This document shows, one piece after another, positions 1 through 64,000 of a stretch of DNA of 64,000 nt. Source of the DNA: Candidatus Bathyarchaeota archaeon (GTDB lineage: Archaea > Thermoproteota > Bathyarchaeia > Bathyarchaeales > DTEX01). The stretch is taken from NCBI GenBank assembly GCA_963714275.1, contig CAVQNT010000002.1, positions 864,001 through 928,000 of the forward strand, given 5' to 3'. The notes below the pieces were generated by a model. The model was not told the origin of the DNA. It saw only the letters and a list, made by a program, of their open reading frames with translations, and did no database searches. Positions within the stretch are counted from its first letter, which is position 1. Every line of letters starts with the position of its first letter. Made by a program: the position numbers and the translations under genes.

Positions 1-366
1 GACCAAAAATACGAGCTCGGAGTGGTTTCCGACGGAAAATCAGTCAAACAATGGCAGAAACTCATACAACTAGGCATTCATCACCTGTTCCACTCTGTCG
101 TCATTTCTGAGGACGTAAAAGACGAGAAACTCAATACCAAACCATTCAAGAAATGTTTAGAGGAACTTGGCATCAAACCAAAAGAAGCTGTCTACATTAG
201 CGCTAGACCGAACAAAGAAATTCTCTACGCTAACGAAGCGGGCATCGTCACGGTCAGAATGAGACAGGGAGATGCTGCTTTTGAGGAACCGATGTCGCCC
301 AAAGCGAAAGCCGTGTATGAAATTAACCAGCTTTCAGAAATCATCGAAACTTTGGACGCCCTTTAA
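1..366 (+). CDS. HAD-superfamily hydrolase-like protein, 5'-truncated by the window edge
   Basis: GVVSDG...QWQKLIQLGIHHLFHSVVISEDV..EKLN...F...LEELGIKPKEAVYI resembles archaeal HAD subfamily IA; motif IV is degenerate (SARPNKE instead of GDxxxD). Confidence 0.7.
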   Translation, partial: DQKYELGVVSDGKSVKQWQKLIQLGIHHLFHSVVISEDVKDEKLNTKPFKKCLEELGIKPKEAVYISARPNKEILYANEAGIVTVRMRQGDAAFEEPMSPKAKAVYEINQLSEIIETLDAL

Positions 367-431
367 GAAGAACCATCAGAATAACTGAACGAATCGTATA
401 AAACTTGGTTTCCTTAATTCAAAGAAATTGA

Positions 432-1424
432 TTAGCTTTTAAAGTGTTCCCAACCTTTGGGTATTATTGTCAATGTTTCTTCATCAATCTTGAGCTCGAG
501 CTTTTTCTCTTTGGTTACGGTGCCTATTCTGATTAATCGGCTTTCGAGCTTCTCCAAAGCATTTTCTGCTTTGTCCCAGAACATTGGTTTCACCGTTACA
601 ACAAGCTCGTATTCTTCTCCCCCGTAGAGTCCAAGCTCCAAAGCATTAAAACCAAAGATTCTGGCAAACTCAACAGTCTCGGAAGCCAATGGAACGCTGT
701 CGATTCTGAAGCCAACATTGCTGGCAACGGAGAGTCTCATGGAGGCTCCAAGCTAATCCGTCGCTCGAATCAATCGAAGCCGTTAATGCGCCTGTTTCTG
801 CTAATGCGATTCCTTCTTTGAGTCGAGTCTTTAGGCATGTAAACAGCTTCAGTCAAAGGTTTTTCGATTTTACTTGGCACAATTCTTTGTTCGAGAAGGA
901 TTTTTAGTCCAGCTGCTGTTTTTCCAAACTCTCCCGTTACAGCGACCATGTCGCCTGGTTTGGCGATGCTTCTTTTCACCAAGGTTCGATTGTTGCAGAA
1001 CCCGAGAAGCGAGCAGCTGAATGACGAGGTCAGAAGATTCGCCTGTGTCCCCGCCAATAACGTATGTTCCGTATTCGCGTGCGCCTTCGTTTAAGCCTAA
1101 GCCTATCTGTCTGATGTCTTCCTCGCTACAGCTCCTAGGTAAACCTAAGGCGACCAGAACCGCGACTGGCGAGACTCCTTTGGCTGCGAAGTCGCTTACG
1201 TTCATGACAACCGCTTTTCTGGCTGCCTGCCTCAAGCTCATGCCTTGCGGGACGTCCGTTTTGCCGATAAGCATGTCCGTTTTTATGACTGCGAGAGTGT
1301 TTCGGTTAAATTGAACTGCGGATATGTCGTCTCCGAAGGGAACAGGCATCTTAGGCATCGTTTCTAGGCAGCCTTTGATTATTTCGATTATTTTTCTTTC
1401 GCCGAGCTCGCCTGCTTTTCTCAC
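432..1424 (-). CDS. thiL: Thiamine-monophosphate kinase, split by 3 apparent frameshifts (all at AGCT-like sites)
   Basis: GERKII, FGDD, KTDML, NVSDFAAKG, GGDT, DSSDGLAWSLHE and GGEEYELV motifs spread over three frames; GTG at 1424 with GGAGGT RBS. Confidence 0.9.
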
Positions 1425-1569
1425 AACAGAACCTCCAAGATATGATTTATTATCAAAGTACTTTAAAGAGCCTTCACACCACAAAAAGGTGAAGCCATAA
1501 ACGAACCGTTAAATACGGATGAGACAAAAAGTTCATGAAGACCTCTGAGTGTTTCTATTATGTTTATCT

Positions 1570-1645
1570 GCCTCGGTGGCTCAGCGGCTAGAGCAACAGC
1601 CTCGTAAGCTGTGGATCGCGGGTTCAATTCCCGCCCGGGGCTCCA
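1570..1645 (+). tRNA. tRNA-Thr(CGT), CCA encoded
   Basis: Acceptor GCCTCGG/CCGGGGC, anticodon stem ACAGC/GCTGT with loop CT-CGT-AA, T arm GCGGG-TTCAATT-CCCGC, ends TCCA. Confidence 0.95.
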
Positions 1646-1712
1646 TATAGTCCATGTCCGATTCTCTTCCACCAAACAGCCCTTTTAGTGCTCGGCGACT
1701 AATGCTAGTTGA

Positions 1713-1823
1713 ATAGTTGACATACACAATTACACTGAAAGGCTTGAAAGAGCAAAGAAGAGGCTCTTCAAACTTGAGGGCAGCGAATTATTATTTAACT
1801 TCATAGATCATCTAGTCAGCTAG
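1713..1823 (+). pseudogene. N-terminal remnant of an archaeal tyrosine integrase
   Basis: Reads VDIHNYTERLERAKKRLFKLEGSELLFNFIDHL, like the DIHNY..RLE N-terminus of tRNA-targeting archaeal integrases; about 70 nt downstream of tRNA-Thr; no valid start, truncated. Confidence 0.6.
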
Positions 1824-1927
1824 TTCATGTAAAATAAGCAATTTTTTGACGTCTTTTTTGGCAAAGGATTGCATTAAATCTGCTCTACTTTTGCTGTGGT
1901 TTCCGATTTCTAGCTGAGCTATAGTTT

Positions 1928-2081
1928 AAAGGTAGATACAACATCCTAATAGCCGAAGCTTTCATAGGCTGATTCCGTATACATGGAAAAATTCATCATA
2001 ATCAGCGACGATGCAGACTACAAACGAATATCCGAAGCCAAAGTCTTAACAGAAAAAGAGTTTATCTCGCACTTAACGTGA
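1928..2081 (+). pseudogene. C-terminal remnant of a VapC/PIN toxin
   Basis: KGRYNILIAEAFI/ADSVYMEKFIIISDDADYKRISEAKVL (one indel at AGGCT 1966) matches the PIN C-terminal pattern DAxIAA...iisDDxDF. Confidence 0.6.
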
Positions 2082-2203
2082 CTTATCCTTTCTTTTAAAA
2101 AATCTTACATAAAATAGTGGGTCATGGTTTTTCCTTGAATTGCTGAAGAATCAAGCCTTATAAAACAATAGTAAGTATTCAATTGGTTAGAGAGAGATAC
2201 GAA

Positions 2204-3139
2204 ATGTTTATTAAGATTCTTGTCTGCGACCCCATCGACATTAAGGGCATTGAGAAGCTTAGGCGGGAGGGCTTCGAGGTTGACGTTAAGTCCTCAATCA
2301 AACAGGCGGAACTCGAAAAAGTCGTTGCAGGTTACAATGCGCTTGTGGTCAGAAGCCGAACCAAGGTAACCAAACAATTATTGGAGAAAGGAGGACGACT
2401 GAAGGTCGTTGGACGGGTCGGATCTGGCGTTGACAACATCGACTCGAAGGCTGCTGAGAAACGTGGAATAGCGGTTTTGAACACGCCTGAGGCTCCGTCT
2501 GACTCCGTGGCTGAACTGACCATTGGACTGATATTAGCGATTGCGAGGAGAATCTCGTTCGCTGACCGTTCCATGAAAGACGGGAAATGGGCAAAAAAAG
2601 AGCTGGAAGGCTCATTACTTAACAACAAGACCTTAGGATTGATCGGGCTGGGAAACATCGGAGCCAAGGTTGCGAAGATCGCGAAAGCCTTGGGCATGAA
2701 GATTGTAGTTTTCAAGAGGACTCCGCCAAGTCGGGAGCTGTTTGAGCTGCTGGAGGCTGAGTTTGTTCCGTTGGATGAGCTGCTTAGGAGAAGCGACGTG
2801 GTTTCTGTTCATGTTCCCCTTACTGCTCAGACGGCAGGCATGATCGGAGAGAAGGAGCTAAGTCTCGTGAAGAAGGGAGTGATTCTGATTAACACTTCCC
2901 GAGGTGGCATCGTGGATGAGGATGCGCTTTTGAAAGCGTTAAAATCTGGAAGACTCGGTGGAGCAGGCTTGGACGTTTTTTGTGTTGAGCCGTCAAAGAA
3001 TATTGAGCTCATTCAGTTATCGAATGTTGTTTGCACGCCTCACATTGGGGCTCAGACAAAGGAAGCGCAGAAGGCAGCTTCGGTTCTATTGGCTGAAAAG
3101 ATCATACAGTTCTTCAGACAACAATTAAGGAATGTATAG
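2204..3139 (+). CDS. serA: D-3-phosphoglycerate dehydrogenase-like D-2-hydroxyacid dehydrogenase (short form, no ACT domain)
   Basis: VVRSRTKVT, GSGVDNID, GLGNIG Rossmann motif, NTSRG, LDVF..EP, TPHIGAQT. Confidence 0.8.
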   Translation: MFIKILVCDPIDIKGIEKLRREGFEVDVKSSIKQAELEKVVAGYNALVVRSRTKVTKQLLEKGGRLKVVGRVGSGVDNIDSKAAEKRGIAVLNTPEAPSDSVAELTIGLILAIARRISFADRSMKDGKWAKKELEGSLLNNKTLGLIGLGNIGAKVAKIAKALGMKIVVFKRTPPSRELFELLEAEFVPLDELLRRSDVVSVHVPLTAQTAGMIGEKELSLVKKGVILINTSRGGIVDEDALLKALKSGRLGGAGLDVFCVEPSKNIELIQLSNVVCTPHIGAQTKEAQKAASVLLAEKIIQFFRQQLRNV

Positions 3140-3217
3140 TCTGCCTTCGCAGGAGTTCGTTACGTTTAAATTGGTTCTGGTAGAAACAGTTAAGCCATAA
3201 ACAGGAGTGAACCGTTC

Positions 3218-4485
3218 TTGGTTGAGGTTTGGCTGCCCTACGGAAAAACGGAGGTCTGCGTGAGGATTCCGACCAAAAGTTTGCTGAAAACAGTTGAGCC
3301 AAACAATGTGGGTGCAGCCAAAAATCCTCAGTCCGAACTCGAATCGTCTTTGGCGAACCCTTTGGGGACAAAGCGTTTATCGGAAACAGCGAAGCCCGAA
3401 AGCAAGGTCAGCTATGGTTCTAAGGGACTCGGACACCTCGACCAACCAGATGATAGTTTCCGTCTTGTTGAACGAGCTGAACTCTGCGGAAGTAAGAGAC
3501 GAGGATGTGGCGGTCATCGTTGCTTGTGACCCACTTCGCGACTACCAAACTTGGCAGCAGATGCCGACGTTAGGCGAAAGCCTTTCTTCAAGAGTCAAGG
3601 TTGTTCGTCATGACCCTAAGGGCATGGAGCATGTTAATGTGGGGCGAACTTCTCGGGGAACGGATGTTTTTCTGAACAAAGCGTTCGTTGAGGCTGACTT
3701 AAAAATCGTGGCAGGAGCTGTGGAGCCACATCCTTTCGCTGGCTACAGTGGTGGAGCAGAACTGGTTTTACCAGGCGTATCGGGCATTGAGTCGATTCGT
3801 AAAAATTTTCTTTTAGCGTTGGATAAGAAGGTGGAACGTGGAAACATCGAAGGTAACCCAGTTTATGAGGACATGGTTGAGGCTGCTGGGCTTGCTGAGG
3901 TGGATTTTTGTTTAAACGTGGTTAGGAATGGCGGTTTAGAGGTGGTTAAAGCCTTCGCTGGCGACATTGAGGGTTCTTTTGGGGAAGCAGTTAAGCTCGT
4001 GAATGGGGTGTGCAGCGTTCCTGTTGACAGTCGGGCTGACGTTGTTTTTATTAGTCCAGGCGGTTTCCCATTTGACGGAAGTCTTTTCGAGTCTTTGAAG
4101 TGCTTGGATGTTGCTGAGGAACTGGTAAAAAGGGGTAAGTCTGTGGTTTTGGTCGCGGAGTGTGCTCATGGGCTTGGAGACAGAGAGTTTGTTGAGGCGG
4201 TATCAAGGCGCGATAATCTTAAGGCTTTGGAGAAGGAGGCTGAAGAGAAACTTCAGCGTCGGCAGGCTTGTGGCTTACCGTCTTTTAACCGCTGCCCAGA
4301 ACGCCAGGTTATTCTTTGTTTCGGTTGTGCCCGACTACCTTGTCACTCAGGTTCACGGCGTGAAAGGCGCGAGGACGGCTAATGAGGCTTACCGTTACGC
4401 TTCTGACGCTGCTGGGAAGAACGGGAAGGCTTCGTTTGTTCCGTACGGAAACTTGACTGTGCCCCAAATTAAGACCGTGGAATGA
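3218..4485 (+). CDS. LarA (lactate racemase) family protein, 2 apparent frameshifts
   Basis: VWLPYGK start, PLGTKRL, GRTSRGT, VEPHPFAGYSGG..VLPG, SPGGFPFD, LVAECAHGLG. Confidence 0.8.
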
Positions 4486-4552
4486 TTACTTTTTTGGGAA
4501 AAAGATAAATCTGTCAGCGTGCCTTTTTTAGAGAAAAAAATAAACCTTTAAG

Positions 4553-5050
4553 ATGGGTCTTGGCGTGTTGTCTCAGTATGTCCTAAGAAAGTTTGAACCG
4601 AAGGACTTGCATCAGGTAATCCGCATAAACCAGGTTTGCCTGCCTGAGAATTACTCTAACGGGTTCTTTATTGAGCTTTTCGAGAAGTTTCCTGACACTT
4701 TCATCGTGGCTGAGAAAGACGGAATAATCATTGGCTATGTGCTGTGCAGGATCGAAAGCGGATTTTCGGGTATGAGTTTGAAGACTCTCGGCATCGCAAA
4801 AAAGGGGCACATCATCTCGATCGCTGTGTTGCCTGAGAACCGTAACATCGGCGTGGGATATGCTTTGGCTGATGAGGCTTTGCGTGCCATGTCGGCGTCT
4901 TATGAGGCGAAAAGCTGCTACCTCGAAGTCAGGGTAAGCAATGACGTTGCGCTGAGCCTTTACAAGCGAACAGGGTTCGAGGTTGAAAGAACCATAAGAG
5001 AATACTACTCAAACGGCGAAGACGCCTACATAATGAGCAAAAAAATTTGA
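4553..5050 (+). CDS. N-terminal acetyltransferase (Ard1/RimI family)
   Basis: LPENY, GHIISIAVLPE.R..GVG, YLEVRVSN, YYSNGEDAY. Confidence 0.9.
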   Translation: MGLGVLSQYVLRKFEPKDLHQVIRINQVCLPENYSNGFFIELFEKFPDTFIVAEKDGIIIGYVLCRIESGFSGMSLKTLGIAKKGHIISIAVLPENRNIGVGYALADEALRAMSASYEAKSCYLEVRVSNDVALSLYKRTGFEVERTIREYYSNGEDAYIMSKKI

Positions 5051-5129
5051 GCAAAGAACGGCGCCAGACTCCGCTTGGCAAATTTTTTTTGTTTACTGAA
5101 TCTGTGGGATTGTTGATTCAGGTGTCCAA

Positions 5130-5180
5130 GTCTGGTCTGATTTGTGTGACATCTGTTTTTATTTTTTTTGTGTGACAAAC
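5130..5180. repeat. Dispersed intergenic repeat, copy 1
   Basis: GTCTGGTCTGATTTGTGTGACATCTGTTTT matches 18011-18040 at 28/30 positions. Confidence 0.75.
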
Positions 5181-5257
5181 CGCAGTCTGTAAAAACTTGT
5201 TAATAATGGAAAACAAGGACTCTGCAATCTTAGAACTGTAAGGTTATTATTTGGTAT

Positions 5258-6079
5258 TTAATTTGCTGCGGCTTCGGTTTCTTCTTCAGTGTAGGTTCGC
5301 AGCCTGTTCATAAGTTCGCGGAAGTCAACTTGGTGCGCGTCGAATTCGGGACCGTCCACGCACGCGAATTTTGTTTCCCCGCCAACCGTGATTCTGCATC
5401 CGCCGCACATCCCGGTTCCGTCAACCATAATCGGGTTCAAGCTAACAACCGTTTTTACTTTGAACGGACGGGTAACCTCGGCGACCGCACGCATCATAGG
5501 CACTGGTCCAGCAGCCATGACGAGGTCGATTTTTTTGCCCTTTTCTAGGAGACTTTTCAGAACGTCGGCAGTGAAGCCTTTTAACCCCTTTGTTCCGTCG
5601 TCGGTTGAGACGTGAAGCTCGTCGCTTAGGCTCCGTGACTCCTCCTCCAACAGCAGAAGGTTGACGTTTCTGGCTCCAAGAATCGTAATTACGCGATTTC
5701 CAGCCTCCTTCAACGCTTTGACCCACGGGTAAATCAGCGCCATTCCCACCCCGCCACCTACCACGGCAACCTCGCCGTACTTTTCTGCATTAGTGGGGTT
5801 GCCTAGGGGACCAACAATGTCCATGATGGTGTCGCCGATGTTGAGGTTTCCCAGCTTCTTGGTGGATGCTCCTACCTCCTGAAGAATGAGGACGATTGTG
5901 CCTTCCTTCGGGTTCCAGTCCACAAGTGTAAGGGGGAACCTTTCGCCTCGTTCGTCAATCCTGAGAATCACGAACTGCCCTGCGTGAGCCTTCTTCGCAA
6001 TGAGAGGCGCGGAAACCACTAGGCGTTTGATGCCTGGCGCCAACGAGTCTTTTTTCAGAATCTGGAATTTCTGTGCCAT
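5258..6079 (-). CDS. NfnA/SudB-type FAD/NAD-binding [2Fe-2S] subunit of ferredoxin:NADP oxidoreductase
   Basis: GQFVILR...GERFPLTL, GPLGNP, GGGVG, SLNPIMVDGTGMCGGCR...CVDGPEFD. Confidence 0.9.
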   Translation of the reverse strand: MAQKFQILKKDSLAPGIKRLVVSAPLIAKKAHAGQFVILRIDERGERFPLTLVDWNPKEGTIVLILQEVGASTKKLGNLNIGDTIMDIVGPLGNPTNAEKYGEVAVVGGGVGMALIYPWVKALKEAGNRVITILGARNVNLLLLEEESRSLSDELHVSTDDGTKGLKGFTADVLKSLLEKGKKIDLVMAAGPVPMMRAVAEVTRPFKVKTVVSLNPIMVDGTGMCGGCRITVGGETKFACVDGPEFDAHQVDFRELMNRLRTYTEEETEAAAN

Positions 6080-6270
6080 AAAAGGTCCTCCACATTGCAT
6101 TATGCGGGTCGAGTGTAATAGCGGAAATAATCATATAAACGTTATGAGACAAACTAGTCAGCTCACGTCCATACGTTCGACGCCCACAATTTCAAAAATA
6201 GTTATATCAAGGGCAAAAAATTTTATGTTATCAGACCTTCATAGCATAAAATTGGTTAGGGCGACTGTTT

Positions 6271-6681
6271 ATGGCGGAAGACGAGGAACTTGCGGAACTG
6301 AGACGCAAAAAGCTTGAAGACTTGATGCGCCAAAAACAGGAGGAACCCGTTTCTCCAACAACGAGCGCAACAGTTGAGGTTACTGACCAGAATTTCGCCA
6401 AAACAGTAAGCAAAGAAGGCTTAGTAGTGATCGACTGCTGGGCAATCTGGTGTTCACCGTGCCGCATGTTAAGCCCAATCATTGAGGAGCTCGCGAAGGA
6501 CTACGTTGGAAAAATAGTTTTTGGTAAGCTGAACGTGGACGAAAACCGCGACGTTGCCCTTGAGTACCAGATAATGAGCATACCCACAATTCTGGTTTTT
6601 AAGAACGGAACCCTCGTGGACCGAATCGTAGGCGTCATGCCCAGAAGGCTTCTGGAACCAAAGATAACCCAGCACCTTTAG
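6271..6681 (+). CDS. trxA: Thioredoxin
   Basis: WCSPC active site, IMSIPT cis-Pro loop, archaeal N-terminal helix. Confidence 0.92.
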   Translation: MAEDEELAELRRKKLEDLMRQKQEEPVSPTTSATVEVTDQNFAKTVSKEGLVVIDCWAIWCSPCRMLSPIIEELAKDYVGKIVFGKLNVDENRDVALEYQIMSIPTILVFKNGTLVDRIVGVMPRRLLEPKITQHL

Positions 6682-6684
6682 CCT

Positions 6685-7533
6685 TCATGGCTTTCGCGGA
6701 AGGATTTTCGCAGCCTCATTTGCCACTAGACCAATCTCTTCAGGCGCAAGCTCCCTCGGTCTTCTGGTGTGAAAAGGAAAAGTGTCCGCCAGCCTAAGAG
6801 CCTCGGTTTTTGGAACCCCATATTTGCCTATTAACGGTAGAACAGCGTTCCTCAGCTTCTTGTTCTTCTGCGTAAAAATGACCCTTACAACCTCGGAGAA
6901 GAAGCCTTCATCGTCAACCTGGAAAGGAGGCTTTTTAGGCTTTAAGCGGACAATCCTCGAATCCACGTTTGGCGAAGGCCAAAAACGGTCCTTGGGGATT
7001 TGGTCCAGAAGCTCAACTTCAGAACGGTAATACGTTGTAACGGTCAGCCTTCCATAGTCGCTGGATCCAACTGGGGCTGCCAACCGTTCAGCGAACTCTT
7101 CTTGGAAAGAAAGGACTGCTAACTCGTATTTTGTATCTAGAAGCCAAAAAAGAATCGGCGATGAAATAGAGTATGGAGGCGTGGAAACAACTTTCTCAAA
7201 GCCTTGAATACTGAGCTTCAAAACGTCGCTCTCAATCAAGGCAACATTTACTCGGTTTCTCATCCTTTCTCTTAAAACCTGCATCAGCCTCGGGTCTACC
7301 TCGACGGCTATGACTTTTCCAGCCTTTTCTGCGAGATGTTCGGTGAGAGAACCTAATCCAGCTCCTATCTCAAGCACTATGTCCTTTTTGTTTAAGGAAG
7401 CGTGTAAAACCATCTTCTGTAAGGCGTCTCTGTCTACAAGGAAGCTCTGACCTAAACGTTTCCTCGGCACAATCCCGTGAGCCCTCAGAATTCTTCTGGT
7501 TTCATCCTTAAGGTTCATCGTGGTCTCCGTCAC
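6685..7533 (-). CDS. rsmA: 16S rRNA adenine dimethyltransferase (KsgA/Dim1)
   Basis: KRLGQSFL, LEIGAGLG, STPPYSIS, YGRLTV; conserved archaeal gene order. Confidence 0.93.
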   Translation of the reverse strand: MTETTMNLKDETRRILRAHGIVPRKRLGQSFLVDRDALQKMVLHASLNKKDIVLEIGAGLGSLTEHLAEKAGKVIAVEVDPRLMQVLRERMRNRVNVALIESDVLKLSIQGFEKVVSTPPYSISSPILFWLLDTKYELAVLSFQEEFAERLAAPVGSSDYGRLTVTTYYRSEVELLDQIPKDRFWPSPNVDSRIVRLKPKKPPFQVDDEGFFSEVVRVIFTQKNKKLRNAVLPLIGKYGVPKTEALRLADTFPFHTRRPRELAPEEIGLVANEAAKILPRKP

Positions 7534-7621
7534 CCCGCAATCCTTACTAAGCCTAAATTAAATGTTCGTTGTTGAATTATTTGGTTGGAAATGTAGACAG
7601 AAGGGAAAAAAACTTCGACAT

Positions 7622-8221
7622 TTAAGATGAACGGGTGAACAGGCGGTATTTGGTGTCGCTTGAAAGCTCCTCAATGACCCTTTTAACGATCAGTTTAGCT
7701 GGGCTGGGAATGCTAACTCGGTTCTGCAGATCCTCGAAGCTTTCGTAGGGCTTCTTTTCTCTGTTGTTCAGGATGTCCCACATGTATTTTTTCCCGATTC
7801 CTGGTATCAGTTCCAACGCGTGCATCCTCGGCGTTATCGGTTGGGCGTTGTTGAAAAAGTTCACGAACCACTTTTCTCGGTCAAGCGCAATCTTTTCGAT
7901 GGCGGTCTCGAGATCCATCCTCGCGTTCGCTGTCAACTCGTCGTACCCGACTCGTCCAAGAATGTACGTAATGTCGTGGCGGGAATTCTTGCCCACGTAA
8001 ACCTTGTCCAGCGGTCTAAGCGTGACTCCTGCTCTGACGTTCGCTTCGAGAAGCGTGAAATAGTGAGTTCCCACTACTTGAACCACGGCTCCCGCCCGAA
8101 ACTTGCCTTTAGTTCCAGGCTTGCCGAACAGCAAAAAATCCAGAATGTACGCGTTTTCCTCGTAAAGCTGCCGAGATTCTCTTTCTTCCAACTCTTGCCT
8201 TTCCCCCATTCGTTCCTTCAT
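7622..8221 (-). CDS. DUF655 family RNA-binding protein
   Basis: FTLLE, FFNNAQPITPRMHALELIPGIGKK (HhH); lies between rpoF and rsmA. Confidence 0.9.
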   Translation of the reverse strand: MKERMGERQELEERESRQLYEENAYILDFLLFGKPGTKGKFRAGAVVQVVGTHYFTLLEANVRAGVTLRPLDKVYVGKNSRHDITYILGRVGYDELTANARMDLETAIEKIALDREKWFVNFFNNAQPITPRMHALELIPGIGKKYMWDILNNREKKPYESFEDLQNRVSIPSPAKLIVKRVIEELSSDTKYRLFTRSS

Positions 8222-8450
8222 GTCAGGTGAATAGAACTTTGCAAAAAAACAATGTGCAATCCATGTTACGTTTTTTTGACCTTTATGCGTTGAACGGAAA
8301 AGACGGGATGAACGGAAGAAACATGACTTTCAGTAAGGGATGACAAGCAGAAATCGAAGATGAGAACATGTTCTGTCTGCATACTTAAACCTCACCAAGC
8401 AACATAGCATTACGTTTAAAAGGCTAATAACCTTTTTCTTTCCCCTAAGC

Positions 8451-8798
8451 TTAGGCTTCCTTCTTTTTTCTGTACTTGCCCAAAAGATTCAGAATCGATT
8501 CCAGCTTTGATGTTTCCACAATTTTCCGTCCGCCAGCGAGAAAAACCCGCAGTTCGCCAACAGTCTCAGGCATGCAGTTTACTATCTGAACCGCCTCTTC
8601 GTCGTCCATCATCCCAGTTTCCTTGAGTTCAGCCAGAAGCTTCTCAGCGGACGCGGAATCAATCTTCGAAAACTTCGCTGCGTAATCCAAAGACCTCCGC
8701 TGGAACTGGTCCAAGTTTTCTTCGCCTAAGGATTCAAGTAAAGCCTTAACCTGAGGCGTCGTAACGGTTTGAGTTTTTGTTACTTTTTTGTTCGACAA
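8451..8798 (-). CDS. rpoF: RNA polymerase subunit Rpo4 (RpoF)
   Basis: QRRSLDYAAKFSK, AVQIVNCMP.T..ELR; follows rpl21e. Confidence 0.9.
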   Translation of the reverse strand: MSNKKVTKTQTVTTPQVKALLESLGEENLDQFQRRSLDYAAKFSKIDSASAEKLLAELKETGMMDDEEAVQIVNCMPETVGELRVFLAGGRKIVETSKLESILNLLGKYRKKKEA

Positions 8799-8801
8799 AT
8801 T

Positions 8802-9098
8802 TTATTCCTCGCTGTAACTTTTCAGATGTTCAGGTCGAATAATCAATTCCTTGACAGCGTCTCCCAGAGTGACGCTAACCTCGTAGGACCTTCCTCTCTT
8901 GGACCGTACGACTCCTATCCTTCCTTGGTACCTGTGGTGCGGCATGCCCTTGTGGACGCTTGAGTCTATGCTGATGACTACTTTGTCGCCTGGCTCATAC
9001 TTCTTAAGCAGCTTGCTAAGTCCAAGTTTACCACTTTCTCTAGGCTTTTTGGTCAACAGGGCACGAGTCTTTTTTCGGAATCCTTGAGATTTCGGCAT
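8802..9098 (-). CDS. rpl21e: 50S ribosomal protein L21e
   Basis: SQGFRKKTR, VHKGMPHHRYQGRIG, RPEHL. Confidence 0.96.
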   Translation of the reverse strand: MPKSQGFRKKTRALLTKKPRESGKLGLSKLLKKYEPGDKVVISIDSSVHKGMPHHRYQGRIGVVRSKRGRSYEVSVTLGDAVKELIIRPEHLKSYSEE

Positions 9099-9107
9099 TT
9101 ACGTTCA

Positions 9108-10433
9108 TCAACCTTTTATCGAGACGCTTAATACGTCAAGTTCAAGGGGCTCAGCCTTCGCGTCGACGATTTTCGACACGTTCGGTTCTGTGCGTCCTCC
9201 GTCCCCTGTAACGAGTTCCTTGACGTAGAGTCCTCCTTGGCATCGAACCTTCATTTCGACGCTGTTCGGGGAGATTCTCTTTACCGTGGTCTCATATATG
9301 TGTTTTTCTCGAGTCTTATCAGCCCTTCTACGTAACACGCGTGTCGGAGTCTGCTGAAAAACTTTAACTCCTGACAGGGAACGCGCAATTTTCTCGATCT
9401 CGTCGTCTGAAACATCCCTGTCGAAACGCACCGTGACCCTGTACGTCTTCTTGGCTGCCTCCAAATGCTTCAGAGCCCTAATCATATCTTTGTCCACTTT
9501 TTTTAGGCTTGAGACCTTGATTTTTCCGTCAGCCCGCTTGTTTATGGCTTGGGCAAGCTCCTTAAGGTCTATCTCACGTTTGCGCGGTCGTTTGACTTGA
9601 ACGATGAACGGTCTCCCTTTCCCCAGCATACGGGCGTCAGCGTCCTCCCTGCCTGCTCCGTGAAAAGAAGCGCCCTCGCCGCGAACCGTCTCTACCGTTG
9701 GACCAGCGACCAGCTCCTCAACCGATTCAGGATGCAACCTCCCCCTGAAGCCGCATTCGGCACATCCTTTGCCTCTGCATTTGGGGCAGAACCATTTTGA
9801 CTGCGGAATCCCGCGTACAAGCTTCTGGTATTTTCCCATCACGAAAAGCGGGTTCACCTGAAGCTGAATGTCGCCTGCTAAGGGGTTGACAAGAACGACT
9901 ATTTGGGGATTCAGGAAGTCCACGGTTTTCCCTGTTCTGTCTGAAAGCATTTTCCCGAATTCTCGGCTTATCTCGTTCCTGAAGTTTTCGCCGTGTTGAA
10001 CCTCGAATTGTGCTTTGAACTCGTCTTCCCTCTCCTCGGCTTCATGAGGTAATTTGACGCCGACCAGAAAAGTGTCGTGCTCGTAGCCTTGAAGCTTCTC
10101 AGCAGCTTTCGCAACAAGGGACGGCAAGGATTCGAAACAGCCTTCGCACAGAAAACACTTTTTCGCTTGTTTGGGTCTTCGTTTAAGTTTCCTAAGTATC
10201 TCAGCTGCCATGGGAAAGGAACCATTTTCAGCTAGAATTCTTAGAAGCGAAACGCCTTCCTTGTTTTTTTGAAGAGCCAAGTGATGCCCCTTCATCGTGA
10301 GAAACAGCTTTATTGTTCTTCCACGTTCTTGGTTGTCGATGCCGAAGCCTAGGAACGCAAACTGCCTGCCTAAACAATGGTCGCATAAAGGATGTTTCTC
10401 AAGCATCATCCGAGCCTTTTCGTTGATTTCCAT
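9108..10433 (-). CDS. pus10: tRNA pseudouridine(54/55) synthase Pus10
   Basis: CDHCLGR Zn site, HGAGREDADARMLG catalytic motif, GGLYVKEL.GD.GRT. Confidence 0.95.
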   Translation of the reverse strand: MEINEKARMMLEKHPLCDHCLGRQFAFLGFGIDNQERGRTIKLFLTMKGHHLALQKNKEGVSLLRILAENGSFPMAAEILRKLKRRPKQAKKCFLCEGCFESLPSLVAKAAEKLQGYEHDTFLVGVKLPHEAEEREDEFKAQFEVQHGENFRNEISREFGKMLSDRTGKTVDFLNPQIVVLVNPLAGDIQLQVNPLFVMGKYQKLVRGIPQSKWFCPKCRGKGCAECGFRGRLHPESVEELVAGPTVETVRGEGASFHGAGREDADARMLGKGRPFIVQVKRPRKREIDLKELAQAINKRADGKIKVSSLKKVDKDMIRALKHLEAAKKTYRVTVRFDRDVSDDEIEKIARSLSGVKVFQQTPTRVLRRRADKTREKHIYETTVKRISPNSVEMKVRCQGGLYVKELVTGDGGRTEPNVSKIVDAKAEPLELDVLSVSIKG

Positions 10434-10555
10434 GCCCAAAATTTCACCGACACGTCCCAAATGCCCAAAGCATGTTTCGCTGAATTTTCGAAGTATGATT
10501 AATCGGGATGATTTATATTTGTATATCTCCACAAAACTTAAGGCGGCGAGTAGAA

Positions 10556-11459
10556 TTGAGGATTACACGTTACGTTCACCGAGGAGCAGAATCCTACGGC
10601 GTTATCCAAAGAAACGATAAGATTGCGGACCTTCCCAAACTTGGCAAAATTCAGGGAAAAACTGTTCCACCAACAATCGATGGACTCATCTCTCAAGGTT
10701 CAGCAGCGGAAAATCTTGTCAAAGAAATTTTGGACAGTGCCCCGAAAAGCCAAAACAAAAAATTCCTTCTTGAAAAAGACGCGGTTAAATTGAAGGCGCC
10801 AGTCATTTCTCCGCCTAAGATTATTTGTTTGGGGGTTAACTACAGGGACCACGCTGAAGAGGCAGAAGCCACTCTTCCAGAAGAACCCATAATTTTCATG
10901 AAGCCGAGAACAGCCTTGATAAGCCCCGAAGAACCCGTGAGAAAACCACGTTTTGTCCGAAAGTCTGGATTACGAAGTTGAACTCGCAGTAATCATAGGC
11001 AAAACAGGAAAGAACATTCCAACCTCAAAGGCGCATGAACACGTTTTCGGATACACAGTTTTCGACGACATTTCAGCGCGGGACATACAGTTCAAGGACG
11101 GTCAGTGGACGAGGGGAAAAAGCTTCGACACCTTCGCTCCTTTCGGACCCTGCATCACGACATCTGACCAGATTGGCGACCCGAACAATCTCCGTCTGTG
11201 GACTCGGGTGAACGGCGATACGAGGCAAAACTCTTCGACAAAAAATATGTTGTTCAACGTTTACGAAATCGTTCATCACCTAAGCCGAGTGATGACCCTT
11301 GAACCGTGCGACATAATAGCGACTGGGACACCGGCAGGCGTGGCAGCTTTCATGAAGCCGATACCTAAGTTCCTTGAGCCGGGCGACGTCGTAGAGGTGG
11401 AAGTCGAAAACATCGGAACCCTCAGAAACCCCATAACCGAAGATGCTGCAGCAACGTGA
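10556..11459 (+). CDS. Fumarylacetoacetate hydrolase family protein, 1 apparent frameshift at 10962
   Basis: KIICLGVNYRDH, LDYEVEL, DISARD, GKSFDTF, TGTPAGV. Confidence 0.9.
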
Positions 11460-11477
11460 GGGCTTTGAAGATCTAAA

Positions 11478-11486
11478 TTTTAAATA
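11478..11486 (+). promoter_or_regulatory. TATA box of tRNA-Phe
   Basis: TTTTAAATA about 27-35 nt upstream of the mature tRNA 5' end. Confidence 0.55.
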
Positions 11487-11512
11487 AAGATGCGGTTATT
11501 CTTTTCTTTCAA

Positions 11513-11649
11513 GCCGCGGTAGCTTAGTTTGGGAGAGCACCCGACTTACAGCTGTCCGAATCAGCAAAGTAAGGGTGAAGCTGAAGCCCAAACCGAGCGC
11601 AAGGTCTGAAACCGGGTTGTCGGGTGTTCAAGTCACCCCCGCGGCACCA
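11513..11649 (+). tRNA. tRNA-Phe(GAA) with two introns: 30/31 (11544-11579) and 37/38 (11587-11610)
   Basis: Acceptor GCCGCGG/CCGCGGC. Intron 1 forms a strict BHB (central CACC/GGTG, inner CTTAC/GTAAG); intron 2 forms a relaxed BHB (CTGA/TCTG, CC/GG). Splicing gives CCCGG-CT-GAA-GA-CCGGG. CCA encoded. Confidence 0.9.
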
Positions 11650-11743
11650 GAACAAACTATTCAGCGATAACCGTTTTTCGAGTCTGTTTTACCCAGAAAA
11701 AATATAAGTTCATGAACCCTCTTCGGATAAGAGGTCTTAAGTA

Positions 11744-12382
11744 ATGCCTTCGTCGGTTCTGTCTCACCAAGCGCCCGTGCTTCAGCTTAAGATTAAGTGG
11801 TCAAAAAAGTTTGACGGCACAAGCCTGTGTGTAGGCTCATTTGCCCCGGACTTTGAATGGTTTCTTTCCTTGTTCAACATCAGCGTCGCCGAACGTACGT
11901 TTCATTCCGTGGGCGAAATGATCTACATTTTCCCGGTGTCTCTTGTTTTGGTGCTTCTCCTCGACAAAGTATTGTTGCCGTTAGCGTCATTTTTTGCGAG
12001 AAACAACCGTTTAGGTCCGTTCTCTAGGTGCCTGTCGTTCTTCGGCGTCGACGAATGGCATATTCTGAAAACCAAAAAAATGGACGCCCGTTGGCTAGTG
12101 AAGGCATCCTACTCTTTTGTCGTAGGCGTTCTGTCTCATTTTCTACTCGACCTGCCGAGTCACGACCAAATAACGTACTTGGAACCATTTTATAGTGCCG
12201 TAATGCCCACGTGGTTCCTGCGTGAATATGCGAGGTTGGAGCTGCCCCTTTTTGGATTCGAAGAAGTGACCATTTACAACCTGCTTTGGCTTGTCTTCAC
12301 CGTGGTCTTTGGCATCGTCGCGCTTTACCAGTTACGTTACATTAAGAAACACAAATTGATGGCGAAATGGTACGGAACCTAG
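11744..12382 (+). CDS. DUF4184-family membrane protein
   Basis: SHQAPVL, GSFAPD, FHS and SHFLLD motifs with several TM segments. Confidence 0.75.
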   Translation: MPSSVLSHQAPVLQLKIKWSKKFDGTSLCVGSFAPDFEWFLSLFNISVAERTFHSVGEMIYIFPVSLVLVLLLDKVLLPLASFFARNNRLGPFSRCLSFFGVDEWHILKTKKMDARWLVKASYSFVVGVLSHFLLDLPSHDQITYLEPFYSAVMPTWFLREYARLELPLFGFEEVTIYNLLWLVFTVVFGIVALYQLRYIKKHKLMAKWYGT

Positions 12383-12464
12383 GCAACTCGGCTGAACATT
12401 TGGTTAAAGGTTAATAGGGCGTCTAAAAGATTTTAAGACAACACTCAATACAATTCATACCTGC

Positions 12465-12542
12465 GCGGCTGTAGTCTAGTTTGGTCCAGGACGTCAGCCT
12501 GCCACGCTGGTGACCCGGGTTCAAATCCCGGCAGCCGCACCA
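12465..12542 (+). tRNA. tRNA-Gly(GCC), CCA encoded
   Basis: Acceptor GCGGCTG/CAGCCGC, anticodon loop CT-GCC-AC, T arm CCGGG-TTCAAAT-CCCGG. Confidence 0.96.
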
Positions 12543-12587
12543 TGATCAGGCTTTTCTAGAATTCATGGCTCAAAAAAATTGGTGGAA

Positions 12588-12791
12588 TTATTGAATGTTG
12601 TAAGAACCTATGTGCTGGGTATTTTTAGGGAATTTCCGTAAGAGTTCTAAGTCAGCGGTTAGAAGGGCAGCCTTAAGATGGAGAGTGAACGCAACATACG
12701 AAGCATCATAGACTGATACATCATGTTTTAAGCTAATCGTGGCGGCTTGTTCAAGAATTTTGCCTTTAGGTTCCCACGTATCAAAGCTAGC
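12588..12791 (-). pseudogene. C-terminal half of a VapC/PIN toxin
   Basis: EPKGKILEQAATISLKHDVSVYDASYVAFTLHLKAALLTADLELLRKFP contains the PIN motifs YDAxY and LxTAD; in-frame stop immediately upstream, no N-terminal half. Confidence 0.8.
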
Positions 12792-13087
12792 TCAGCTATA
12801 GGCAGCGCTTGAGTAAGTGGCTTTCCAGACTTCCAAAATTTCCTTTTCGACGGGAGTCATCTTCTTAAAGATATTGTTCATGCCCATGGTTCATCAAAAC
12901 TTACCATATTATGGGAACCTTTTAAATAAAATTTTAGCATATTCAAACTAACTTCAGACTTTTCTGATGGTTCATTGCCTTTTCTCACGCTTGCGTCAGC
13001 GACGTTTTTTGTTTAAACCGTTTTTATCATGCAAACAGAAAATCCCATTGTCACACAAAAACAGACAGCCTATGACGCCATTGGTTT

Positions 13088-14292
13088 TTATAAGCCCCAA
13101 TGTTCGTTGATGGGTTTCTGGTATTCCTCAGTTTTTCCGCTGACGACTTCGTCGTACTTCACGGCTTGACCGACATATGCGGATTCGAAAATGGCTTCGC
13201 AGATGGCTTTAGCTTTCAGTCCAGCATCGCCATCAACCTCAGGCTTCCTCTTCTTTTCAACGGCGTCCAAGAAGTCGTAGCATTCGATGACGAAACCGTC
13301 CATGAACCCATGCGGGAACAACGCGTTTTTTTTCGCTTCGCCCAGCTGGGCAAGATATTGCTTCTGCATCTCAACCATCGGCGTCGTAATTTTCTTGGGA
13401 CCTTCCTGCAAAATTATTTCGGCGGAACTGAACGGACCATGGAAGGCATCACCATGGTCGAGAATGCATCCTTTGCTGCCGTAGTGGACAACATTCGTGT
13501 ACGAGTAACCGGGGGCAGCCATAGTCCACTCCAAACTGCGACCAATCCGTTTTTGAAGGTTACCGTGGCAGCCCAAGTGTCTTCTCGGTCGTCCATGACT
13601 GATTTGTCTTCCTTTTTGTGAGGCCACTTTTCGAGCTGCTGAACCTTCGCGTAGACTGTTTCCGGGTCCCCGTACAGGAACCGTATGGTGTCGCAGAAGT
13701 GGGCACCGCTGTCCATAACCATGCCTCCTCCGCCCATCCACTTGTCGACCCTCCAGTGCCACCGTCTCTCTGTCGACGGGTCGAACCAGCCTGCTTGTTG
13801 AGAAAAAAGGAGCCGTGGCGTGCCTAAGAGCTTTAACTCGTTGATGATCCAGTGAGAGGTACGCTGGCTGATTCCTCGGCGGATGTTCTCAGCCGTGGCA
13901 ACGATCTTTTTGTTCTTTTTTCCAGCAGCGATTATGGTTTTGCTTGCCTTGACCGTTATGCCCAAGGGCTTCTCAATCATCACGTTGACGCCGGCATCGA
14001 GACACGCAATCCCCGCAATGTGGTGTTCAGAATGAGGCGTACAAATGTCAACCGCGTCGAGCTCTTCCTTGGCCAACATCTCCAAAACACTGGTGTAAAC
14101 TTTCGGCTTGTGGTCTTGAAGGGCTGCAGCTTGGTCCGCGAACTGTTTGGCTGACGCAGTCACGGGGTCGCACATGGCTGTGAACTCAAACTTCGCGGGT
14201 TCCTTTTGCTTAATCTGTTTATATGATTGCAGGTGGACCTTGGCTATTCCGCCGCATCCTATCATTGCGAGCTGTAAAGGTTTTTGGGGCAA
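13088..14292 (-). CDS. Gfo/Idh/MocA oxidoreductase, 1 apparent frameshift near 13528
   Basis: IGCGGIA, ICTPHSEH, IEKP, GGGMVMDSGAHFCD. Confidence 0.88.
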
Positions 14293-14464
14293 CTTGTTCA
14301 GTCTCCAATTATTTGACGGGTATAATGTCTATGCCTTATTTCTTATTAGACTTTTGACTTAAGCCTACACCACGGTTAAAAGTTAGGTATCTTTAATCAA
14401 ATCATAAGCCTTAATTGGGACAGAAATGTTCTTCACGTTACACCCGACCATACGAGGCGTTAGA

Positions 14465-15274
14465 ATGCAGAAAAAGTCACCGATGATTGTTCGGTCCGCA
14501 GAGGAAGAAAAAGATTATGCTACCCTAGCCCATGTCATGAGCGAATGCTTTGGACCCGTGACGCCTCGAAACATGAAGAGGTGGATTCAAAATGAAAAAA
14601 AGAACGCCTCAGGGTACGACAGGTTCTTTGTGGCTGAGGTAGACGGAAAAGCTGTCGGCAACGTTTCAGCGGCTCCTCGGAAGCTGCACTTGGGCGAAGA
14701 AGTCTACGTGAAGACGCTGGGAGTTTTAGCTGTTTGCACTAGCTCAGAATATAGAAACCGGGGCGTAGCCACAAGCCTGCTTAAGCAAGCGATGGCTTTT
14801 GCGGACAAGTCGGGGTTCTCGAACACTTCCCTTTACACTGCCACTTTGCTTCCAGCGCACAGGATTTACGAGCGGCAGGGTTTTCGTGACGTAGAAAAAA
14901 CCACGAGATACGTCAAACATTTGGATTATGATTTTTTTTCCGAAGGTGGGTAATGTGGTGCAACCGTTACCTAAAATATTCTAACATAGACTCAAAAGAC
15001 GCTTCAAGGCTGGAACCACTCGGTTGTTTTCGATTTAGGAAGCATAGGCGTCAAGGCGTTCCGGTTCAGAAACGGTCGTTTTCAAAGGTTGACTAAGCCC
15101 CCTCAGGCAGCAGACATCCACATAGTCGCAAGTGCAGAGACCTTGACGCGCCTCATGTCCGAAGTATGCTTTTTGGGGGATGCAATAAAAACTGGGGAGG
15201 TGCAGGTGAAAAGAGGAAGCGACTCTGACCTTAAGATTCTAAACAAGATTCTGGTGGGCATCTGGGACGAGTGA
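14465..15274 (+). CDS. GNAT acetyltransferase with SCP2-like C-terminus (Eis-like), frameshifted
   Basis: VCTSSEYRNRGVATSLL acetyl-CoA motif, YERQGF; C-terminal ADIHIVAS..TLTRLM...AIKTGEVQV. Confidence 0.75.
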
Positions 15275-15296
15275 GACGGGACTTGAGATTAGGCAG

Positions 15297-16052
15297 ATGG
15301 TTCAAGGGGACGCTCAGCAATTACTCAAACTTCACGCAAGTTTCACTCAAGAATATGTGGGTCCTTTTGAACGAGAGGTCGAGTATTATCGGCGGGCAGC
15401 CAGAAAGAAAGATGGGCTTCGATGGGTAGCCGTAAACCAGAAGGGGCAAATCGTCGGGTATGTCATGGCATTCTACCTTAAAAGGAGAAGGTTTGGAAGA
15501 ATATTCGAGATTGCAGTGGATCCAAACTTGGATTTTGGTTCCGTCGCGAGAATGCTTGTCGAAAAAGTACATAATATTTTGGTCGAAAAAGGCGTAGCGA
15601 CCATCCAAGCTCCAACCATGTTGAACCCAAATTACGAACAGGTTTTTCCTGATATGGGGTTCTTCAAGGTTGAAATGCAGGAAGTTTTCATGGTTGCCAT
15701 CAACAACATTCCAAGGTTTCTCGATGAAATAAAACCCATCATGGTAAACCGCCTAAAAAAAGTTCAAGGCTGGAACGGAACATTGGAACTGAAATGCGGA
15801 GAACACAGCACCTTCTTCAAGAAAGACGGCGACAAAATCCAAACGTTCGACTGGACAAACCACGACATGGATTACAGAATCCTCATGGACGAATACACCC
15901 TCACAGCGGTTCTGCTAGGCGTAACAGAATACGAAGCTGCATATGCCGAAGGAAAAATTCAGATTAAAACAGTGCTTTCTAAGGGTAAAGCAAAAGAACT
16001 GTTGGGAACCCTCTTTCCGAAACGCCAATTCCTAGCGTTCAACTTTTGGTAG
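15297..16052 (+). CDS. Divergent GNAT-fold protein with SCP2-like C-terminus
   Basis: GQIVGYV, GRIFEIAVDP, MGF; C-terminal TLTAVLLG...AYAEGKIQI; shares a QGWN motif with the upstream paralog. Confidence 0.65.
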   Translation: MVQGDAQQLLKLHASFTQEYVGPFEREVEYYRRAARKKDGLRWVAVNQKGQIVGYVMAFYLKRRRFGRIFEIAVDPNLDFGSVARMLVEKVHNILVEKGVATIQAPTMLNPNYEQVFPDMGFFKVEMQEVFMVAINNIPRFLDEIKPIMVNRLKKVQGWNGTLELKCGEHSTFFKKDGDKIQTFDWTNHDMDYRILMDEYTLTAVLLGVTEYEAAYAEGKIQIKTVLSKGKAKELLGTLFPKRQFLAFNFW

Positions 16053-16117
16053 CCCGACATTGTCGCATGTTTCAAAGTTTTGATTTTATGGAATCATGAA
16101 CCGTCTTTCGACGCCTT

Positions 16118-17458
16118 TCAGAGCCTTCTATGGGCGATTTCCGCTGCTAAAACCAGTGGTTCCCAAGCTTCACAGACCGATGGCGCATAGCACGTGTCAG
16201 CTTTAGCGAGGTCGTAGACCGATATGTGGTTCTGGATAGCCAAAGCCAAAGCATTAATGCGTTGGGTTACCTCTTCGCCGCCGACGATCTGTCCTCCCAC
16301 GACGCGCTTGGTTTTCTTCTCCACGACAATCTTGATTTTGATCGGCAAACCGCCTGGAAAATAGTCAGCCCTAGTCTTACTCGTTAACTTGCCGACAACA
16401 ACATCCACGCCAACCTGCTTAGCCCAGAACTCTGTGAGTCCGACTCCGCCCACGTCAAGATGGAAGATTCGGGAAATCCAAGAGAATAGGGTTCCCGGGT
16501 AAACTGCGTCTCCGCCTGCAGCGTTAGTGCCTGCTACTTTGCCCATCTTTACAGCTGCTGAACCCAAAAGCGGCAACGCTGGCTTTCCAGTCACGATGTG
16601 CGTTGTTTCAGCGCAGTCTCCAGCCGCATAAACGTTTTCGTTGCTTGTCTGCATTTGGCTGTTCGTTTTGATACCGCGAGTCTCACCTACAGCTATTCCT
16701 GCCTTTTGAGCTAATTCAACGTTCGGTCTTACGCCCGCAGCGTTCAAAACGATGTCTGCTGGAATCTCTTCGCCACCGACAGTTACTGCCTTAACCTTTT
16801 TTTCTCCTAGAATGGCTTCTGCTGGTTTTCCGAGAATGAAAGTTACGCCATTTTCTTCGAACCTTTTTTGGACGTTGCTGGACATGTCAGGGTCCAAAAG
16901 ACGCGGGAGAACCGAAGGAAGCATTTCGACAACTGTGGTTTTTATTCCGCTCTCCATGAAAGCTTCAGTTGCTTCCAGTCCCACAAGCCCAGAACCAATC
17001 ACTACGGCTGCCTTAGCCTTCTGCATGGCTTGAGCCAGTTTCTGTCCGTCGCTTAGTGTGTGAAGCGTCAAGACGCCTTCCTTGTCTATTCCTTCAAGGG
17101 GCAGCTGGAAGGGGTAAGCGCCCGTCGCAAGAATTAAGATGTCATACTCTAGGATTTCATGTTTCCCGTCTTTGGATTCAGTTTCAACGGTTTTCGTCTT
17201 CGTGACGACGTTTGTTGCTGTAGTCTCCTGTTTCAAGTCAAATTTCATCATCCGATAGAAGTTGGGCGAATAGACCACTAGATTCTCGAATGAGGGTATG
17301 TGCCCACCAAGAACGAAGGGAAGCCCGCATCTGGAATATGCTCCCACATTGTCCTTGGTTAAAAGAGTGATTTCGGCTTCTCTGTCGGTTTTTCGGGCTG
17401 CCACAGCTGCGTCGACGCCTGCAGCGTTCGCTCCGATTATGACTATTTTTTTGGACAT
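16118..17458 (-). CDS. NADH oxidase / CoA-disulfide reductase family flavoprotein
   Basis: GANAAG, single redox Cys in YSRCGLP, ATG, GSGLVGLE, YAAGD, YAPSV. Confidence 0.9.
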   Translation of the reverse strand: MSKKIVIIGANAAGVDAAVAARKTDREAEITLLTKDNVGAYSRCGLPFVLGGHIPSFENLVVYSPNFYRMMKFDLKQETTATNVVTKTKTVETESKDGKHEILEYDILILATGAYPFQLPLEGIDKEGVLTLHTLSDGQKLAQAMQKAKAAVVIGSGLVGLEATEAFMESGIKTTVVEMLPSVLPRLLDPDMSSNVQKRFEENGVTFILGKPAEAILGEKKVKAVTVGGEEIPADIVLNAAGVRPNVELAQKAGIAVGETRGIKTNSQMQTSNENVYAAGDCAETTHIVTGKPALPLLGSAAVKMGKVAGTNAAGGDAVYPGTLFSWISRIFHLDVGGVGLTEFWAKQVGVDVVVGKLTSKTRADYFPGGLPIKIKIVVEKKTKRVVGGQIVGGEEVTQRINALALAIQNHISVYDLAKADTCYAPSVCEAWEPLVLAAEIAHRRL

Positions 17459-17463
17459 TATGC

Positions 17464-17880
17464 TTAGCTTTCCTGGGCGAGTTGTTTGTGCCACTCCGCA
17501 GCCTGTTCATAGTTCATTAGGGTTTTAAGGTCGTCCGCTAGGTTTGTGGGCGATATTACGAGTATCCAGCCTTCGTTGTACGGGTCCTCGTTGAGCGTTT
17601 CTGGGTTGCTGCCAACTTTTCCGTTTACTTCGACGATTTTTCCGCTGACAGGCGCAACAAGGTCGGATACGGATTTAACTGATTCAACTGTTCCGAAGGG
17701 TTCGCCTTTTATGGCTTCGTTTCCTGCGCTGGGGAGCTCCGCGAAGACAACCTCGTTCAGCTGTTTCTGTGCGTAATCGGTTATGCCCACTCGGACTTTA
17801 CCGTTCTCGACTTTAACCCACATCCAATCCTTGGAGTAATACAAGCCTTCGGCAACTTCGTAGCCTTGAACCTTCACCAA
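17464..17880 (-). CDS. gcvH: Glycine cleavage H-like lipoyl carrier protein
   Basis: VGITDYAQ, ESVKS lipoyl-Lys motif, N.DPY.EGW; GAGGTG RBS. Confidence 0.92.
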   Translation of the reverse strand: MVKVQGYEVAEGLYYSKDWMWVKVENGKVRVGITDYAQKQLNEVVFAELPSAGNEAIKGEPFGTVESVKSVSDLVAPVSGKIVEVNGKVGSNPETLNEDPYNEGWILVISPTNLADDLKTLMNYEQAAEWHKQLAQES

Positions 17881-18010
17881 GTTTGCCACCTCATTCAGAG
17901 ATTGTTTTTTGCTTCTGCATAATAAATTTAACTAAAAATAATGGAGGAGGAAATGTAAAAATTGTGTTAACAGTATTCGTTAATGAAAAACCAACATTTA
18001 GGGCGTTTCT

Positions 18011-18060
18011 GTCTGGTCTGATTTGTGTAACATCGGTTTTCAATTTTTGTATAATAAACG
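18011..18060. repeat. Dispersed intergenic repeat, copy 2
   Basis: GTCTGGTCTGATTTGTGTAACATCGGTTTT, 28/30 identical to 5130-5159. Confidence 0.75.
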
Positions 18061-18074
18061 TTTTCTTTATTGCA

Positions 18075-19293
18075 TTATTCGAACAGTGTCACGGTAACCT
18101 GTTCGTCTTCTTCTATCACGTCTAGGTTTATGGGCAAGATGATGTATCCGTCTGCTTTAGCTAGGCTAGTTATGTCGCCTGATTTTTTGAAGGTCGGATA
18201 AGCCTTGCCATTCTTCAACTTTACTGGAAGAAACTGTTCTCTGCCCGAGCCTGAAACGAACTGTTTGCCCATTTTCGCCTTAACCGTTTTAGGGTTCATC
18301 GGAGGCAGCTTAGCCAACACACGGATTACTGGAACAAGAAAAACGTAGGCGTTGCTTAGGCACGAAGTCGGGTATCCAGGCATCCCGAAAACGGGCTTTC
18401 CTTCAACTATTCCGAAAAGGGTTGGTTTACCGGGCTTTATTTGAACGCCGTGGAAGACAACTTCGCCTGTTTTTTCGAGAACCTTAACAAGGAGGTCCCG
18501 TTCGCCAACTGAGACTCCCGCCTGAAAACACAATCAGGTCGTGGTTGAGAAAGCTGATTACTGCGGACTTAAGGCTCTCAAACGAGTCTGGCACAACCGG
18601 AGATCTTGTTACCTGAGCTCCGTTCGCTGAAAGAATAGAAGCTAAAGTATACGTGTTGACGTCGTAAATTTGTCCCTTGCCAATCTTTGCGCCGGGTTCA
18701 CAAATTTCGGATCCAGTCGGAACAACAACAATACAAGGCTTCTCGTAGACCGAAACCGTTCTTTGCCCCAACGCAGCCATAACTCCTACTTTCGCGGGCG
18801 TGATGATTTCGCCCTTTTTCAGGACTGCTTCGCCTTTTTTCATGTCTTCTCCTCGGGGTGAAATGTTTGCTCCGGGATGAACCGCGTCGAAAACGGAAAC
18901 GTTGCCTTCTGTTTCGTCAGTGAATTCAACCATAACCACGGCGTCTGTACCTAACGGAACTGGACAGCCTGTTGCTATCCTCACGCATTCACCTTTATTC
19001 ACAGTGATGCTGAATGATTCTCCTGCGTGCAAAACAGCTGCGACTTTAAGGTCCTAGGGTTTTGTTGAGACGCGCCATAAGTGTCCTCAGCTTTAACTGC
19101 GTAGCCATCCATTGCAGCCCGGTCGAAGGGTGGAACGTCTTCTTTGGCTATGATGTCTTCCGCTAAGACTCGTCCCGAAGATTCCTCGATTGGGACGGTT
19201 TCGGTTCTCTCAACAGGTTTCACGGGAGCTCATAATCCTCTTTATCGCTTCTTCACGGGATATGAGAAGCTTGAACGGAACCATTTCGCTCAC
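18075..19293 (-). CDS. moeA: Molybdopterin molybdotransferase, 3 apparent frameshifts
   Basis: [51 protein letters not shown]. Confidence 0.92.
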
Positions 19294-19467
19294 GAGATTG
19301 ACCCTCCTCTTGTTAACCATTTTAGACTTGCATCGACCCTAGTCTAAATTTGTATATTCGGTTTCATCATCAGCAAGAACGAAGGAAGCTTAATAACTTT
19401 AACTAAACGAAAGCGGCTTTAGGTTTTTCGTTTTTCATCGGTCAGGAAACACAGAAAGGCGCGTGGT

Positions 19468-19947
19468 TCATCCGCCAGGCGAGCCATGGAACGGGACGCT
19501 TCTCCACATGACTTCGAACCATTCTTCATCGGTGATGGTTTCTCCTCGGACCAGAATCTCCAGAATCCGCTGCAAAAGCGCATGATGCCTTTTTTCGTCT
19601 TCAAGAATCGCGGTGAGGAGCAGCTTGACCTTTTCGTCTTTTAAGTTGGGGATTTGCTCGCCTATTTTTTCTATGAGAACCGCCTCTATCTGGATGTGTT
19701 TTTCGACGAGGGCTTTCTGGGTTTCGAGCTGTTTCTGCGTGAGAGCCTTCGGAGTTTTCGTTAAAAGGTTGATGGCTGAAGCGTACATCTGAGCGTGCTT
19801 CAACGAGTCCAGCGAAACGCCCTTTAAGGTTCCCTTTACAGCTGGGTTCTCAACGTCAACTAAGCCCTTGTTCAGCGAATCAACAATCCCGTTTTCAACC
19901 TTTATTTGTTCCTTAAGAAACTTCAGCAACATTTCTTTGGTGCTCAA
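19468..19947 (-). CDS. Ferritin/rubrerythrin-like four-helix-bundle protein
   Basis: Paired E...DSLKH and E...DEKRHH di-metal motifs. Confidence 0.75.
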   Translation of the reverse strand: MSTKEMLLKFLKEQIKVENGIVDSLNKGLVDVENPAVKGTLKGVSLDSLKHAQMYASAINLLTKTPKALTQKQLETQKALVEKHIQIEAVLIEKIGEQIPNLKDEKVKLLLTAILEDEKRHHALLQRILEILVRGETITDEEWFEVMWRSVPFHGSPGG

Positions 19948-20024
19948 AAAGTTAACCTCCTTTCTTGGACTTGATTTATTTTATGTTGTGTTAAAGACAA
20001 AAGGGTTTCGGAATTGTGGTGTTC

Positions 20025-21041
20025 TCAAATCTTCTGCATTAAAAGGGTGGTCTCGAACCTGTTGTGAGGTAGCCTTCTAACCCTAAAGTTTGCATACTGA
20101 GATCCAAGGATTTGGATTGCTTCTTCAACGTGCCTTTTCCTGTTTCTTGTTATGAACTTCACCGTCATGATTGCAAAACTACCTTTCTTCAAGCAAGAAG
20201 CAAAAGCAACCATTATCTTCGCGGATTCAGCGGGAGCAAGGTTCATGTCGTTCGTTACAAAGTCAAACAAACCTATGTCGTCTGGAATTTCCTCAGCCCT
20301 GCACCACAAGTGAACCACATTAGGTAGCCTTTCAACCTCGGACTCCAAAGCAGCTGGGTCAACCGCCACCACCTTTTTTGCTGAGTGAGCTAACACTTTT
20401 GTCCAACCACCAGGAGCCGCGCCGAGGTCTAGCACTTCGTAGTTTGGCTTAACCTCGACATTGAAGGTTCCGAGAGCTTCCTTGATTTTGTGTTCTGCGC
20501 GTGTGAACGGTCTTTCGCCCTTCGCGTATTTTCTGGAGACCCGTATCGGTTTAACGATAAGGTTTTCTGAATCTGTTAGTCCTAGGAAAGTGGTATTCTG
20601 AAAAATTTGGACAACCACAACTTTTTTCGGGTTCCGCAAATCCACCGTGGCTCCGGAGGTTTCTTCAAGTTTTAAGCCCAAGATCCGTTCGACGTCTTGG
20701 CTTGAAAAATTGTGAGTCCCCCGCCTCTGGCACCTGACCGCGAAACTGTCTTCAGGTTTAAGCTTCCCTTCCAACAACTCATAAAGTCTAAAGATGCTTT
20801 CTTTTTCGGGTGTAATCGCGACTTTCGCGTCAACGGGAAAAACTCGGCCAATGCAAAGGGTTTCGGAATCCTTTAACTTTTTTACTGCCTCTTCCTCTTT
20901 CAAAGAAAATTCGACCAGAAGGTTGCCCTTAAAGAATAGACTTCGGACCTTTGAGCCTGGAAGTATACCTTCAATTTCCCTTTTTGCTTCAAGCTCGAAA
21001 CCAGAAGGAACCGTGACGATGAACGAAATTCCCGTATTCAT
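20025..21041 (-). CDS. THUMP domain + FtsJ/RlmM-type RNA 2'-O-methyltransferase
   Basis: THUMP (FAVRCQRRG..FSS..VER.LG...VDLRNP), then LDLGAAPGGWT and K-D-K-E tetrad (EHK, NDMN, TVK, RFET). Confidence 0.8.
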   Translation of the reverse strand: MNTGISFIVTVPSGFELEAKREIEGILPGSKVRSLFFKGNLLVEFSLKEEEAVKKLKDSETLCIGRVFPVDAKVAITPEKESIFRLYELLEGKLKPEDSFAVRCQRRGTHNFSSQDVERILGLKLEETSGATVDLRNPKKVVVVQIFQNTTFLGLTDSENLIVKPIRVSRKYAKGERPFTRAEHKIKEALGTFNVEVKPNYEVLDLGAAPGGWTKVLAHSAKKVVAVDPAALESEVERLPNVVHLWCRAEEIPDDIGLFDFVTNDMNLAPAESAKIMVAFASCLKKGSFAIMTVKFITRNRKRHVEEAIQILGSQYANFRVRRLPHNRFETTLLMQKI

Positions 21042-21152
21042 TGGGCAACCTTCGTTTCATACTTCGTTATTTTATTTTCTGGACTGCTTCAACAACCCAA
21101 CCAATTATACAAAAAAACAAAGGAAAAAAGGACTTTGCGTAAACGTAGACTC

Positions 21153-21467
21153 TTAAGGCAGGATGATTTTTATCACTTGAACGGGGCACTGGGTTTCACA
21201 CGCGAGGCACTGTATGCATTCTTCTTGCCTTGCGGGAAAAGTCTTCTTGTCCGATTTGGGATGCCCAGGAGTGTTTCGCCACTCATAAAGCTGCACGGGG
21301 CAAACCTCAAGGCATATTCCGTGTCCTTCGCAGATATCCCAGTCTACAGCCACGTTGGTTCCTCTGATGCCCAGCTTTTTAGGAGGCTCCGTTGGTCCCC
21401 AGATTGCCACGCCTTCTTGTTCTCCGGTCTTTTTGCGGTTTTTCTGAAAATCAGAATCTATAGGCAA
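21153..21467 (-). CDS. Dicluster ferredoxin of the Sulfolobales Zfx type
   Basis: GPTEPPKKLGIRGTNVAVD, CEGHGIC..VCP, CIQCLACETQCP; TTG start with GGTGA RBS. Confidence 0.88.
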   Translation of the reverse strand: MPIDSDFQKNRKKTGEQEGVAIWGPTEPPKKLGIRGTNVAVDWDICEGHGICLEVCPVQLYEWRNTPGHPKSDKKTFPARQEECIQCLACETQCPVQVIKIILP

Positions 21468-21526
21468 ACGGTTCACCTAACAACATAATAGATACCTTGA
21501 AAATATTAACGTTTCTTTCTCAGACT

Positions 21527-22453
21527 CTAAGGCATCCTTTCCAACACTATGCGAAGTTGAGATTGCCTAGAATCTCTGAGAACGGTTATTTCAGTTTCTT
21601 CCCCGGGCTGTTTTTCTTTTAGCACGTTTTGAAGGTCCTCGATGCTGCCGATTTTTTGACTGTCCATTCCTAGTATGATGTCGCTTTTTTTCATTCCAGC
21701 CTTGCTCGAAGGGCTATCGGATTCGACGCCTACCACAAGCACTCCGCTTTCGACTGGCAATCTGTATTGCGCTGCAACCTCTCTGGTTATCGTGAACCCC
21801 GTTATACCGAGCCACGGTTTTTTAACACCGCCGTGAAGTAAAATGTCGTCCGTGAAAGCCTTGGCTGCGTTGATCGGGACAGCGAAGCCTATGCCTTGGG
21901 CAAACGGGATAATCGCCGTGTTGATCGCGATCACTTTTCCCTCAACGTCTATGAGCGGTCCTCCACTATTCCCCGGGTTAATCGCTGCGTCAGTTTGAAC
22001 CAAGCCTTCGAAGGCTCCTTGCTCCGAATTAATCGTTCGGTTCAAAGCGCTAATCACGCCCGAAGTGACGGTTGGTCCGCCAATAAGACCAAACGGATTC
22101 CCAATAGCGAACACTCTTTGCCCAACACGCAGTTTGTCCGAGTCTCCAAGCATCGCAGGAGTCAGGTTTTCGCCTTCGATTTTTATGACCGCAACATCCG
22201 TGCTTCTGGATGTCCCCGTAAGATGTCCTTGAAAAACGCGACCGTCACTTAATGTTACGGTGATTTCGCGGGCTTCTGCGATGACGTGGTTGTTTGTTAA
22301 AACGTAGCCTTCGTTGTCAATGATGAATCCTGAGCCCATCCCTTGAACTGGGACGACCCGGTAGAAAAGGTCGCGAAATATTCTTATCGTGTTCACGTTG
22401 ACGACACTTTGGCTTGCTTTTTCAATCAGGTCAACCATGTTTTTTTCGCTCAA
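21527..22453 (-). CDS. htrA: HtrA/DegP-like serine protease with PDZ domain
   Basis: GSGFII, TNNHV, DVAVIK, TDAAINPGNSGGPL, C-terminal PDZ. Confidence 0.92.
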   Translation of the reverse strand: MSEKNMVDLIEKASQSVVNVNTIRIFRDLFYRVVPVQGMGSGFIIDNEGYVLTNNHVIAEAREITVTLSDGRVFQGHLTGTSRSTDVAVIKIEGENLTPAMLGDSDKLRVGQRVFAIGNPFGLIGGPTVTSGVISALNRTINSEQGAFEGLVQTDAAINPGNSGGPLIDVEGKVIAINTAIIPFAQGIGFAVPINAAKAFTDDILLHGGVKKPWLGITGFTITREVAAQYRLPVESGVLVVGVESDSPSSKAGMKKSDIILGMDSQKIGSIEDLQNVLKEKQPGEETEITVLRDSRQSQLRIVLERMP

Positions 22454-22604
22454 TAGACAACGCCACCAAAGAGTAGGTAAATGATTAGTAGTCAAGTTTT
22501 AAACGCATATTTTAAGGATTATGCAAACACCATTAAAGCAATTTTAAAAACAGTTTTATTTCAGCAGCCCAATCATTATTTGAAGCTCTTTTGAAGGGAA
22601 AAAA

Positions 22605-24356
22605 ATGAAAGTTAATAAGCTGTCCTTTCTAATCGGCGGAGAAGCCGGTGCGGGAATCACACGTTCAGGCTTTCTTTTCGCTAAGACCTGCATGAGAACT
22701 GGGCTTAACGTCTTCGGAACCAACGACTACCAGTCTCTCATTAAAGGGGGACACAACTTCTACGTTGTTCAAGTGGACGCTGAGGAAGTTTTTTCGCAAA
22801 CTGACAAAATCGACCTTCTTTTGGCTTTAAACGCTGAGACTGTTATGCTTCACAAGGATGAATTAGTTTCAGGCGGAGGCATAATTTACGATCCCGATGA
22901 CATTTTGTTGAAACCCGAAAACCTTAACCGAGAAGACTTAATGCTCTATCCTGTTCCTTTAAAAAAGACCGTGTGGGAAGAACTGAAAGAAGACCCCATC
23001 ATGCGGAACGCTGTTGCCTTGGGAGCTGCCTTTGCCCTTTTACATTGCGACCTAGATTTGTTAGAAGAGGTTTTAAAAGGTACCTTTAAACCAGCAGTTG
23101 CAGAGTCGAACATGAAGGCTGCCAAGAAAGGGTACGACCATGTTCAGAATAATTTTGACGACAATTTTGAGTACAGACTTACAAAAATAGAATCTGCTGG
23201 TAAACGAAAAATCCTTCTAAGTGGGAACGAGGCAGTCGGGTTAGGAGCGTTAAAGGCGGGATGTAAATTTTTCGCAAGTTACCCGATGACGCCAACGACT
23301 GGGTTGCTTCATTTCATGGCTGAGAACGAAAGAAAAATGGAGATGCTCATTATTCAGCCTGAAGGTGAGATAGCAGCAATTAACATGGCTGCAGGTGCAG
23401 CTTTCGCAGGAGTCCGAGCGATGACCGCGACTTCTGGTGGTGGATTTTGCTTGATGGTTGAAGGCTTAGGCATGACTGGTATGACGGAGACTCCTGTGGT
23501 AATTATGGTTGGACAGAGACCGGGACCGAGCACAGGATTGCCGACATACTCAGCGCAGGGTGATTTGAGATTCGTCGTTCATGCGTCTCAAGGCGAATTT
23601 CCGAGGGTCGTTGTGGCTCCTGGCGATGTTGAGGAATGCTTCTATGAGACGATGCGTGCTTTCAACTGGGCTGAAAAGTACCAGATGCCTGTTATCGTGT
23701 TGACTGATAAGTACCTTGTTGAAAGCCAAGTGTCAATCGAATCCTTCGAGACCAGCCGCATGAAAATAGAAAGGGGCAACCTAATTACGGGGCAGTATCA
23801 AGGCACTGGAGAATACATGAAATACGAGCTCACCGAAACTGGTGTCTCTCCGAGGGCTCTGCCATCAACTAAAGGCGCGATTATACGAGCCAATGCTGAT
23901 GAGCATGATGAATTTGGTTTCACAAGCGAAGACCCGATGATGACGGTAAGCATGATTCAGAAAAGGCAGAAAAAACTTGTTTTCTTGGCAAAGGAACTCG
24001 AGGAAAAAAAGATCGAGACAACCAAGTTGTACGGTCCAGAAAAGGCAACAGCAACGATAGTTTCGTGGGGTGGAACAAAGGGTCCGATACGTGAAGCCTT
24101 AAAAATCCTTAAGCGTGATGGTGTCGTTGCCAATTATTTACAGATTATCTATTTACATCCCTTCCCGGTCGAAAGGGTAGAAAAAGTTCTAAACAACACG
24201 AGCAAGGCGATTGTTGTGGAACATAATAGAACCTCTCAGCTTTCAAGCCTCATCCGTGAATATTTACTTAGAGATGCGGATTATACAATTTTGAAGTATG
24301 ATGGGAGACCCTTCAGTCCCGCCTATTTAGTGGCTAAGGTAAAGGAGGTGCTGTGA
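22605..24356 (+). CDS. korA: 2-oxoacid:ferredoxin oxidoreductase alpha subunit (gamma-alpha fusion)
   Basis: GGEAGAG, YPMTP, EGEIAA, TSGGG, QRPGPSTGLPT. Confidence 0.92.
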   Translation: MKVNKLSFLIGGEAGAGITRSGFLFAKTCMRTGLNVFGTNDYQSLIKGGHNFYVVQVDAEEVFSQTDKIDLLLALNAETVMLHKDELVSGGGIIYDPDDILLKPENLNREDLMLYPVPLKKTVWEELKEDPIMRNAVALGAAFALLHCDLDLLEEVLKGTFKPAVAESNMKAAKKGYDHVQNNFDDNFEYRLTKIESAGKRKILLSGNEAVGLGALKAGCKFFASYPMTPTTGLLHFMAENERKMEMLIIQPEGEIAAINMAAGAAFAGVRAMTATSGGGFCLMVEGLGMTGMTETPVVIMVGQRPGPSTGLPTYSAQGDLRFVVHASQGEFPRVVVAPGDVEECFYETMRAFNWAEKYQMPVIVLTDKYLVESQVSIESFETSRMKIERGNLITGQYQGTGEYMKYELTETGVSPRALPSTKGAIIRANADEHDEFGFTSEDPMMTVSMIQKRQKKLVFLAKELEEKKIETTKLYGPEKATATIVSWGGTKGPIREALKILKRDGVVANYLQIIYLHPFPVERVEKVLNNTSKAIVVEHNRTSQLSSLIREYLLRDADYTILKYDGRPFSPAYLVAKVKEVL

Positions 24357-25218
24357 AAATGGTTACACTAAAGGATTTAGTTACGCCCATCAAAAGTAAC
24401 TGGTGCCCCGGTTGCGGAAATTATGGTATCCTAACAGCGATGAAAGGGGCTTTGGTGGAACTTGGCTTGGAAAGGGAGCAGGTTGCCTTCGTTTCAGGAA
24501 TAGGTTGTCACGGAAAGATGGTTAACTACGTGGACGTAAACGGTTTTCATGGCATACACGGCAGAGTTCTCCCAATAGCCACGGGCATAAAGCTCAGCTA
24601 ACCCCGAATTAACGGTTATAGGGTTCGCTGGGGACGCTGACCAATACGATGAGGGATGGGACCACTTCTGCCATGCGATGCGGAGAAACATCGACATGAC
24701 CCTGATTGTGCACGACAACCAGACCCTCGGTTTAACAACGGGACAGACAACAGCAACAAGCCTTCAAGGGTTTAAATCCAAATCGACGCCCTTTGGCTCG
24801 GTTACACCTCCATTGAATCCCATTGCCCACGCTCTTGTCAGCAACGGAACGTTCGTTGCCCGAGGCTTCGCGGGAGACCCAAGGCACCTTCAAAGTCTAA
24901 TTGTTGAAGCTGTTAGGCACAGAGGTTTCGGGTATATCGACGTTTTTCAGCCTTGTGTAACCTTCAATTACCTGAACACGTACCAGTGGTTCCGAGAAAG
25001 AGTCTACAAACTTGATGAACAAGGACATGACTACACTGACAGGCTGAAGGCTTTGGAAAAGAGACTTTGAATGGGGTGAACGGATACCAATCGGCATCTT
25101 CTATAAGGAAGAAAGGCTCACTTACCTCGATACTTTACCTCACATAAAGGGTAAATCGCTTGCGAAATTGCCTGTTGAGAACGTGGATGTAGCCGCCATC
25201 ATCGAAACCATGAAGTAA
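24353..25218 (+). CDS. korB: 2-oxoacid:ferredoxin oxidoreductase beta subunit, 2 apparent frameshifts
   Basis: WCPGCG, SGIGC, HGR, GDAD TPP motif, GLTTGQ, QPCVTFN, IPIGIFY. Confidence 0.9.
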
Positions 25219-25386
25219 CTATCAAATAAAAGCACAAAACAACAAGAAATTTTCTGAGCGATAAGAACATTGTTTTTTACAATTCATTTTAAGAATCGCT
25301 GAACTTTATTGAGGATTCTCTCAGTCTGCAACCGTATAAGTTAGATTCAAGTATTACTTGGCTGTATTAACTGCTGGTGTTTTCTG

Positions 25387-26169
25387 ATGGTGCCGAAAGT
25401 TGCGCTTGTGAAGACCAAAGGAAATGTGGCAGAAGCCTATCAGCAAGCTTTGAAGCTGATCGGCGGAAAAGATTTTTTGGATGCCCTAAATGTGACAATA
25501 AAGGTTGGATTATACGACAAGCGGAACACTAACTACCCCACGGTTCAAGTCGTTAATGCGGTAGTGGACTCGTTCGCTAATTCGAAAAGGGTTCTAATCG
25601 TTGAATCTGACAACCATAACGGAAAAGCCCTAGAACGGTTACAAGAGTGGAAAGAGGTTTTTTCGGACCGTGTGACACCTTTCAGCCTTTCAGACGACCC
25701 ACACATTCGTGAAGTAACGATTTGCGGAGAAAAAATCCGCTTTTCAAGCTCGCTTTTTAAGCCCAATTTCTTCGTCAGTCTCCACGTTCTGCGTAAAGGA
25801 AAGGCAGGCTGCATCTTCAAGAATCTTCTCGGCTTAATTCCTGACACAAGGAAAGAGCGTTTCCACGACAATCTAGGCGCCACCCTCATTGAAATGGCTG
25901 AAGCCATAGGGTGGATAGACCTTGCTGTGATAGATGGAACATACATTTTTGGAAGCGAATGGAAAGAAGGCTTGCCATTAAAGAGAGAACGAAGAGACCT
26001 TATCGTCGTAGGCAGAGACCCCGTGGCAGTCGAAACAGTCGGAAGCACACTCGCAGAGGAAGATCCGCTGGCTATCCCCGCCTTAGCCATAGCTCAAAAA
26101 AGAAAACTTGGAGAAACCGACATTAATCGGATCGAAATACTCGGAGAAAGCATTAACAACTTTCTTTAA
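25387..26169 (+). CDS. DUF362 domain protein
   Basis: VTIKV, IVESD, FKNLLGL, DLAVIDG, GRDPVAVE. Confidence 0.7.
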   Translation: MVPKVALVKTKGNVAEAYQQALKLIGGKDFLDALNVTIKVGLYDKRNTNYPTVQVVNAVVDSFANSKRVLIVESDNHNGKALERLQEWKEVFSDRVTPFSLSDDPHIREVTICGEKIRFSSSLFKPNFFVSLHVLRKGKAGCIFKNLLGLIPDTRKERFHDNLGATLIEMAEAIGWIDLAVIDGTYIFGSEWKEGLPLKRERRDLIVVGRDPVAVETVGSTLAEEDPLAIPALAIAQKRKLGETDINRIEILGESINNFL

Positions 26170-26180
26170 ACCAGACGGAC

Positions 26181-26358
26181 ATGAAGACTGATCAGCGTGA
26201 AGAACGAGTTCGACGTTGAAGAGATGATAAAACGCATAGACCGAGAGGTCAAAAAATACGAAGGGAAATTGTCTCCGAAGGACCGAAAAAAATATTCAGT
26301 ATTCTACCATAACAAAGACACCGTTGACTATGCAGAGTATGCCGTCTCAGCACATTGA
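26181..26358 (+). CDS. Small hypothetical protein (58 aa after repairing one AGACT>AGCT indel)
   Basis: MKLISVKNEFDVEEMIKRIDREVKKYEGKLSPKDRKKYSVFYHNKDTVDYAEYAVSAH; starts 11 nt after the DUF362 stop. Confidence 0.45.
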
Positions 26359-26495
26359 AAAATACGCTTCTATGGTTTTTGGAAGAGAAAGAACTAGAGT
26401 TTTAGCTTAATAGGCAGCGTTTGAACCGTAAAATAACGTTTATCGTGGACGAAAACCGTTATTAGAACTGTATTCAAATATTTAATCGGTTAGAA

Positions 26496-26711
26496 TTGAA
26501 AGTCGAAGATAACCGAAAAAATGAAGAAACGTGTAAGGATTTCTGCGGTAGCTGCCCAAGTTACCCCGGAACAGGCGAATGGCTCTTCTGCGCAAGATGG
26601 AAAAGCAAACAAAAGATAAAAAGAAACGGGTGCCTGTGCCCCGCTTGCCAAGTTTACATTGATTACGACCTTGAAGGCGATTACTTCTGCGACAAAGGTG
26701 CAGCCACATAA
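26496..26711 (+). CDS. DUF2769-like Cys-rich small protein
   Basis: C..FCGSCPSY...LFC...GCLCPACQV..Y.L..DYFC..G. Confidence 0.8.
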   Translation: MKVEDNRKNEETCKDFCGSCPSYPGTGEWLFCARWKSKQKIKRNGCLCPACQVYIDYDLEGDYFCDKGAAT

Positions 26712-26733
26712 CTTGTGGAAGCCAAAGGACAGA

Positions 26734-27117
26734 TTATTCTACAATGACCTGCTGCTCTCTTCCTTCCCAGACGCCATGCAAGTTGCAGTATCCGCGAGCT
26801 TTCAACGTCGCTGTTTCGTTCAAAGTTACGTTGATTGTGGAAACGTAGCTATCGCTCAGTTCAGGTGCGAACTCAATTCTTGAAATTAAACGTTCGCCAG
26901 TGTACAGCTCAACCCAATTTATCCAATGCCCCAATGTGTTCGGGTGCTCGATTCCGTCAATTCCGCCAACCTTGACTTTTACTGTGAAAGGCTCCTTCGC
27001 TTTGACCTTCGCTGGCGCTGCAATTACTGGTACGTGTTTTTTCGCTATGTCCGTTAGATTATTCCAGTCTTTAGGTCTGTTCAATTCAGTTAACGAAAAC
27101 TCTTTCACTTCACTCAA
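26734..27117 (-). CDS. sor: Superoxide reductase (neelaredoxin type)
   Basis: KKHVP, HPNTLGHWI.WVEL, YCNLHGVWE. Confidence 0.9.
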   Translation of the reverse strand: MSEVKEFSLTELNRPKDWNNLTDIAKKHVPVIAAPAKVKAKEPFTVKVKVGGIDGIEHPNTLGHWINWVELYTGERLISRIEFAPELSDSYVSTINVTLNETATLKARGYCNLHGVWEGREQQVIVE

Positions 27118-27369
27118 AATTCAACCCTCCTGAAAAAATTAGGGGATTCTGGTCTAATAAACATTTCATTCGTCCCTTTTTCAGATTGGTTTCCCAAACA
27201 TAAAGGCATATTGAGTAACAGCACCCCAAACGATTTACAGAATACTGAAGACCACGGTTATCAGAAGCTGCTGAATACGGTGGATGACAATTTCGATTCT
27301 AAAATTTTAAAAGGCAAGCATATATTCTGATTTATAATATAATTCTGAGACACTTCAGCTGGGTCAAGT

Positions 27370-27927
27370 ATGGTTTCAGAAAAATCCGACAGAGTCCTCA
27401 AAGCAATAGAAAAAGAGTCCGAAAGAAGTTACCTGCCCATAATCGGTCCTGAAAGAGGCAAGATTCTAGCTGAAATTGTTCGGAAAATTAACCCACAACG
27501 TGTATTGGAGGTCGGTGGTCTCGTTGGATACTCGACAATTTTGATGGGTAGAGAGCTCGAGAGCGGCGCGGAGATTGTTTCAATCGAAATCGACGAAGAC
27601 GAAGCAGAAGCTGCGAAACAAAACATACGTGACGCAGGCATCAAACCTGAGGTGCATGTTCTTGTAGGAGACGCTTCCGACTTGATTCCGAAAATCAACG
27701 GACTGCTCGACCTCGTGTTTTTGGACGCGGACAAGCACGAGTACCTTCGTCACCTGCAGCTTGTCGAAGGCAAGATCCACAAAGGCAGCACAATCGTCGC
27801 GGACAACGCTGGAATCGCCGCATACTCGATGAGCAACTATCTTAACTACGTGCGAAAATCGGGAAAATACGAAAGCCACTACTTCCCCGCGGGCAACGAT
27901 GGCTTAGAGGTCAGCACAAAACTTTAA
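27370..27927 (+). CDS. Class I SAM-dependent O-methyltransferase (TrmR/CCoAOMT-like)
   Basis: PIIGPE.G, LEVGGLVGYST, VFLDADK, VADN. Confidence 0.88.
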   Translation: MVSEKSDRVLKAIEKESERSYLPIIGPERGKILAEIVRKINPQRVLEVGGLVGYSTILMGRELESGAEIVSIEIDEDEAEAAKQNIRDAGIKPEVHVLVGDASDLIPKINGLLDLVFLDADKHEYLRHLQLVEGKIHKGSTIVADNAGIAAYSMSNYLNYVRKSGKYESHYFPAGNDGLEVSTKL

Positions 27928-28013
27928 CTTAACCAAACATCACAGATTATTCTTACAAAAACATTTTTCTGACTATACGTGTCGCAGATTGGGTTGAAAA
28001 TACTTGGGTTAAT

Positions 28014-29053
28014 TTATGTCTTTTTGGTTTCTTTCTTCGCGTTTCTTGGGAACCTGTGGCTTGTTTTTAATCCGAGCTTGACAAGCGAAAGCATCAGCGG
28101 AACCTCCATCAGCGGACCAATCACCGTTGCTAGGGCAGCTCCAGAGCCTATTCCGTAAAGTGTTGTTGCGACCGCGATGGCGACTTTGAAGTGGCTGCTT
28201 GACCCTATGAGGGTGGTGTCTATTGCAGTTTCATATGCCCAACCTGCAAAGTATCCGAGAAGGTAAGTCCACACAATCATGGTCGCATAATGCATCAAGT
28301 TCGGCGCAGCAAGGTAAGCGACTAAGACGGGATTGTTGAGGATGACTTCGCCCTCAAAAGAGAACAGAACAATCAAAGTCGTAAGCAAGGCAATGATGGA
28401 GATTTTTCCAACAATAGTTTGGTATGTTTCATTGAACCACTCTTCGCATTTCTTTTTTATTATTACTTTTCTAGAGACTGCGCCTGAAGCGACTGGCAAC
28501 GCAATGAAGGCTAAAACGCTGACCGCAATCAGGTCCATTGGCACGGGGATGCTACTTACGCCCAAGTAAAAGGTTGCAAACGGAGCATAAAGGAGCAACA
28601 TCAATAACGCGTTTATCGCGGTGTTTATCAGTCCCTGAGCCATGTCGCCTTTCGCGAGGAACATCCACCACATGACCATGGCTGTGCAGGGAGACAAACC
28701 GAGAAGAATCACGCCTGCAATGTACTGTGGATTTCCCACCAAGACAATATTTGCGTAAAGCATCATTAAAGGCGGATCTATCACCCAGTTAGCAATTATC
28801 GTGACAAGCAACGGTTTAGGCTTGGTAGCTGCTTTTTTTATGTCGCTGAACCGTATCCCCAGAACCGTAGGGTACATCATAAAAAAAGAAGAATGCCTAT
28901 TGGGATCGACACCTTACTAAATTTCAGCGAATCCATGAACTGCCCAAATTGCGGGATGAATCTGCCGACAAATAGACCAGCAACTATGCATAGGGCAATC
29001 CATAACGTCAAATATCTTTCGAAGACTCCGAGCTTAACCTTCCCGTCTGGCAC
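28014..29053 (-). CDS. acr3: Arsenite efflux pump Acr3, 1 frameshift in the T-run at 28881
   Basis: FERYLTLWIALC, MMYP, SPCTAMV, GPLMEVP; next to arsR and arsC. Confidence 0.92.
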
Positions 29054-29166
29054 CTTAAACTCCTCAGCAATCTCCGAAAATAAAGATTAATAGATTTAAA
29101 TTTTTCGATTTAAGACTTTTATAAAAGACAAATGGCTCCAAAGCACAAAATATTACAGAAAATAGA

Positions 29167-29592
29167 CTAGTGTCCATTTTGGCTTACGGAATTTAGAAAG
29201 GCAAATACTTGTTTGATGACTTTGTGGCTTGCAGCTCGATAGAAAGTCCACGTTCCTTCTTTGCGGTCTTTCAATAACCCGACATTCTTTAGGATGTTGA
29301 GGTGATGAGACACCGTCGGTTGAGTCATACATAAAGCCACAGTCAACTCGCAGACGCACATTTCCCTGAGACTGAGAAGCCACAACATTTTCAGCCTAGT
29401 CTCATCGCCTAGAGCTTTTAGTAAATTGCTTTGCCTTTCGAGAACGCTGGGAGCCACCGAATCCGTGGCTGTTTTTCTCAGTTCAGCCACGTACTCGTTC
29501 AGTCCCTTTGACGGAACTAGACCTGAACAAATCAACCTTTCAAGCCTTTTACTTGGTTTTGCAACCTGCTTTTCTGACTTCATATTCTTCAT
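29167..29592 (-). CDS. arsR: ArsR/SmtB transcriptional repressor
   Basis: KALGDETRL, EMCVCEL, QPTVSHHL..L. Confidence 0.9.
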   Translation of the reverse strand: MKNMKSEKQVAKPSKRLERLICSGLVPSKGLNEYVAELRKTATDSVAPSVLERQSNLLKALGDETRLKMLWLLSLREMCVCELTVALCMTQPTVSHHLNILKNVGLLKDRKEGTWTFYRAASHKVIKQVFAFLNSVSQNGH

Positions 29593-29737
29593 GCTGCCGA
29601 TGAGAACCTATTTACTGTTTATATAAAGACCGTGAAACAGGTTTAAGTATTTTGACTTTTCGATAATTTTTACGATCATCGGGACAATCGGAAAGCTAGT
29701 ATGGAACCTTTAATAAAGTAAAAGGGGGTAACGCGTT

Positions 29738-30136
29738 ATGAAGCACGTCCTTTTCGTATGCGTAGAAAATGCCTGTAGAAGCCAGATGGCCGAAGGATTC
29801 CTGAATGCTTTAGCTGGTAAAAAAGCAAGCGCCAAGAGTGCGGGTAACATGCCTGCGAAAACCGTTAATTCTTTAGCCATCCAAGTCATGAAGGAAGTTG
29901 GATTAGATATTTCTGATCATAAGCCTAAGATGATCATGGCGGAGATGGTTCAAGAAGCCGATAAGGTTGTTCTCATGGGTTGCAGCAGAAACTCTTGCCC
30001 GATTGTTCCGAAGGAGGTTGAAGACTGGCGGATAGAAGACCCAGCGGGGAAAGGCATAGAAAAGTTTCGAGAAGCCCGCGACACCATAAGGAAAAAGGTT
30101 GAGAAACTCATCGCGGAAGTTAACAAAGGCACATAA
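29738..30136 (+). CDS. arsC: Arsenate reductase, LMW-PTP type
   Basis: CVENACRSQMAE, MGC...CP, W.IEDP. Confidence 0.92.
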   Translation: MKHVLFVCVENACRSQMAEGFLNALAGKKASAKSAGNMPAKTVNSLAIQVMKEVGLDISDHKPKMIMAEMVQEADKVVLMGCSRNSCPIVPKEVEDWRIEDPAGKGIEKFREARDTIRKKVEKLIAEVNKGT

Positions 30137-30257
30137 AACCAGTTAGTAACCTTTTTTTTATTGCGATACTGAACCAAAAAAATCTAAAGATTTAACCAGC
30201 GCAAACACCAAAAAATAAGAACAAACAGAAAAATACGAAGCATTTGGGGGAAACAGG

Positions 30258-30914
30258 TTGGCGGACGATGCGTTGGAACTAAAAGAAAGAGTGGGCAAAA
30301 TACTTGTTCTGCTGGAAAGGGAATATCCATATGCAAAAATTACTTTAGAATTCAATAATCCTCTTGAGTTGTTGGTAGCAACTATACTTGCTGCTCAGTG
30401 CACGGACGTGAAAGTCAACCAAGTTACACGGAGCCTGTTCAAAAAGTTCCGAACGCCGGAAGACTTTGCGAAGGCTGACCTTGCAGCGCTTGAAGTGGAA
30501 ATTAGGCCAACAGGATTCTTCAAGGTGAAAGCCAAACATGTAAAGAACGCCTGCCGAATGCTTGTCGACCAGTATGGTTCGCAGGTTCCTAAAACAATGA
30601 ATGATTTAATAAAGCTTCCAGGAGTCGCACGGAAGACAGCGAACATTGTTCTTTCGAACGCTTACGGAATAACAGAAGGTATAGCGGTTGACACTCATGT
30701 TCTTAGGCTTGTAAAGAGACTTGGGTTAACACAAAGCAGGACGAGAGAAAAAATTGAAATTAGCCTAATGCATATTGTTCCAAAAGCTTCCTGGCAGAGA
30801 TTTTCTAACCTACTCATATTCCATGGTAGAAAGGTCTGCACGGCAAAAAAGCCTAAATGCAGCCAGTGCGTGCTTAACGACCTTTGCCCTTCAGCTTTTA
30901 CTTTTAGTTTTTAG
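30258..30914 (+). CDS. nth: Endonuclease III
   Basis: LAAQCTD, LPGVARKTAN HhH, VDTH, C-x6-C-x2-C-x5-C. Confidence 0.95.
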   Translation: MADDALELKERVGKILVLLEREYPYAKITLEFNNPLELLVATILAAQCTDVKVNQVTRSLFKKFRTPEDFAKADLAALEVEIRPTGFFKVKAKHVKNACRMLVDQYGSQVPKTMNDLIKLPGVARKTANIVLSNAYGITEGIAVDTHVLRLVKRLGLTQSRTREKIEISLMHIVPKASWQRFSNLLIFHGRKVCTAKKPKCSQCVLNDLCPSAFTFSF

Positions 30915-31104
30915 AAATAGGCAGACAAATGGCTAAGTTTTTTCATTGGCTGTTTTACACACCAAAAAAAACATAAGATACAGCACACCTTGCTTGTAGT
31001 GAGCTAAAGATGCCCAATCTGTCATGCTAAGAAAGAAATGTTTAAAGCCTGCAAGCCTTGAACCTGTCTCTAAATATTTTTATTTTTAACGACCTTATTT
31101 TTCT

Positions 31105-31858
31105 TTAACATTCTATCTGAGTCGGTACATAACAGGATGTAACACAGACATTGAAAAGCCACCACAGAAAGTCTATGCCATGGAACCAAGTGATCGCTTC
31201 ATATTTACTGCCTAAGAATCCTGTAGGTGAAACGAGAATACTGATGAGGAATCCTGCGAAAACTGCCAGATTTGACAATGATGAGACAAGTAGTTGTTGT
31301 TTTTCCTTCTGAGAATATGAATGAATCCTGCGGATTTCCAGCGTGTTTAGAAGAGATAAACCGAGACATGCGCCTTCTAAGGTGTAAACGATGCCAGAGG
31401 AGCCTAATATCTTGACTTCTGGAAAAAAGAATATCCAAAAAAAGTTTAACATTATGGGAACGATGAAAACTGTAAGGAATGAGTCTCTGATTCTCTTCTT
31501 TAGTACATCCTTTGAAAGGAAGATGTTAGAGGCAAGAAGAAGCATCAAAAACATGAACAACATCGTCATGTTGTTGAGCAGATGAGACGCATCCGAATGA
31601 ACAAAAAGTGAAGTTACGATTCCCCAAGGAGTCTCAGGTGAAGTCTGAAAGGAGCTCTTGTAAGCCTGAAAGTCTGTAAATGCTAGTGATATAAACCATG
31701 AGGCTTATGGTTAACACTGAAATAAAGAATATAAAGACTATTGTAAACCCAGTTTCCAGCTTCTCGCTGAACAACCTGCGTTCCTCAAAAGTCAATTCGT
31801 CACCCAGCAACTCTATAATCTGAGGAATAGATATGTTTTTGGAAAATTTTGAAGGCAA
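31105..31858 (-). CDS. Rhomboid-family intramembrane protease, frameshifted
   Basis: PWGIVTSLFVH...HLLNNM, GSSG catalytic Ser, WFHG catalytic His; indels at AGTCT 31642 and 31170. Confidence 0.75.
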
Positions 31859-31881
31859 AATTTTTGTGTTATTAAAATTGG

Positions 31882-33657
31882 TTATAGCATGTATGCTTCT
31901 GTCACGTATCTCCGCATCATTCGGTGGCTATTGAAGTAGTAGGCAACCTTACCAACAGAGTTCTCCATCATGTCAACCCAAGCGTCCCTATTCCTGTAAT
32001 ACATGGGAACCACCAAATATCGCAACTTATTGTAAAGGTCTTGCAGTTCCCTGACTCTCCTCTCGTCTTCTTCTAACTGCTCTTCCAGCGATGGACCGAT
32101 CGACCATCCTGTTATTCCTTCGATGCAGCCTTCCAACCACCAACCGTCCAGAACACTAAAGTTGATGACGCCGTTGTGCGCAGCTTTCATCCCGCTGGTG
32201 CCTGAGGCTTCGAGTGGAGGTAGGGGAGTGTTCAGCCACACGTCAACGCCTGACGTGAGTTTAGCTGCAGTGTCTATGTCATAGTTCTCCAAGAAGGCAA
32301 TCTTGATTTCGTCTTTGAGTAATGTTTTGTAACGGAAAATTTCCCTAATCATCTCCTTGCCAGAAACATCCCTTGGATGCGCTTTCCCAGAAAGAATCAG
32401 TTGAATTTGGCCCCTTTTATTGATCTCTTTAAGCTGATCAATATCCGAGAAAATTAAGGTTGCTCGCTTATATGCCGTGGCTCTCCTCGCAAATCCGATT
32501 GTTAATACTGAAGGGTCCATGCTCACATTTGTTTTTTTATTAACAAAGTCCAAAAGGTCCTTTTTGGCATCCATATGGGCGCTCCACAATTCGTTATTCG
32601 GGACTTCGTCGACCCTTACGAGCAGTTCAGGTTCGTTCGCCCAGCCTGGGATGTACTTATCATAAAGCTCCCTGAAAACTTTACAGGTCCACATGTAGGA
32701 GTGAACACCGTTCGTTATTGCCCAGATCGTGTGTCCCGGAAAAAGCTTCTTAGAAAACTCCATGTGAGCCTTGGTTACGCCGTTGATGTATTTGCTAAGG
32801 TTCAGAGCCAGAAGGGTCATGTTTAACTTGTCATTTCCGCCTTCCTTTTTAATGACATCCAGCGGAAACTCGTCATTAAGCAGCTCCTGCACCAAATCAT
32901 AGGGGAACTTGTCAAAAGCAGCTTCAACAGGAGTGTGCGTCGTGAATATGCAGACATTTCTTACTTTGTCCGGGTCCATGCCGTTCATTTTCATCAGCTC
33001 AAGAGTGAGAAGGCTTGAGTGCCCCTCGTTCATGTGATATTTCCTAAGGTCAAAATCCAACGCATTAAGTACCCTTATGCCGCCGATTCCGAGAATAATT
33101 TCCTGTTTCAACCTGTAACTTTCATCACCTCCATACAGGAAGTCCGTGATCTGTCTGTCTTCAGGCGCGTTTCCCTGAACGTCTGTGTCAAGGAACAGGA
33201 TAGGAACCAAACCACCCGTTAGGCTCTGGTACTCGTACAGCCAAGAGTGGACCTTAACTTTTCTGCAGCTAATTTTTACTTCGACTTCAATGGGCATCTG
33301 GTCCATAAATTTTGAGGGATCCCATTCGTCAGGATACTCGATTTGTCTGCCGTCTTCGGTTAATTTTTGTTTAAGGTATCCTTTTCTGGCTACTAGAGTT
33401 ATAGCGACAAGAGGGATTCTCAGATCCGCACTAGAACGGATTGTGTCTCCAGCTAGAACTCCAAGTCCTCCGCTGTAGGTCGGAATTTCGCTTTTTATCC
33501 CAATCTCCATTGAAAAGTAGGCGATGTATGATCTTTCAAGAAAAATGTGTCGACAATTGTCGCTACAAAAATAGTAGGTCCGTCCTCTAACATCAGCCTT
33601 AAATTCAGTTTTATCAGAAACAATGGGAACACCACAGATGGGATCCTTCACAATCAC
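31882..33657 (-). CDS. glgP: Alpha-glucan phosphorylase (GT35) with N-terminal YHS/TRASH domain
   Basis: YFSME, YSGGLG.LAGD, NEGH, FARR..YKR, EASGTSGMK; N-terminal KDPICG...YYFCS..C. Confidence 0.92.
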   Translation of the reverse strand: MIVKDPICGVPIVSDKTEFKADVRGRTYYFCSDNCRHIFLERSYIAYFSMEIGIKSEIPTYSGGLGVLAGDTIRSSADLRIPLVAITLVARKGYLKQKLTEDGRQIEYPDEWDPSKFMDQMPIEVEVKISCRKVKVHSWLYEYQSLTGGLVPILFLDTDVQGNAPEDRQITDFLYGGDESYRLKQEIILGIGGIRVLNALDFDLRKYHMNEGHSSLLTLELMKMNGMDPDKVRNVCIFTTHTPVEAAFDKFPYDLVQELLNDEFPLDVIKKEGGNDKLNMTLLALNLSKYINGVTKAHMEFSKKLFPGHTIWAITNGVHSYMWTCKVFRELYDKYIPGWANEPELLVRVDEVPNNELWSAHMDAKKDLLDFVNKKTNVSMDPSVLTIGFARRATAYKRATLIFSDIDQLKEINKRGQIQLILSGKAHPRDVSGKEMIREIFRYKTLLKDEIKIAFLENYDIDTAAKLTSGVDVWLNTPLPPLEASGTSGMKAAHNGVINFSVLDGWWLEGCIEGITGWSIGPSLEEQLEEDERRVRELQDLYNKLRYLVVPMYYRNRDAWVDMMENSVGKVAYYFNSHRMMRRYVTEAYML

Positions 33658-34259
33658 TACAACAACTCCAAACCATTAGGAACGATTTGGGCTTTTAAGC
33701 TCTTCTTGAACCAATACCGTGCTATGCTATAAACTGTTATTAATAAACCGCAGGCTATTGCTTCTGTTCCTAAAACCATTTGCCAAGTAAAGTAGTGTTC
33801 ACTGTAAAGGTGTATGAGGTAAGCGAATAGAATTAAGGCAAATCCTGAAAGAACGTCCGTGAGGACTCTTCTTTTAAGGTCTTTTGATGCAAGCCTGATT
33901 CCTGCCATTGCAAAGTCAAAGATTCCTACTACGCTGAAGAAAAACGTGGCGCTGTAAATCAGTCCTTCGGGCGGTCTTACAGGCATATGTGCGGTATTGA
34001 TTAGTATAATCCATGACCGGAAATCGTCTATAATGTTTGGGTTCATGGTGAAGACGATGCCAACTGTCAAGAGAAAGAACCCGAAAGAAACTAAGCCTAA
34101 ATAGTCTCTTTCTTTTTCTCCGAAACATGTGTCTCTTTCACGAACGTGCACCCTTGTTTCAACTCGGCTTGGCGCTTCAAATTTCAGGGACGCTCCACAA
34201 TAAGTGCAGAATTTGTCGCCTTCATTAGCTTCTGCTTTACACTTCGGACAGGTTGGCAT
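33657..34259 (-). CDS. Zinc-ribbon membrane protein
   Basis: CPKC...FCTYCG, RDTCFG, four TM segments. Confidence 0.75.
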   Translation of the reverse strand: MPTCPKCKAEANEGDKFCTYCGASLKFEAPSRVETRVHVRERDTCFGEKERDYLGLVSFGFFLLTVGIVFTMNPNIIDDFRSWIILINTAHMPVRPPEGLIYSATFFFSVVGIFDFAMAGIRLASKDLKRRVLTDVLSGFALILFAYLIHLYSEHYFTWQMVLGTEAIACGLLITVYSIARYWFKKSLKAQIVPNGLELL

Positions 34260-34362
34260 AACCGTTACCTCGTCTAAATATTTCGTTTCGACTATCTTAA
34301 GATTATGGATAAGTGTTCCACAACATCCTTTATCAACAACTTTTACTTTATATTGAGTTTCG

Positions 34363-35799
34363 ATGTCATTTCCTAGTAAAATTTTCTTCGTGGAACCGCC
34401 GAAAGAAATGTGGTTCGTCATGGGCGAGTATCTTCCTCCCCCATTAGGAATACTGGAGTTAGCCGCCTATCTAGAAAAATACAACAAAGACACTGACATA
34501 CAGGTTCTTGACTGCCAAGCTGAAGGAGTTGACTGGAAGCAGCTGGAGAAACGTATAGAATTATTTAATCCAGACATTATTGCACCTAGCGCATTAGCCA
34601 CATGCAACGTCTACACGGTAATTCGGACTTTAGAAATGGCTAAACGAGTAAATCCAAACATTACAACAGTCGTGGGCGGACAACACTTCACGGCTTTAGC
34701 TCATGAAAGCCTTGAGAAACATCCTGAAATCGATGTTGTTGTCAGAGGAGAAGGGGAACAAACGCTAAGTGAAACTGTTAAGGCGTTAGAAACTGGAAAA
34801 CCGCTTTCGAATGTTGAAGGAATCTCCTTCAGGCACGAGGGGAAAGTTGTTCACACGCCAAACCGTCCGTTAATCGAAAACTTGGACGATTTACCTTTTC
34901 CAGGCTACCATTTTGTCGAAGAACATGCGAGAAAATATCACTTCAAGATGATGGTAGGAGCAAATGTCGGATACACTCTTGTTGAAGCTTCAAGGGGATG
35001 CCCTCACCGTTGTGTCTTCTGTTCGCAATGGAAGTTTTGGGGTGGAAAGTGGAGGGCAAAAACTCCCAAACGTATCGTGGACGAGATTGAGTACTGCCAC
35101 AGGGAGTTCGGAAGCAATTTCATGTGGCTAACTGACGACAACCTAGGCTTAGGCGAAGAGACCAACAGTTTGTGCGACGAAATAATCAAACGTGGCATCT
35201 CGGATGACATTATGTGGTTCATTCAAGCAAGATGTGATGATATCTGCAACAACCAAAAAATTCTACCTAAGCTGAGGAAATCTGGTCTTCTCTGGATTCT
35301 CACAGGGCTAGAAAGTCACAGTCAAGAGACTCTTAACAGTTTCCGCAAGGACCTAAGCCCATCGTACGCAAAGCAAGCTGTCGATTTGTTAAAGAAGAAC
35401 GACATTTTCGCCCAAACAACCATGATCATAGGAAATCGAAAAGATTCTCATGAATCGATTCAAGGGCTTCGGGAGTTCGCAAACGAGGTTGACCCCGACC
35501 TAGCAATTTACATGATTCTTTCGCCATTTCCAGGAACCGACCTCTACGAGACTGCGAAGACTAACGGATGGATAGAAGACGAGAACTGGGCAAACTACGA
35601 TATGGCTCACGCCGTCATGCCTACAGAAAGCCTTTCGAGACAAGAAATCCAAGAGGAGCTTTATGAGTGCTACCGAAGCTTCTACGGTTCGATGAGAAGA
35701 CGCATGAAAAGCCTGTTTTCACCGAACTCGCTGAAAAGGAGAACATACAGGTACTTGGCAAGCCAGGGGCTTTTAAAGACATTAAGGGACTTATTTTGA
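34363..35799 (+). CDS. Cobalamin-dependent radical SAM enzyme (BchE-like)
   Basis: PPLG..LAA, GGQHFT, RGEGE B12 domain; SRGCPHRCVFCSQWKFW; GLES; PFPGT. Confidence 0.9.
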   Translation: MSFPSKIFFVEPPKEMWFVMGEYLPPPLGILELAAYLEKYNKDTDIQVLDCQAEGVDWKQLEKRIELFNPDIIAPSALATCNVYTVIRTLEMAKRVNPNITTVVGGQHFTALAHESLEKHPEIDVVVRGEGEQTLSETVKALETGKPLSNVEGISFRHEGKVVHTPNRPLIENLDDLPFPGYHFVEEHARKYHFKMMVGANVGYTLVEASRGCPHRCVFCSQWKFWGGKWRAKTPKRIVDEIEYCHREFGSNFMWLTDDNLGLGEETNSLCDEIIKRGISDDIMWFIQARCDDICNNQKILPKLRKSGLLWILTGLESHSQETLNSFRKDLSPSYAKQAVDLLKKNDIFAQTTMIIGNRKDSHESIQGLREFANEVDPDLAIYMILSPFPGTDLYETAKTNGWIEDENWANYDMAHAVMPTESLSRQEIQEELYECYRSFYGSMRRRMKSLFSPNSLKRRTYRYLASQGLLKTLRDLF

Positions 35800-36537
35800 A
35801 AAAACCAGCAAAAGTTGATGCCGTGGTTTTTTTTTACCTCGCAGTTTCCATTCTTGGCTTAATACTACTTGCCATCCTAACGTTCAACCAAACCGTTCCC
35901 AAAACGGACTTTCCTTGGCAAAAGCCAGCAACGGGATTGATCTATAGTGCAATCTGTGTTCTCGGAATAACAGCAGGACTCTCTCCTCGCCAATGTTCAC
36001 GTGTAACCCATTTTAAAGCAGCAAAGAGAAGCTTCCTTACAACACAAAAACGATTAGTGAACGAAGAAATTACAGCAACTTTTAGGGGGCATCATCCTAC
36101 ATGCGGAAATTTTAGTTCCCATGTTTTATTGTTTAGTGGCAGAATGTTATGTGCTGGTTGCACTGGACTGATATTCGGTGCAATATTGTCTCTTGCTGGG
36201 AGTGCCTTGTATTTCTTTGGCGGTTTATCAATTGGGGAATTTTGCGAAATCGCTTTTTGGATGGGTTTACTCGGAGTTATTTTTGGCTTACTTCAGTACG
36301 AATTGCCAGTCAGCAATAGTGTTCTGCACTTCTTTCTTAATGTTACATTTGTTCTAGGAGCGTTTTTTCTTCTTGTTGAGGTTAACATTGCTAATGAAAG
36401 TCTTCATGTTGAATCTGTATCTTTTGTTGCTGATTATTTATTGGATATTAACGCGTATCGAATTATCACGTATTGAACATAGAAAAAAGTGCTTCAGCTG
36501 CGGTTCAAAGCCGTGCAACTTTTCCTTCGTAAACTAA
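35796..36537 (+). CDS. Cys/His-motif membrane protein, 1 apparent frameshift at 36399
   Basis: GHHPTC..FSSH...CAGC motif, about 6 TMs, C-terminal CxxC..C; start overlaps the radical SAM stop (TTGA). Confidence 0.65.
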
Positions 36538-36547
36538 GATACTGTTG

Positions 36548-36877
36548 TTACCGTCTCGTTCTTCGTAGAATGCCATAAATCGCGCCTGCTACTATTAACA
36601 GACCGATGATAATCACGAAAAATGGTCCAGTGTACCTGCTTAAATCTTGTCCTAGCAGCATGGTGATTCCATAAAGAAGGATGAACATGCCGATGATTAT
36701 GCCTATGATGGCTCCTCCGTGGGGAAGACCGAAGCATTCATTTTCGATGCGTCCTCCAGGCTGCCCGAAGCACGTGTCTCTGTGTTTTTCTCTTACCACT
36801 TCAAGTCTGGCACCGCAACTAACGCAAAATTTTGCGCCTTCATCGTTCTGAGCACCACATTTTGTGCAGGTAACCAT
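36548..36877 (-). CDS. Zinc-ribbon membrane protein
   Basis: CTKC...FCVSCG, RDTCFG, ECFGLP, two TMs. Confidence 0.75.
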   Translation of the reverse strand: MVTCTKCGAQNDEGAKFCVSCGARLEVVREKHRDTCFGQPGGRIENECFGLPHGGAIIGIIIGMFILLYGITMLLGQDLSRYTGPFFVIIIGLLIVAGAIYGILRRTRR

Positions 36878-37010
36878 AAACAATACCTCTTCTACATCAT
36901 TGAATTCTTGGTTATATAAACATTGCATTACTCAACATCTGAATTTAAGCTTTAATTCTTAAATATTCAGAGTGAATAGAATACTCCAAGTTTAGAGGTG
37001 TAGATGTAAA

Positions 37011-37769
37011 ATGGGTAAAATTCCAATCGGGTTGCAGCTTTTCTCTGTCCGCGATGATTGTACTCGGGACCTTCCCGGAACCTTAAAAGCCGTAGCCGAC
37101 ATGGGATACGACGGCGTAGAGTTTGCTGGATACTATAACAGGACCGCTGAAGAATTAAAGAAAATGCTTAACGAATTAGGATTAAAAGTATGCGGGTCTC
37201 ACATTGGACTCAATACGTTGTTAGGCGAAGAACTTGAGAAGACGGTTGAATTCAACAAAACACTTGGAAACAAATTCCTGATTGTACCTTGGATTCCAGA
37301 AGAGAAACGAAACTCAAAAGCAGTGTGGCTTGAAACTGCCAAATTGTTCAGCGAGATAGCCAAAAAAGTTAAACGTAAAGGCATGCACGTCGGATACCAT
37401 AACCACCACGTGGAGTTCATGCCTATTGACAGCGAATTCCCTTGGGACATATTCTACGGCGCAACATCCCCAGAAGTCGTAATGCAGCTTGACGTCGGAA
37501 ACGCCTTGCACGGAAAAATCAGCGTCGACGAGTTGCTTGCCATAATAAAGCGGTATCCAGGTCGCTCGTTAACGGTGCATCTTAAGGAACACTCAGCCAC
37601 AAACGACAAAGCCGTGATAGGTGAGGGAGACATGAAGTGGAAACAATTCTTTAAGCTGTGCGAAACCGTCGGTGGCACCCAATGGTACATCGTTGAACAA
37701 GAATCCTACGCGTATCCTCCGTTAGAGTGCGTAAAACGATGCTTGGAAAATTTGAGAAAAATGTTATAA
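37011..37769 (+). CDS. Sugar phosphate isomerase/epimerase (AP-endonuclease-2 TIM barrel)
   Basis: GLQLFSVR, GVEFAG, YHNH..EF, LDVGN, HLKE, IVEQE. Confidence 0.88.
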   Translation: MGKIPIGLQLFSVRDDCTRDLPGTLKAVADMGYDGVEFAGYYNRTAEELKKMLNELGLKVCGSHIGLNTLLGEELEKTVEFNKTLGNKFLIVPWIPEEKRNSKAVWLETAKLFSEIAKKVKRKGMHVGYHNHHVEFMPIDSEFPWDIFYGATSPEVVMQLDVGNALHGKISVDELLAIIKRYPGRSLTVHLKEHSATNDKAVIGEGDMKWKQFFKLCETVGGTQWYIVEQESYAYPPLECVKRCLENLRKML

Positions 37770-37805
37770 TTTGATTATGTTTTCGCCTTAATCTAGGAGG
37801 ATTAG

Positions 37806-38147
37806 ATGAGTATGAGCAGTAAAAAGATGATCTACATAGCCAACTTCAAGGAAATCCCGGTCTTGGAAGCCAAAATCTTCATGTACCCCGTGGGCGACCA
37901 GAAAGGAACCGTTAGACCAGGCATCCTCATACATCTCGAAGATGGCTTCTATGCCTACGACGGTCTTTGCACTCATATGAGTGCTGAGGTAAAATGGAAC
38001 AGATACACCGAAAAAATCTGGTGCACCATGCATGACGGAATGTATGACCCGAAGACAGGCAGTCCATTCATGGGAATGCCAAGAGAGCCGCTAAAGAAAA
38101 TAGAGCTTAAAATAGAAGACAACGGAGACATATACGTCCAACTATGA
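37806..38147 (+). CDS. Rieske [2Fe-2S] domain protein
   Basis: CTH and CTMH ligand boxes; GGAGG RBS. Confidence 0.88.
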   Translation: MSMSSKKMIYIANFKEIPVLEAKIFMYPVGDQKGTVRPGILIHLEDGFYAYDGLCTHMSAEVKWNRYTEKIWCTMHDGMYDPKTGSPFMGMPREPLKKIELKIEDNGDIYVQL

Positions 38148-38450
38148 TAGAATTATTTTTAACAAAAATTATATAGTAGACCAAGTTAGACTTTAACTAT
38201 AAACAGGACCAAGTCTATTCGCTATCGAACAGATGCCTGCGAATCCTTGGATAACTCTTAGCTGAGCTCGTTCAATTTCGGTAATTGAGGTTAACTGAAA
38301 AGTCATGTAGGTTATAAATCCCGATTTTTGAAGACATTATGCCCTGATGTCCGCTCCGCTAATGGGTTGATGTTCCTCAAAAAAGTATCCTCAATCTTTA
38401 CCATAATCTTTTTTATAGAAACCTATAGATAGAAACATGAGTTCATTATA

Positions 38451-40975
38451 ATGCGAAACAAGGTAACTAATTCGGGTGAGTTAAGAATGTGTAATTGTCT
38501 CAAGCAAAACAGAAGCGGCGGAATATCGTACGGTCACTTCGATGATGAAACAAAGGAATATGTCATTTCACGTCCCGACACTCCGACGCCTTGGATTAAC
38601 TATCTGGGAGAGAAGGATTACTTTGCAATGATTTCAAACACGGGTGGCGGCTACAGCTTCTACCGAGACCCCCGGCAACGCCGAGTAATCCGTTACCGCT
38701 ACAATGCTGTTCCAGCCGACAATGGCGGACGCGCACTCTATTTGCGGCTCAGCGACGGAGACTTCTGGTCGCCTACTTGGCAGCCAGTACGTAAGGAACT
38801 TCAAGCCTACGAATGCTGTCATGGCGCTGGCTACACTCGCATCCGCTCAGTATACCGCGGAGTCGAAGCTGAGGTGACATATTTTGTTCCGTTGGGTCAA
38901 ACGATAGAGGTGTGGCGCGTTACCTTGCATAATACCAATGATGCGTCATTAGAGTTACAGGTTTTCTCGCTGGTCGAATTTTGCTTGTGGAACGCCCTTG
39001 ACGACATGACTAATTTTCAGCGTAATTACAACACTGGAGAACTCGAAGTTGAAGACGACGTAATTTACCACAAAACCGAGTATCGGGAACGCCGGAACCA
39101 CTTTGCCTATTTCGCCTGCTCAGAGCCCGTTACAGGTTTCGACACGTCACGCGACGCTTTCCTTGGTCCATACCGCGGCTTCGATCAGCCACAGGTAGTG
39201 CAAGAAGGAAAGTCGAACAACTTCGTCGCGCACGGCTGGGCGCCAATAGGGTCGCACCAAATCAGGTTGACTCTGGGGCCTGACGAGTCGCGAGAGATAA
39301 TCTTTCTGCTTGGCTACGCGGAGAACCAGCAGGACAAAAAATTTTCTGCTCCGGGAGTGATTAACAAGTCCAATGTTAAGCGGACCATTCGGCAATACCT
39401 TGATCCTGCCAAAGTTGATGCAGCCTTCGACGCGTTGCGGAAGTATTGGGATGAACTGTTCTCCATTTACAGTGCACAGACACCCGACAAACATGTGAAC
39501 CGTATGGTCAACGTCTGGAATCCCTACCAGTGCACGGTCACCTTCAACTTGTCGCGCAGCGCCTCATTTTACGAGTCAGGCATCAGCAGGGGAATAGGCT
39601 TCCGCGACACTAACCAGGACCTGCTGAGTTACATCCACATGCTTCCGGCACGGGCACGTGAACGCATCCTGGATTTGGCAGCGACGCAGTTACCCAATGG
39701 GGAGCTTACCACCAGTACGACCCACTCACTAAAAGGGGAAACGCGGACGTTGGTGGAGGCTTCAACGACGACCCACAGTGGCTGGTATTGTCGGTTGCTG
39801 CCTACCTTAAGGAAACTGGAGACTACTCAATTCTGGACGAGTCCGTTGTCTACGACAACAAGCCAGGCACGGAACAGCCCATCTATGATCATTTGAAACG
39901 TGCTTTACAGTACACTTTGGATCGACTTGGTCCGCACAGGTTGCCGTTAATTGGGCATGCGGACTGGAACGATTGCTTGAACCTGAACTGTTTCTCCGCT
40001 ACTCCGGGTGAGTCTTTCCAGACCCACATGGATACGACTGCTGGGACCACGGCTGAATCGGTTTTCATTGCTGGTCTTTTCACGTTGGCGGCGAAGGAAA
40101 TGTCAGCCATTTCCGAGCGCAGTGGACATCAGGATGATGTGGCGTATTACCTTAATCAAGCGGATCAGATGGCGCAAAAGGTCATGGAGCATGGTTGGGA
40201 CGGTGAATGGTTTCTACGGGCTTACGATCATTTCAGCGCCAAGATAGGCTCTAAAGAGTGCGACGAAGGACGCATCTTTATTGAGCCGCAAGGCATATGC
40301 ATAATGGCGGGCATCGGCGTAGACAACGGTCATGCGGTCCAAGCGTTGGATTCTGTGCAGAAACATTTGGCGACAGAACACGGCATCGTCCTGCACCAGC
40401 CTGCATACACGCGTTACTACCTAAACTTGGGCGAAATCTCCAGCTATCCGCCTGGCTACAAGGAGAATGCCAGCGTCTTCTGTCACACTAACCCGTGGAT
40501 AATGATTTCGGAAGCTATTCTCGGACGCGGAGACAGGGCTTTTGACTATTACATGCGTATCTGCCCCTCGACGCGGGAACCCATCAGCAACATTCACCGC
40601 TGCGAGCCATACATCTACGCTCAGACAATCGCTGGTCGCGACGCACCCACGTTCGGCGAAGCCAAGAACTCGTGGCTAACTGGCACCGCAGCATGGAACT
40701 TAGTTGCCATTACCCAATGGATTTTGGGTGTACGGGCTGATCATGACGGGTTGATTGTTGACCCGTGCATTCCCAAAGAATGGTCAGGCTTCAAAGTCAC
40801 ACGGCGGTTCCGCGGCGCAACTTACGTCATCGAAGTCAAAAATCCAAGCCACGTCTGCAAAGGCGTGAAGCAGGTGACAGTAGATGGCAAGATGCTTGAT
40901 GGTAAATTGTTACCAATATTCGGAGACAATAAATTGCATCAGGTAAGTGTGCTATTGGGAACAAAAGCACAGTAA
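38451..40975 (+). CDS. GH94 cellobiose phosphorylase, 1 frameshift near 39700; true start uncertain (homology begins about 38525)
   Basis: [76 protein letters not shown]. Confidence 0.9.
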
Positions 40976-40982
40976 ACCTAGG

Positions 40983-42131
40983 GTGAAGTTTTTGAAGATT
41001 ACAGACGTCGAAATTTTCGCTACCAAAATTGACCTTGGAAAATTGGGCTGGCACCCAGTCATAATTCGAATCAACACTGACGCAGGGATTTACGGCGCCG
41101 GAGAAATTGGGCTTGCCTACGGCGTGGGAATGCTGCGTAACTTGGCGGAAAACTTCCTGATAGGAGCTGACCCGTCTCGAATCGAGCACCTGTGGGACAC
41201 TATGTACACGAAAACTTTTTGGGCACAAGGAGGCGGACCCGTCGTCTTCGGCGGCATGAGCGCAATAGACGAAGCCCTTTGGGACATCAAGGGCAAGGCG
41301 CTAGGTCTTCCCGTTTACGAGCTGCTTGGCGGTCGCTGCTGGGACAAGCTGAGGCTGTATGCGAACGGCTGGTACGGAGGCCTTGTGACTCCGGACGAGT
41401 TCGCGGAAAAAGCTAAAAGTATCGTGGCCGATGGCTACACAGCCTTGAAGTTTGATCCCTTCGGAGCTGTAACTGAAGGCGTTTGGAGCTTTCCGAAACA
41501 TGCGCTTGAACGGGAAAGGGCGGACATGGCTTTTGAACGGGTGAAGGCAGTTCGAGAAGCGGTTGGTTCAAACGTTGACGTTTTGGTTGAGGTGCACGGA
41601 AACTTGGGCACCACCTCTGCTATTCAGATTGGTAAACGGCTTGAGGAGCTCGATCCCTTCTTTTACGAGGAGCCAGTTGACGCGCTTAACATGGAAGCCA
41701 TGAAGAAAGTGGCGCAGAATGTCAACATACCGATCGCTGCTGGAGAGCGCCTGTACACGCGGTACGGGTTCCGACCGTACATTGAGGACCAAGTGCTCGA
41801 TATAATCAAGCCCGACCTCGGACTCGCGGGAGGAATAACAGAAGTCAAGAAGATCGCCAGCTACGCTGAAACCTACAGCATCCACGTGCAACCCCACAAC
41901 TGCGGCTCACCCATCGGCACAGCAGCTGCAGTTCAACTTGACGCGTGCATACCCAACTTCATAATACAGGAATGGTTCCCATACATGCCTAAGACGCACT
42001 ATGAACTCGTAAAGAAAGACCTGGAACATCAAGCTGTCAACAGCTATTTGGAGGTGCCGCGGACTTCTGGATTGGGGATCGAACTAAACGACGAAGCCCT
42101 GTCCCAATACGAATGCGTCCGTGTTAGCTAA
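40983..42131 (+). CDS. Mandelate racemase/enolase superfamily acid-sugar dehydratase (galactonate dehydratase-like)
   Basis: SAIDEALWDIKGK, YANGW, KFDP, EVHG, EEP, GER, PHN. Confidence 0.88.
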   Translation: MKFLKITDVEIFATKIDLGKLGWHPVIIRINTDAGIYGAGEIGLAYGVGMLRNLAENFLIGADPSRIEHLWDTMYTKTFWAQGGGPVVFGGMSAIDEALWDIKGKALGLPVYELLGGRCWDKLRLYANGWYGGLVTPDEFAEKAKSIVADGYTALKFDPFGAVTEGVWSFPKHALERERADMAFERVKAVREAVGSNVDVLVEVHGNLGTTSAIQIGKRLEELDPFFYEEPVDALNMEAMKKVAQNVNIPIAAGERLYTRYGFRPYIEDQVLDIIKPDLGLAGGITEVKKIASYAETYSIHVQPHNCGSPIGTAAAVQLDACIPNFIIQEWFPYMPKTHYELVKKDLEHQAVNSYLEVPRTSGLGIELNDEALSQYECVRVS

Positions 42132-42198
42132 AGAAGACACCATTCACAGTATATTCACATAAGACGAAAAACAAAGAAAAATTACGCATCATAATTGT

Positions 42199-42319
42199 TG
42201 GTGGGCCGGGCCGGACTTGAACCGGCGGCCTCAGCCTTTCCTAACCCTCGTTATTGCGGGTTTGTAAGGGCTGCTTCAGGTCCTTGCGGGATATCCTAAC
42301 CATGCTAGACGACCGGCCC
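42199..42319 (-). tRNA. tRNA-Val(TAC) with two introns: 25/26 (42275-42292) and 37/38 (42238-42262)
   Basis: Acceptor GGGCCGG/CCGGCCC. BHB1 has central TAGG/CCTG with TCC/GGA; BHB2 has central CTTA/TAGG with ACCC/GGGT. Spliced anticodon arm CAGCC-CT-TAC-AA-GGCTG. CCA encoded. Confidence 0.92.
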
Positions 42320-42426
42320 TCTGTGCGGTTAGGACAGTCTGTCTTATAATTTGCTGTTCGTGTTATTTACCATAGCACAACAGGTTCAAATATTTTACCA
42401 CTTTCGATAATACGATAAGGGGTATT

Positions 42427-43209
42427 TTACTTCACATTATAGGCTTTCTTGTAATATTCGTCAAGAATTTGTGGTACTTTGGTCTCGTTCTTTATGGTTT
42501 TTATTGCGTCCGCCAAAAATTCAACTATTTTATCAACAAGTATTTTGCCTTTCGCTTTTGTCGCATACCTCGGGTCGCCAACGTAAAGTTCAACTGCGTA
42601 AGCTTGCCAGTCGAACGGAGTTTCTATTCCTTTAGGCAATCCTGTGCTTCCGAGCTTGGCTTCTCTTTTGATGTTCCCCATTTTTATGTGGTCCCCGAAA
42701 AGGTGAAGCCCAATGCTTGTTTCTATTTCGCAGGCGTGACCGAAAGTTCTTCCTTCGCTTAGCTTGGCAGCTAATTCGTTGATGGGAGCCCAAGGTTCAA
42801 TCATGGCATATAATACGTAATCCTTTTTCTTGGTCAAACTGTCTCTCATAAAGATCCTGAGCAATGCGTTGTTTCCACCGTGACCGTTAACTATCAAAAT
42901 TTTCTTGAAACCGTTTCTCGCTGCTTCATCGCACACCTCCTCTAAAAGAGTAAGCAAGGTCTTGGCTGAAAGCGAAACCGTCCCCGAAAAATGCCTGCTC
43001 TCCGGAACATAAGCATAATACAGTGGAGGCAAAACCACCGCCTCCTCCTTTTCAGCTGCTATTCTCGCAATTTCGTGCGCAGTTATCGAGTCTGTCCCCG
43101 TCGGCATGTGCGGACCGTGAACCTCAATGGAGCCTATTGGCAGAACCGCGACAAGACCATTTTCAGTAGCTTTCTTCACGTCTGGACTGGTCATGTGCTC
43201 AAGCAACAA
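42427..43209 (-). CDS. Creatininase/creatinine amidohydrolase family protein
   Basis: PIGSIEVHGPH.P.GTD, NGHGGN, HACEIETS. Confidence 0.9.
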   Translation of the reverse strand: MLLEHMTSPDVKKATENGLVAVLPIGSIEVHGPHMPTGTDSITAHEIARIAAEKEEAVVLPPLYYAYVPESRHFSGTVSLSAKTLLTLLEEVCDEAARNGFKKILIVNGHGGNNALLRIFMRDSLTKKKDYVLYAMIEPWAPINELAAKLSEGRTFGHACEIETSIGLHLFGDHIKMGNIKREAKLGSTGLPKGIETPFDWQAYAVELYVGDPRYATKAKGKILVDKIVEFLADAIKTIKNETKVPQILDEYYKKAYNVK

Positions 43210-43298
43210 TCAACATTCACCTACCAAAATCAGTGTCTACGTAAAACTATTTACAGTTATGCATAAGCAGCGGGATAAAATCTTAGATAACCCGCTGG

Positions 43299-44468
43299 CT
43301 ATTTCTGGAAATGACTTGACACCTTTTCCAGAGCCTCAATGATTTTTTTAAGGTCTTCATCGCCGAGGTTTGGGTGAACCGGGACAGAAAAAACCTTTTT
43401 CGATAAATCCCCCGCGACTGGACACTTAACTCTTGAGCCGTACCTTTTAAGGGCAGGTTGTTTTGACAGCGGAATCGGATAGTATACCATGCAGCCAATG
43501 TTCTCTGCCTTCAGGGCGTTCACGAACGTGTCTCTTGTGCACTTGTACTGGTTAAGGTTCATGATGACCGTGTAGTAGCTGTACGAGTGGTCCACGCCTT
43601 TTCCCGGTTTCTGGGGTTTTAACCCGCGGATTCGGCATAAACCTTTAGCGAGAGCCTTTGCGTTACGCTTTCTTTTTGCCAAGAACTCGTCGTACAACTT
43701 GAGCTGGTTGAGCCCGATGGCTGCAGCGATATCCGTTAATCTGTAATTAAGTCCTAATGTTACGGAGAGGTATCTTGTCTGCTGCCCGTGGTTTCGGAAC
43801 AACAATCCTTTCTCGTAAAGTTTTTTGGAGTTGGTTGTGACCAGTCCGCCTTCACTGGTCGTCAATGTCTTTGTTGGGTAAAAACTGTAACAATTTAGGT
43901 CGTCATAAGATCCCACGTCTTTTCCGTTGACCTTAGTTCCGTGAGCTTGGGCTGCATCGTTGACCAAGTAGAGGCCGTGTTCATCAGCGATTTCGCCTAA
44001 AGCCTTCATGTCCGCAGCGTTCCCAAACAGGTGCACGGGCGCAATGGCTTTGGTTTTGGAAGTGATTTTTTCCTTAACGTCCTCAAGGTCAATCGTCAAG
44101 GTTTCCCCGTCTATGTCGGCAAAAACTGGTTTCCCGCGGGCGAACACGACGGTGCTGGCTGTGGCTATGAAGGTGAAATCTGGAACAATAACCTCGTCCC
44201 CCGGCTTCAATATTGAAGCATAAGCAGCGTGTAAAGCGGCTGTCCCGGAACTAACAGCATAAGCGTATTCTGCTCCAACTCTTTTTTTGAATTCTTCCTC
44301 GAACTGTGTGGTTTTCGAGCCTTGTATGATGCAGCCCGACTTAAGTACTTCTGAGATATCGCGAATTGTCTTTTCTGGAAAAATCGGTTTAGCTATCGGA
44401 ATCTCCTTTTCGGAAACGGGTTTTCCGCCATTAATTGCCAGTTTTTCCATGCTTTCATCCTTTTCCAT
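43299..44468 (-). CDS. DegT/DnrJ/EryC1/StrS sugar aminotransferase
   Basis: SSGTAALH, DAAQAHG, SFYPTK (PLP Lys), EGG. Confidence 0.92.
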   Translation of the reverse strand: MEKDESMEKLAINGGKPVSEKEIPIAKPIFPEKTIRDISEVLKSGCIIQGSKTTQFEEEFKKRVGAEYAYAVSSGTAALHAAYASILKPGDEVIVPDFTFIATASTVVFARGKPVFADIDGETLTIDLEDVKEKITSKTKAIAPVHLFGNAADMKALGEIADEHGLYLVNDAAQAHGTKVNGKDVGSYDDLNCYSFYPTKTLTTSEGGLVTTNSKKLYEKGLLFRNHGQQTRYLSVTLGLNYRLTDIAAAIGLNQLKLYDEFLAKRKRNAKALAKGLCRIRGLKPQKPGKGVDHSYSYYTVIMNLNQYKCTRDTFVNALKAENIGCMVYYPIPLSKQPALKRYGSRVKCPVAGDLSKKVFSVPVHPNLGDEDLKKIIEALEKVSSHFQK

Positions 44469-44474
44469 TAGTAA

Positions 44475-45476
44475 TTACCGCCTTACTTTCCAAGGGGTTG
44501 GACCTAAAACCTCCTCGGTTGCCAGCGGTTTCCAAAATGACTCGTTCTTGACATACCAATTAACTGTTTCATTTAAGGCTGAATAAAAGGTATGCTGAGG
44601 CTTCCATCCCAATTCTGTGTGGATTTTTGATGAGCTGAGGCTGTATCTTAGGTCGTGGCCGGGTCTGTCCTCAACGAAGGTTACGAGGCTTTCTTTTTTC
44701 CTCAACATTCCAAGAATTTGCTTGACTAGCTCAATGTTCGAAACCTCGTTTCCTGAAGAAACGTTGTAAATTTCGCCCGGTTTACCTTTATCCAGAACGC
44801 GGAAGACCGCTTCACAATGGTCCAGCACGTAAATCCAGTCTCTGACGTTTGCCCCTTTGCCATAAACAGGCACCTGAAGGTTTCTGTATGCACGGATAAT
44901 GGTCTTCGGTATCAGCTTCTCTGGAAACTGGTATGGACCAAAATTGTTGGTGCACCGCGTTATTTTCACGTTTAAACCATAAGTTCTGTGATATGCCAAA
45001 CACAGCATATCCGCAGCGGCTTTCGTCGCGGAATACGGGTTTGAGGGAGTAAGCCTATCCGTTTCGGTATAGGAGCCTTCAACAGCGTCGCCGTAAACCT
45101 CGTCCGTGGAAACCTGAACGTAAACAGCGGAATCGTTGTTTTTTCGGATGGCTTCCAGCAACGTAAACACGCCCATGATGTTGCTTTTTATGAAAGGCGA
45201 CGGGTCCGCTATGCTTCGGTCAACATGGGTTTCAGCTGCGAAGTTTACGATGGCGTCTGCATCCTCGACGTGTTTATTGATAAACCTGGGATTTGAGATG
45301 TCTCCTTTAACGAAAACGTAATTCGCCGTTTGTTGCAGGTCTTTAAGGTTTTCGGGGTTTGAGCCTAAACCGAGCTTGTCGATGTTGGTGACCGCAATTT
45401 CGGGGTGTTCCCTAACTGTCTGCCTCACGAAATTGGCTCCGATAAAGCCTAAGCCGCCAGTTACTAGAAGACGCAG
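44475..45476 (-). CDS. rfbB: dTDP-glucose 4,6-dehydratase (start codon uncertain)
   Basis: TGGLGFIG, AAETHVDRS, STDEVYG, YSATK, DRPGHD.RY. Confidence 0.92.
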   Translation of the reverse strand: MRLLVTGGLGFIGANFVRQTVREHPEIAVTNIDKLGLGSNPENLKDLQQTANYVFVKGDISNPRFINKHVEDADAIVNFAAETHVDRSIADPSPFIKSNIMGVFTLLEAIRKNNDSAVYVQVSTDEVYGDAVEGSYTETDRLTPSNPYSATKAAADMLCLAYHRTYGLNVKITRCTNNFGPYQFPEKLIPKTIIRAYRNLQVPVYGKGANVRDWIYVLDHCEAVFRVLDKGKPGEIYNVSSGNEVSNIELVKQILGMLRKKESLVTFVEDRPGHDLRYSLSSSKIHTELGWKPQHTFYSALNETVNWYVKNESFWKPLATEEVLGPTPWKVRR

Positions 45477-45490
45477 CTTTCTTTGTCCTC

Positions 45491-46852
45491 CTACGTGTGT
45501 TTGTTGATGAATTCCTTCATTATGTTTATCATGTAAGCAAGTTTCTCTTCTGTCAACCCTGGATAGACGCCGAGGAAAAATGAATCGTGCAAGATATGGT
45601 CGCTGTTCGAAAGTTTCTCTGCGACACGGCACTTAACGTTTTTGTACGCAGGATGACTAAGAATGTTTCCTGCGAAAAGCACCTTTACCTCAATGTTGTG
45701 TTTGGTAAACCATTGGGTAACATCCCTTCTCTTGAACGGTGCTTTTTCTGTGATTGTTAACGGAAAGGCAAACCAGCAGGGCTCGCTTTTAGGAAGAGAC
45801 TTCGGCAAAACAAAGAAGTCTTCGAAATTTTGAAACTCGTCAAACAAATACTTGAAATTTTTTTTCCTCGCCTCAATGAATCCTGTGAGCTTTTTGAGCT
45901 GAGCTAAGCCCATTGCTGCCTGGATTTCTGTGGGTTGAAGGTTAAAACCGATTTCCGTGTAGCTATACCGTTTATCGTAGTCTTCGGGCAGAATTGAATC
46001 GACCTGTCTTTCGTATCGGGCGGATTTGGGGCAGCCTTTGTCGGGGCAATGTTGAGGGTTGCAGATTGGTATTACGCACGTTCTTCCCCAATCCCGTAAG
46101 GAAAGTATTATTTCGGCAAGTTTTTCGTCGTTTGTTACGATGGTTCCTCCTTCTCCCGTCGTAATCTGGTGAGCAGGATAGAAGCTGAACGTGCCGAGAC
46201 TGCCGAATCCTCCAACGAGTTTTCCGTCGTACCTTGAACCTAAAGCGTCGCAGGCGTCTTCGATAAGGAACAGGTCATGTTCCTTGGCGAAATCAACTAT
46301 GTAATCCATGTCATTGGGATTGCCTAAAACGTGTGGCAAAAAAATCGCTTTTGTCTTTTTCGACAAAGCAGAGCATAGACTTTCAGTGTGAACATTGTAT
46401 GTACCAATTTCCGCGTCCAGCAGAACTGGAACCAGACCGTTCTGAATTATGGGGTTGATGGTTGTTGGGAATGTCGAGGCTGGCGTTATCACCTCGTCGC
46501 CTTTCTTAAGTCTATCATCGTCGCTGAGCCTGCTAGATGTTAGAGCTGAAGCAGCCAACAAGTTTGCTGAGGAACCAGAATTCGTCATCACCGCCTTTGT
46601 TACAGCGAGAAACCTTGCGAACTCCGATTCAAACCTTTTCGAATATTTGCCGACGCCGAACCATCCGTCAAGAATGGCGTTGAACATGCTCTCGATTTCT
46701 TCATGGTCGTACACGGCTTCGGCGTACCGCACCAAATCCCTGCCTGGCGTGAAGGTTTTTCCTGAGGAACGAGCCCGAAGAATGCGTCTTACGGTTTCGA
46801 AGATTTCGTCACGTAAAGGGGCTTCTTCATCCTTCATTTCCGTCTTCCTCAA
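45491..46852 (-). CDS. rfbH: NDP-4-keto-6-deoxyglucose 3-dehydrase (E1, RfbH/AscC/SpnQ type)
   Basis: NSGSSANL, SFYPAHQITTGEGG (His replaces the PLP Lys), Cys-rich Fe-S segment after RDWGR. Confidence 0.88.
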   Translation of the reverse strand: MRKTEMKDEEAPLRDEIFETVRRILRARSSGKTFTPGRDLVRYAEAVYDHEEIESMFNAILDGWFGVGKYSKRFESEFARFLAVTKAVMTNSGSSANLLAASALTSSRLSDDDRLKKGDEVITPASTFPTTINPIIQNGLVPVLLDAEIGTYNVHTESLCSALSKKTKAIFLPHVLGNPNDMDYIVDFAKEHDLFLIEDACDALGSRYDGKLVGGFGSLGTFSFYPAHQITTGEGGTIVTNDEKLAEIILSLRDWGRTCVIPICNPQHCPDKGCPKSARYERQVDSILPEDYDKRYSYTEIGFNLQPTEIQAAMGLAQLKKLTGFIEARKKNFKYLFDEFQNFEDFFVLPKSLPKSEPCWFAFPLTITEKAPFKRRDVTQWFTKHNIEVKVLFAGNILSHPAYKNVKCRVAEKLSNSDHILHDSFFLGVYPGLTEEKLAYMINIMKEFINKHT

Positions 46853-47715
46853 CCTTTTATTTCTTTAAGCCATTCTATGGTTTCCTTCAAGCCTTTTTCC
46901 AGCGGGATCTCAGCTTCCCAGCTCATCAGCCTTTTAGCCTTTTCGTAAGAGCCGACCTGAGCCTTGATTCCTCCAAAAGCTTTGGGGTAATCGACAAACC
47001 TTATTTCTGACTTGCTTCCAGAAAGTTTTTTGACCATTTTGGCAACATCCAAATTGGTCGCGGCTTTTCCTGTGGCAAGATTAATGGCTTCTCCAGCTGG
47101 AAGGATTCTAGCCAACCATAATCCTTTCACTATGTCCTTCGCGTAGACGTAGTCTCGAGTGTCTAAGCCATCCCCGAAAACTGTGATCGGCTTATTCTTT
47201 ATAGCTTGGAAGTAAAAGGTCGGCATAATCTTGTTCAGTTGCTGATGTGGGCCATACGGGTTAAACAACCTAACAATCTTCACGTCCAGCCCATAACATT
47301 TGTAATACGTGTAACAGAACCTGTCAACTGCTGCCTTGGAAGCTGCGTATGGATTGGTTGGGTTGAAGGGAAAATCCTCAGTTATCGGAATACGCGAATC
47401 ACCATATACCTCACAGCTGCTAGGATAAACCAGCGGAATCCCGAGTTCCCGGCAAACCTCCAAAACATTCAGCGAGCCCTTAAGATTAACATCGATTGTA
47501 TGAACTGGGTTTAGGACGCTTTCAGCTGGTCTAGCCTCCGCTGCAAAGTGGTAGACAAGATCGCATTTCTTAACCTCGCTGCGAAGCTGGTCTTTGTTAA
47601 AAATGTCACCACCTTTTTTACGGGAAAAACCCAGTATTTCAACATTCTCTTCATGAAGAAGGTTTTTCATGTTGGTTCCGATGAAACCCGTGTCTCCAGT
47701 TAACAGCACTATCAA
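46849..47715 (-). CDS. NAD-dependent epimerase/dehydratase/reductase (extended SDR)
   Basis: TGDTGFIG, SSCEVYG, YAASK, FNPYGP. Confidence 0.85.
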   Translation of the reverse strand: MIVLLTGDTGFIGTNMKNLLHEENVEILGFSRKKGGDIFNKDQLRSEVKKCDLVYHFAAEARPAESVLNPVHTIDVNLKGSLNVLEVCRELGIPLVYPSSCEVYGDSRIPITEDFPFNPTNPYAASKAAVDRFCYTYYKCYGLDVKIVRLFNPYGPHQQLNKIMPTFYFQAIKNKPITVFGDGLDTRDYVYAKDIVKGLWLARILPAGEAINLATGKAATNLDVAKMVKKLSGSKSEIRFVDYPKAFGGIKAQVGSYEKAKRLMSWEAEIPLEKGLKETIEWLKEIKG

Positions 47716-47731
47716 ACTTTTGTCACTTACC

Positions 47732-48805
47732 TTACAAAGCCACTTGCGAAGACTCGCCGAGGATGAATTTTCTTCCGCTGGGCTTAGATTCAGCGTTCGA
47801 AACAATCTTGGTGTTTGGACCAATTATACTGTCAGTAATCCGCTCTTTCACATCTAACAGGCAGCCGTCCATCACTATGCTATTAATTATCTCGCCTCGT
47901 TTTATGACCACATTATTGCCGATGCTCGTGTAGGGACCGATGTAGACGTCTGCTCCAACCGTTGAATTTTGCCCCACAACCGCGGGACCCATAATTAAAG
48001 CACCAGCCTTCACAAGTGAGCCTTGTCCTGTTGAGACCCGACCTTGAATTGAGGATTGAGATTCAACGGTGCCCTTTGTTTCCGGGGTCAGGTCGTCTAG
48101 CACCAAGCGGTTTGCTTCAAGAATGTCCTCAGGAGAACCCGTGTCCTTCCACCAGCCTGACACAACATAATGACCAACGTTGTATCCGCCCTCAACCAAG
48201 AGGTGAATAGCTTCTGTTATCTCGAGCTCGCCTCGCCAAGAAGGCTTCAACTTTTTAATCATGCTAAAGATGACGTGTCTGAAAAAGTATATGCCAGTTA
48301 ATGCGTACTGACTCGGAGGAACCTTCGGTTTTTCGACCAGACCTATCAATTTTCCGTCTTCGTCGAATTTTGCTACTCCGAAAAGCTGGGGGTTCTTAAC
48401 AGGACACAACAGTATCGTGGCGTCGTTATCTGAGGCTCTGAATTCGTCTGCGTATTTTTTTATTCCTCCCTTCAGCAGGTTGTCTCCAAGATACACCACG
48501 AAATCTTCTTTTTTTACGAATTCTTCACAAAGGTTAACGGCGTGAGCTATGCCTTTAGGGTTGCCCTGATGAATGTACGTTAGGTTGACCCCAAACTTGT
48601 CGCCATCGCTGTAATATTCTTTAACCTTCTCGGGGTAAATGTCTCCCAAAATTATGGCGACGTCTTTAATGCCTGAATCTCGCAGATCCTCAAGAACATA
48701 CTGCGAAATGGGCTTGTTGGCAATGGGGATCAGCTGCTTCGGACCTGTGTGGGTAAGCGGACGAAGCCTTGTGCCGTGACCTCCATGAAGAATTACGCCC
48801 TTCAA
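47732..48805 (-). CDS. rfbA: Glucose-1-phosphate thymidylyltransferase, long form
   Basis: GGHGTRLRPLT..PKQL, YLGDN, EKP, RGELEIT, WWKDTG, hexapeptide repeats. Confidence 0.9.
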   Translation of the reverse strand: MKGVILHGGHGTRLRPLTHTGPKQLIPIANKPISQYVLEDLRDSGIKDVAIILGDIYPEKVKEYYSDGDKFGVNLTYIHQGNPKGIAHAVNLCEEFVKKEDFVVYLGDNLLKGGIKKYADEFRASDNDATILLCPVKNPQLFGVAKFDEDGKLIGLVEKPKVPPSQYALTGIYFFRHVIFSMIKKLKPSWRGELEITEAIHLLVEGGYNVGHYVVSGWWKDTGSPEDILEANRLVLDDLTPETKGTVESQSSIQGRVSTGQGSLVKAGALIMGPAVVGQNSTVGADVYIGPYTSIGNNVVIKRGEIINSIVMDGCLLDVKERITDSIIGPNTKIVSNAESKPSGRKFILGESSQVAL

Positions 48806-48997
48806 GATTGAAGCACAACCCATACGGTTTAACTAGTGAGTATCATCTCAGAAACAATTAAGCTTATTCATCTTTCAGAAAATTTTCTAGAATATGGTGG
48901 TCTTCCGCTGATCGGTGGTGAAATCTATTAATCCAAGATTTGTTTAGCAGGCGGACCTCAACGGTGTGCCGTCAAGAAGACCAATCTGTTTAGGAAA

Positions 48998-49386
48998 CTA
49001 AATTACCTTGGTGAAAGTGTCCTTTATCTCAGCCAGCTCGTCCTCAGTAGCCTTGAGCCCTAACTCAAATGCTTGTTTATTTTCATCGTAGGTTTCTTGC
49101 TTTATCTCTTTGGCAATGTTACGCATTTCCAGAGTCGCGAGGAACAATTTGAGAAGCTCTGCTTGGTTTTCGAGCTCGTCACTCTTTCAGTCATTTTTTG
49201 CATGAGCGACTTTTGATGAGACTCTAAGTCAGCTATATTTTCGTTCAAGCCGCCTACAAGGTGCTCGTAAGTAGGCTGCGACATTCTGTTTTTTGCCAAC
49301 AACTCGTCGAGGGCTTGTTTCTTTCTGTTAGCCAATTCAAGCTCTGAATGGACCACTTCAAACGTATTCTTCCATGAACTCAACAT
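48998..49386 (-). CDS. CdvA-like coiled-coil protein without PRC barrel, 2 apparent frameshifts
   Basis: RKKQALDELL...MSQPTYE.L and LEMRNIAKEIKQETYDE..AFELGL..TEDEL resemble the CdvA coiled-coil repeats. Confidence 0.65.
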
Positions 49387-49451
49387 AAACACCTTCTAAT
49401 CACATTGGGTACAACCATATTTTTGTCAGAATCACCATATAATATTTAACA

Positions 49452-50961
49452 TTAAGTCTCATATGCGACGGTTGGCCTACCAGTTCCCTCCGAAGTCAAG
49501 GATGTTACAATAACATATGGAACGCGTTGCTTAATGTAATTGACGATGTGTTTTAACCTCGCTGGGTCATAACTCAATGTCAGCTCGTCAAGAATAAAGA
49601 AGGGAAAGTCGGGCAAAAAAGTTTCCTTAGCAGCCAGCATCAGAATCAGGCTCACAGTAAGTTTCTCAGACGCACTAAGGGTCTCGATAGGTTGGCGGAC
49701 ACCGTTTTCACGCACAACATGCAGACCGAAGTTCTGGTCGAGGAAGACGTTTTCGAACCCTTTAAGCTCAAGTTCCCGGAACGCTCTGTTGACGTTTCGG
49801 TTAAACCGAAGCTTCGCAGAGGTCATGCGCCTCATGTATTTTTCTTGAAAGTACTCGATGACCCTGTTTAGCCATTCAATCTTCCGCATTGCCTCTTTTC
49901 GAACTTCGACAACTAAACGACCACCATATTTCGGGTCGTCTTCAGGGAACTTTTCAGCCTGCTGAATCGCCTCTTCCTTAAGGATTACTGCCTTGTTTAA
50001 GCGCTGGAGCTCCATCTCCAAAGTGTATAGTCCTTTGATTTTTTCTGAGATCTTATCCTGATATTGCCTTTCTATTTTTTCCGACTCGGCTTTTAGGTCA
50101 GCAAGTCGTCCGGATTCTTTTAAAATTTCTCTTTGAGTTTTTTCCTGTTTTCTTTTTGAGTCAGTAATACTGTTTTTTATTTGGGCAGCCACCTTAGCGG
50201 AGTCGTCAGTCAGGCTCAAGAAAACTTTTCAGCTGCTGCTCCTTTTCTTTTTCATTGTTTAGCTCTTTTCTGAGCTCAGACAATGTTGCCTCCTCTCTTA
50301 CGAGTCGAGCTTTTTTATCTTCCTTTCTCTTCGCTGCGTCTTGAACCTCATTTTCATGACTGGACCTGAGACTCGCAATTTTGGCTTCCGCCTGTTCACG
50401 CCTCAAATACAGGTTCGTCAGTTCGGTGACCAAAAGTGGAAGAGATTCAAATCTTTCGAAGCTTTGGCTGGCCAGTTCTCTGCTCATTTCGTTCACGAGT
50501 TCTTGAGCTACCGAGGAAACGGTGCTGTAGTATTTGCCATAAGAAAGATTTTCTAAATACTCTCTGAATATTGCTCCGCCACCAGTAATTTTGTGCACGA
50601 CTCCAGTTTCAGCCATAGCCACACATGCATCGAAGGCTCTGTGGTCTGCGAACGGCATCATAGGTCCTGATGCGACAACAGATCCTGAAGGGGTTCTTCT
50701 AAGCGTTTTCACGTATGACTTGCCACCGTATTGGACGGCGATTCTTCCTTGAACCTCGTCCAAGGCAAGGATGTGGGCTGGGGGAACTTGGTCAGAAAAC
50801 ATCGAGGTGAAGCCACGTATAAGGCTAGTTTTCCCCGAGGCATTTGGAGCCCTTATAATGTTAATTCCAGGCTTTATTTCAAGCTGGATTTGTTTCAGCG
50901 GACCTATGTTTTTAAGCTCCAGAACCAGCCTCTGCCGAGTATCTCGTTGCATACTTTTCAA
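49452..50961 (-). CDS. Archaeal SMC-related ATPase (ClsN/Sph-like), about 500 aa, 1 apparent frameshift at 50212
   Basis: NIGPL, Walker A APNASGKTS, about 250 aa coiled coil, signature LSASEK, Walker B FFILDE; no CxxC hook or hinge seen. Confidence 0.8.
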
Positions 50962-51082
50962 GTATCTCCTTTACTTTTTCTTTGTCTTCCGAGTTTTTTC
51001 TGAGGATGCCTAAAATTTGGGTCTCAAACTCAGACACGTACGGAATTGCTTCACCTGCTTTTTCAGCACGGGTTTTTGACAC
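50912..51082 (-). CDS. Small hypothetical protein overlapping the SMC-like ATPase start
   Basis: MSKTRAEKAGEAIPYVSEFETQILGILRKNSEDKEKVKEILEKY...; GGAG upstream and TTTATAAA about 55 nt upstream. Confidence 0.55.
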   Translation of the reverse strand: MSKTRAEKAGEAIPYVSEFETQILGILRKNSEDKEKVKEILEKYATRYSAEAGSGA

Positions 51083-51210
51083 TGTTCTTCGCTCCAAAAG
51101 AATACTTATCACTTACAGTAATAAAAGGGATTTAAACTTTATAAAACGCTTTCCAATAACAAAAGCAGTTTTCAATATATTTGTATCGAGCTTGTTTAGG
51201 TAGGGCTTTT

Positions 51211-52125
51211 TTAGTGAGTGGTTACATTACATTTTCTTATATAAGCCGTGTAATGCCATCCTTTAGTGTTGTTTTAGCTTTTGAATCCAAGCATTTTTTC
51301 CGCTTTTGCTGTGTCTGCCAATGTGTCGTTAACATAGTTTTTGATGGGATTTGGCTTGTAAATTGGTTTAATGTTTTTTCCGATTAGTCATTCAGTGAAT
51401 CGATGATTTGGTTGAAAGCTGTATGCAACTCCTGTTCCAACATTGAAAATTTCGTATTCAAAGTCTTTTTCCATAGCCGACATTAATGCTTTTACAACGT
51501 CTCCAACGTAAATAAAGTCCCTTGTCTGGTTTCCATCCCCAAAGATCGCGGGCTGTTCTTCCTTCAACATAGCCCAAAGAAATTGAGTGATTATGTTTGC
51601 GTATTTGCCCTTGTATTTTTCTTTTGGTCCGTATACGCTGAAAAACCGTAGGCCAATGGATTTTACGCCATATAAAGCGTTGTAGAGTTTTGCCAGCCTT
51701 TCAATTGAGTATCTGCATTCAGTGTAATAGTCTGTAACATATATGGGCATGTCTTCACGGTAAGGGGGTTTATTTCCATTATATAGGCTACTACTGCTTG
51801 CGTAGACAACGTTGCATTTTTTTTTCTTAGCATATTCAAAGACTGTAATTGCGTCATTTATTGCCTCACCGACGAGTTCAGGATTATTTCTATACATAGG
51901 CGAAGAAGATGGTATGCCAAGATGGAAAATCATGTCAGGCTTCTGAACAAGCGACTCCATTTTACTATAAGGTTCACTAAAAATTTTGGCTCCTAAGCCT
52001 TTAAGATTATTAGGATTTCCAGTGTTCATGTTGTCGAATACATTTACAGAATGTCTTTCGTTTAAAAGGCTTTCAACTAGATTACTACCAATGAAACCGC
52101 ATCCGCCCGTAACAATTGTCTTCAT
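51211..52125 (-). CDS. NAD-dependent epimerase/dehydratase, frameshifted near the C-terminus
   Basis: TGGCGFIG, ASSSSLY, FSVYGP, GDGNQTRDF, NVGTG, TLADT.KA...LGF. Confidence 0.85.
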
Positions 52126-52256
52126 CTAATAAGTCACCCTATAATTGTTCATTTTATCCTTTCAGCTCAGCTGACTATTTAGTTTTTATATGGTTATTTT
52201 TAAGCATTAAGTATTAATTAACAATTTTTAAAGTTCTTCTTTTTCATTCCAAATTT

Positions 52257-52541
52257 CTAGATTGTTTTCCTTTTGGACCTTTGTCGAATTGGTAGTTCAT
52301 AATTCTCGCCAATGAACCAGCCAAAAATGGCCACTAACGCTCCGAAAGTGATCATCAACAGTTGCGTAGGTATATCGAAGTTGAACACTGCTAGTGGACT
52401 AATAAAGATTACCAGCCCCGACACGTAGGCTAAGGCTCCGAAAACAGCTGAAACAGTCATGCCCACGATTTCATGAAGCTTCTTTCCTAAAATAAAACCA
52501 GCCAAAAACGTTATCAGGATCATGAGCCAACCAAGGTCCAT
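52257..52541 (-). CDS. Small membrane protein
   Basis: Three hydrophobic segments and a basic C-tail. Confidence 0.55.
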   Translation of the reverse strand: MDLGWLMILITFLAGFILGKKLHEIVGMTVSAVFGALAYVSGLVIFISPLAVFNFDIPTQLLMITFGALVAIFGWFIGENYELPIRQRSKRKTI

Positions 52542-52806
52542 TTTTACACTTTGCCCCTTCGTTCTTTTATGGACCCCTATCTTAAGCAATAACATTAAAT
52601 GGTTTGTGTATTATAAAACGATTCTTTGCATCAATATTTATGCACAAAGACGTGTAGGTACATCAAAGGTTGTCTTACCTATTACTAGTGACTAGTGTGC
52701 GTGAGTTTAAATTTTAATCTTTTTCTTCTTCTTTCTATTACTCTATACATTACCCCCTTCACTCACGCGCACGTGTGTGTGACTCACACAAAAAACACAA
52801 AATATC

Positions 52807-53610
52807 TTAAGAGAATATTAACAAAAATAGGGGGATTTCTGGAATCAGCTCGGTTTCGGTTTTCTTGTAATTGTAGTAAATGTCAATAAAAGCCAATCCC
52901 ACGAGCACGGTGAAGCCTGCGACGAGTATTGAGCCGATGAACGGGATTAGACTCAAGACGAAGCTGCCGACGATAGCTATGATTATGAGTATTATTATGT
53001 CGCCAAGTCTGTTGCCCAGTACTTTGAAGGCTATAGATATGCTGTCTCCTATTCCGGTTTCGTCTATGACCATTATGACGAACATCAGGATTACGACTGG
53101 AATAAGAATAATCGTAATCGCCAAAATGGCTCCGATTATGGAGGCAAGAATGAAGGGTAACATCCGTTTAACAACATAGTTGACACTCCTTGAAAGATCC
53201 AACTCCTCATTCAAGTAAGCATCCCTCGACATATCTATGGAAGCAAAAAACATAATGTAAGACACAACTGCCCCAATCAAATTCAAGATTACGCCAATTG
53301 CTGCCAGGCCGATTGCAGCAGGACCGAATAGGTCAGCGACCCACCACCATCCCAAGGGGAAGAACCACTGGGCAACAAGAGACAACACTGCAGAAACAAC
53401 TGCGCCGACCAGAGCCGGCACCAACACGTGAGGCTTTGAAGTAATAATGTTCACACCTTTCTGCAAAGAAGAAATCGCATCGGTCTTCTGAACTGGCGCA
53501 GTTTTAGCCTCTTCCTTCTTTTCTTCTCCGCCAACGAGATCGTGGCCACAATTAACACAGAATTTGGCGCCTTCTTCAACTTCTTTTCCGCAATTCGGAC
53601 AGAACAGCAT
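52807..53610 (-). CDS. Zinc-ribbon multi-pass membrane protein
   Basis: FCPNCG...FCVNCG followed by about 5-6 TMs; GGAGGG RBS. Confidence 0.8.
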   Translation of the reverse strand: MLFCPNCGKEVEEGAKFCVNCGHDLVGGEEKKEEAKTAPVQKTDAISSLQKGVNIITSKPHVLVPALVGAVVSAVLSLVAQWFFPLGWWWVADLFGPAAIGLAAIGVILNLIGAVVSYIMFFASIDMSRDAYLNEELDLSRSVNYVVKRMLPFILASIIGAILAITIILIPVVILMFVIMVIDETGIGDSISIAFKVLGNRLGDIIILIIIAIVGSFVLSLIPFIGSILVAGFTVLVGLAFIDIYYNYKKTETELIPEIPLFLLIFS

Positions 53611-54066
53611 GAAACTGCATTCCCTCCATATTTCTTTTTTCTATCTGCTTGAACACAAAATATAACGTGGAACTTTAAAAGCCTTTAAAAAAATTAAAAT
53701 TTAAAGGAAAAGTTGGAAATAGAGAGTGATTTTTCACTTGATAACATAATTAATGAAGGGAAAACCAGAGACAAGAAGCACGCCCTCATAGGAAAGTGTC
53801 TAGGTCCAAGTTCTGGGTTCTCATAATCCCCAATAACGGAAATCCTTTTGAGGCTATATATTTGACTGTATTTTTTCGATAAGGCTGAACCGCCAAAATA
53901 GTGAGCTATTCATACCGAGATTTCGCGCATGTCTCTCTTTTTCCTCTAATTGCGATTAACAGAAGCCATTTCAGCAAAAAATATTAGTGAGCTAGCGAGA
54001 GAAAAGAGACAATAATTAACTTTGGAGAAGAACTTAGAATGATGGTTTTAGCACATCAGTTTTTAC

Positions 54067-54598
54067 TTAGTTTCTGTTTAGGAGGTGTTTTAACATTGAG
54101 ATTAGGTCTTTTATGTCTAGAAGAATGATCATTATTCCTCCTAATGCAAGTGTTAAACTAAAGCCTTGTAGAACTTCAGCTAGGGTTGTCATCTTCCAGC
54201 CTAGCCAGATTCTTACTGGTTCTTTGTATAAAAAAATCATTATTGCTAATGTGATGGTTAGAAAAATGGCAATTCCAATGGACAGTAAGCCAACATGATA
54301 ATGATGAATTCTTTTTCCATGAAAACTTATTTTAAAAATAAAGAATCTCCATACTACTATAAAATATATTATAATCACTGTTAGGGGGGCTAAGGGGATC
54401 CAGAGTGGAATGCTTAGGTTGAAGGGCACTTGAACTGCGTAGAGTGGGCTTTTTTGCCAGAAAACTGTTATTACATGCTGGTCAAGGCGGATCCATAGGA
54501 AGTATCCGTCTAAGTGTTGGTTGAATATGATGCATATTGCGATGAAGGCGAAGAACAAGACTTACTATAATTTTTATTTTTGATTCCTTAATTTTCAT
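54067..54598 (-). CDS. Membrane protein with HHxH motif, 1 apparent frameshift at 54558
   Basis: RIHHYHVG motif, four TMs; ATG 54598 is in frame after an AGTCT>AGCT repair. Confidence 0.6.
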
Positions 54599-54695
54599 GG
54601 GTTTCTACCTTTATGTTTCATGAGATGTTCTAAGCCTTTTTTTCATGCGGACTGTGTGCTAAAGCAATGATCCTATGTTATTCATCATTACCTTT

Positions 54696-55939
54696 CTAGG
54701 TAACGTTTTTTGTGTGTCTTCCAGTCTTTTCTGTTTTAATCCATCTTCTTGGCAGTCTAAGGATCATCTGCATAAAAGCTGTTGCTGTTAGGATGCTTTG
54801 CAGGTTCCAGTAGGCGTATATGAATGGCAGCCAGATGACGTTTTTTATTTTCACTGGCTTTGTAACGTATATTAAGGCTACGCCTATGGTCAGAATAGTG
54901 GCAATTGCAAAAACCAGTGTGCCTTCTGCCATTACATTAAGTATTGGGTCGTGAATGGGGAACAAGAAGAGGTATAGCGACATTATGTAGCTCAGGAAGA
55001 AGAAAGAAAGCACGTATGGTCCCATCATTGTAACTTCAGCGTCGAATGTTTTTCTTTCAAACCTTTTTAAGAATCGTCCGTACTTAACAGCTACTTCCAT
55101 GTAACCTCGGTACCATCTTAGCCGTTGCTTAATCAGTTGAGAAAGATTTGAAGTACTTCTTGCCATGAGATAAGTTCAGGAGCTAATTTTATGCCGTAAC
55201 CTTTCTCCGTAATTCTTAGTGACATCTCCAAGTCTTCAACCAAGCAGTTTTCGTTCCATAATCCAACCTTCTCAATGACGTCTCTACGGATAAATTGGCA
55301 ACTTCCAGCTAGGGATACAAAAAGGTTGAGAGAGTCTTTTCCTTGTAAAAAGGTTTTAAGCCAAACTACCTCCTCATAGGATATCATCTTGGTCAACATG
55401 TTCTCATCAGCGTTTATTGTACAGGTGGTTCCCTGAACTGCTGCTATAGACGGATCTGTGAAGTATTCGGCTGCGTTTAGTAAGGTGTCAGGTTCAGGAA
55501 CATTGTCTGCGTCGAAAACGGCGACAATCTCTCCTTTTGCCTGTTTGAATCCGAAGTTTATGGCTGAAGGTTTTCCTGTTGAAACGTCACGGTGAAAGTA
55601 CTTTATGGTCTCGGGGCAGCGTGTAGCATAATCTTTACATATTTCTGGTGTTCTGTCTGATGAGCCATCTTCAACTAATATTATTTCCTTTTTTTCAGGT
55701 GGGTAGTTAAGCCGTACTAGGGCGTTCAATAGCCTTTCAGCAACTTTTTCTTCGTCCTTAAGAGGTACAATAATATTTATTGTGGGAAGATTGATGTTTG
55801 GCATTGCCTTGTTTTTTCTGTTTTTTGAATTTGATTGATGGAAGTGTCTTATTCCCATGGCTAGGATGGGGATGTTGTAGGCTGTCCAGACGTATATTAG
55901 AATCGTTAGAATGTAGGCAATCGCTAAGATTAGGTTCAT
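54696..55939 (-). CDS. Processive GT2 glycosyltransferase (cellulose synthase/PgaC-like), 1 apparent frameshift at 55155
   Basis: EDGSSD, GKPSAIN, FDAD, VEDL, QRLRW; N- and C-terminal TMs. Confidence 0.88.
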
Positions 55940-56594
55940 CTAGTCTTCCTTTTTACATTTTTTTTAATATTCTGCGAGAAGGGAAAGGTTCTTCTTCTCC
56001 TTTCTATCTCTCTCAGTGGGCAATTATCATTATTCTTCTACCTTTATATATAAAAATTAATGTAGCCAATCCTTTTACGTCATGGTGACAAGAATTCAGG
56101 TTGCTGGAGCTTCAATTTCAGATATTTATAGGGTTTAAAAAAAGAAGGGAAGGAGAAGGGATGACTTTTAAACTATGCGTTTCAAGTATGTCATCAATAA
56201 TAATTAGAAAAAGTCGTTTCAGAAGATGAGAATAATTGTTTAAAGTTGGTTAGCTGACTGTCGGGGACATGAAGTTTTACTTAGTGTGTGTATACTTGTA
56301 CCAGTTTTCAAAGTACAGTACATTTCTACGGCAGTTTTTTGGGACTAAGTAGATGACTGATGAAGAGCATGAGTTGTTTAGGTCTTTTTGGGAGAACATC
56401 AAGAAACTCAAACAGCCAGCCTGTTCTTGGTTCTAAGTAATGTTCAGCGCTGACTGGTTAGGTGTAACCTTACGGCATTTGAAGCTCTGGCTGAAACCGT
56501 ATCACAGTCCAATGTTAACGCTGAAGCAACTATGAGGGTGTCGGTGGGAAAACTTAAATAGGTGGGAATAATATCCTTTGGTGGGCAAAATACA

Positions 56595-56840
56595 ATGGAA
56601 ATCGTTAAAGTTGACGAGAAAGGCAGGATAGTCATTCCAAAAAGCCTCAGAGAGAAGACTGAAATGAAAGAAGGAAGCTATGTTACAGTTAAGGCCGAGA
56701 AGAAAGCCATACTCATTCAACCCCTGGAGCCAATTGCCAGAAAATACTTTGGAGCCTTCAAAATCGCCAAGTGGCCCAAAGACCTAGATGAATTTGTCGT
56801 CGAGGTTATGAAAGAATGGTGGACGCCGAAAGCTACGTAG
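56595..56840 (+). CDS. vapB: AbrB/MazE-type antitoxin
   Basis: VKVDEKGRIVIPK.LRE; overlaps the PIN gene. Confidence 0.85.
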   Translation: MEIVKVDEKGRIVIPKSLREKTEMKEGSYVTVKAEKKAILIQPLEPIARKYFGAFKIAKWPKDLDEFVVEVMKEWWTPKAT

Positions 56841-57241
56841 ACATCAACATCTTCATTTATTGGCTCGGTAAACATCCGACTTTCGGTGAAGCAGCATACG
56901 AGTGGATTAGAAAGATTGAGGACAGCCCTCGCGGGAAATACGTAACATCCAGCCTAACTCTGTACGAGACACTAGTGATTATCGCAGGTTTAACAGGTAG
57001 AAATCTGAAGGACAAACAACTAGTGGAAGGTGTCATCGCCTCAATAACAGGCCTCAAAGGCTTAGTGATTGACCAACTGATGCCTGAAGACCACATTCAA
57101 GCCGTCGAATTAATGAAGGAGTATGACCTTGACTACGAAGACTCCCTGCACCTAGCTGCAGCATTGAGAACAGGTGCAAAACAAATAATATCAAACGATG
57201 AAGACTTCGACAATACGCCATTGAAGAGAACTTTCCTCTAA
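56816..57241 (+). CDS. vapC: VapC PIN-domain toxin
   Basis: YVDINIF, E, DYEDSLHLA, IISNDEDFD. Confidence 0.88.
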   Translation: MVDAESYVDINIFIYWLGKHPTFGEAAYEWIRKIEDSPRGKYVTSSLTLYETLVIIAGLTGRNLKDKQLVEGVIASITGLKGLVIDQLMPEDHIQAVELMKEYDLDYEDSLHLAAALRTGAKQIISNDEDFDNTPLKRTFL

Positions 57242-57308
57242 CGGGAGCTCAATGACCAATGAGTCAGCTACTACAAGTAGAGAAGAATGTAAGAAGAAAA
57301 AATTAGAA

Positions 57309-58178
57309 TCAAATATATTCTTTTGCTTTATCCAGTAATTTGTCAATTTCAATAAAATTTTGTTTATAACTATTTTTTTTGTTATAAGTAACTGCTGAAG
57401 TAAGGAATGCTGCTGATGACAAAACTAATGCTATCATTAAGAGCCAACAGTCTATTGCAACATACTCACCTTTTGGACCCTGAGGACCAATATCACCAGT
57501 ATCGCCTTTGTCACCCTTAAGTCCTTGAGAACCTTGAGCACCTGTGTCTCCCTTAGGACCCTGAAGACCCATAATATTTGCCACAACTGTCCAAAAGCCA
57601 GAAACTTTGTAGTAAATATTACCGCTTAAAAGGTCTAAGTAGAAATCACCATTTATTCCCAGTTCACTTGAGGGTAAACCTGAACCATTATACCATCTTG
57701 TTCCTTCACCTGCTGGACCCATAGGACCAACTGGACCTTGTGGACCTGTATCTCCCTTAGAACCTTGAGGTCCCACTGGTCCTTGATCACCAGTATCTCC
57801 TTTTGGACCCTGTGGGCCTTTTGTATTCAAAACAGTAAAGGTTGCAGATGCTGACTTTCCATCTACTGTTACTGTTATATTATAGGTGCCTGGAGTCTGT
57901 GTCTGTATTGTCATTATTACACAGAATGTTCCATCATGTGATGTGCAGGAGTCTCCAAGCCAACCTGGGACGGCTACTCCATTCCAGAAGATATGAATAC
58001 CTTGGTTTTTAGGAAAGCCGCTTCCTATGACTGTTATCACAGAAATACCAGAACTTGGAGTCAATGAAATTGATGGCGATGGTTCTACACAAGCTGCTGC
58101 AACACCTAGACAGGCGAATGTCCGTAGCACCAGAATTGAGGTAACTACTAGCAAAATGGTCTTTTGGTAGTTGGTCAT
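57309..58178 (-). CDS. Membrane-anchored collagen-like surface protein
   Basis: Signal peptide, beta-rich (IPT/Ig-like) segment, two Gly-X-Y tracts separated by WYNGSGLPS..LGINGDFYLD..SGNIY, C-terminal TM. Confidence 0.8.
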   Translation of the reverse strand: MTNYQKTILLVVTSILVLRTFACLGVAAACVEPSPSISLTPSSGISVITVIGSGFPKNQGIHIFWNGVAVPGWLGDSCTSHDGTFCVIMTIQTQTPGTYNITVTVDGKSASATFTVLNTKGPQGPKGDTGDQGPVGPQGSKGDTGPQGPVGPMGPAGEGTRWYNGSGLPSSELGINGDFYLDLLSGNIYYKVSGFWTVVANIMGLQGPKGDTGAQGSQGLKGDKGDTGDIGPQGPKGEYVAIDCWLLMIALVLSSAAFLTSAVTYNKKNSYKQNFIEIDKLLDKAKEYI

Positions 58179-58514
58179 TCTTATCTAAAGAAGGCTTTCT
58201 AGCCAAAAAGATATGCTTTGTGAAAGTCTTTTTCAGAAGAATCTTATATATTAACATAGATCCTTGAGACATTGATTAACGAAGAAGCCTTGTTATTCGC
58301 TAAATACCTACGTGGCGAAAGAGAAACATGGGCTCCGAGAGTGTCATGTTTCGGTTGAATAGTCCTGTTAAATTATAGATGCATGGTATAGAGAATTGTA
58401 TCTATAAGTCTTATAATAATGAAATTAAAAAAGTCATTTGGGATAGTAATAGTGGTATGGAGTGTTATTAAGAAACATGAAGAGGAAAAAGAATATTATG
58501 AAGGTGAAACCCAT

Positions 58515-58889
58515 ATGCCTTTTTGCCCGAAATGTGATAAAGAAAATCCAGTAGAAGCCTCTTACTGTTTTGCTTGTGGAAGCCAGTTATATGTTGCACC
58601 CAATCCATCATATCAGGCGATACAATACTCCACTGCGCAATACACAGCCGCTAAGTTCAGATTTGACTCTACACCTTATGTGTTTGTAGGGACGATTTGC
58701 GCCTTAATCAGCATATTCTTTGTGCCACTGCTCTTTGGAATAATTGCTATAATATGTGGTGGAACGGTTCTGAGAAAAGCTATACAAAGCAGTCAGAGAC
58801 AACAAGGCTGGTTTGTTATAGCCCTAGGCGTTCTATGCATGGTTATTGGACTCATATTGGGAATGTTGGCGGTCCTACCTTACATGTAA
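58515..58889 (+). CDS. Zinc-ribbon membrane protein
   Basis: FCPKC...YCFACG, two C-terminal TMs; GGTGA RBS. Confidence 0.75.
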   Translation: MPFCPKCDKENPVEASYCFACGSQLYVAPNPSYQAIQYSTAQYTAAKFRFDSTPYVFVGTICALISIFFVPLLFGIIAIICGGTVLRKAIQSSQRQQGWFVIALGVLCMVIGLILGMLAVLPYM

Positions 58890-59203
58890 TACTCGCTTTA
58901 GCTTCTATCATGACACAAAACTTTTTGGAAGTACTCTTAAGAATCTCTATGTGCGTTTTTAGCGCGCGCGCTCTGGCTGTCGGTGACAAGTGTTGTGCCT
59001 ATTATAATTTATCTAGCTTCATCCGCTATCAGTATCAACTAATATTCCCAAATTCAAAGTTCCTCAATAACAACAAAAAGCAAGCAATTTTCTGTCTGAT
59101 AGTAATTGTGCATGCAGTGGCTTCAGTTCCAGTTTTGGCAATCCCTTGACCTAGAATTTATAGAAGTTAGTTAGTTAGCTCAGCTTGCTGGAAAGATGTG
59201 TCC

Positions 59204-59920
59204 TTATCGGTTGATGCGGATGACCAGCGCTCCGTCTCCGGTAATGCGGTCTGTGGTTGTAGTAACGTACACAGTGTACCCATATATGTTGAAGTAGTCG
59301 GGGTCTTCTCCTTGAGTAATTTTACGCTTGAGGAAGCTAATGGCATAATCGTTCATTCCGCCGCCAGCTACACCTGGAATGCTGCGGAAATACTGCGGAT
59401 CATCCTTCTCAATCTTAACCTCTGGAATGGGTGGCGTTGACCAGATGTCTCCACAAACTTCTCTAATAGCATTTTTAGCGAAGTTTTCGTCACTGGGCGG
59501 AGTTCCTACTACCACGGCATCAGAACGCCAAACGCCAAGAGATGACCTCGCGCGTTCAGCATACTCTTCGGGAGATAATGATCTGCGAAACAGAATCACG
59601 TATATTCTAATAAGCCCTGAGCCCACTTCTTTTACCATCCTTTCGGCTCTAGCTTCCTGCGGAGGGCTGACCTGGGGCGAAGCCGTCGGTTGTCTAACAC
59701 ATGCAGGTCGCGTGACAGCAGGAGCAATCTTTGACTTCCTAAGGCTTCTGTACCCACCATACGCTGCTGCAAGCGATATGCCCATTAATACGGTAACCAT
59801 GATGACTGCTATCGTACCATCTCCCGCTGCAATAATATAATAAACCACTGAAATTCCGCCTACAAACCAGATGAAACTAAGAAAGAACAGAAAGAAAGCA
59901 AGACCTTTCCACTTGCTCAT
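59204..59920 (-). CDS. Hypothetical membrane protein (2 TMs, Pro-rich linker, soluble domain)
   Basis: 238-aa ORF with hydrophobic N-terminus. Confidence 0.6.
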   Translation of the reverse strand: MSKWKGLAFFLFFLSFIWFVGGISVVYYIIAAGDGTIAVIMVTVLMGISLAAAYGGYRSLRKSKIAPAVTRPACVRQPTASPQVSPPQEARAERMVKEVGSGLIRIYVILFRRSLSPEEYAERARSSLGVWRSDAVVVGTPPSDENFAKNAIREVCGDIWSTPPIPEVKIEKDDPQYFRSIPGVAGGGMNDYAISFLKRKITQGEDPDYFNIYGYTVYVTTTTDRITGDGALVIRINR

Positions 59921-59985
59921 TCCTTATTCCGCCTTGTCTCACCATTGTTATATAGCTTTTAATTAGGTTTATGGTGCTTCAACAA

Positions 59986-60303
59986 AACCTGTCTGTCTAT
60001 ACAATCTCTGTAAGGTTTTTCTGGGTCTGTGTTCGGTGAACACTTCGCCTTTAGTAGCTAACTTCATATTCGGAAAAGACCAAAAGATCTGGGCTGCAAA
60101 GAAGGTTGCACAATATGGTGATTTACAAGCCATTTCTGTCTTGAAGGAATACTTAGAAGTGGAAAAAGATGAAGATGTTAAGAGAGCTTGTCAAGAAGCT
60201 ATCGCTACTGTTGAAAGATTAAAAGAAAGAGAAGAAGAAGGTTAAATTTTAATTCCTTCCTTCCTTCTCTTTCGAATACTCCCTCTCCCTAAACAGACAG
60301 GTT
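59986..60303. mobile_element. 318-bp unit bounded by 14-bp inverted repeats, carrying a HEAT-repeat fragment (MITE-like)
   Basis: AACCTGTCTGTCTA (59986-59999) and TAAACAGACAGGTT (60290-60303) are 13/14 complementary; no TSD seen. Confidence 0.5.
60036..60245 (+). pseudogene. HEAT/PBS-lyase repeat fragment
   Basis: WAAKKVAQYGD.QAI.VL...LE.EKDEDVKRACQEAI. Confidence 0.6.
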
Positions 60304-60750
60304 CCCTTAAATTTCATTCAAACAAAGAAAACATCCTATATGAAGATCATACAACATACACTAAATGCAACTAAAGTAAAAACATTCTACGAAACGCTGA
60401 ATTAGAAATTCCACCATGTTGGGTTTTGGCTAGAAAACATTTTCGGGTAGTTACTCAGAACAATCGCTTTCCAAAACTTAACAAGATAAGAAACAGGCTG
60501 ACTTAAGGGAACTAAGAATGCTGTGTGTTGAATATGCTCCTGTTCATGTTTATTTCAGCGTTTTGGATTGGCTTTTCCCTGAGAGAGTGGGAAGGAAAAG
60601 CAAGTCTAACAAGGCTGAACCAGCCAGTGACGAGTATGTTTTTGATGTCGATTAGCGTGCGTGCGCTATTTTTATCCGTATATCCTTTTTAGAAAAGGGA
60701 TGTACTCGACATCCATATATTATTATTTTAATAAGAGCATACAATATGTA

Positions 60751-60804
60751 TTAAACATTTATAATGTTCTAAAGATGTTAAACATTTATAATGTTCTAGA
60801 GATT
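60751..60804. promoter_or_regulatory. Tandem 27-bp repeat, each copy with palindrome AACATT-TAT-AATGTT (putative operator pair)
   Basis: TTAAACATTTATAATGTTCTAAAGATG and TTAAACATTTATAATGTTCTAGAGATT (25/27), about 80-130 nt upstream of the Thr-rich gene. Confidence 0.65.
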
Positions 60805-60884
60805 TGTTTCATCAAGTTTTATAGTAATATATATTAACATTTAGACTATGAAAGTAAAGCTAGCTCAGCTAAACAAGTGATAAA

Positions 60885-61589
60885 ATGATAGATTTTATGA
60901 TGAGATACCCTTCCTTGAAGACGCCAGTTAGATGGCTAGTAGTGTTTCTAATACTCTCCGCAGTAACCATTACACCTGCCAATTCTCAGACGGAAACGAC
61001 AACCGAGACTACATCAGTAACTTCAGTAACAACGGAGACTACGACTGAGACTACCCAAATAACTTCAGTAACAACCGAGACAACAACTCAAACCAAGACT
61101 TCCGCAAGACGAACAGTAACTTCAGTAACAACTGCAACCACTACTCAGACTACGATCACAACTACGACTCCGGCAACCTCAGTTACAACAGCAACTACGA
61201 CTGCGACCACGACTCAGACTACTTTAGTAACGTCTGTAACAACTGCGATAACCACTCTGACAACAACTACTTCCACCCCATTGACCTTATTTACTACATT
61301 AAGGGAAACGACAACTACTACTACTTCAATAACGTCAGTATCAACAAAAACGGAGACTACTACTACTCCTGTAACATCAGTAACAACTGCGACAACAACT
61401 CAAACTACAACTTCAACTACGACTCCAGCACCGTCAATAATAACAGCAACAGAGACAACCACACTCATTTCAACTACAGTAATAGTTCCCACAATTCTAT
61501 GGTACGGTCTATGGTACCCAGTAATAGTGGGAATAGTAATATTCGCCATCATAATAAGCGTCTATGTACTGGCAAAGCCTAAGTCATAA
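60885..61589 (+). CDS. Thr-rich mucin-like surface protein
   Basis: Signal peptide, repeated TSVTT(E/A)TT units, C-terminal TM plus KPKS. Confidence 0.8.
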   Translation: MIDFMMRYPSLKTPVRWLVVFLILSAVTITPANSQTETTTETTSVTSVTTETTTETTQITSVTTETTTQTKTSARRTVTSVTTATTTQTTITTTTPATSVTTATTTATTTQTTLVTSVTTAITTLTTTTSTPLTLFTTLRETTTTTTSITSVSTKTETTTTPVTSVTTATTTQTTTSTTTPAPSIITATETTTLISTTVIVPTILWYGLWYPVIVGIVIFAIIISVYVLAKPKS

Positions 61590-61659
61590 TGATTAGGCTT
61601 GTTTTTGTGAATAAATGCGATGAATAATATATAAATTAAAGATAAAGAACATAAGGAGA

Positions 61660-61829
61660 TTAGATTACTTCTTTTTCTTTAAGATATTCGCGAATGCAGA
61701 AGTTAATAAAGCTAGATGGGCTTCTTACTCCATTTTTTAGCTTTAGTTCATCTTTTTTCTCATCATAGAACTAAAAGCTCGCCTATAAACTTCTATTGGA
61801 ACTGCGAGTGATCTCCAACCTTCAACCAT
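61660..61829 (-). CDS. Small ribbon-helix-helix-like DNA-binding protein, 1 apparent frameshift
   Basis: MVEGWRSLAVPIEVYRRAF/FYDEKKDELKLKNGVRSPSSFINFCIREYLKEKEVI; GGAGG RBS; not in the ORF track. Confidence 0.55.
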
Positions 61830-62198
61830 TCATGATTTCCTCCTTTATATTTTGAAGATACTACTACCCAGCATTGAAATCGATTTTGGATTTGGACGTT
61901 TTATAACAGTATAATATTTAAACTTTTTGATGTTATACATAACAGTTTATAAATAACTTTTGGGATGACGAATTCTCCTTGAACTTTTTTTATGTACAAC
62001 CGCATCTATCGACTTCTCGCATTTTCCTAATTCCTAAGGTTAACTGTGAAAATTCAAAAGAAGAGTTTATTCTAGTAGCTTGCTAGCTATGCTTTCCCAT
62101 GAAAAATTGACGAGGACACAGAACAATGAATGCCACTTACTGCAATATTAACACAAAACCTATATAATAAAAAATTAATAGCAGACTGAAGCGAGAAG

Positions 62199-62802
62199 TT
62201 GAAGCTTATCTTTAAGAGTTTTAGGGCTGCTCTTTGCAGATTTGGGAATATTTTCTCTGGTCTGTTCATTTTTTGTTCCTTTTTATCGTTCTCTACCTGC
62301 TTGGAAACATTGGGATGGCACTTATACAATTGGGGCAGGAACGAGCAATGGACCTTTAGTAGAACTGTCCTATTGGCCAGTGGTTGAAGGAATGCTTGAA
62401 ATAAGCGGAGGCCACAATGATATTTATTTCTCAATAGAAGACTCTCAGGGAGGAACTGTAATTTCGAAAACGTTGGCGATAGATAGATACTACTTCGGTC
62501 CATTTCAGGCGTCACATAACACATATTATTTCAAGTTTGACAATAGTATAAGCCTGGATACACCCAAGACGGTATATTGGATAGTCCGTGCGTATTGGTA
62601 TAACCTTGTATTCTTAATATTTGGTGTTTCTTCACTGGCTTTGGGAATAATCGTATTGTTGTATGAAAGAAAAAAAGACCTATTCTTTCGTTGGCGTAGT
62701 CAGCTATGGTTTTTGTTTTTGATGTTGTCTATTTGTAGTAGTATTTTGTTTTTATGTGTTGGGACAGCTTGTTTCAGCCTTAATTTGGGTAACAGGGCTT
62801 GA
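62199..62802 (+). CDS. Membrane protein with GOLD/emp24-like beta domain (probable true stop about 62703)
   Basis: NDIYFSIED.QG, YYFKFDNSIS..TPKTV between two TMs. Confidence 0.6.
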
Positions 62803-62900
62803 ATCTTTGGTGGTTTGCGTCTTGAAACGTCTTTGAATGTCTTGGAAAGGCTAATAAGGTCTTAGAGGCTTGATTTGTCCGTGGGAAGCTGAGGTTTGAC

Positions 62901-63188
62901 GTGCCTTTAACGGAAGTGGTCAGTTTCAAAACGGTGTTACGGAGGGAAAACCGAGTTCAAGTACCTAGACAGATACGGTGGCACTATAAACTGGAGCCCA
63001 CTCAAGTCTTGAAGGTCACAGTAGACGTCGTAGGATCCTTAAGCGCAATAGAAAGCTTCTACGCAATAATGAGAAACGACGGACGCATAACAATACCGAA
63101 ACTAACGCTTAACCTGCTGCAGAGCGAAACCTACGACAAACAGAGCCTAACAGGCAAGGTTTTAGAAGTGCGACTTACACCTGCATAA
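62901..63188 (+). CDS. Tandem AbrB-like domain protein
   Basis: Two swapped-hairpin motifs, NRVQVPRQIR and DGRITIPK; GAGGT RBS. Confidence 0.75.
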   Translation: MPLTEVVSFKTVLRRENRVQVPRQIRWHYKLEPTQVLKVTVDVVGSLSAIESFYAIMRNDGRITIPKLTLNLLQSETYDKQSLTGKVLEVRLTPA

Positions 63189-63280
63189 AAATGTTTAAGG
63201 GCGGACTGGGGAGTTACAGCCCTGCAACTAAAAGGTTAACGTAGGTGAGAATTCATCGGTGTGATTTGTTTTTTACATGG

Positions 63281-63679
63281 TCATTTCCAGATGCGTCTTA
63301 CCCATTTCACTCTGTCAAAGTCTTTGTCGTTCGAGTATATTTCTTTGACGTTATTGCTTTTCATCAATTGAAGGGTGAGGGCGTCTACGTAGTTTATGTT
63401 GTGTGCGTTCATATAGTCTATGGCTGAGAGCATGTCTTCCCAGGATACGGTTGCCTTGTGTAAGCAGATGTAGGAGTTTACAGCAATGATAAAGGTTTTG
63501 AGCCCTTGTCTGCGTCCGTTGTATTCTAGCCAGTCAGTTACCTCTTGGATGATAGCTGTGCTTGTAACGGCTTCCTCGCCGTCTTCGATCCTTTTGAGGA
63601 TGTTCTGGGAGGTTTCGAATGATGCTTGTGGTGATCCTGTAAGGATGTATATGAAAACATTGGAGTCGATGAACCTCAT
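63281..63679 (-). CDS. vapC: VapC PIN-domain toxin
   Basis: FIDSNVF, IQE, NYVDAL, IYSNDKDFD. Confidence 0.88.
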   Translation of the reverse strand: MRFIDSNVFIYILTGSPQASFETSQNILKRIEDGEEAVTSTAIIQEVTDWLEYNGRRQGLKTFIIAVNSYICLHKATVSWEDMLSAIDYMNAHNINYVDALTLQLMKSNNVKEIYSNDKDFDRVKWVRRIWK

Positions 63680-63945
63680 TCTTTAACCCTCGAAAGCTTC
63701 TTCTCGGACCGCTTTGCAGATGCCTTCCGAAGTTCGTCTTTAACCGGTTCGGTGATGGTAATGCCTTCTGCAAGGCCGCTTAGAAGTTTAGTTGGGTTGG
63801 GCACGGTTTTTGGCAGTAGCAGGACCAAGTGTCCTCCCTTTGTCTCCAGTGTTAGGGTGTCGCCTTCTCTGATTGCTAGCCTTTTCCTTATCTCGGCGGG
63901 GATTGTGATCTTACCTTTCTGGAGCACCTTAATTTGGGCACCCAT
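63676..63945 (-). CDS. vapB: AbrB/MazE-type antitoxin
   Basis: KGKITIPAEIRKRLAIREGD; ATGA overlap with vapC. Confidence 0.87.
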   Translation of the reverse strand: MGAQIKVLQKGKITIPAEIRKRLAIREGDTLTLETKGGHLVLLLPKTVPNPTKLLSGLAEGITITEPVKDELRKASAKRSEKKLSRVKE

Positions 63946-64000
63946 ATATATCACACAAGAAGGTAATTGACAAAGGACACATTTAAGTGTTCCCTTTCGC

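Follow-up and report, generated by a model that had tools for sequence, protein, structure and literature searches.

The window, the whole 64,000-nt stretch that we analysed, carries tandem AGCT tracts and their variant spellings among the following features.

1814..1821: AGTCAGCT within CTAGTCAGCTAG, an intergenic tandem AGCT tract in variant spelling
1912..1920: variant tract AGCTGAGCT (TCTAGCTGAGCTATA) in intergenic DNA upstream of the 2-hydroxyacid dehydrogenase gene 2183-3139
6156..6163: variant tract AGTCAGCT, lying between the diverging 5258-6100 (minus strand) and thioredoxin gene 6271-6681 (plus strand)
12785..12797: AGCTAGCTCAGCT tract at which a C-terminal PIN (VapC) remnant, 12588-12791 (minus strand), has the start of its open frame
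24591..24599, plus strand: AGCTCAGCT within the 2-oxoacid:ferredoxin oxidoreductase beta gene (korB)
30998..31005: variant tract AGTGAGCT (TGTAGTGAGCTAAA), lying between the converging 30258-30914 (plus strand) and 31105-31569 (minus strand)
38260..38268: variant tract AGCTGAGCT in intergenic DNA upstream of the GH94 gene
45897..45905, minus strand: AGCTGAGCT within a DegT-type aminotransferase gene, genuine coding sequence outside the element
50213: extra G adjoining AGCT (assembly error, omitted in runs X1 and X2), splitting the SMC/AAA_23-like gene 49452-50961
52164..52176: AGCTCAGCTGACT tract bordering a low-G+C variable stretch on its left
53900-53907 and 53986-53993: two AGTGAGCT variant tracts in one spacer, 86 nt apart
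55155..55156: TAGCT with a missing G (assembly error; G present in X2, X3 and X4), splitting the GT2 glycosyltransferase gene 54696-55939
56252..56259: AGCTGACT variant tract, left of the vapBC module
56341..57300, plus strand: strain-variable segment with vapB (56562-56840) and vapC (56816-57241)
57262..57269: AGTCAGCT variant tract, right of the vapBC module
58960..58973: TAGCGCGCGCGCT, an intergenic companion palindrome with the pattern TAGC(GC)nGCTA
59177..59185: AGCTCAGCT variant tract (GTTAGCTCAGCTTGC), intergenic
60858..60870: AGCTAGCTCAGCT tract, 15 nt upstream of the ORF 60885-61589
62698..62705: AGTCAGCT variant tract, abutting the end of paralogous matches

An earlier note had listed six copies of the form AGCTSAGCT and eight of (T)AGTSAGCT. 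All were found, the former at 1912, 12789, 38260, 52164, 59177 and 60862 (the note counted the preceding base), and the latter at 1814, 6156, 30998, 53900, 53986, 56252 (minus strand), 57262 and 62698. Copies absent from its list lay at 24591 and 45897 for the first form (its text does mention korB), and at 20384, 49227 and 52169 for the second. AGCTSAGCT occurred 8 times against 0.53 expected, matching the earlier estimate of about 0.5, and 0 of 100 shuffles reached 8. AGTSAGCT occurred 11 times against 3.79 expected; since 1 of 100 shuffles reached that count, this form is weak taken alone. The 16 identical nucleotides claimed at 12783 and 60856 are AAAGCTAGCTCAGCTA. Our ORF map, a crude one, agrees that all of the listed copies but the last are intergenic; the 62698 copy falls within a 186-aa ORF without a Pfam family.

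The sites placed by the note at the left island edge (52163), upstream of GH94 (38259) and on the vapBC flanks hold their positions in the gene map. The GH94 gene (38451-40975) is split by a frameshift. The VapC remnant proposed at 12788 was recovered weakly, as the C-terminal half of PIN (E 1.7e-4), below the curated cut-off. The integrase remnant (1813) and second VapC remnant (1911) found no support, as the 8 frames flanking 1814/1912 gave 0 Pfam families at E ≤ 0.1.

The odd spellings were attributed by the note to miscalled tandem AGCT, which is largely right: they are mostly sequencing errors at a motif behaving as modified. The C at 52168 is absent from contigs of two other runs (X1, depth 20.9 of 20.9; X3, 4.53 of 4.53; the other runs are X1-X4). 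Among the indel rows listed, which leave aside 54 others, 5 of the 6 seen in at least two runs were at or adjoining AGCT (50213, 51279, 51415, 52168 and 55155), and the remaining one, 56309, was a homopolymer. Correcting 50213 extended the SMC/AAA_23-like gene from 258 to 505 codons, and adding the G at 55155 extended the glycosyltransferase gene from 268 to 414. In korB, an inserted C at 24595 splits the gene (24353-24601 / 24678-25070) into pieces matching TPP_enzyme_C positions 1-42 and 69-151; once it is deleted, the frame stays open for 243 codons instead of 159, bearing out the frame repair suggested earlier. In 34 pairs of near-identical duplicates, AGCT was the top 4-mer, with 37 of 112 short indels beside it versus 4.5 expected. 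A single site in 98%-identical copies reads TAGTCAGCTA in one and TAGCTCACTA in the other, and a second duplicate pair has AGCTCAGCT in one copy versus AGCTAGCT in the other. TAGCTSAGCTA occurs 52 times in this assembly (G000), 0-5 times in each of 30 relatives and 0 times in the closest one (G002, 170 contigs), whereas TAGCTAGCTA occurs 45 times in G000 and 17 in G002; at two orthologous sites G000 has the extra S and G002 the clean spelling. Of 24 coding sites, 7 gained frame length when S was deleted, while 2000 random deletions gave 48 gains and 865 losses. Some variants are nevertheless genuine, for example those at the 17 coding sites where deletion caused loss, and that at 45897. There, the X2 record spanning 45749-46039 has 0 other letters and 0 gaps, and deleting S cuts the aminotransferase frame from 457 to 368.

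Long-read sequencing, most likely nanopore, would underlie the window, in an assembly prone to error. Its consensus errors cluster at AGCT, the most likely reason being N4-methylation of this motif's cytosine in the host, and such errors would have led to tandem tracts being spelled AGCTSAGCT, (T)AGTSAGCT or AGCTSACT at many places. AGCT-specific orphan m4C methylases are described as persisting in other archaea (PMC10609329). In the genome, the N6_N4 methylase family is represented at five loci, and a genome search found no C5 methylase gene. Nanopore consensus errors are reported to fall mostly at methylation motifs (PMC6591954). The errors described there are likewise limited to a host-modified short motif, persist into the consensus sequence and shift reading frames (PMC6591954), but the motif is Dcm CCWGG, compared with AGCT, presumably m4C, in our case. 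Systematic errors at exactly this motif, in spellings nearly limited to this assembly, would also suit a basecalling, adapter or assembly artefact with no biological element behind it. We consider that scarcely credible. Clean tracts also occur in three other runs' contigs, in the relative G002 (170 contigs) and in no fewer than eight additional genomes from other families, one of them single-contig, and owing to these copies a pure artefact was rejected for the clean tract.

The underlying element is a self-complementary (AGCT)n, typically TAGCTAGCTA(GC), with stop codons on both strands. Its length forms a continuum between 8 and 20 nt, and a tract may open with A, G, C or T, with no preferred phase. 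TAGCTAGCTA and GCTAGCTAGC are the most over-represented 10-mers of the genome (73-80x the order-3 Markov expectation), so the excess in the window holds genome-wide in the comparison that the note had proposed. There are about 450 loci (452 in the bin count), 151 of the 452 lying in 13 of 138 bins of 20 kb. They are concentrated in low-G+C variable islands, often as arrays with units of 50-400 nt between tracts, and of 74 short units between tracts, 31 have further copies elsewhere. The genome is 23% intergenic, as against 42/45 copies of TAGCTAGCTA and 141/152 of AGCTAGCT. Stop-codon avoidance was raised in the note as a possible cause; clean tracts are >90% intergenic versus 55-61% for stop-rich controls. 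Clustered intergenic tracts also occur patchily in other Bathyarchaeia families (209, 111, 105, 81 and 60 copies), and 50 of 53 runs are intergenic in genome G102.

Such properties might reflect an iterated palindrome kept by selection or methylation-linked biased repair, as with HIP1, or a site for a chromatin or regulatory protein, the homology ends described below being secondary to intergenic position. The 73-80x excess of a short palindrome containing the presumed methylation site, the three orthologous tracts shared by G000 and G002, and the patchy, lineage-specific distribution fit this explanation, as does the precedent of HIP1, described as 15-300x over-represented and linked to two methylases (PMC5861425, PMC4390886). 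We nonetheless regard it as rather unlikely. The distance from a tract to the nearest gene start or stop is not constant, and there is no bias among divergent, convergent and tandem spacers; variable length and phase are unusual for a dimer-binding operator; and the tract is absent from four of the genus's seven species, so a regulon would have to be of very recent origin.

Homology between paralogues, strains and species stops at tracts, which upholds the earlier claim that they mark cassette and gene-fragment breakpoints. In self-BLAST, 89 of 2060 HSP ends lay ≤8 nt from a tract versus 6.3 at random, with a sharp peak at the tract edge; tracts 10-80 nt inside an HSP were almost absent. Among 98 tract-associated homology ends, 18 were ≤20 nt from an ORF end and 41 were >150 nt from any ORF. 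That homology ends within ~10 nt of the tract even with the ORF so far away argues against intergenic position as the underlying cause. Two paralogous matches on contig C2 of G000 (930492-931022 and 962316-962438) both end at window position 62697. Between strains, 56402-56532 is swapped for GCTAGCTAGC(TAAGA) in X3 and X4, and 3 of 7 junction inserts among those listed in contigs of other runs carry the tract. In the alignment of relatives that the note had called for, 8 of 22 tracts at the G002 loci fetched had a block end ≤15 nt away versus 5.8% at random, an effect overstated because the controls were random rather than intergenic and intergenic DNA diverges fast. Where paralogue pairs had a tract at the homology end, it was in one copy only in 130 cases versus 12, which does not fit simple reciprocal exchange, by site-specific recombination, between two sites already in place.

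The note had interpreted the doubled AGCT/CTAG as the trace of a 4-nt staggered cut at a single AGCT (or CTAG) followed by fill-in, either a target-site duplication or an excision footprint. In such a reading the enzyme would be a transposase or endonuclease. A tandem 4-nt unit, situated at junctions and at a truncated PIN gene, is what this would produce, and repeated cut-and-fill could yield 2-5 units. Several observations make it very improbable. The partner copy lacks AGCT at the boundary in the 9 pairs read, among 22 listed of 29. In run X2, 25 letters ending in AGCTAGCTAGCT stand in place of 56341..57300, that is, this vapBC-less strain has a triple AGCT, not a single one, at the "empty" site. 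The continuous 8-20 nt range and the free choice of first letter do not suit a fixed cut, and none of the five transposase families sought was found: the genome search returned no DDE_Tnp_1, TnpB, IS110, Y1_Tnp or rve, nor any GIY-YIG. The inserted segments examined encode no transposase; what they hold is ordinary genes, for an Alba paralogue and a P-type ATPase.

We lean, by a small degree, towards a combined explanation in which AGCT consensus errors are laid over a real (AGCT)n junction element. The errors, abundance, intergenic position, clustering and coincidence with homology ends are all observed. As paralogous, strain and species homology stops at tracts, we read them as mosaic joints. 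Modules of gene size or smaller would be exchanged, inserted, truncated or inverted there by a putative recombination or nuclease activity recognising the tract, which would itself be the site of action and not a passenger. No recombinase, nuclease or transposase linkable to the tract was found in our searches, and tyrosine recombinase match counts did not track tract counts across 201 genomes. Searches of 5 tract-rich genomes did not recover the methylase and HNH pair that G000 carries. Self-comparison gave only 14 clean insertion/empty-site pairs, few of them with tracts at the joints (3 left, 2 right, 2 empty).

Several known systems resemble the proposed junction element in part. HIP1 (GCGATCGC) of cyanobacteria is described as a hyper-abundant short palindrome with an orphan methylase target inside, of lineage-dependent abundance and debated function (PMC5861425, PMC4390886, 10.1101/2024.09.10.611283). 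It has a fixed 8-bp form and lies inside genes as well as between them, whereas the AGCT tract is >90% intergenic, varies in length and sits at homology breaks. Integron attC is likewise a recombination site punctuating arrays of promoterless or small gene cassettes, but attC sites are 50-150 nt long, oriented to the cassette gene and accompanied by IntI. The AGCT tract shows no preference for an orientation or a type of spacer, and its numbers in the 201 genomes are not followed by those of integrases. The REP/BIME elements of enterobacteria and pseudomonads are also intergenic palindromic repeats in hundreds of copies and mosaic clusters, features shared with the tract. REPs are imperfect hairpins of 20-40 nt mobilised by RAYT (Y1) transposases; by comparison, Y1_Tnp was not found in this genome and the AGCT tract is too short for a stable hairpin.

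By analogy, the element may work like the dRS3/NIME repeats of Neisseria. These are described as a short intergenic palindrome in hundreds of copies, forming arrays that separate 50-150 bp repeat-unit families, and as tied to recombination end points and variable genes (PMC1797815). According to a further report, dRS3 is targeted by a phage recombinase and by the site-specific ssDNA nuclease SsnA (PMC11893778); GIY-YIG and IS110-type genes were not found in the present genome. Moreover, dRS3 is a 20-bp ATTCCC-N8-GGGAAT inverted repeat, whereas our element is a variable-length tetranucleotide tandem of unrelated sequence that carries stops on both strands, and NIME belongs to another domain of life. 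What the two share is the arrays, the recurrent inter-tract units and the ending of homology at the tract.

Every position at which the earlier note had placed a tandem AGCT motif carries it in the window. AGCTSAGCT (S, C or G) lies at 1912, 12789, 38260, 52164, 59177 and 60862, and the 16-mer said to be common to 12783 and 60856 is real. We found two further AGCTSAGCT copies, at 24591 and 45897, so that the window holds 8 matches compared with 0.53 expected; none of 100 dinucleotide-preserving shuffles reached 8. AGTSAGCT, counted on both strands, gave 11 matches against 3.79 expected and is weak taken alone, since 11 was reached in one of 100 shuffles. We also carried out the genome-wide count against a Markov background that the note had proposed, using 10-mers and an order-3 background over the whole source genome, G000 (2.64 Mb, 10 contigs), in which the window occupies C2:864001-928000. 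Spellings of the tract, a short self-complementary (AGCT)n run between genes, came out at the top of the over-representation. Among the leading 10-mers were TAGCTAGCTA (90 counts, i.e. 45 palindromic sites, vs 1.2 expected), GCTAGCTAGC (84 counts on both strands vs 1.0) and CTAGCTAGCT. The note's own spellings AGCTCAGCTA, TAGTGAGCTA and TAGTCAGCTA occurred 99, 44 and 48 times, where 4.1, 1.4 and 3.3 were expected. With CTAG, TCAG, TGAG, CTGA, CTCA, CTCAG or CTGAG as the inner word between TAG and CTA there were 189 sites, the uniform expectation being below 2 per word, and a broader tract pattern matched 452 distinct loci.

Clean runs of at least 8 nt numbered 203 in G000, compared with 18-90 for five control tetranucleotide cycles. 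Their lengths were continuous (8-20 nt across the genomes examined), with no favoured starting letter. In the closest relative, G002, the 22 tracts in fetched loci were clean AGCT-period runs of 8-13 nt, and in the single-contig genome G102 the runs measured 8-18 nt. To place the motif relative to genes we applied a crude ORF mask, under which 23% of G000 is intergenic.

Intergenic fractions of tract spellings and controls in G000
TAGCTAGCTA: 42/45
AGCTAGCT: 141/152
TAGCTSAGCTA: 48/52
AGCT (control): 3075/11737
TAG-N4-CTA (stop-rich control): 272/495
TTAATTAA (stop-rich control): 47/77

The avoidance of stop codons in coding DNA, which the earlier note had named as the explanation that could undo its claim, accounts for the intergenic bias in part and not wholly, because the stop-rich controls were less intergenic than the tract (~93%). 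The share of spacers with a tract was 13.7% for convergent, 14.0% for divergent and 10.7% for tandem gene pairs, and we found no fixed distance to gene starts or stops in G000. Promoter, terminator and attC-like readings were therefore set aside, as the tracts have no positional bias relative to genes. The loci were over-dispersed (variance 11.6, mean 3.3 per 20 kb), with 151 of the 452 in 13 of 138 bins of 20 kb, and their density correlated with G+C at -0.37. Spacings below 200 nt numbered 60, compared with 14.6 expected; 31 of 74 short inter-tract segments had other copies in G000, several of them matching from tract to tract. In the densest island, at 158-178 kb of contig C5, a tract lies between nearly every gene pair, and the genes are ordinary or paralogous informational ones (FtsZ, TBP, SSB-like, NERD, TFE), with no mobile-element genes. 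Two further features of G000 were observed in this context. One is a family of ~370-nt units in at least five copies, which, read by eye from the DNA, hold an apparent A+T-rich promoter region and a ~50-codon minus-strand ORF, and which in several copies have tracts on both sides:

C4:142829-143195, ~370-nt unit
C6:475343-475713, ~370-nt unit
C6:414475-414798, ~370-nt unit
C3:105731-106080, ~370-nt unit
C1:28896-29216, ~370-nt unit

The other lies in an island rich in tracts, next to a serpin gene that is split, and matches the Cas1 profile at its C-terminal part only (170-275 of 283); it is either a Cas1 fragment or a frameshifted gene:

C2:354133-354483 (4133-4483 of fetched locus L096), 116-aa ORF

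Within the genus, TAGCTAGCTA was frequent only in G000 (45) and G002 (17), and weakly so in G004 (4). Across the class (201 genomes) it was patchy and in places far more abundant, including genomes of four other families. Counts in the reversed sequence served as the control.

TAGCTAGCTA sites in Bathyarchaeia genomes of four other families
G138: 209; reversed control 0
G143: 111; reversed control 8
G084: 105; reversed control 2
G102: 81; reversed control 6
G130: 60; reversed control 6
G169: 20; reversed control 3
G048: 11; reversed control 0
G181: 10; reversed control 0

The sites in G102 were clustered; in 88 kb of fetched loci from this genome, 50 of 53 runs were intergenic and S-variants (AGCTSAGCT, AGTSAGCT and similar spellings) numbered only two. 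The tract is therefore a general phenomenon, and its S-variant spellings are a peculiarity of G000.

The earlier note had suspected that the variants are mostly miscalled tandem AGCT, and six agreeing lines of evidence support this idea. As one part of the composite reading set out below, we consider it highly probable that the odd spellings are mostly assembly errors at AGCT. We compared contigs of other public sequencing runs (X1-X4) with window 44001-64000, and the findings concern the differences listed, which cover part of the window's sites. The central C at 52168 was absent in X1 (depth 20.9 of 20.9) and X3 (4.53 of 4.53). Of the six listed indel rows backed by at least two runs, five lay at or beside AGCT (50213, 51279, 51415, 52168, 55155), the sixth (56309) being a homopolymer. 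In silico, deletion of 50213 extended a frame from 258 to 505 codons and a G added behind 55155 extended another from 268 to 414, whereas deletion of 51279 and 51415 gave the epimerase frame no real gain (245 to 246). The note's proposal that the korB frame is restored by respelling the AGCT motif was borne out: deletion of 24595, the centre of AGCTCAGCT, took the frame from 159 to 243 codons, and the two korB pieces match TPP_enzyme_C positions 1-42 and 69-151.

Comparisons between and within genomes gave the same picture. TAGCTSAGCTA occurred 52 times in G000 and 0-5 times in each other genome (31 genomes of the order); G002 (170 contigs) had none, but 17 TAGCTAGCTA against 1 in the reversed control. 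At two orthologous sites, TAGCTAGCTA and AGCTAGCTAGCTA of G002 correspond to TAGCTGAGCTA and AGCTCAGCTAGTTA of G000, respectively. Between near-identical duplicates within G000 (34 pairs), 37 of 112 indels of 1-2 bases lay beside AGCT, compared with 4.5 expected; AGCT was the highest of all 4-mers at such indels. In another count, 23 of 91 indel columns fell at AGCT against a background of 2.2%. One site reads TAGTCAGCTA in one of two 98%-identical copies and TAGCTCACTA in the other, and a site in a 98.9%-identical pair reads AGCTCAGCT versus AGCTAGCT. One duplication, inverted, 9.1 kb long and 98% identical, has several tracts and is a useful internal standard for the assembly error pattern:

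C2:80457-89565 and C2:962456-971573, the two copies, ~880 kb apart on one contig

At 7 of 24 AGCTSAGCT sites within long frames, the spanning frame became longer by 50 codons or more once the central S was deleted, compared with 48 gains and 865 losses of frame length in 2000 random deletions. Some AGCTSAGCT copies are genuine. At 45897, an X2 contig covers 45749-46039 without any difference and deletion cuts the frame from 457 to 368 codons; 17 sites genome-wide behave likewise in the S-deletion test in long frames. Regardless of flanks, AGCTSAGCT was enriched in all relatives too, presumably in part as tRNA D-arm sequence. Two other approaches were abandoned. Among 694 overlapping open frames taken as frameshift candidates AGCT was only 1.64-fold enriched, and this set was dropped because ordinary overlapping genes swamp it; inspection of split-gene overlaps by eye was uninformative, since an erroneous site no longer spells AGCT.

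In the window, many housekeeping genes fall into two or three frames that overlap one another:

432-1484
10508-11459
18075-19223
38451-40975
49452-50961
54696-55939

The split housekeeping genes are AIR synthase-related, FAA hydrolase, MoeA (in three pieces), GH94, SMC-like and GT2. Two of this set are assembly errors at AGCT, as the changes at 50213 and 55155 demonstrate, and the remaining ones are probably errors as well, not pseudogenes. In practical terms, errors at AGCT in the G000 assembly, and probably in others from AGCT-methylating archaea, shift reading frames and create false variants of the motif. The split calls for korB, SMC-like, GT2, MoeA and GH94 should not be taken as pseudogenes, and motif counts in such assemblies need short-read polishing.

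We infer that AGCT is m4C-modified in the G000 organism and that the assembly derives from nanopore reads; its 10 contigs, one of 1.0 Mb, and many split genes suggest long reads as the source. According to a survey of archaeal restriction-modification systems, Nitrososphaerota and Methanomicrobiales have persistent orphan methylases that target AGCT with m4C (PMC10609329), and in a basecaller comparison run with default models, methylation motifs accounted for ~70% of the consensus errors of nanopore data (PMC6591954). G000 has five N6_N4 methylase loci, and a search of it for a C5 cytosine methylase gene found none. One locus holds what is likely a Type II restriction-modification pair:

C2:148977-150387 (858-2271 of fetched locus L110), N6_N4 methylase (277 aa) overlapping by 8 nt an HNH-domain protein (195 aa)

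Five of seven species in the genus have the pair; a search of the order's 24 remaining genomes found no HNH protein of this kind. We rejected the pair as the agent acting on the tract, as it occurs in two congeneric species without TAGCTAGCTA and a search of five tract-rich genomes from other families did not find it.

A second palindrome, TAGC(GC)nGCTA, was observed genome-wide, e.g. TAGCGCGCGCGCT at window 58960-58973, and often abuts the AGCT tract, e.g. CTAGCTAGCGCGCGCTA at C2:86586. GCGCGCGC has 70 sites in G000, 86% of them intergenic although it contains no stop codon. TAGCGCGCGC was counted 45 times in G000, 10 in G027 and 8 in G017; with 0 in G002, it was first suspected to be one more miscall. 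Against this speak 20 copies beside clean tracts in the 88 kb of G102. The second palindrome may be either a genuine motif that accompanies the tract or long tracts that were miscalled.

Homology ends gather at the tracts within the genome, between strains and between species, which supports the claim of the earlier note that the sites mark breakpoints. In the self-comparison of G000, 89 of 2060 HSP ends lay within 8 nt of a tract, compared with 6.3 at random (maximum 16 in 200 trials). In a signed histogram, a 20-nt stretch about the tract edge contained 99 ends. On the outer side of the HSP the counts dropped smoothly (38, 24, 19 and so on), and on the inner side, at 10-80 nt, there were only 1-4 tracts per 10-nt bin. 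Altogether 94 of the 452 loci stood at an HSP end and 26 in the interior. The effect is more than one of gene ends, since only 18 of 98 tract-linked HSP ends had an ORF boundary no more than 20 nt away, and 41 were over 150 nt from any ORF (50 aa).

Between strains, the stretch 56341-57300, with the vapBC module (56562-57241), is replaced in X2 by 25 letters ending in AGCTAGCTAGCT, and in X3 and X4 56402-56532 is replaced by GCTAGCTAGC(TAAGA). In X1, the sequence of one contig departs from the window at 60281, immediately past TAGCTAGCTA. Among those listed from these runs, 3 of 7 junction inserts and 1 of 24 loose ends contained a tract. Between species, 8 of the 22 G002 tracts had a homology-block end within 15 nt, compared with 5.8% of random positions, and 2 of 22 were spanned by homology, compared with 53%, a contrast inflated by random control positions that included more than spacers. 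Inside the window, the frame of the PIN remnant at 12588-12791 (minus strand) starts at a tract, and two paralogous matches end at 62697, adjoining the tract at 62698. Against 30 relatives, the genes of window 50001-64000 were 66-94% identical by DNA and the spacers unalignable. A metagenome scan with the collagen-like protein at 57309-58178 gave a best relative of 84% identity on a 4.2-kb contig, too distant and too short for site-by-site comparison. We also observed a 1.3-kb insertion in G002 relative to C1:75338-75359 of G000, which begins 22 nt past a tract of three units in G002 and two in G000, and which is flanked by a direct repeat:

L102:3121-3136 and 4463-4478 (fetched G002 locus), 16-nt direct repeat CTTCAAGTATAAAAAA

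The mechanism proposed in the earlier note, a footprint of a 4-nt staggered cut plus fill-in, does not agree with the boundary pairs, the tract lengths or the transposase search. The tract was present in one copy only in 130 boundary pairs of G000 and in both in 12, and in nine pairs inspected the tract-free copy had no AGCT at the boundary. Tracts in one copy, with no AGCT in the partner, speak against a staggered cut that doubled an AGCT already in place, as well as against two pre-existing sites recombining in a simple reciprocal manner. In the alignments with strains and relatives some breakpoints do coincide with the motif, and the predicted single AGCT at the empty site versus a doubled one at the filled site fails: the strain without vapBC (X2) has three AGCT units at the "empty" site. 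The self-comparison of G000 yielded 14 insertion/empty pairs, with tracts at three left joints, two right joints and two empty sites, and no consistent target duplication among them; two inserts that have tracts close to either end encode an Alba paralogue and a P-type ATPase. Runs of 8-20 nt in all phases do not fit a fixed duplication length. A search of G000 (91% complete) for five transposase families, DDE_Tnp_1, the TnpB zinc ribbon, IS110, Y1_Tnp and rve (PF01609, PF07282, PF01548, PF01797, PF00665), found none of them, and it did not find GIY-YIG either.

G000 has ~14 tyrosine recombinase genes (~270-430 aa), which we rejected as the agent because their hit counts in the 201 Bathyarchaeia genomes are unrelated to the tract counts. 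Several recombinase genes stand beside a repeated ~2.2-kb segment, and these are probably integrated elements (neighbouring coordinates, separated by a stroke):

C2:304590-306844/307530
C4:12180-14298/14996
C6:369071/369715

In 2.9 million viral contigs, 88 stretches with TAGCTAGCTAGCTA were found, mostly one per contig, and no tract-rich virus was seen.

We lean slightly toward a composite reading, in which the methyl-marked (AGCT)n tract would be a joint in an intergenic mosaic, some activity acting on it would join or exchange modules, and consensus errors are added to this. Its recombination-site part, taken separately, has in our estimate a little less than an even chance. It is unlikely, in our judgement, that an undescribed DNA-joining system, spreading horizontally among Bathyarchaeia, works at the tracts or leaves them as its product. 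Such a system could be a nuclease or recombinase working on methyl-marked AGCT repeats, or could add AGCT tails, which are self-complementary, to the ends of DNA; any pair of ends could then anneal and be ligated. Either route would explain a tract at the junction in one copy and no AGCT in the collinear copy, the variable length and phase of the tract, its indifference to orientation, and the shuffling of whole gene units without a transposase. The sites themselves would offer a concrete handle for finding a gene-shuffling enzyme in an uncultured, transposon-poor lineage.

The literature matches listed for three tract spellings were unrelated uses, e.g. primers and oligonucleotides, with no description of such a tract in archaea, and none was found in the literature on archaeal AGCT methylation and Bathyarchaeia genomes. 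In architecture, the tract comes closest to the neisserial intergenic mosaic elements (NIME). In these, copies of the 20-bp dRS3 palindrome border units of 50-150 bp, which belong to over 100 families and form arrays. The end points of recombination cluster at these arrays, and the repeat is acted on by a phage recombinase and by SsnA, an ssDNA nuclease (PMC1797815, PMC11893778). Like dRS3, the tract is a short palindromic repeat in hundreds of intergenic copies (452 loci), its arrays flank short repeated units, and recombination end points and variable genes lie beside it. However, its sequence is different, and neither a GIY-YIG nor an IS110-type gene was found in G000; with sequence and cognate enzymes differing, the likeness is one of architecture only. 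HIP1 of cyanobacteria is a hyper-abundant palindrome embedding methylase targets (PMC5861425, PMC4390886). The tract is likewise a strongly over-represented palindrome, but HIP1 is fixed and occurs within and between ORFs, whereas the tract is 93% intergenic and variable in length. Integron cassette arrays differ as well, with attC oriented with the gene and IntI nearby, whereas the tracts have no spacer bias and no integrase link. By its sequence, variable tandem form, near-exclusion from genes and lack of cognate enzymes, the tract is a member of neither the NIME nor the HIP1 family. Marking variable islands and module ends, and expanded independently in several Bathyarchaeia families, it would be an archaeal counterpart of dRS3/NIME or HIP1.
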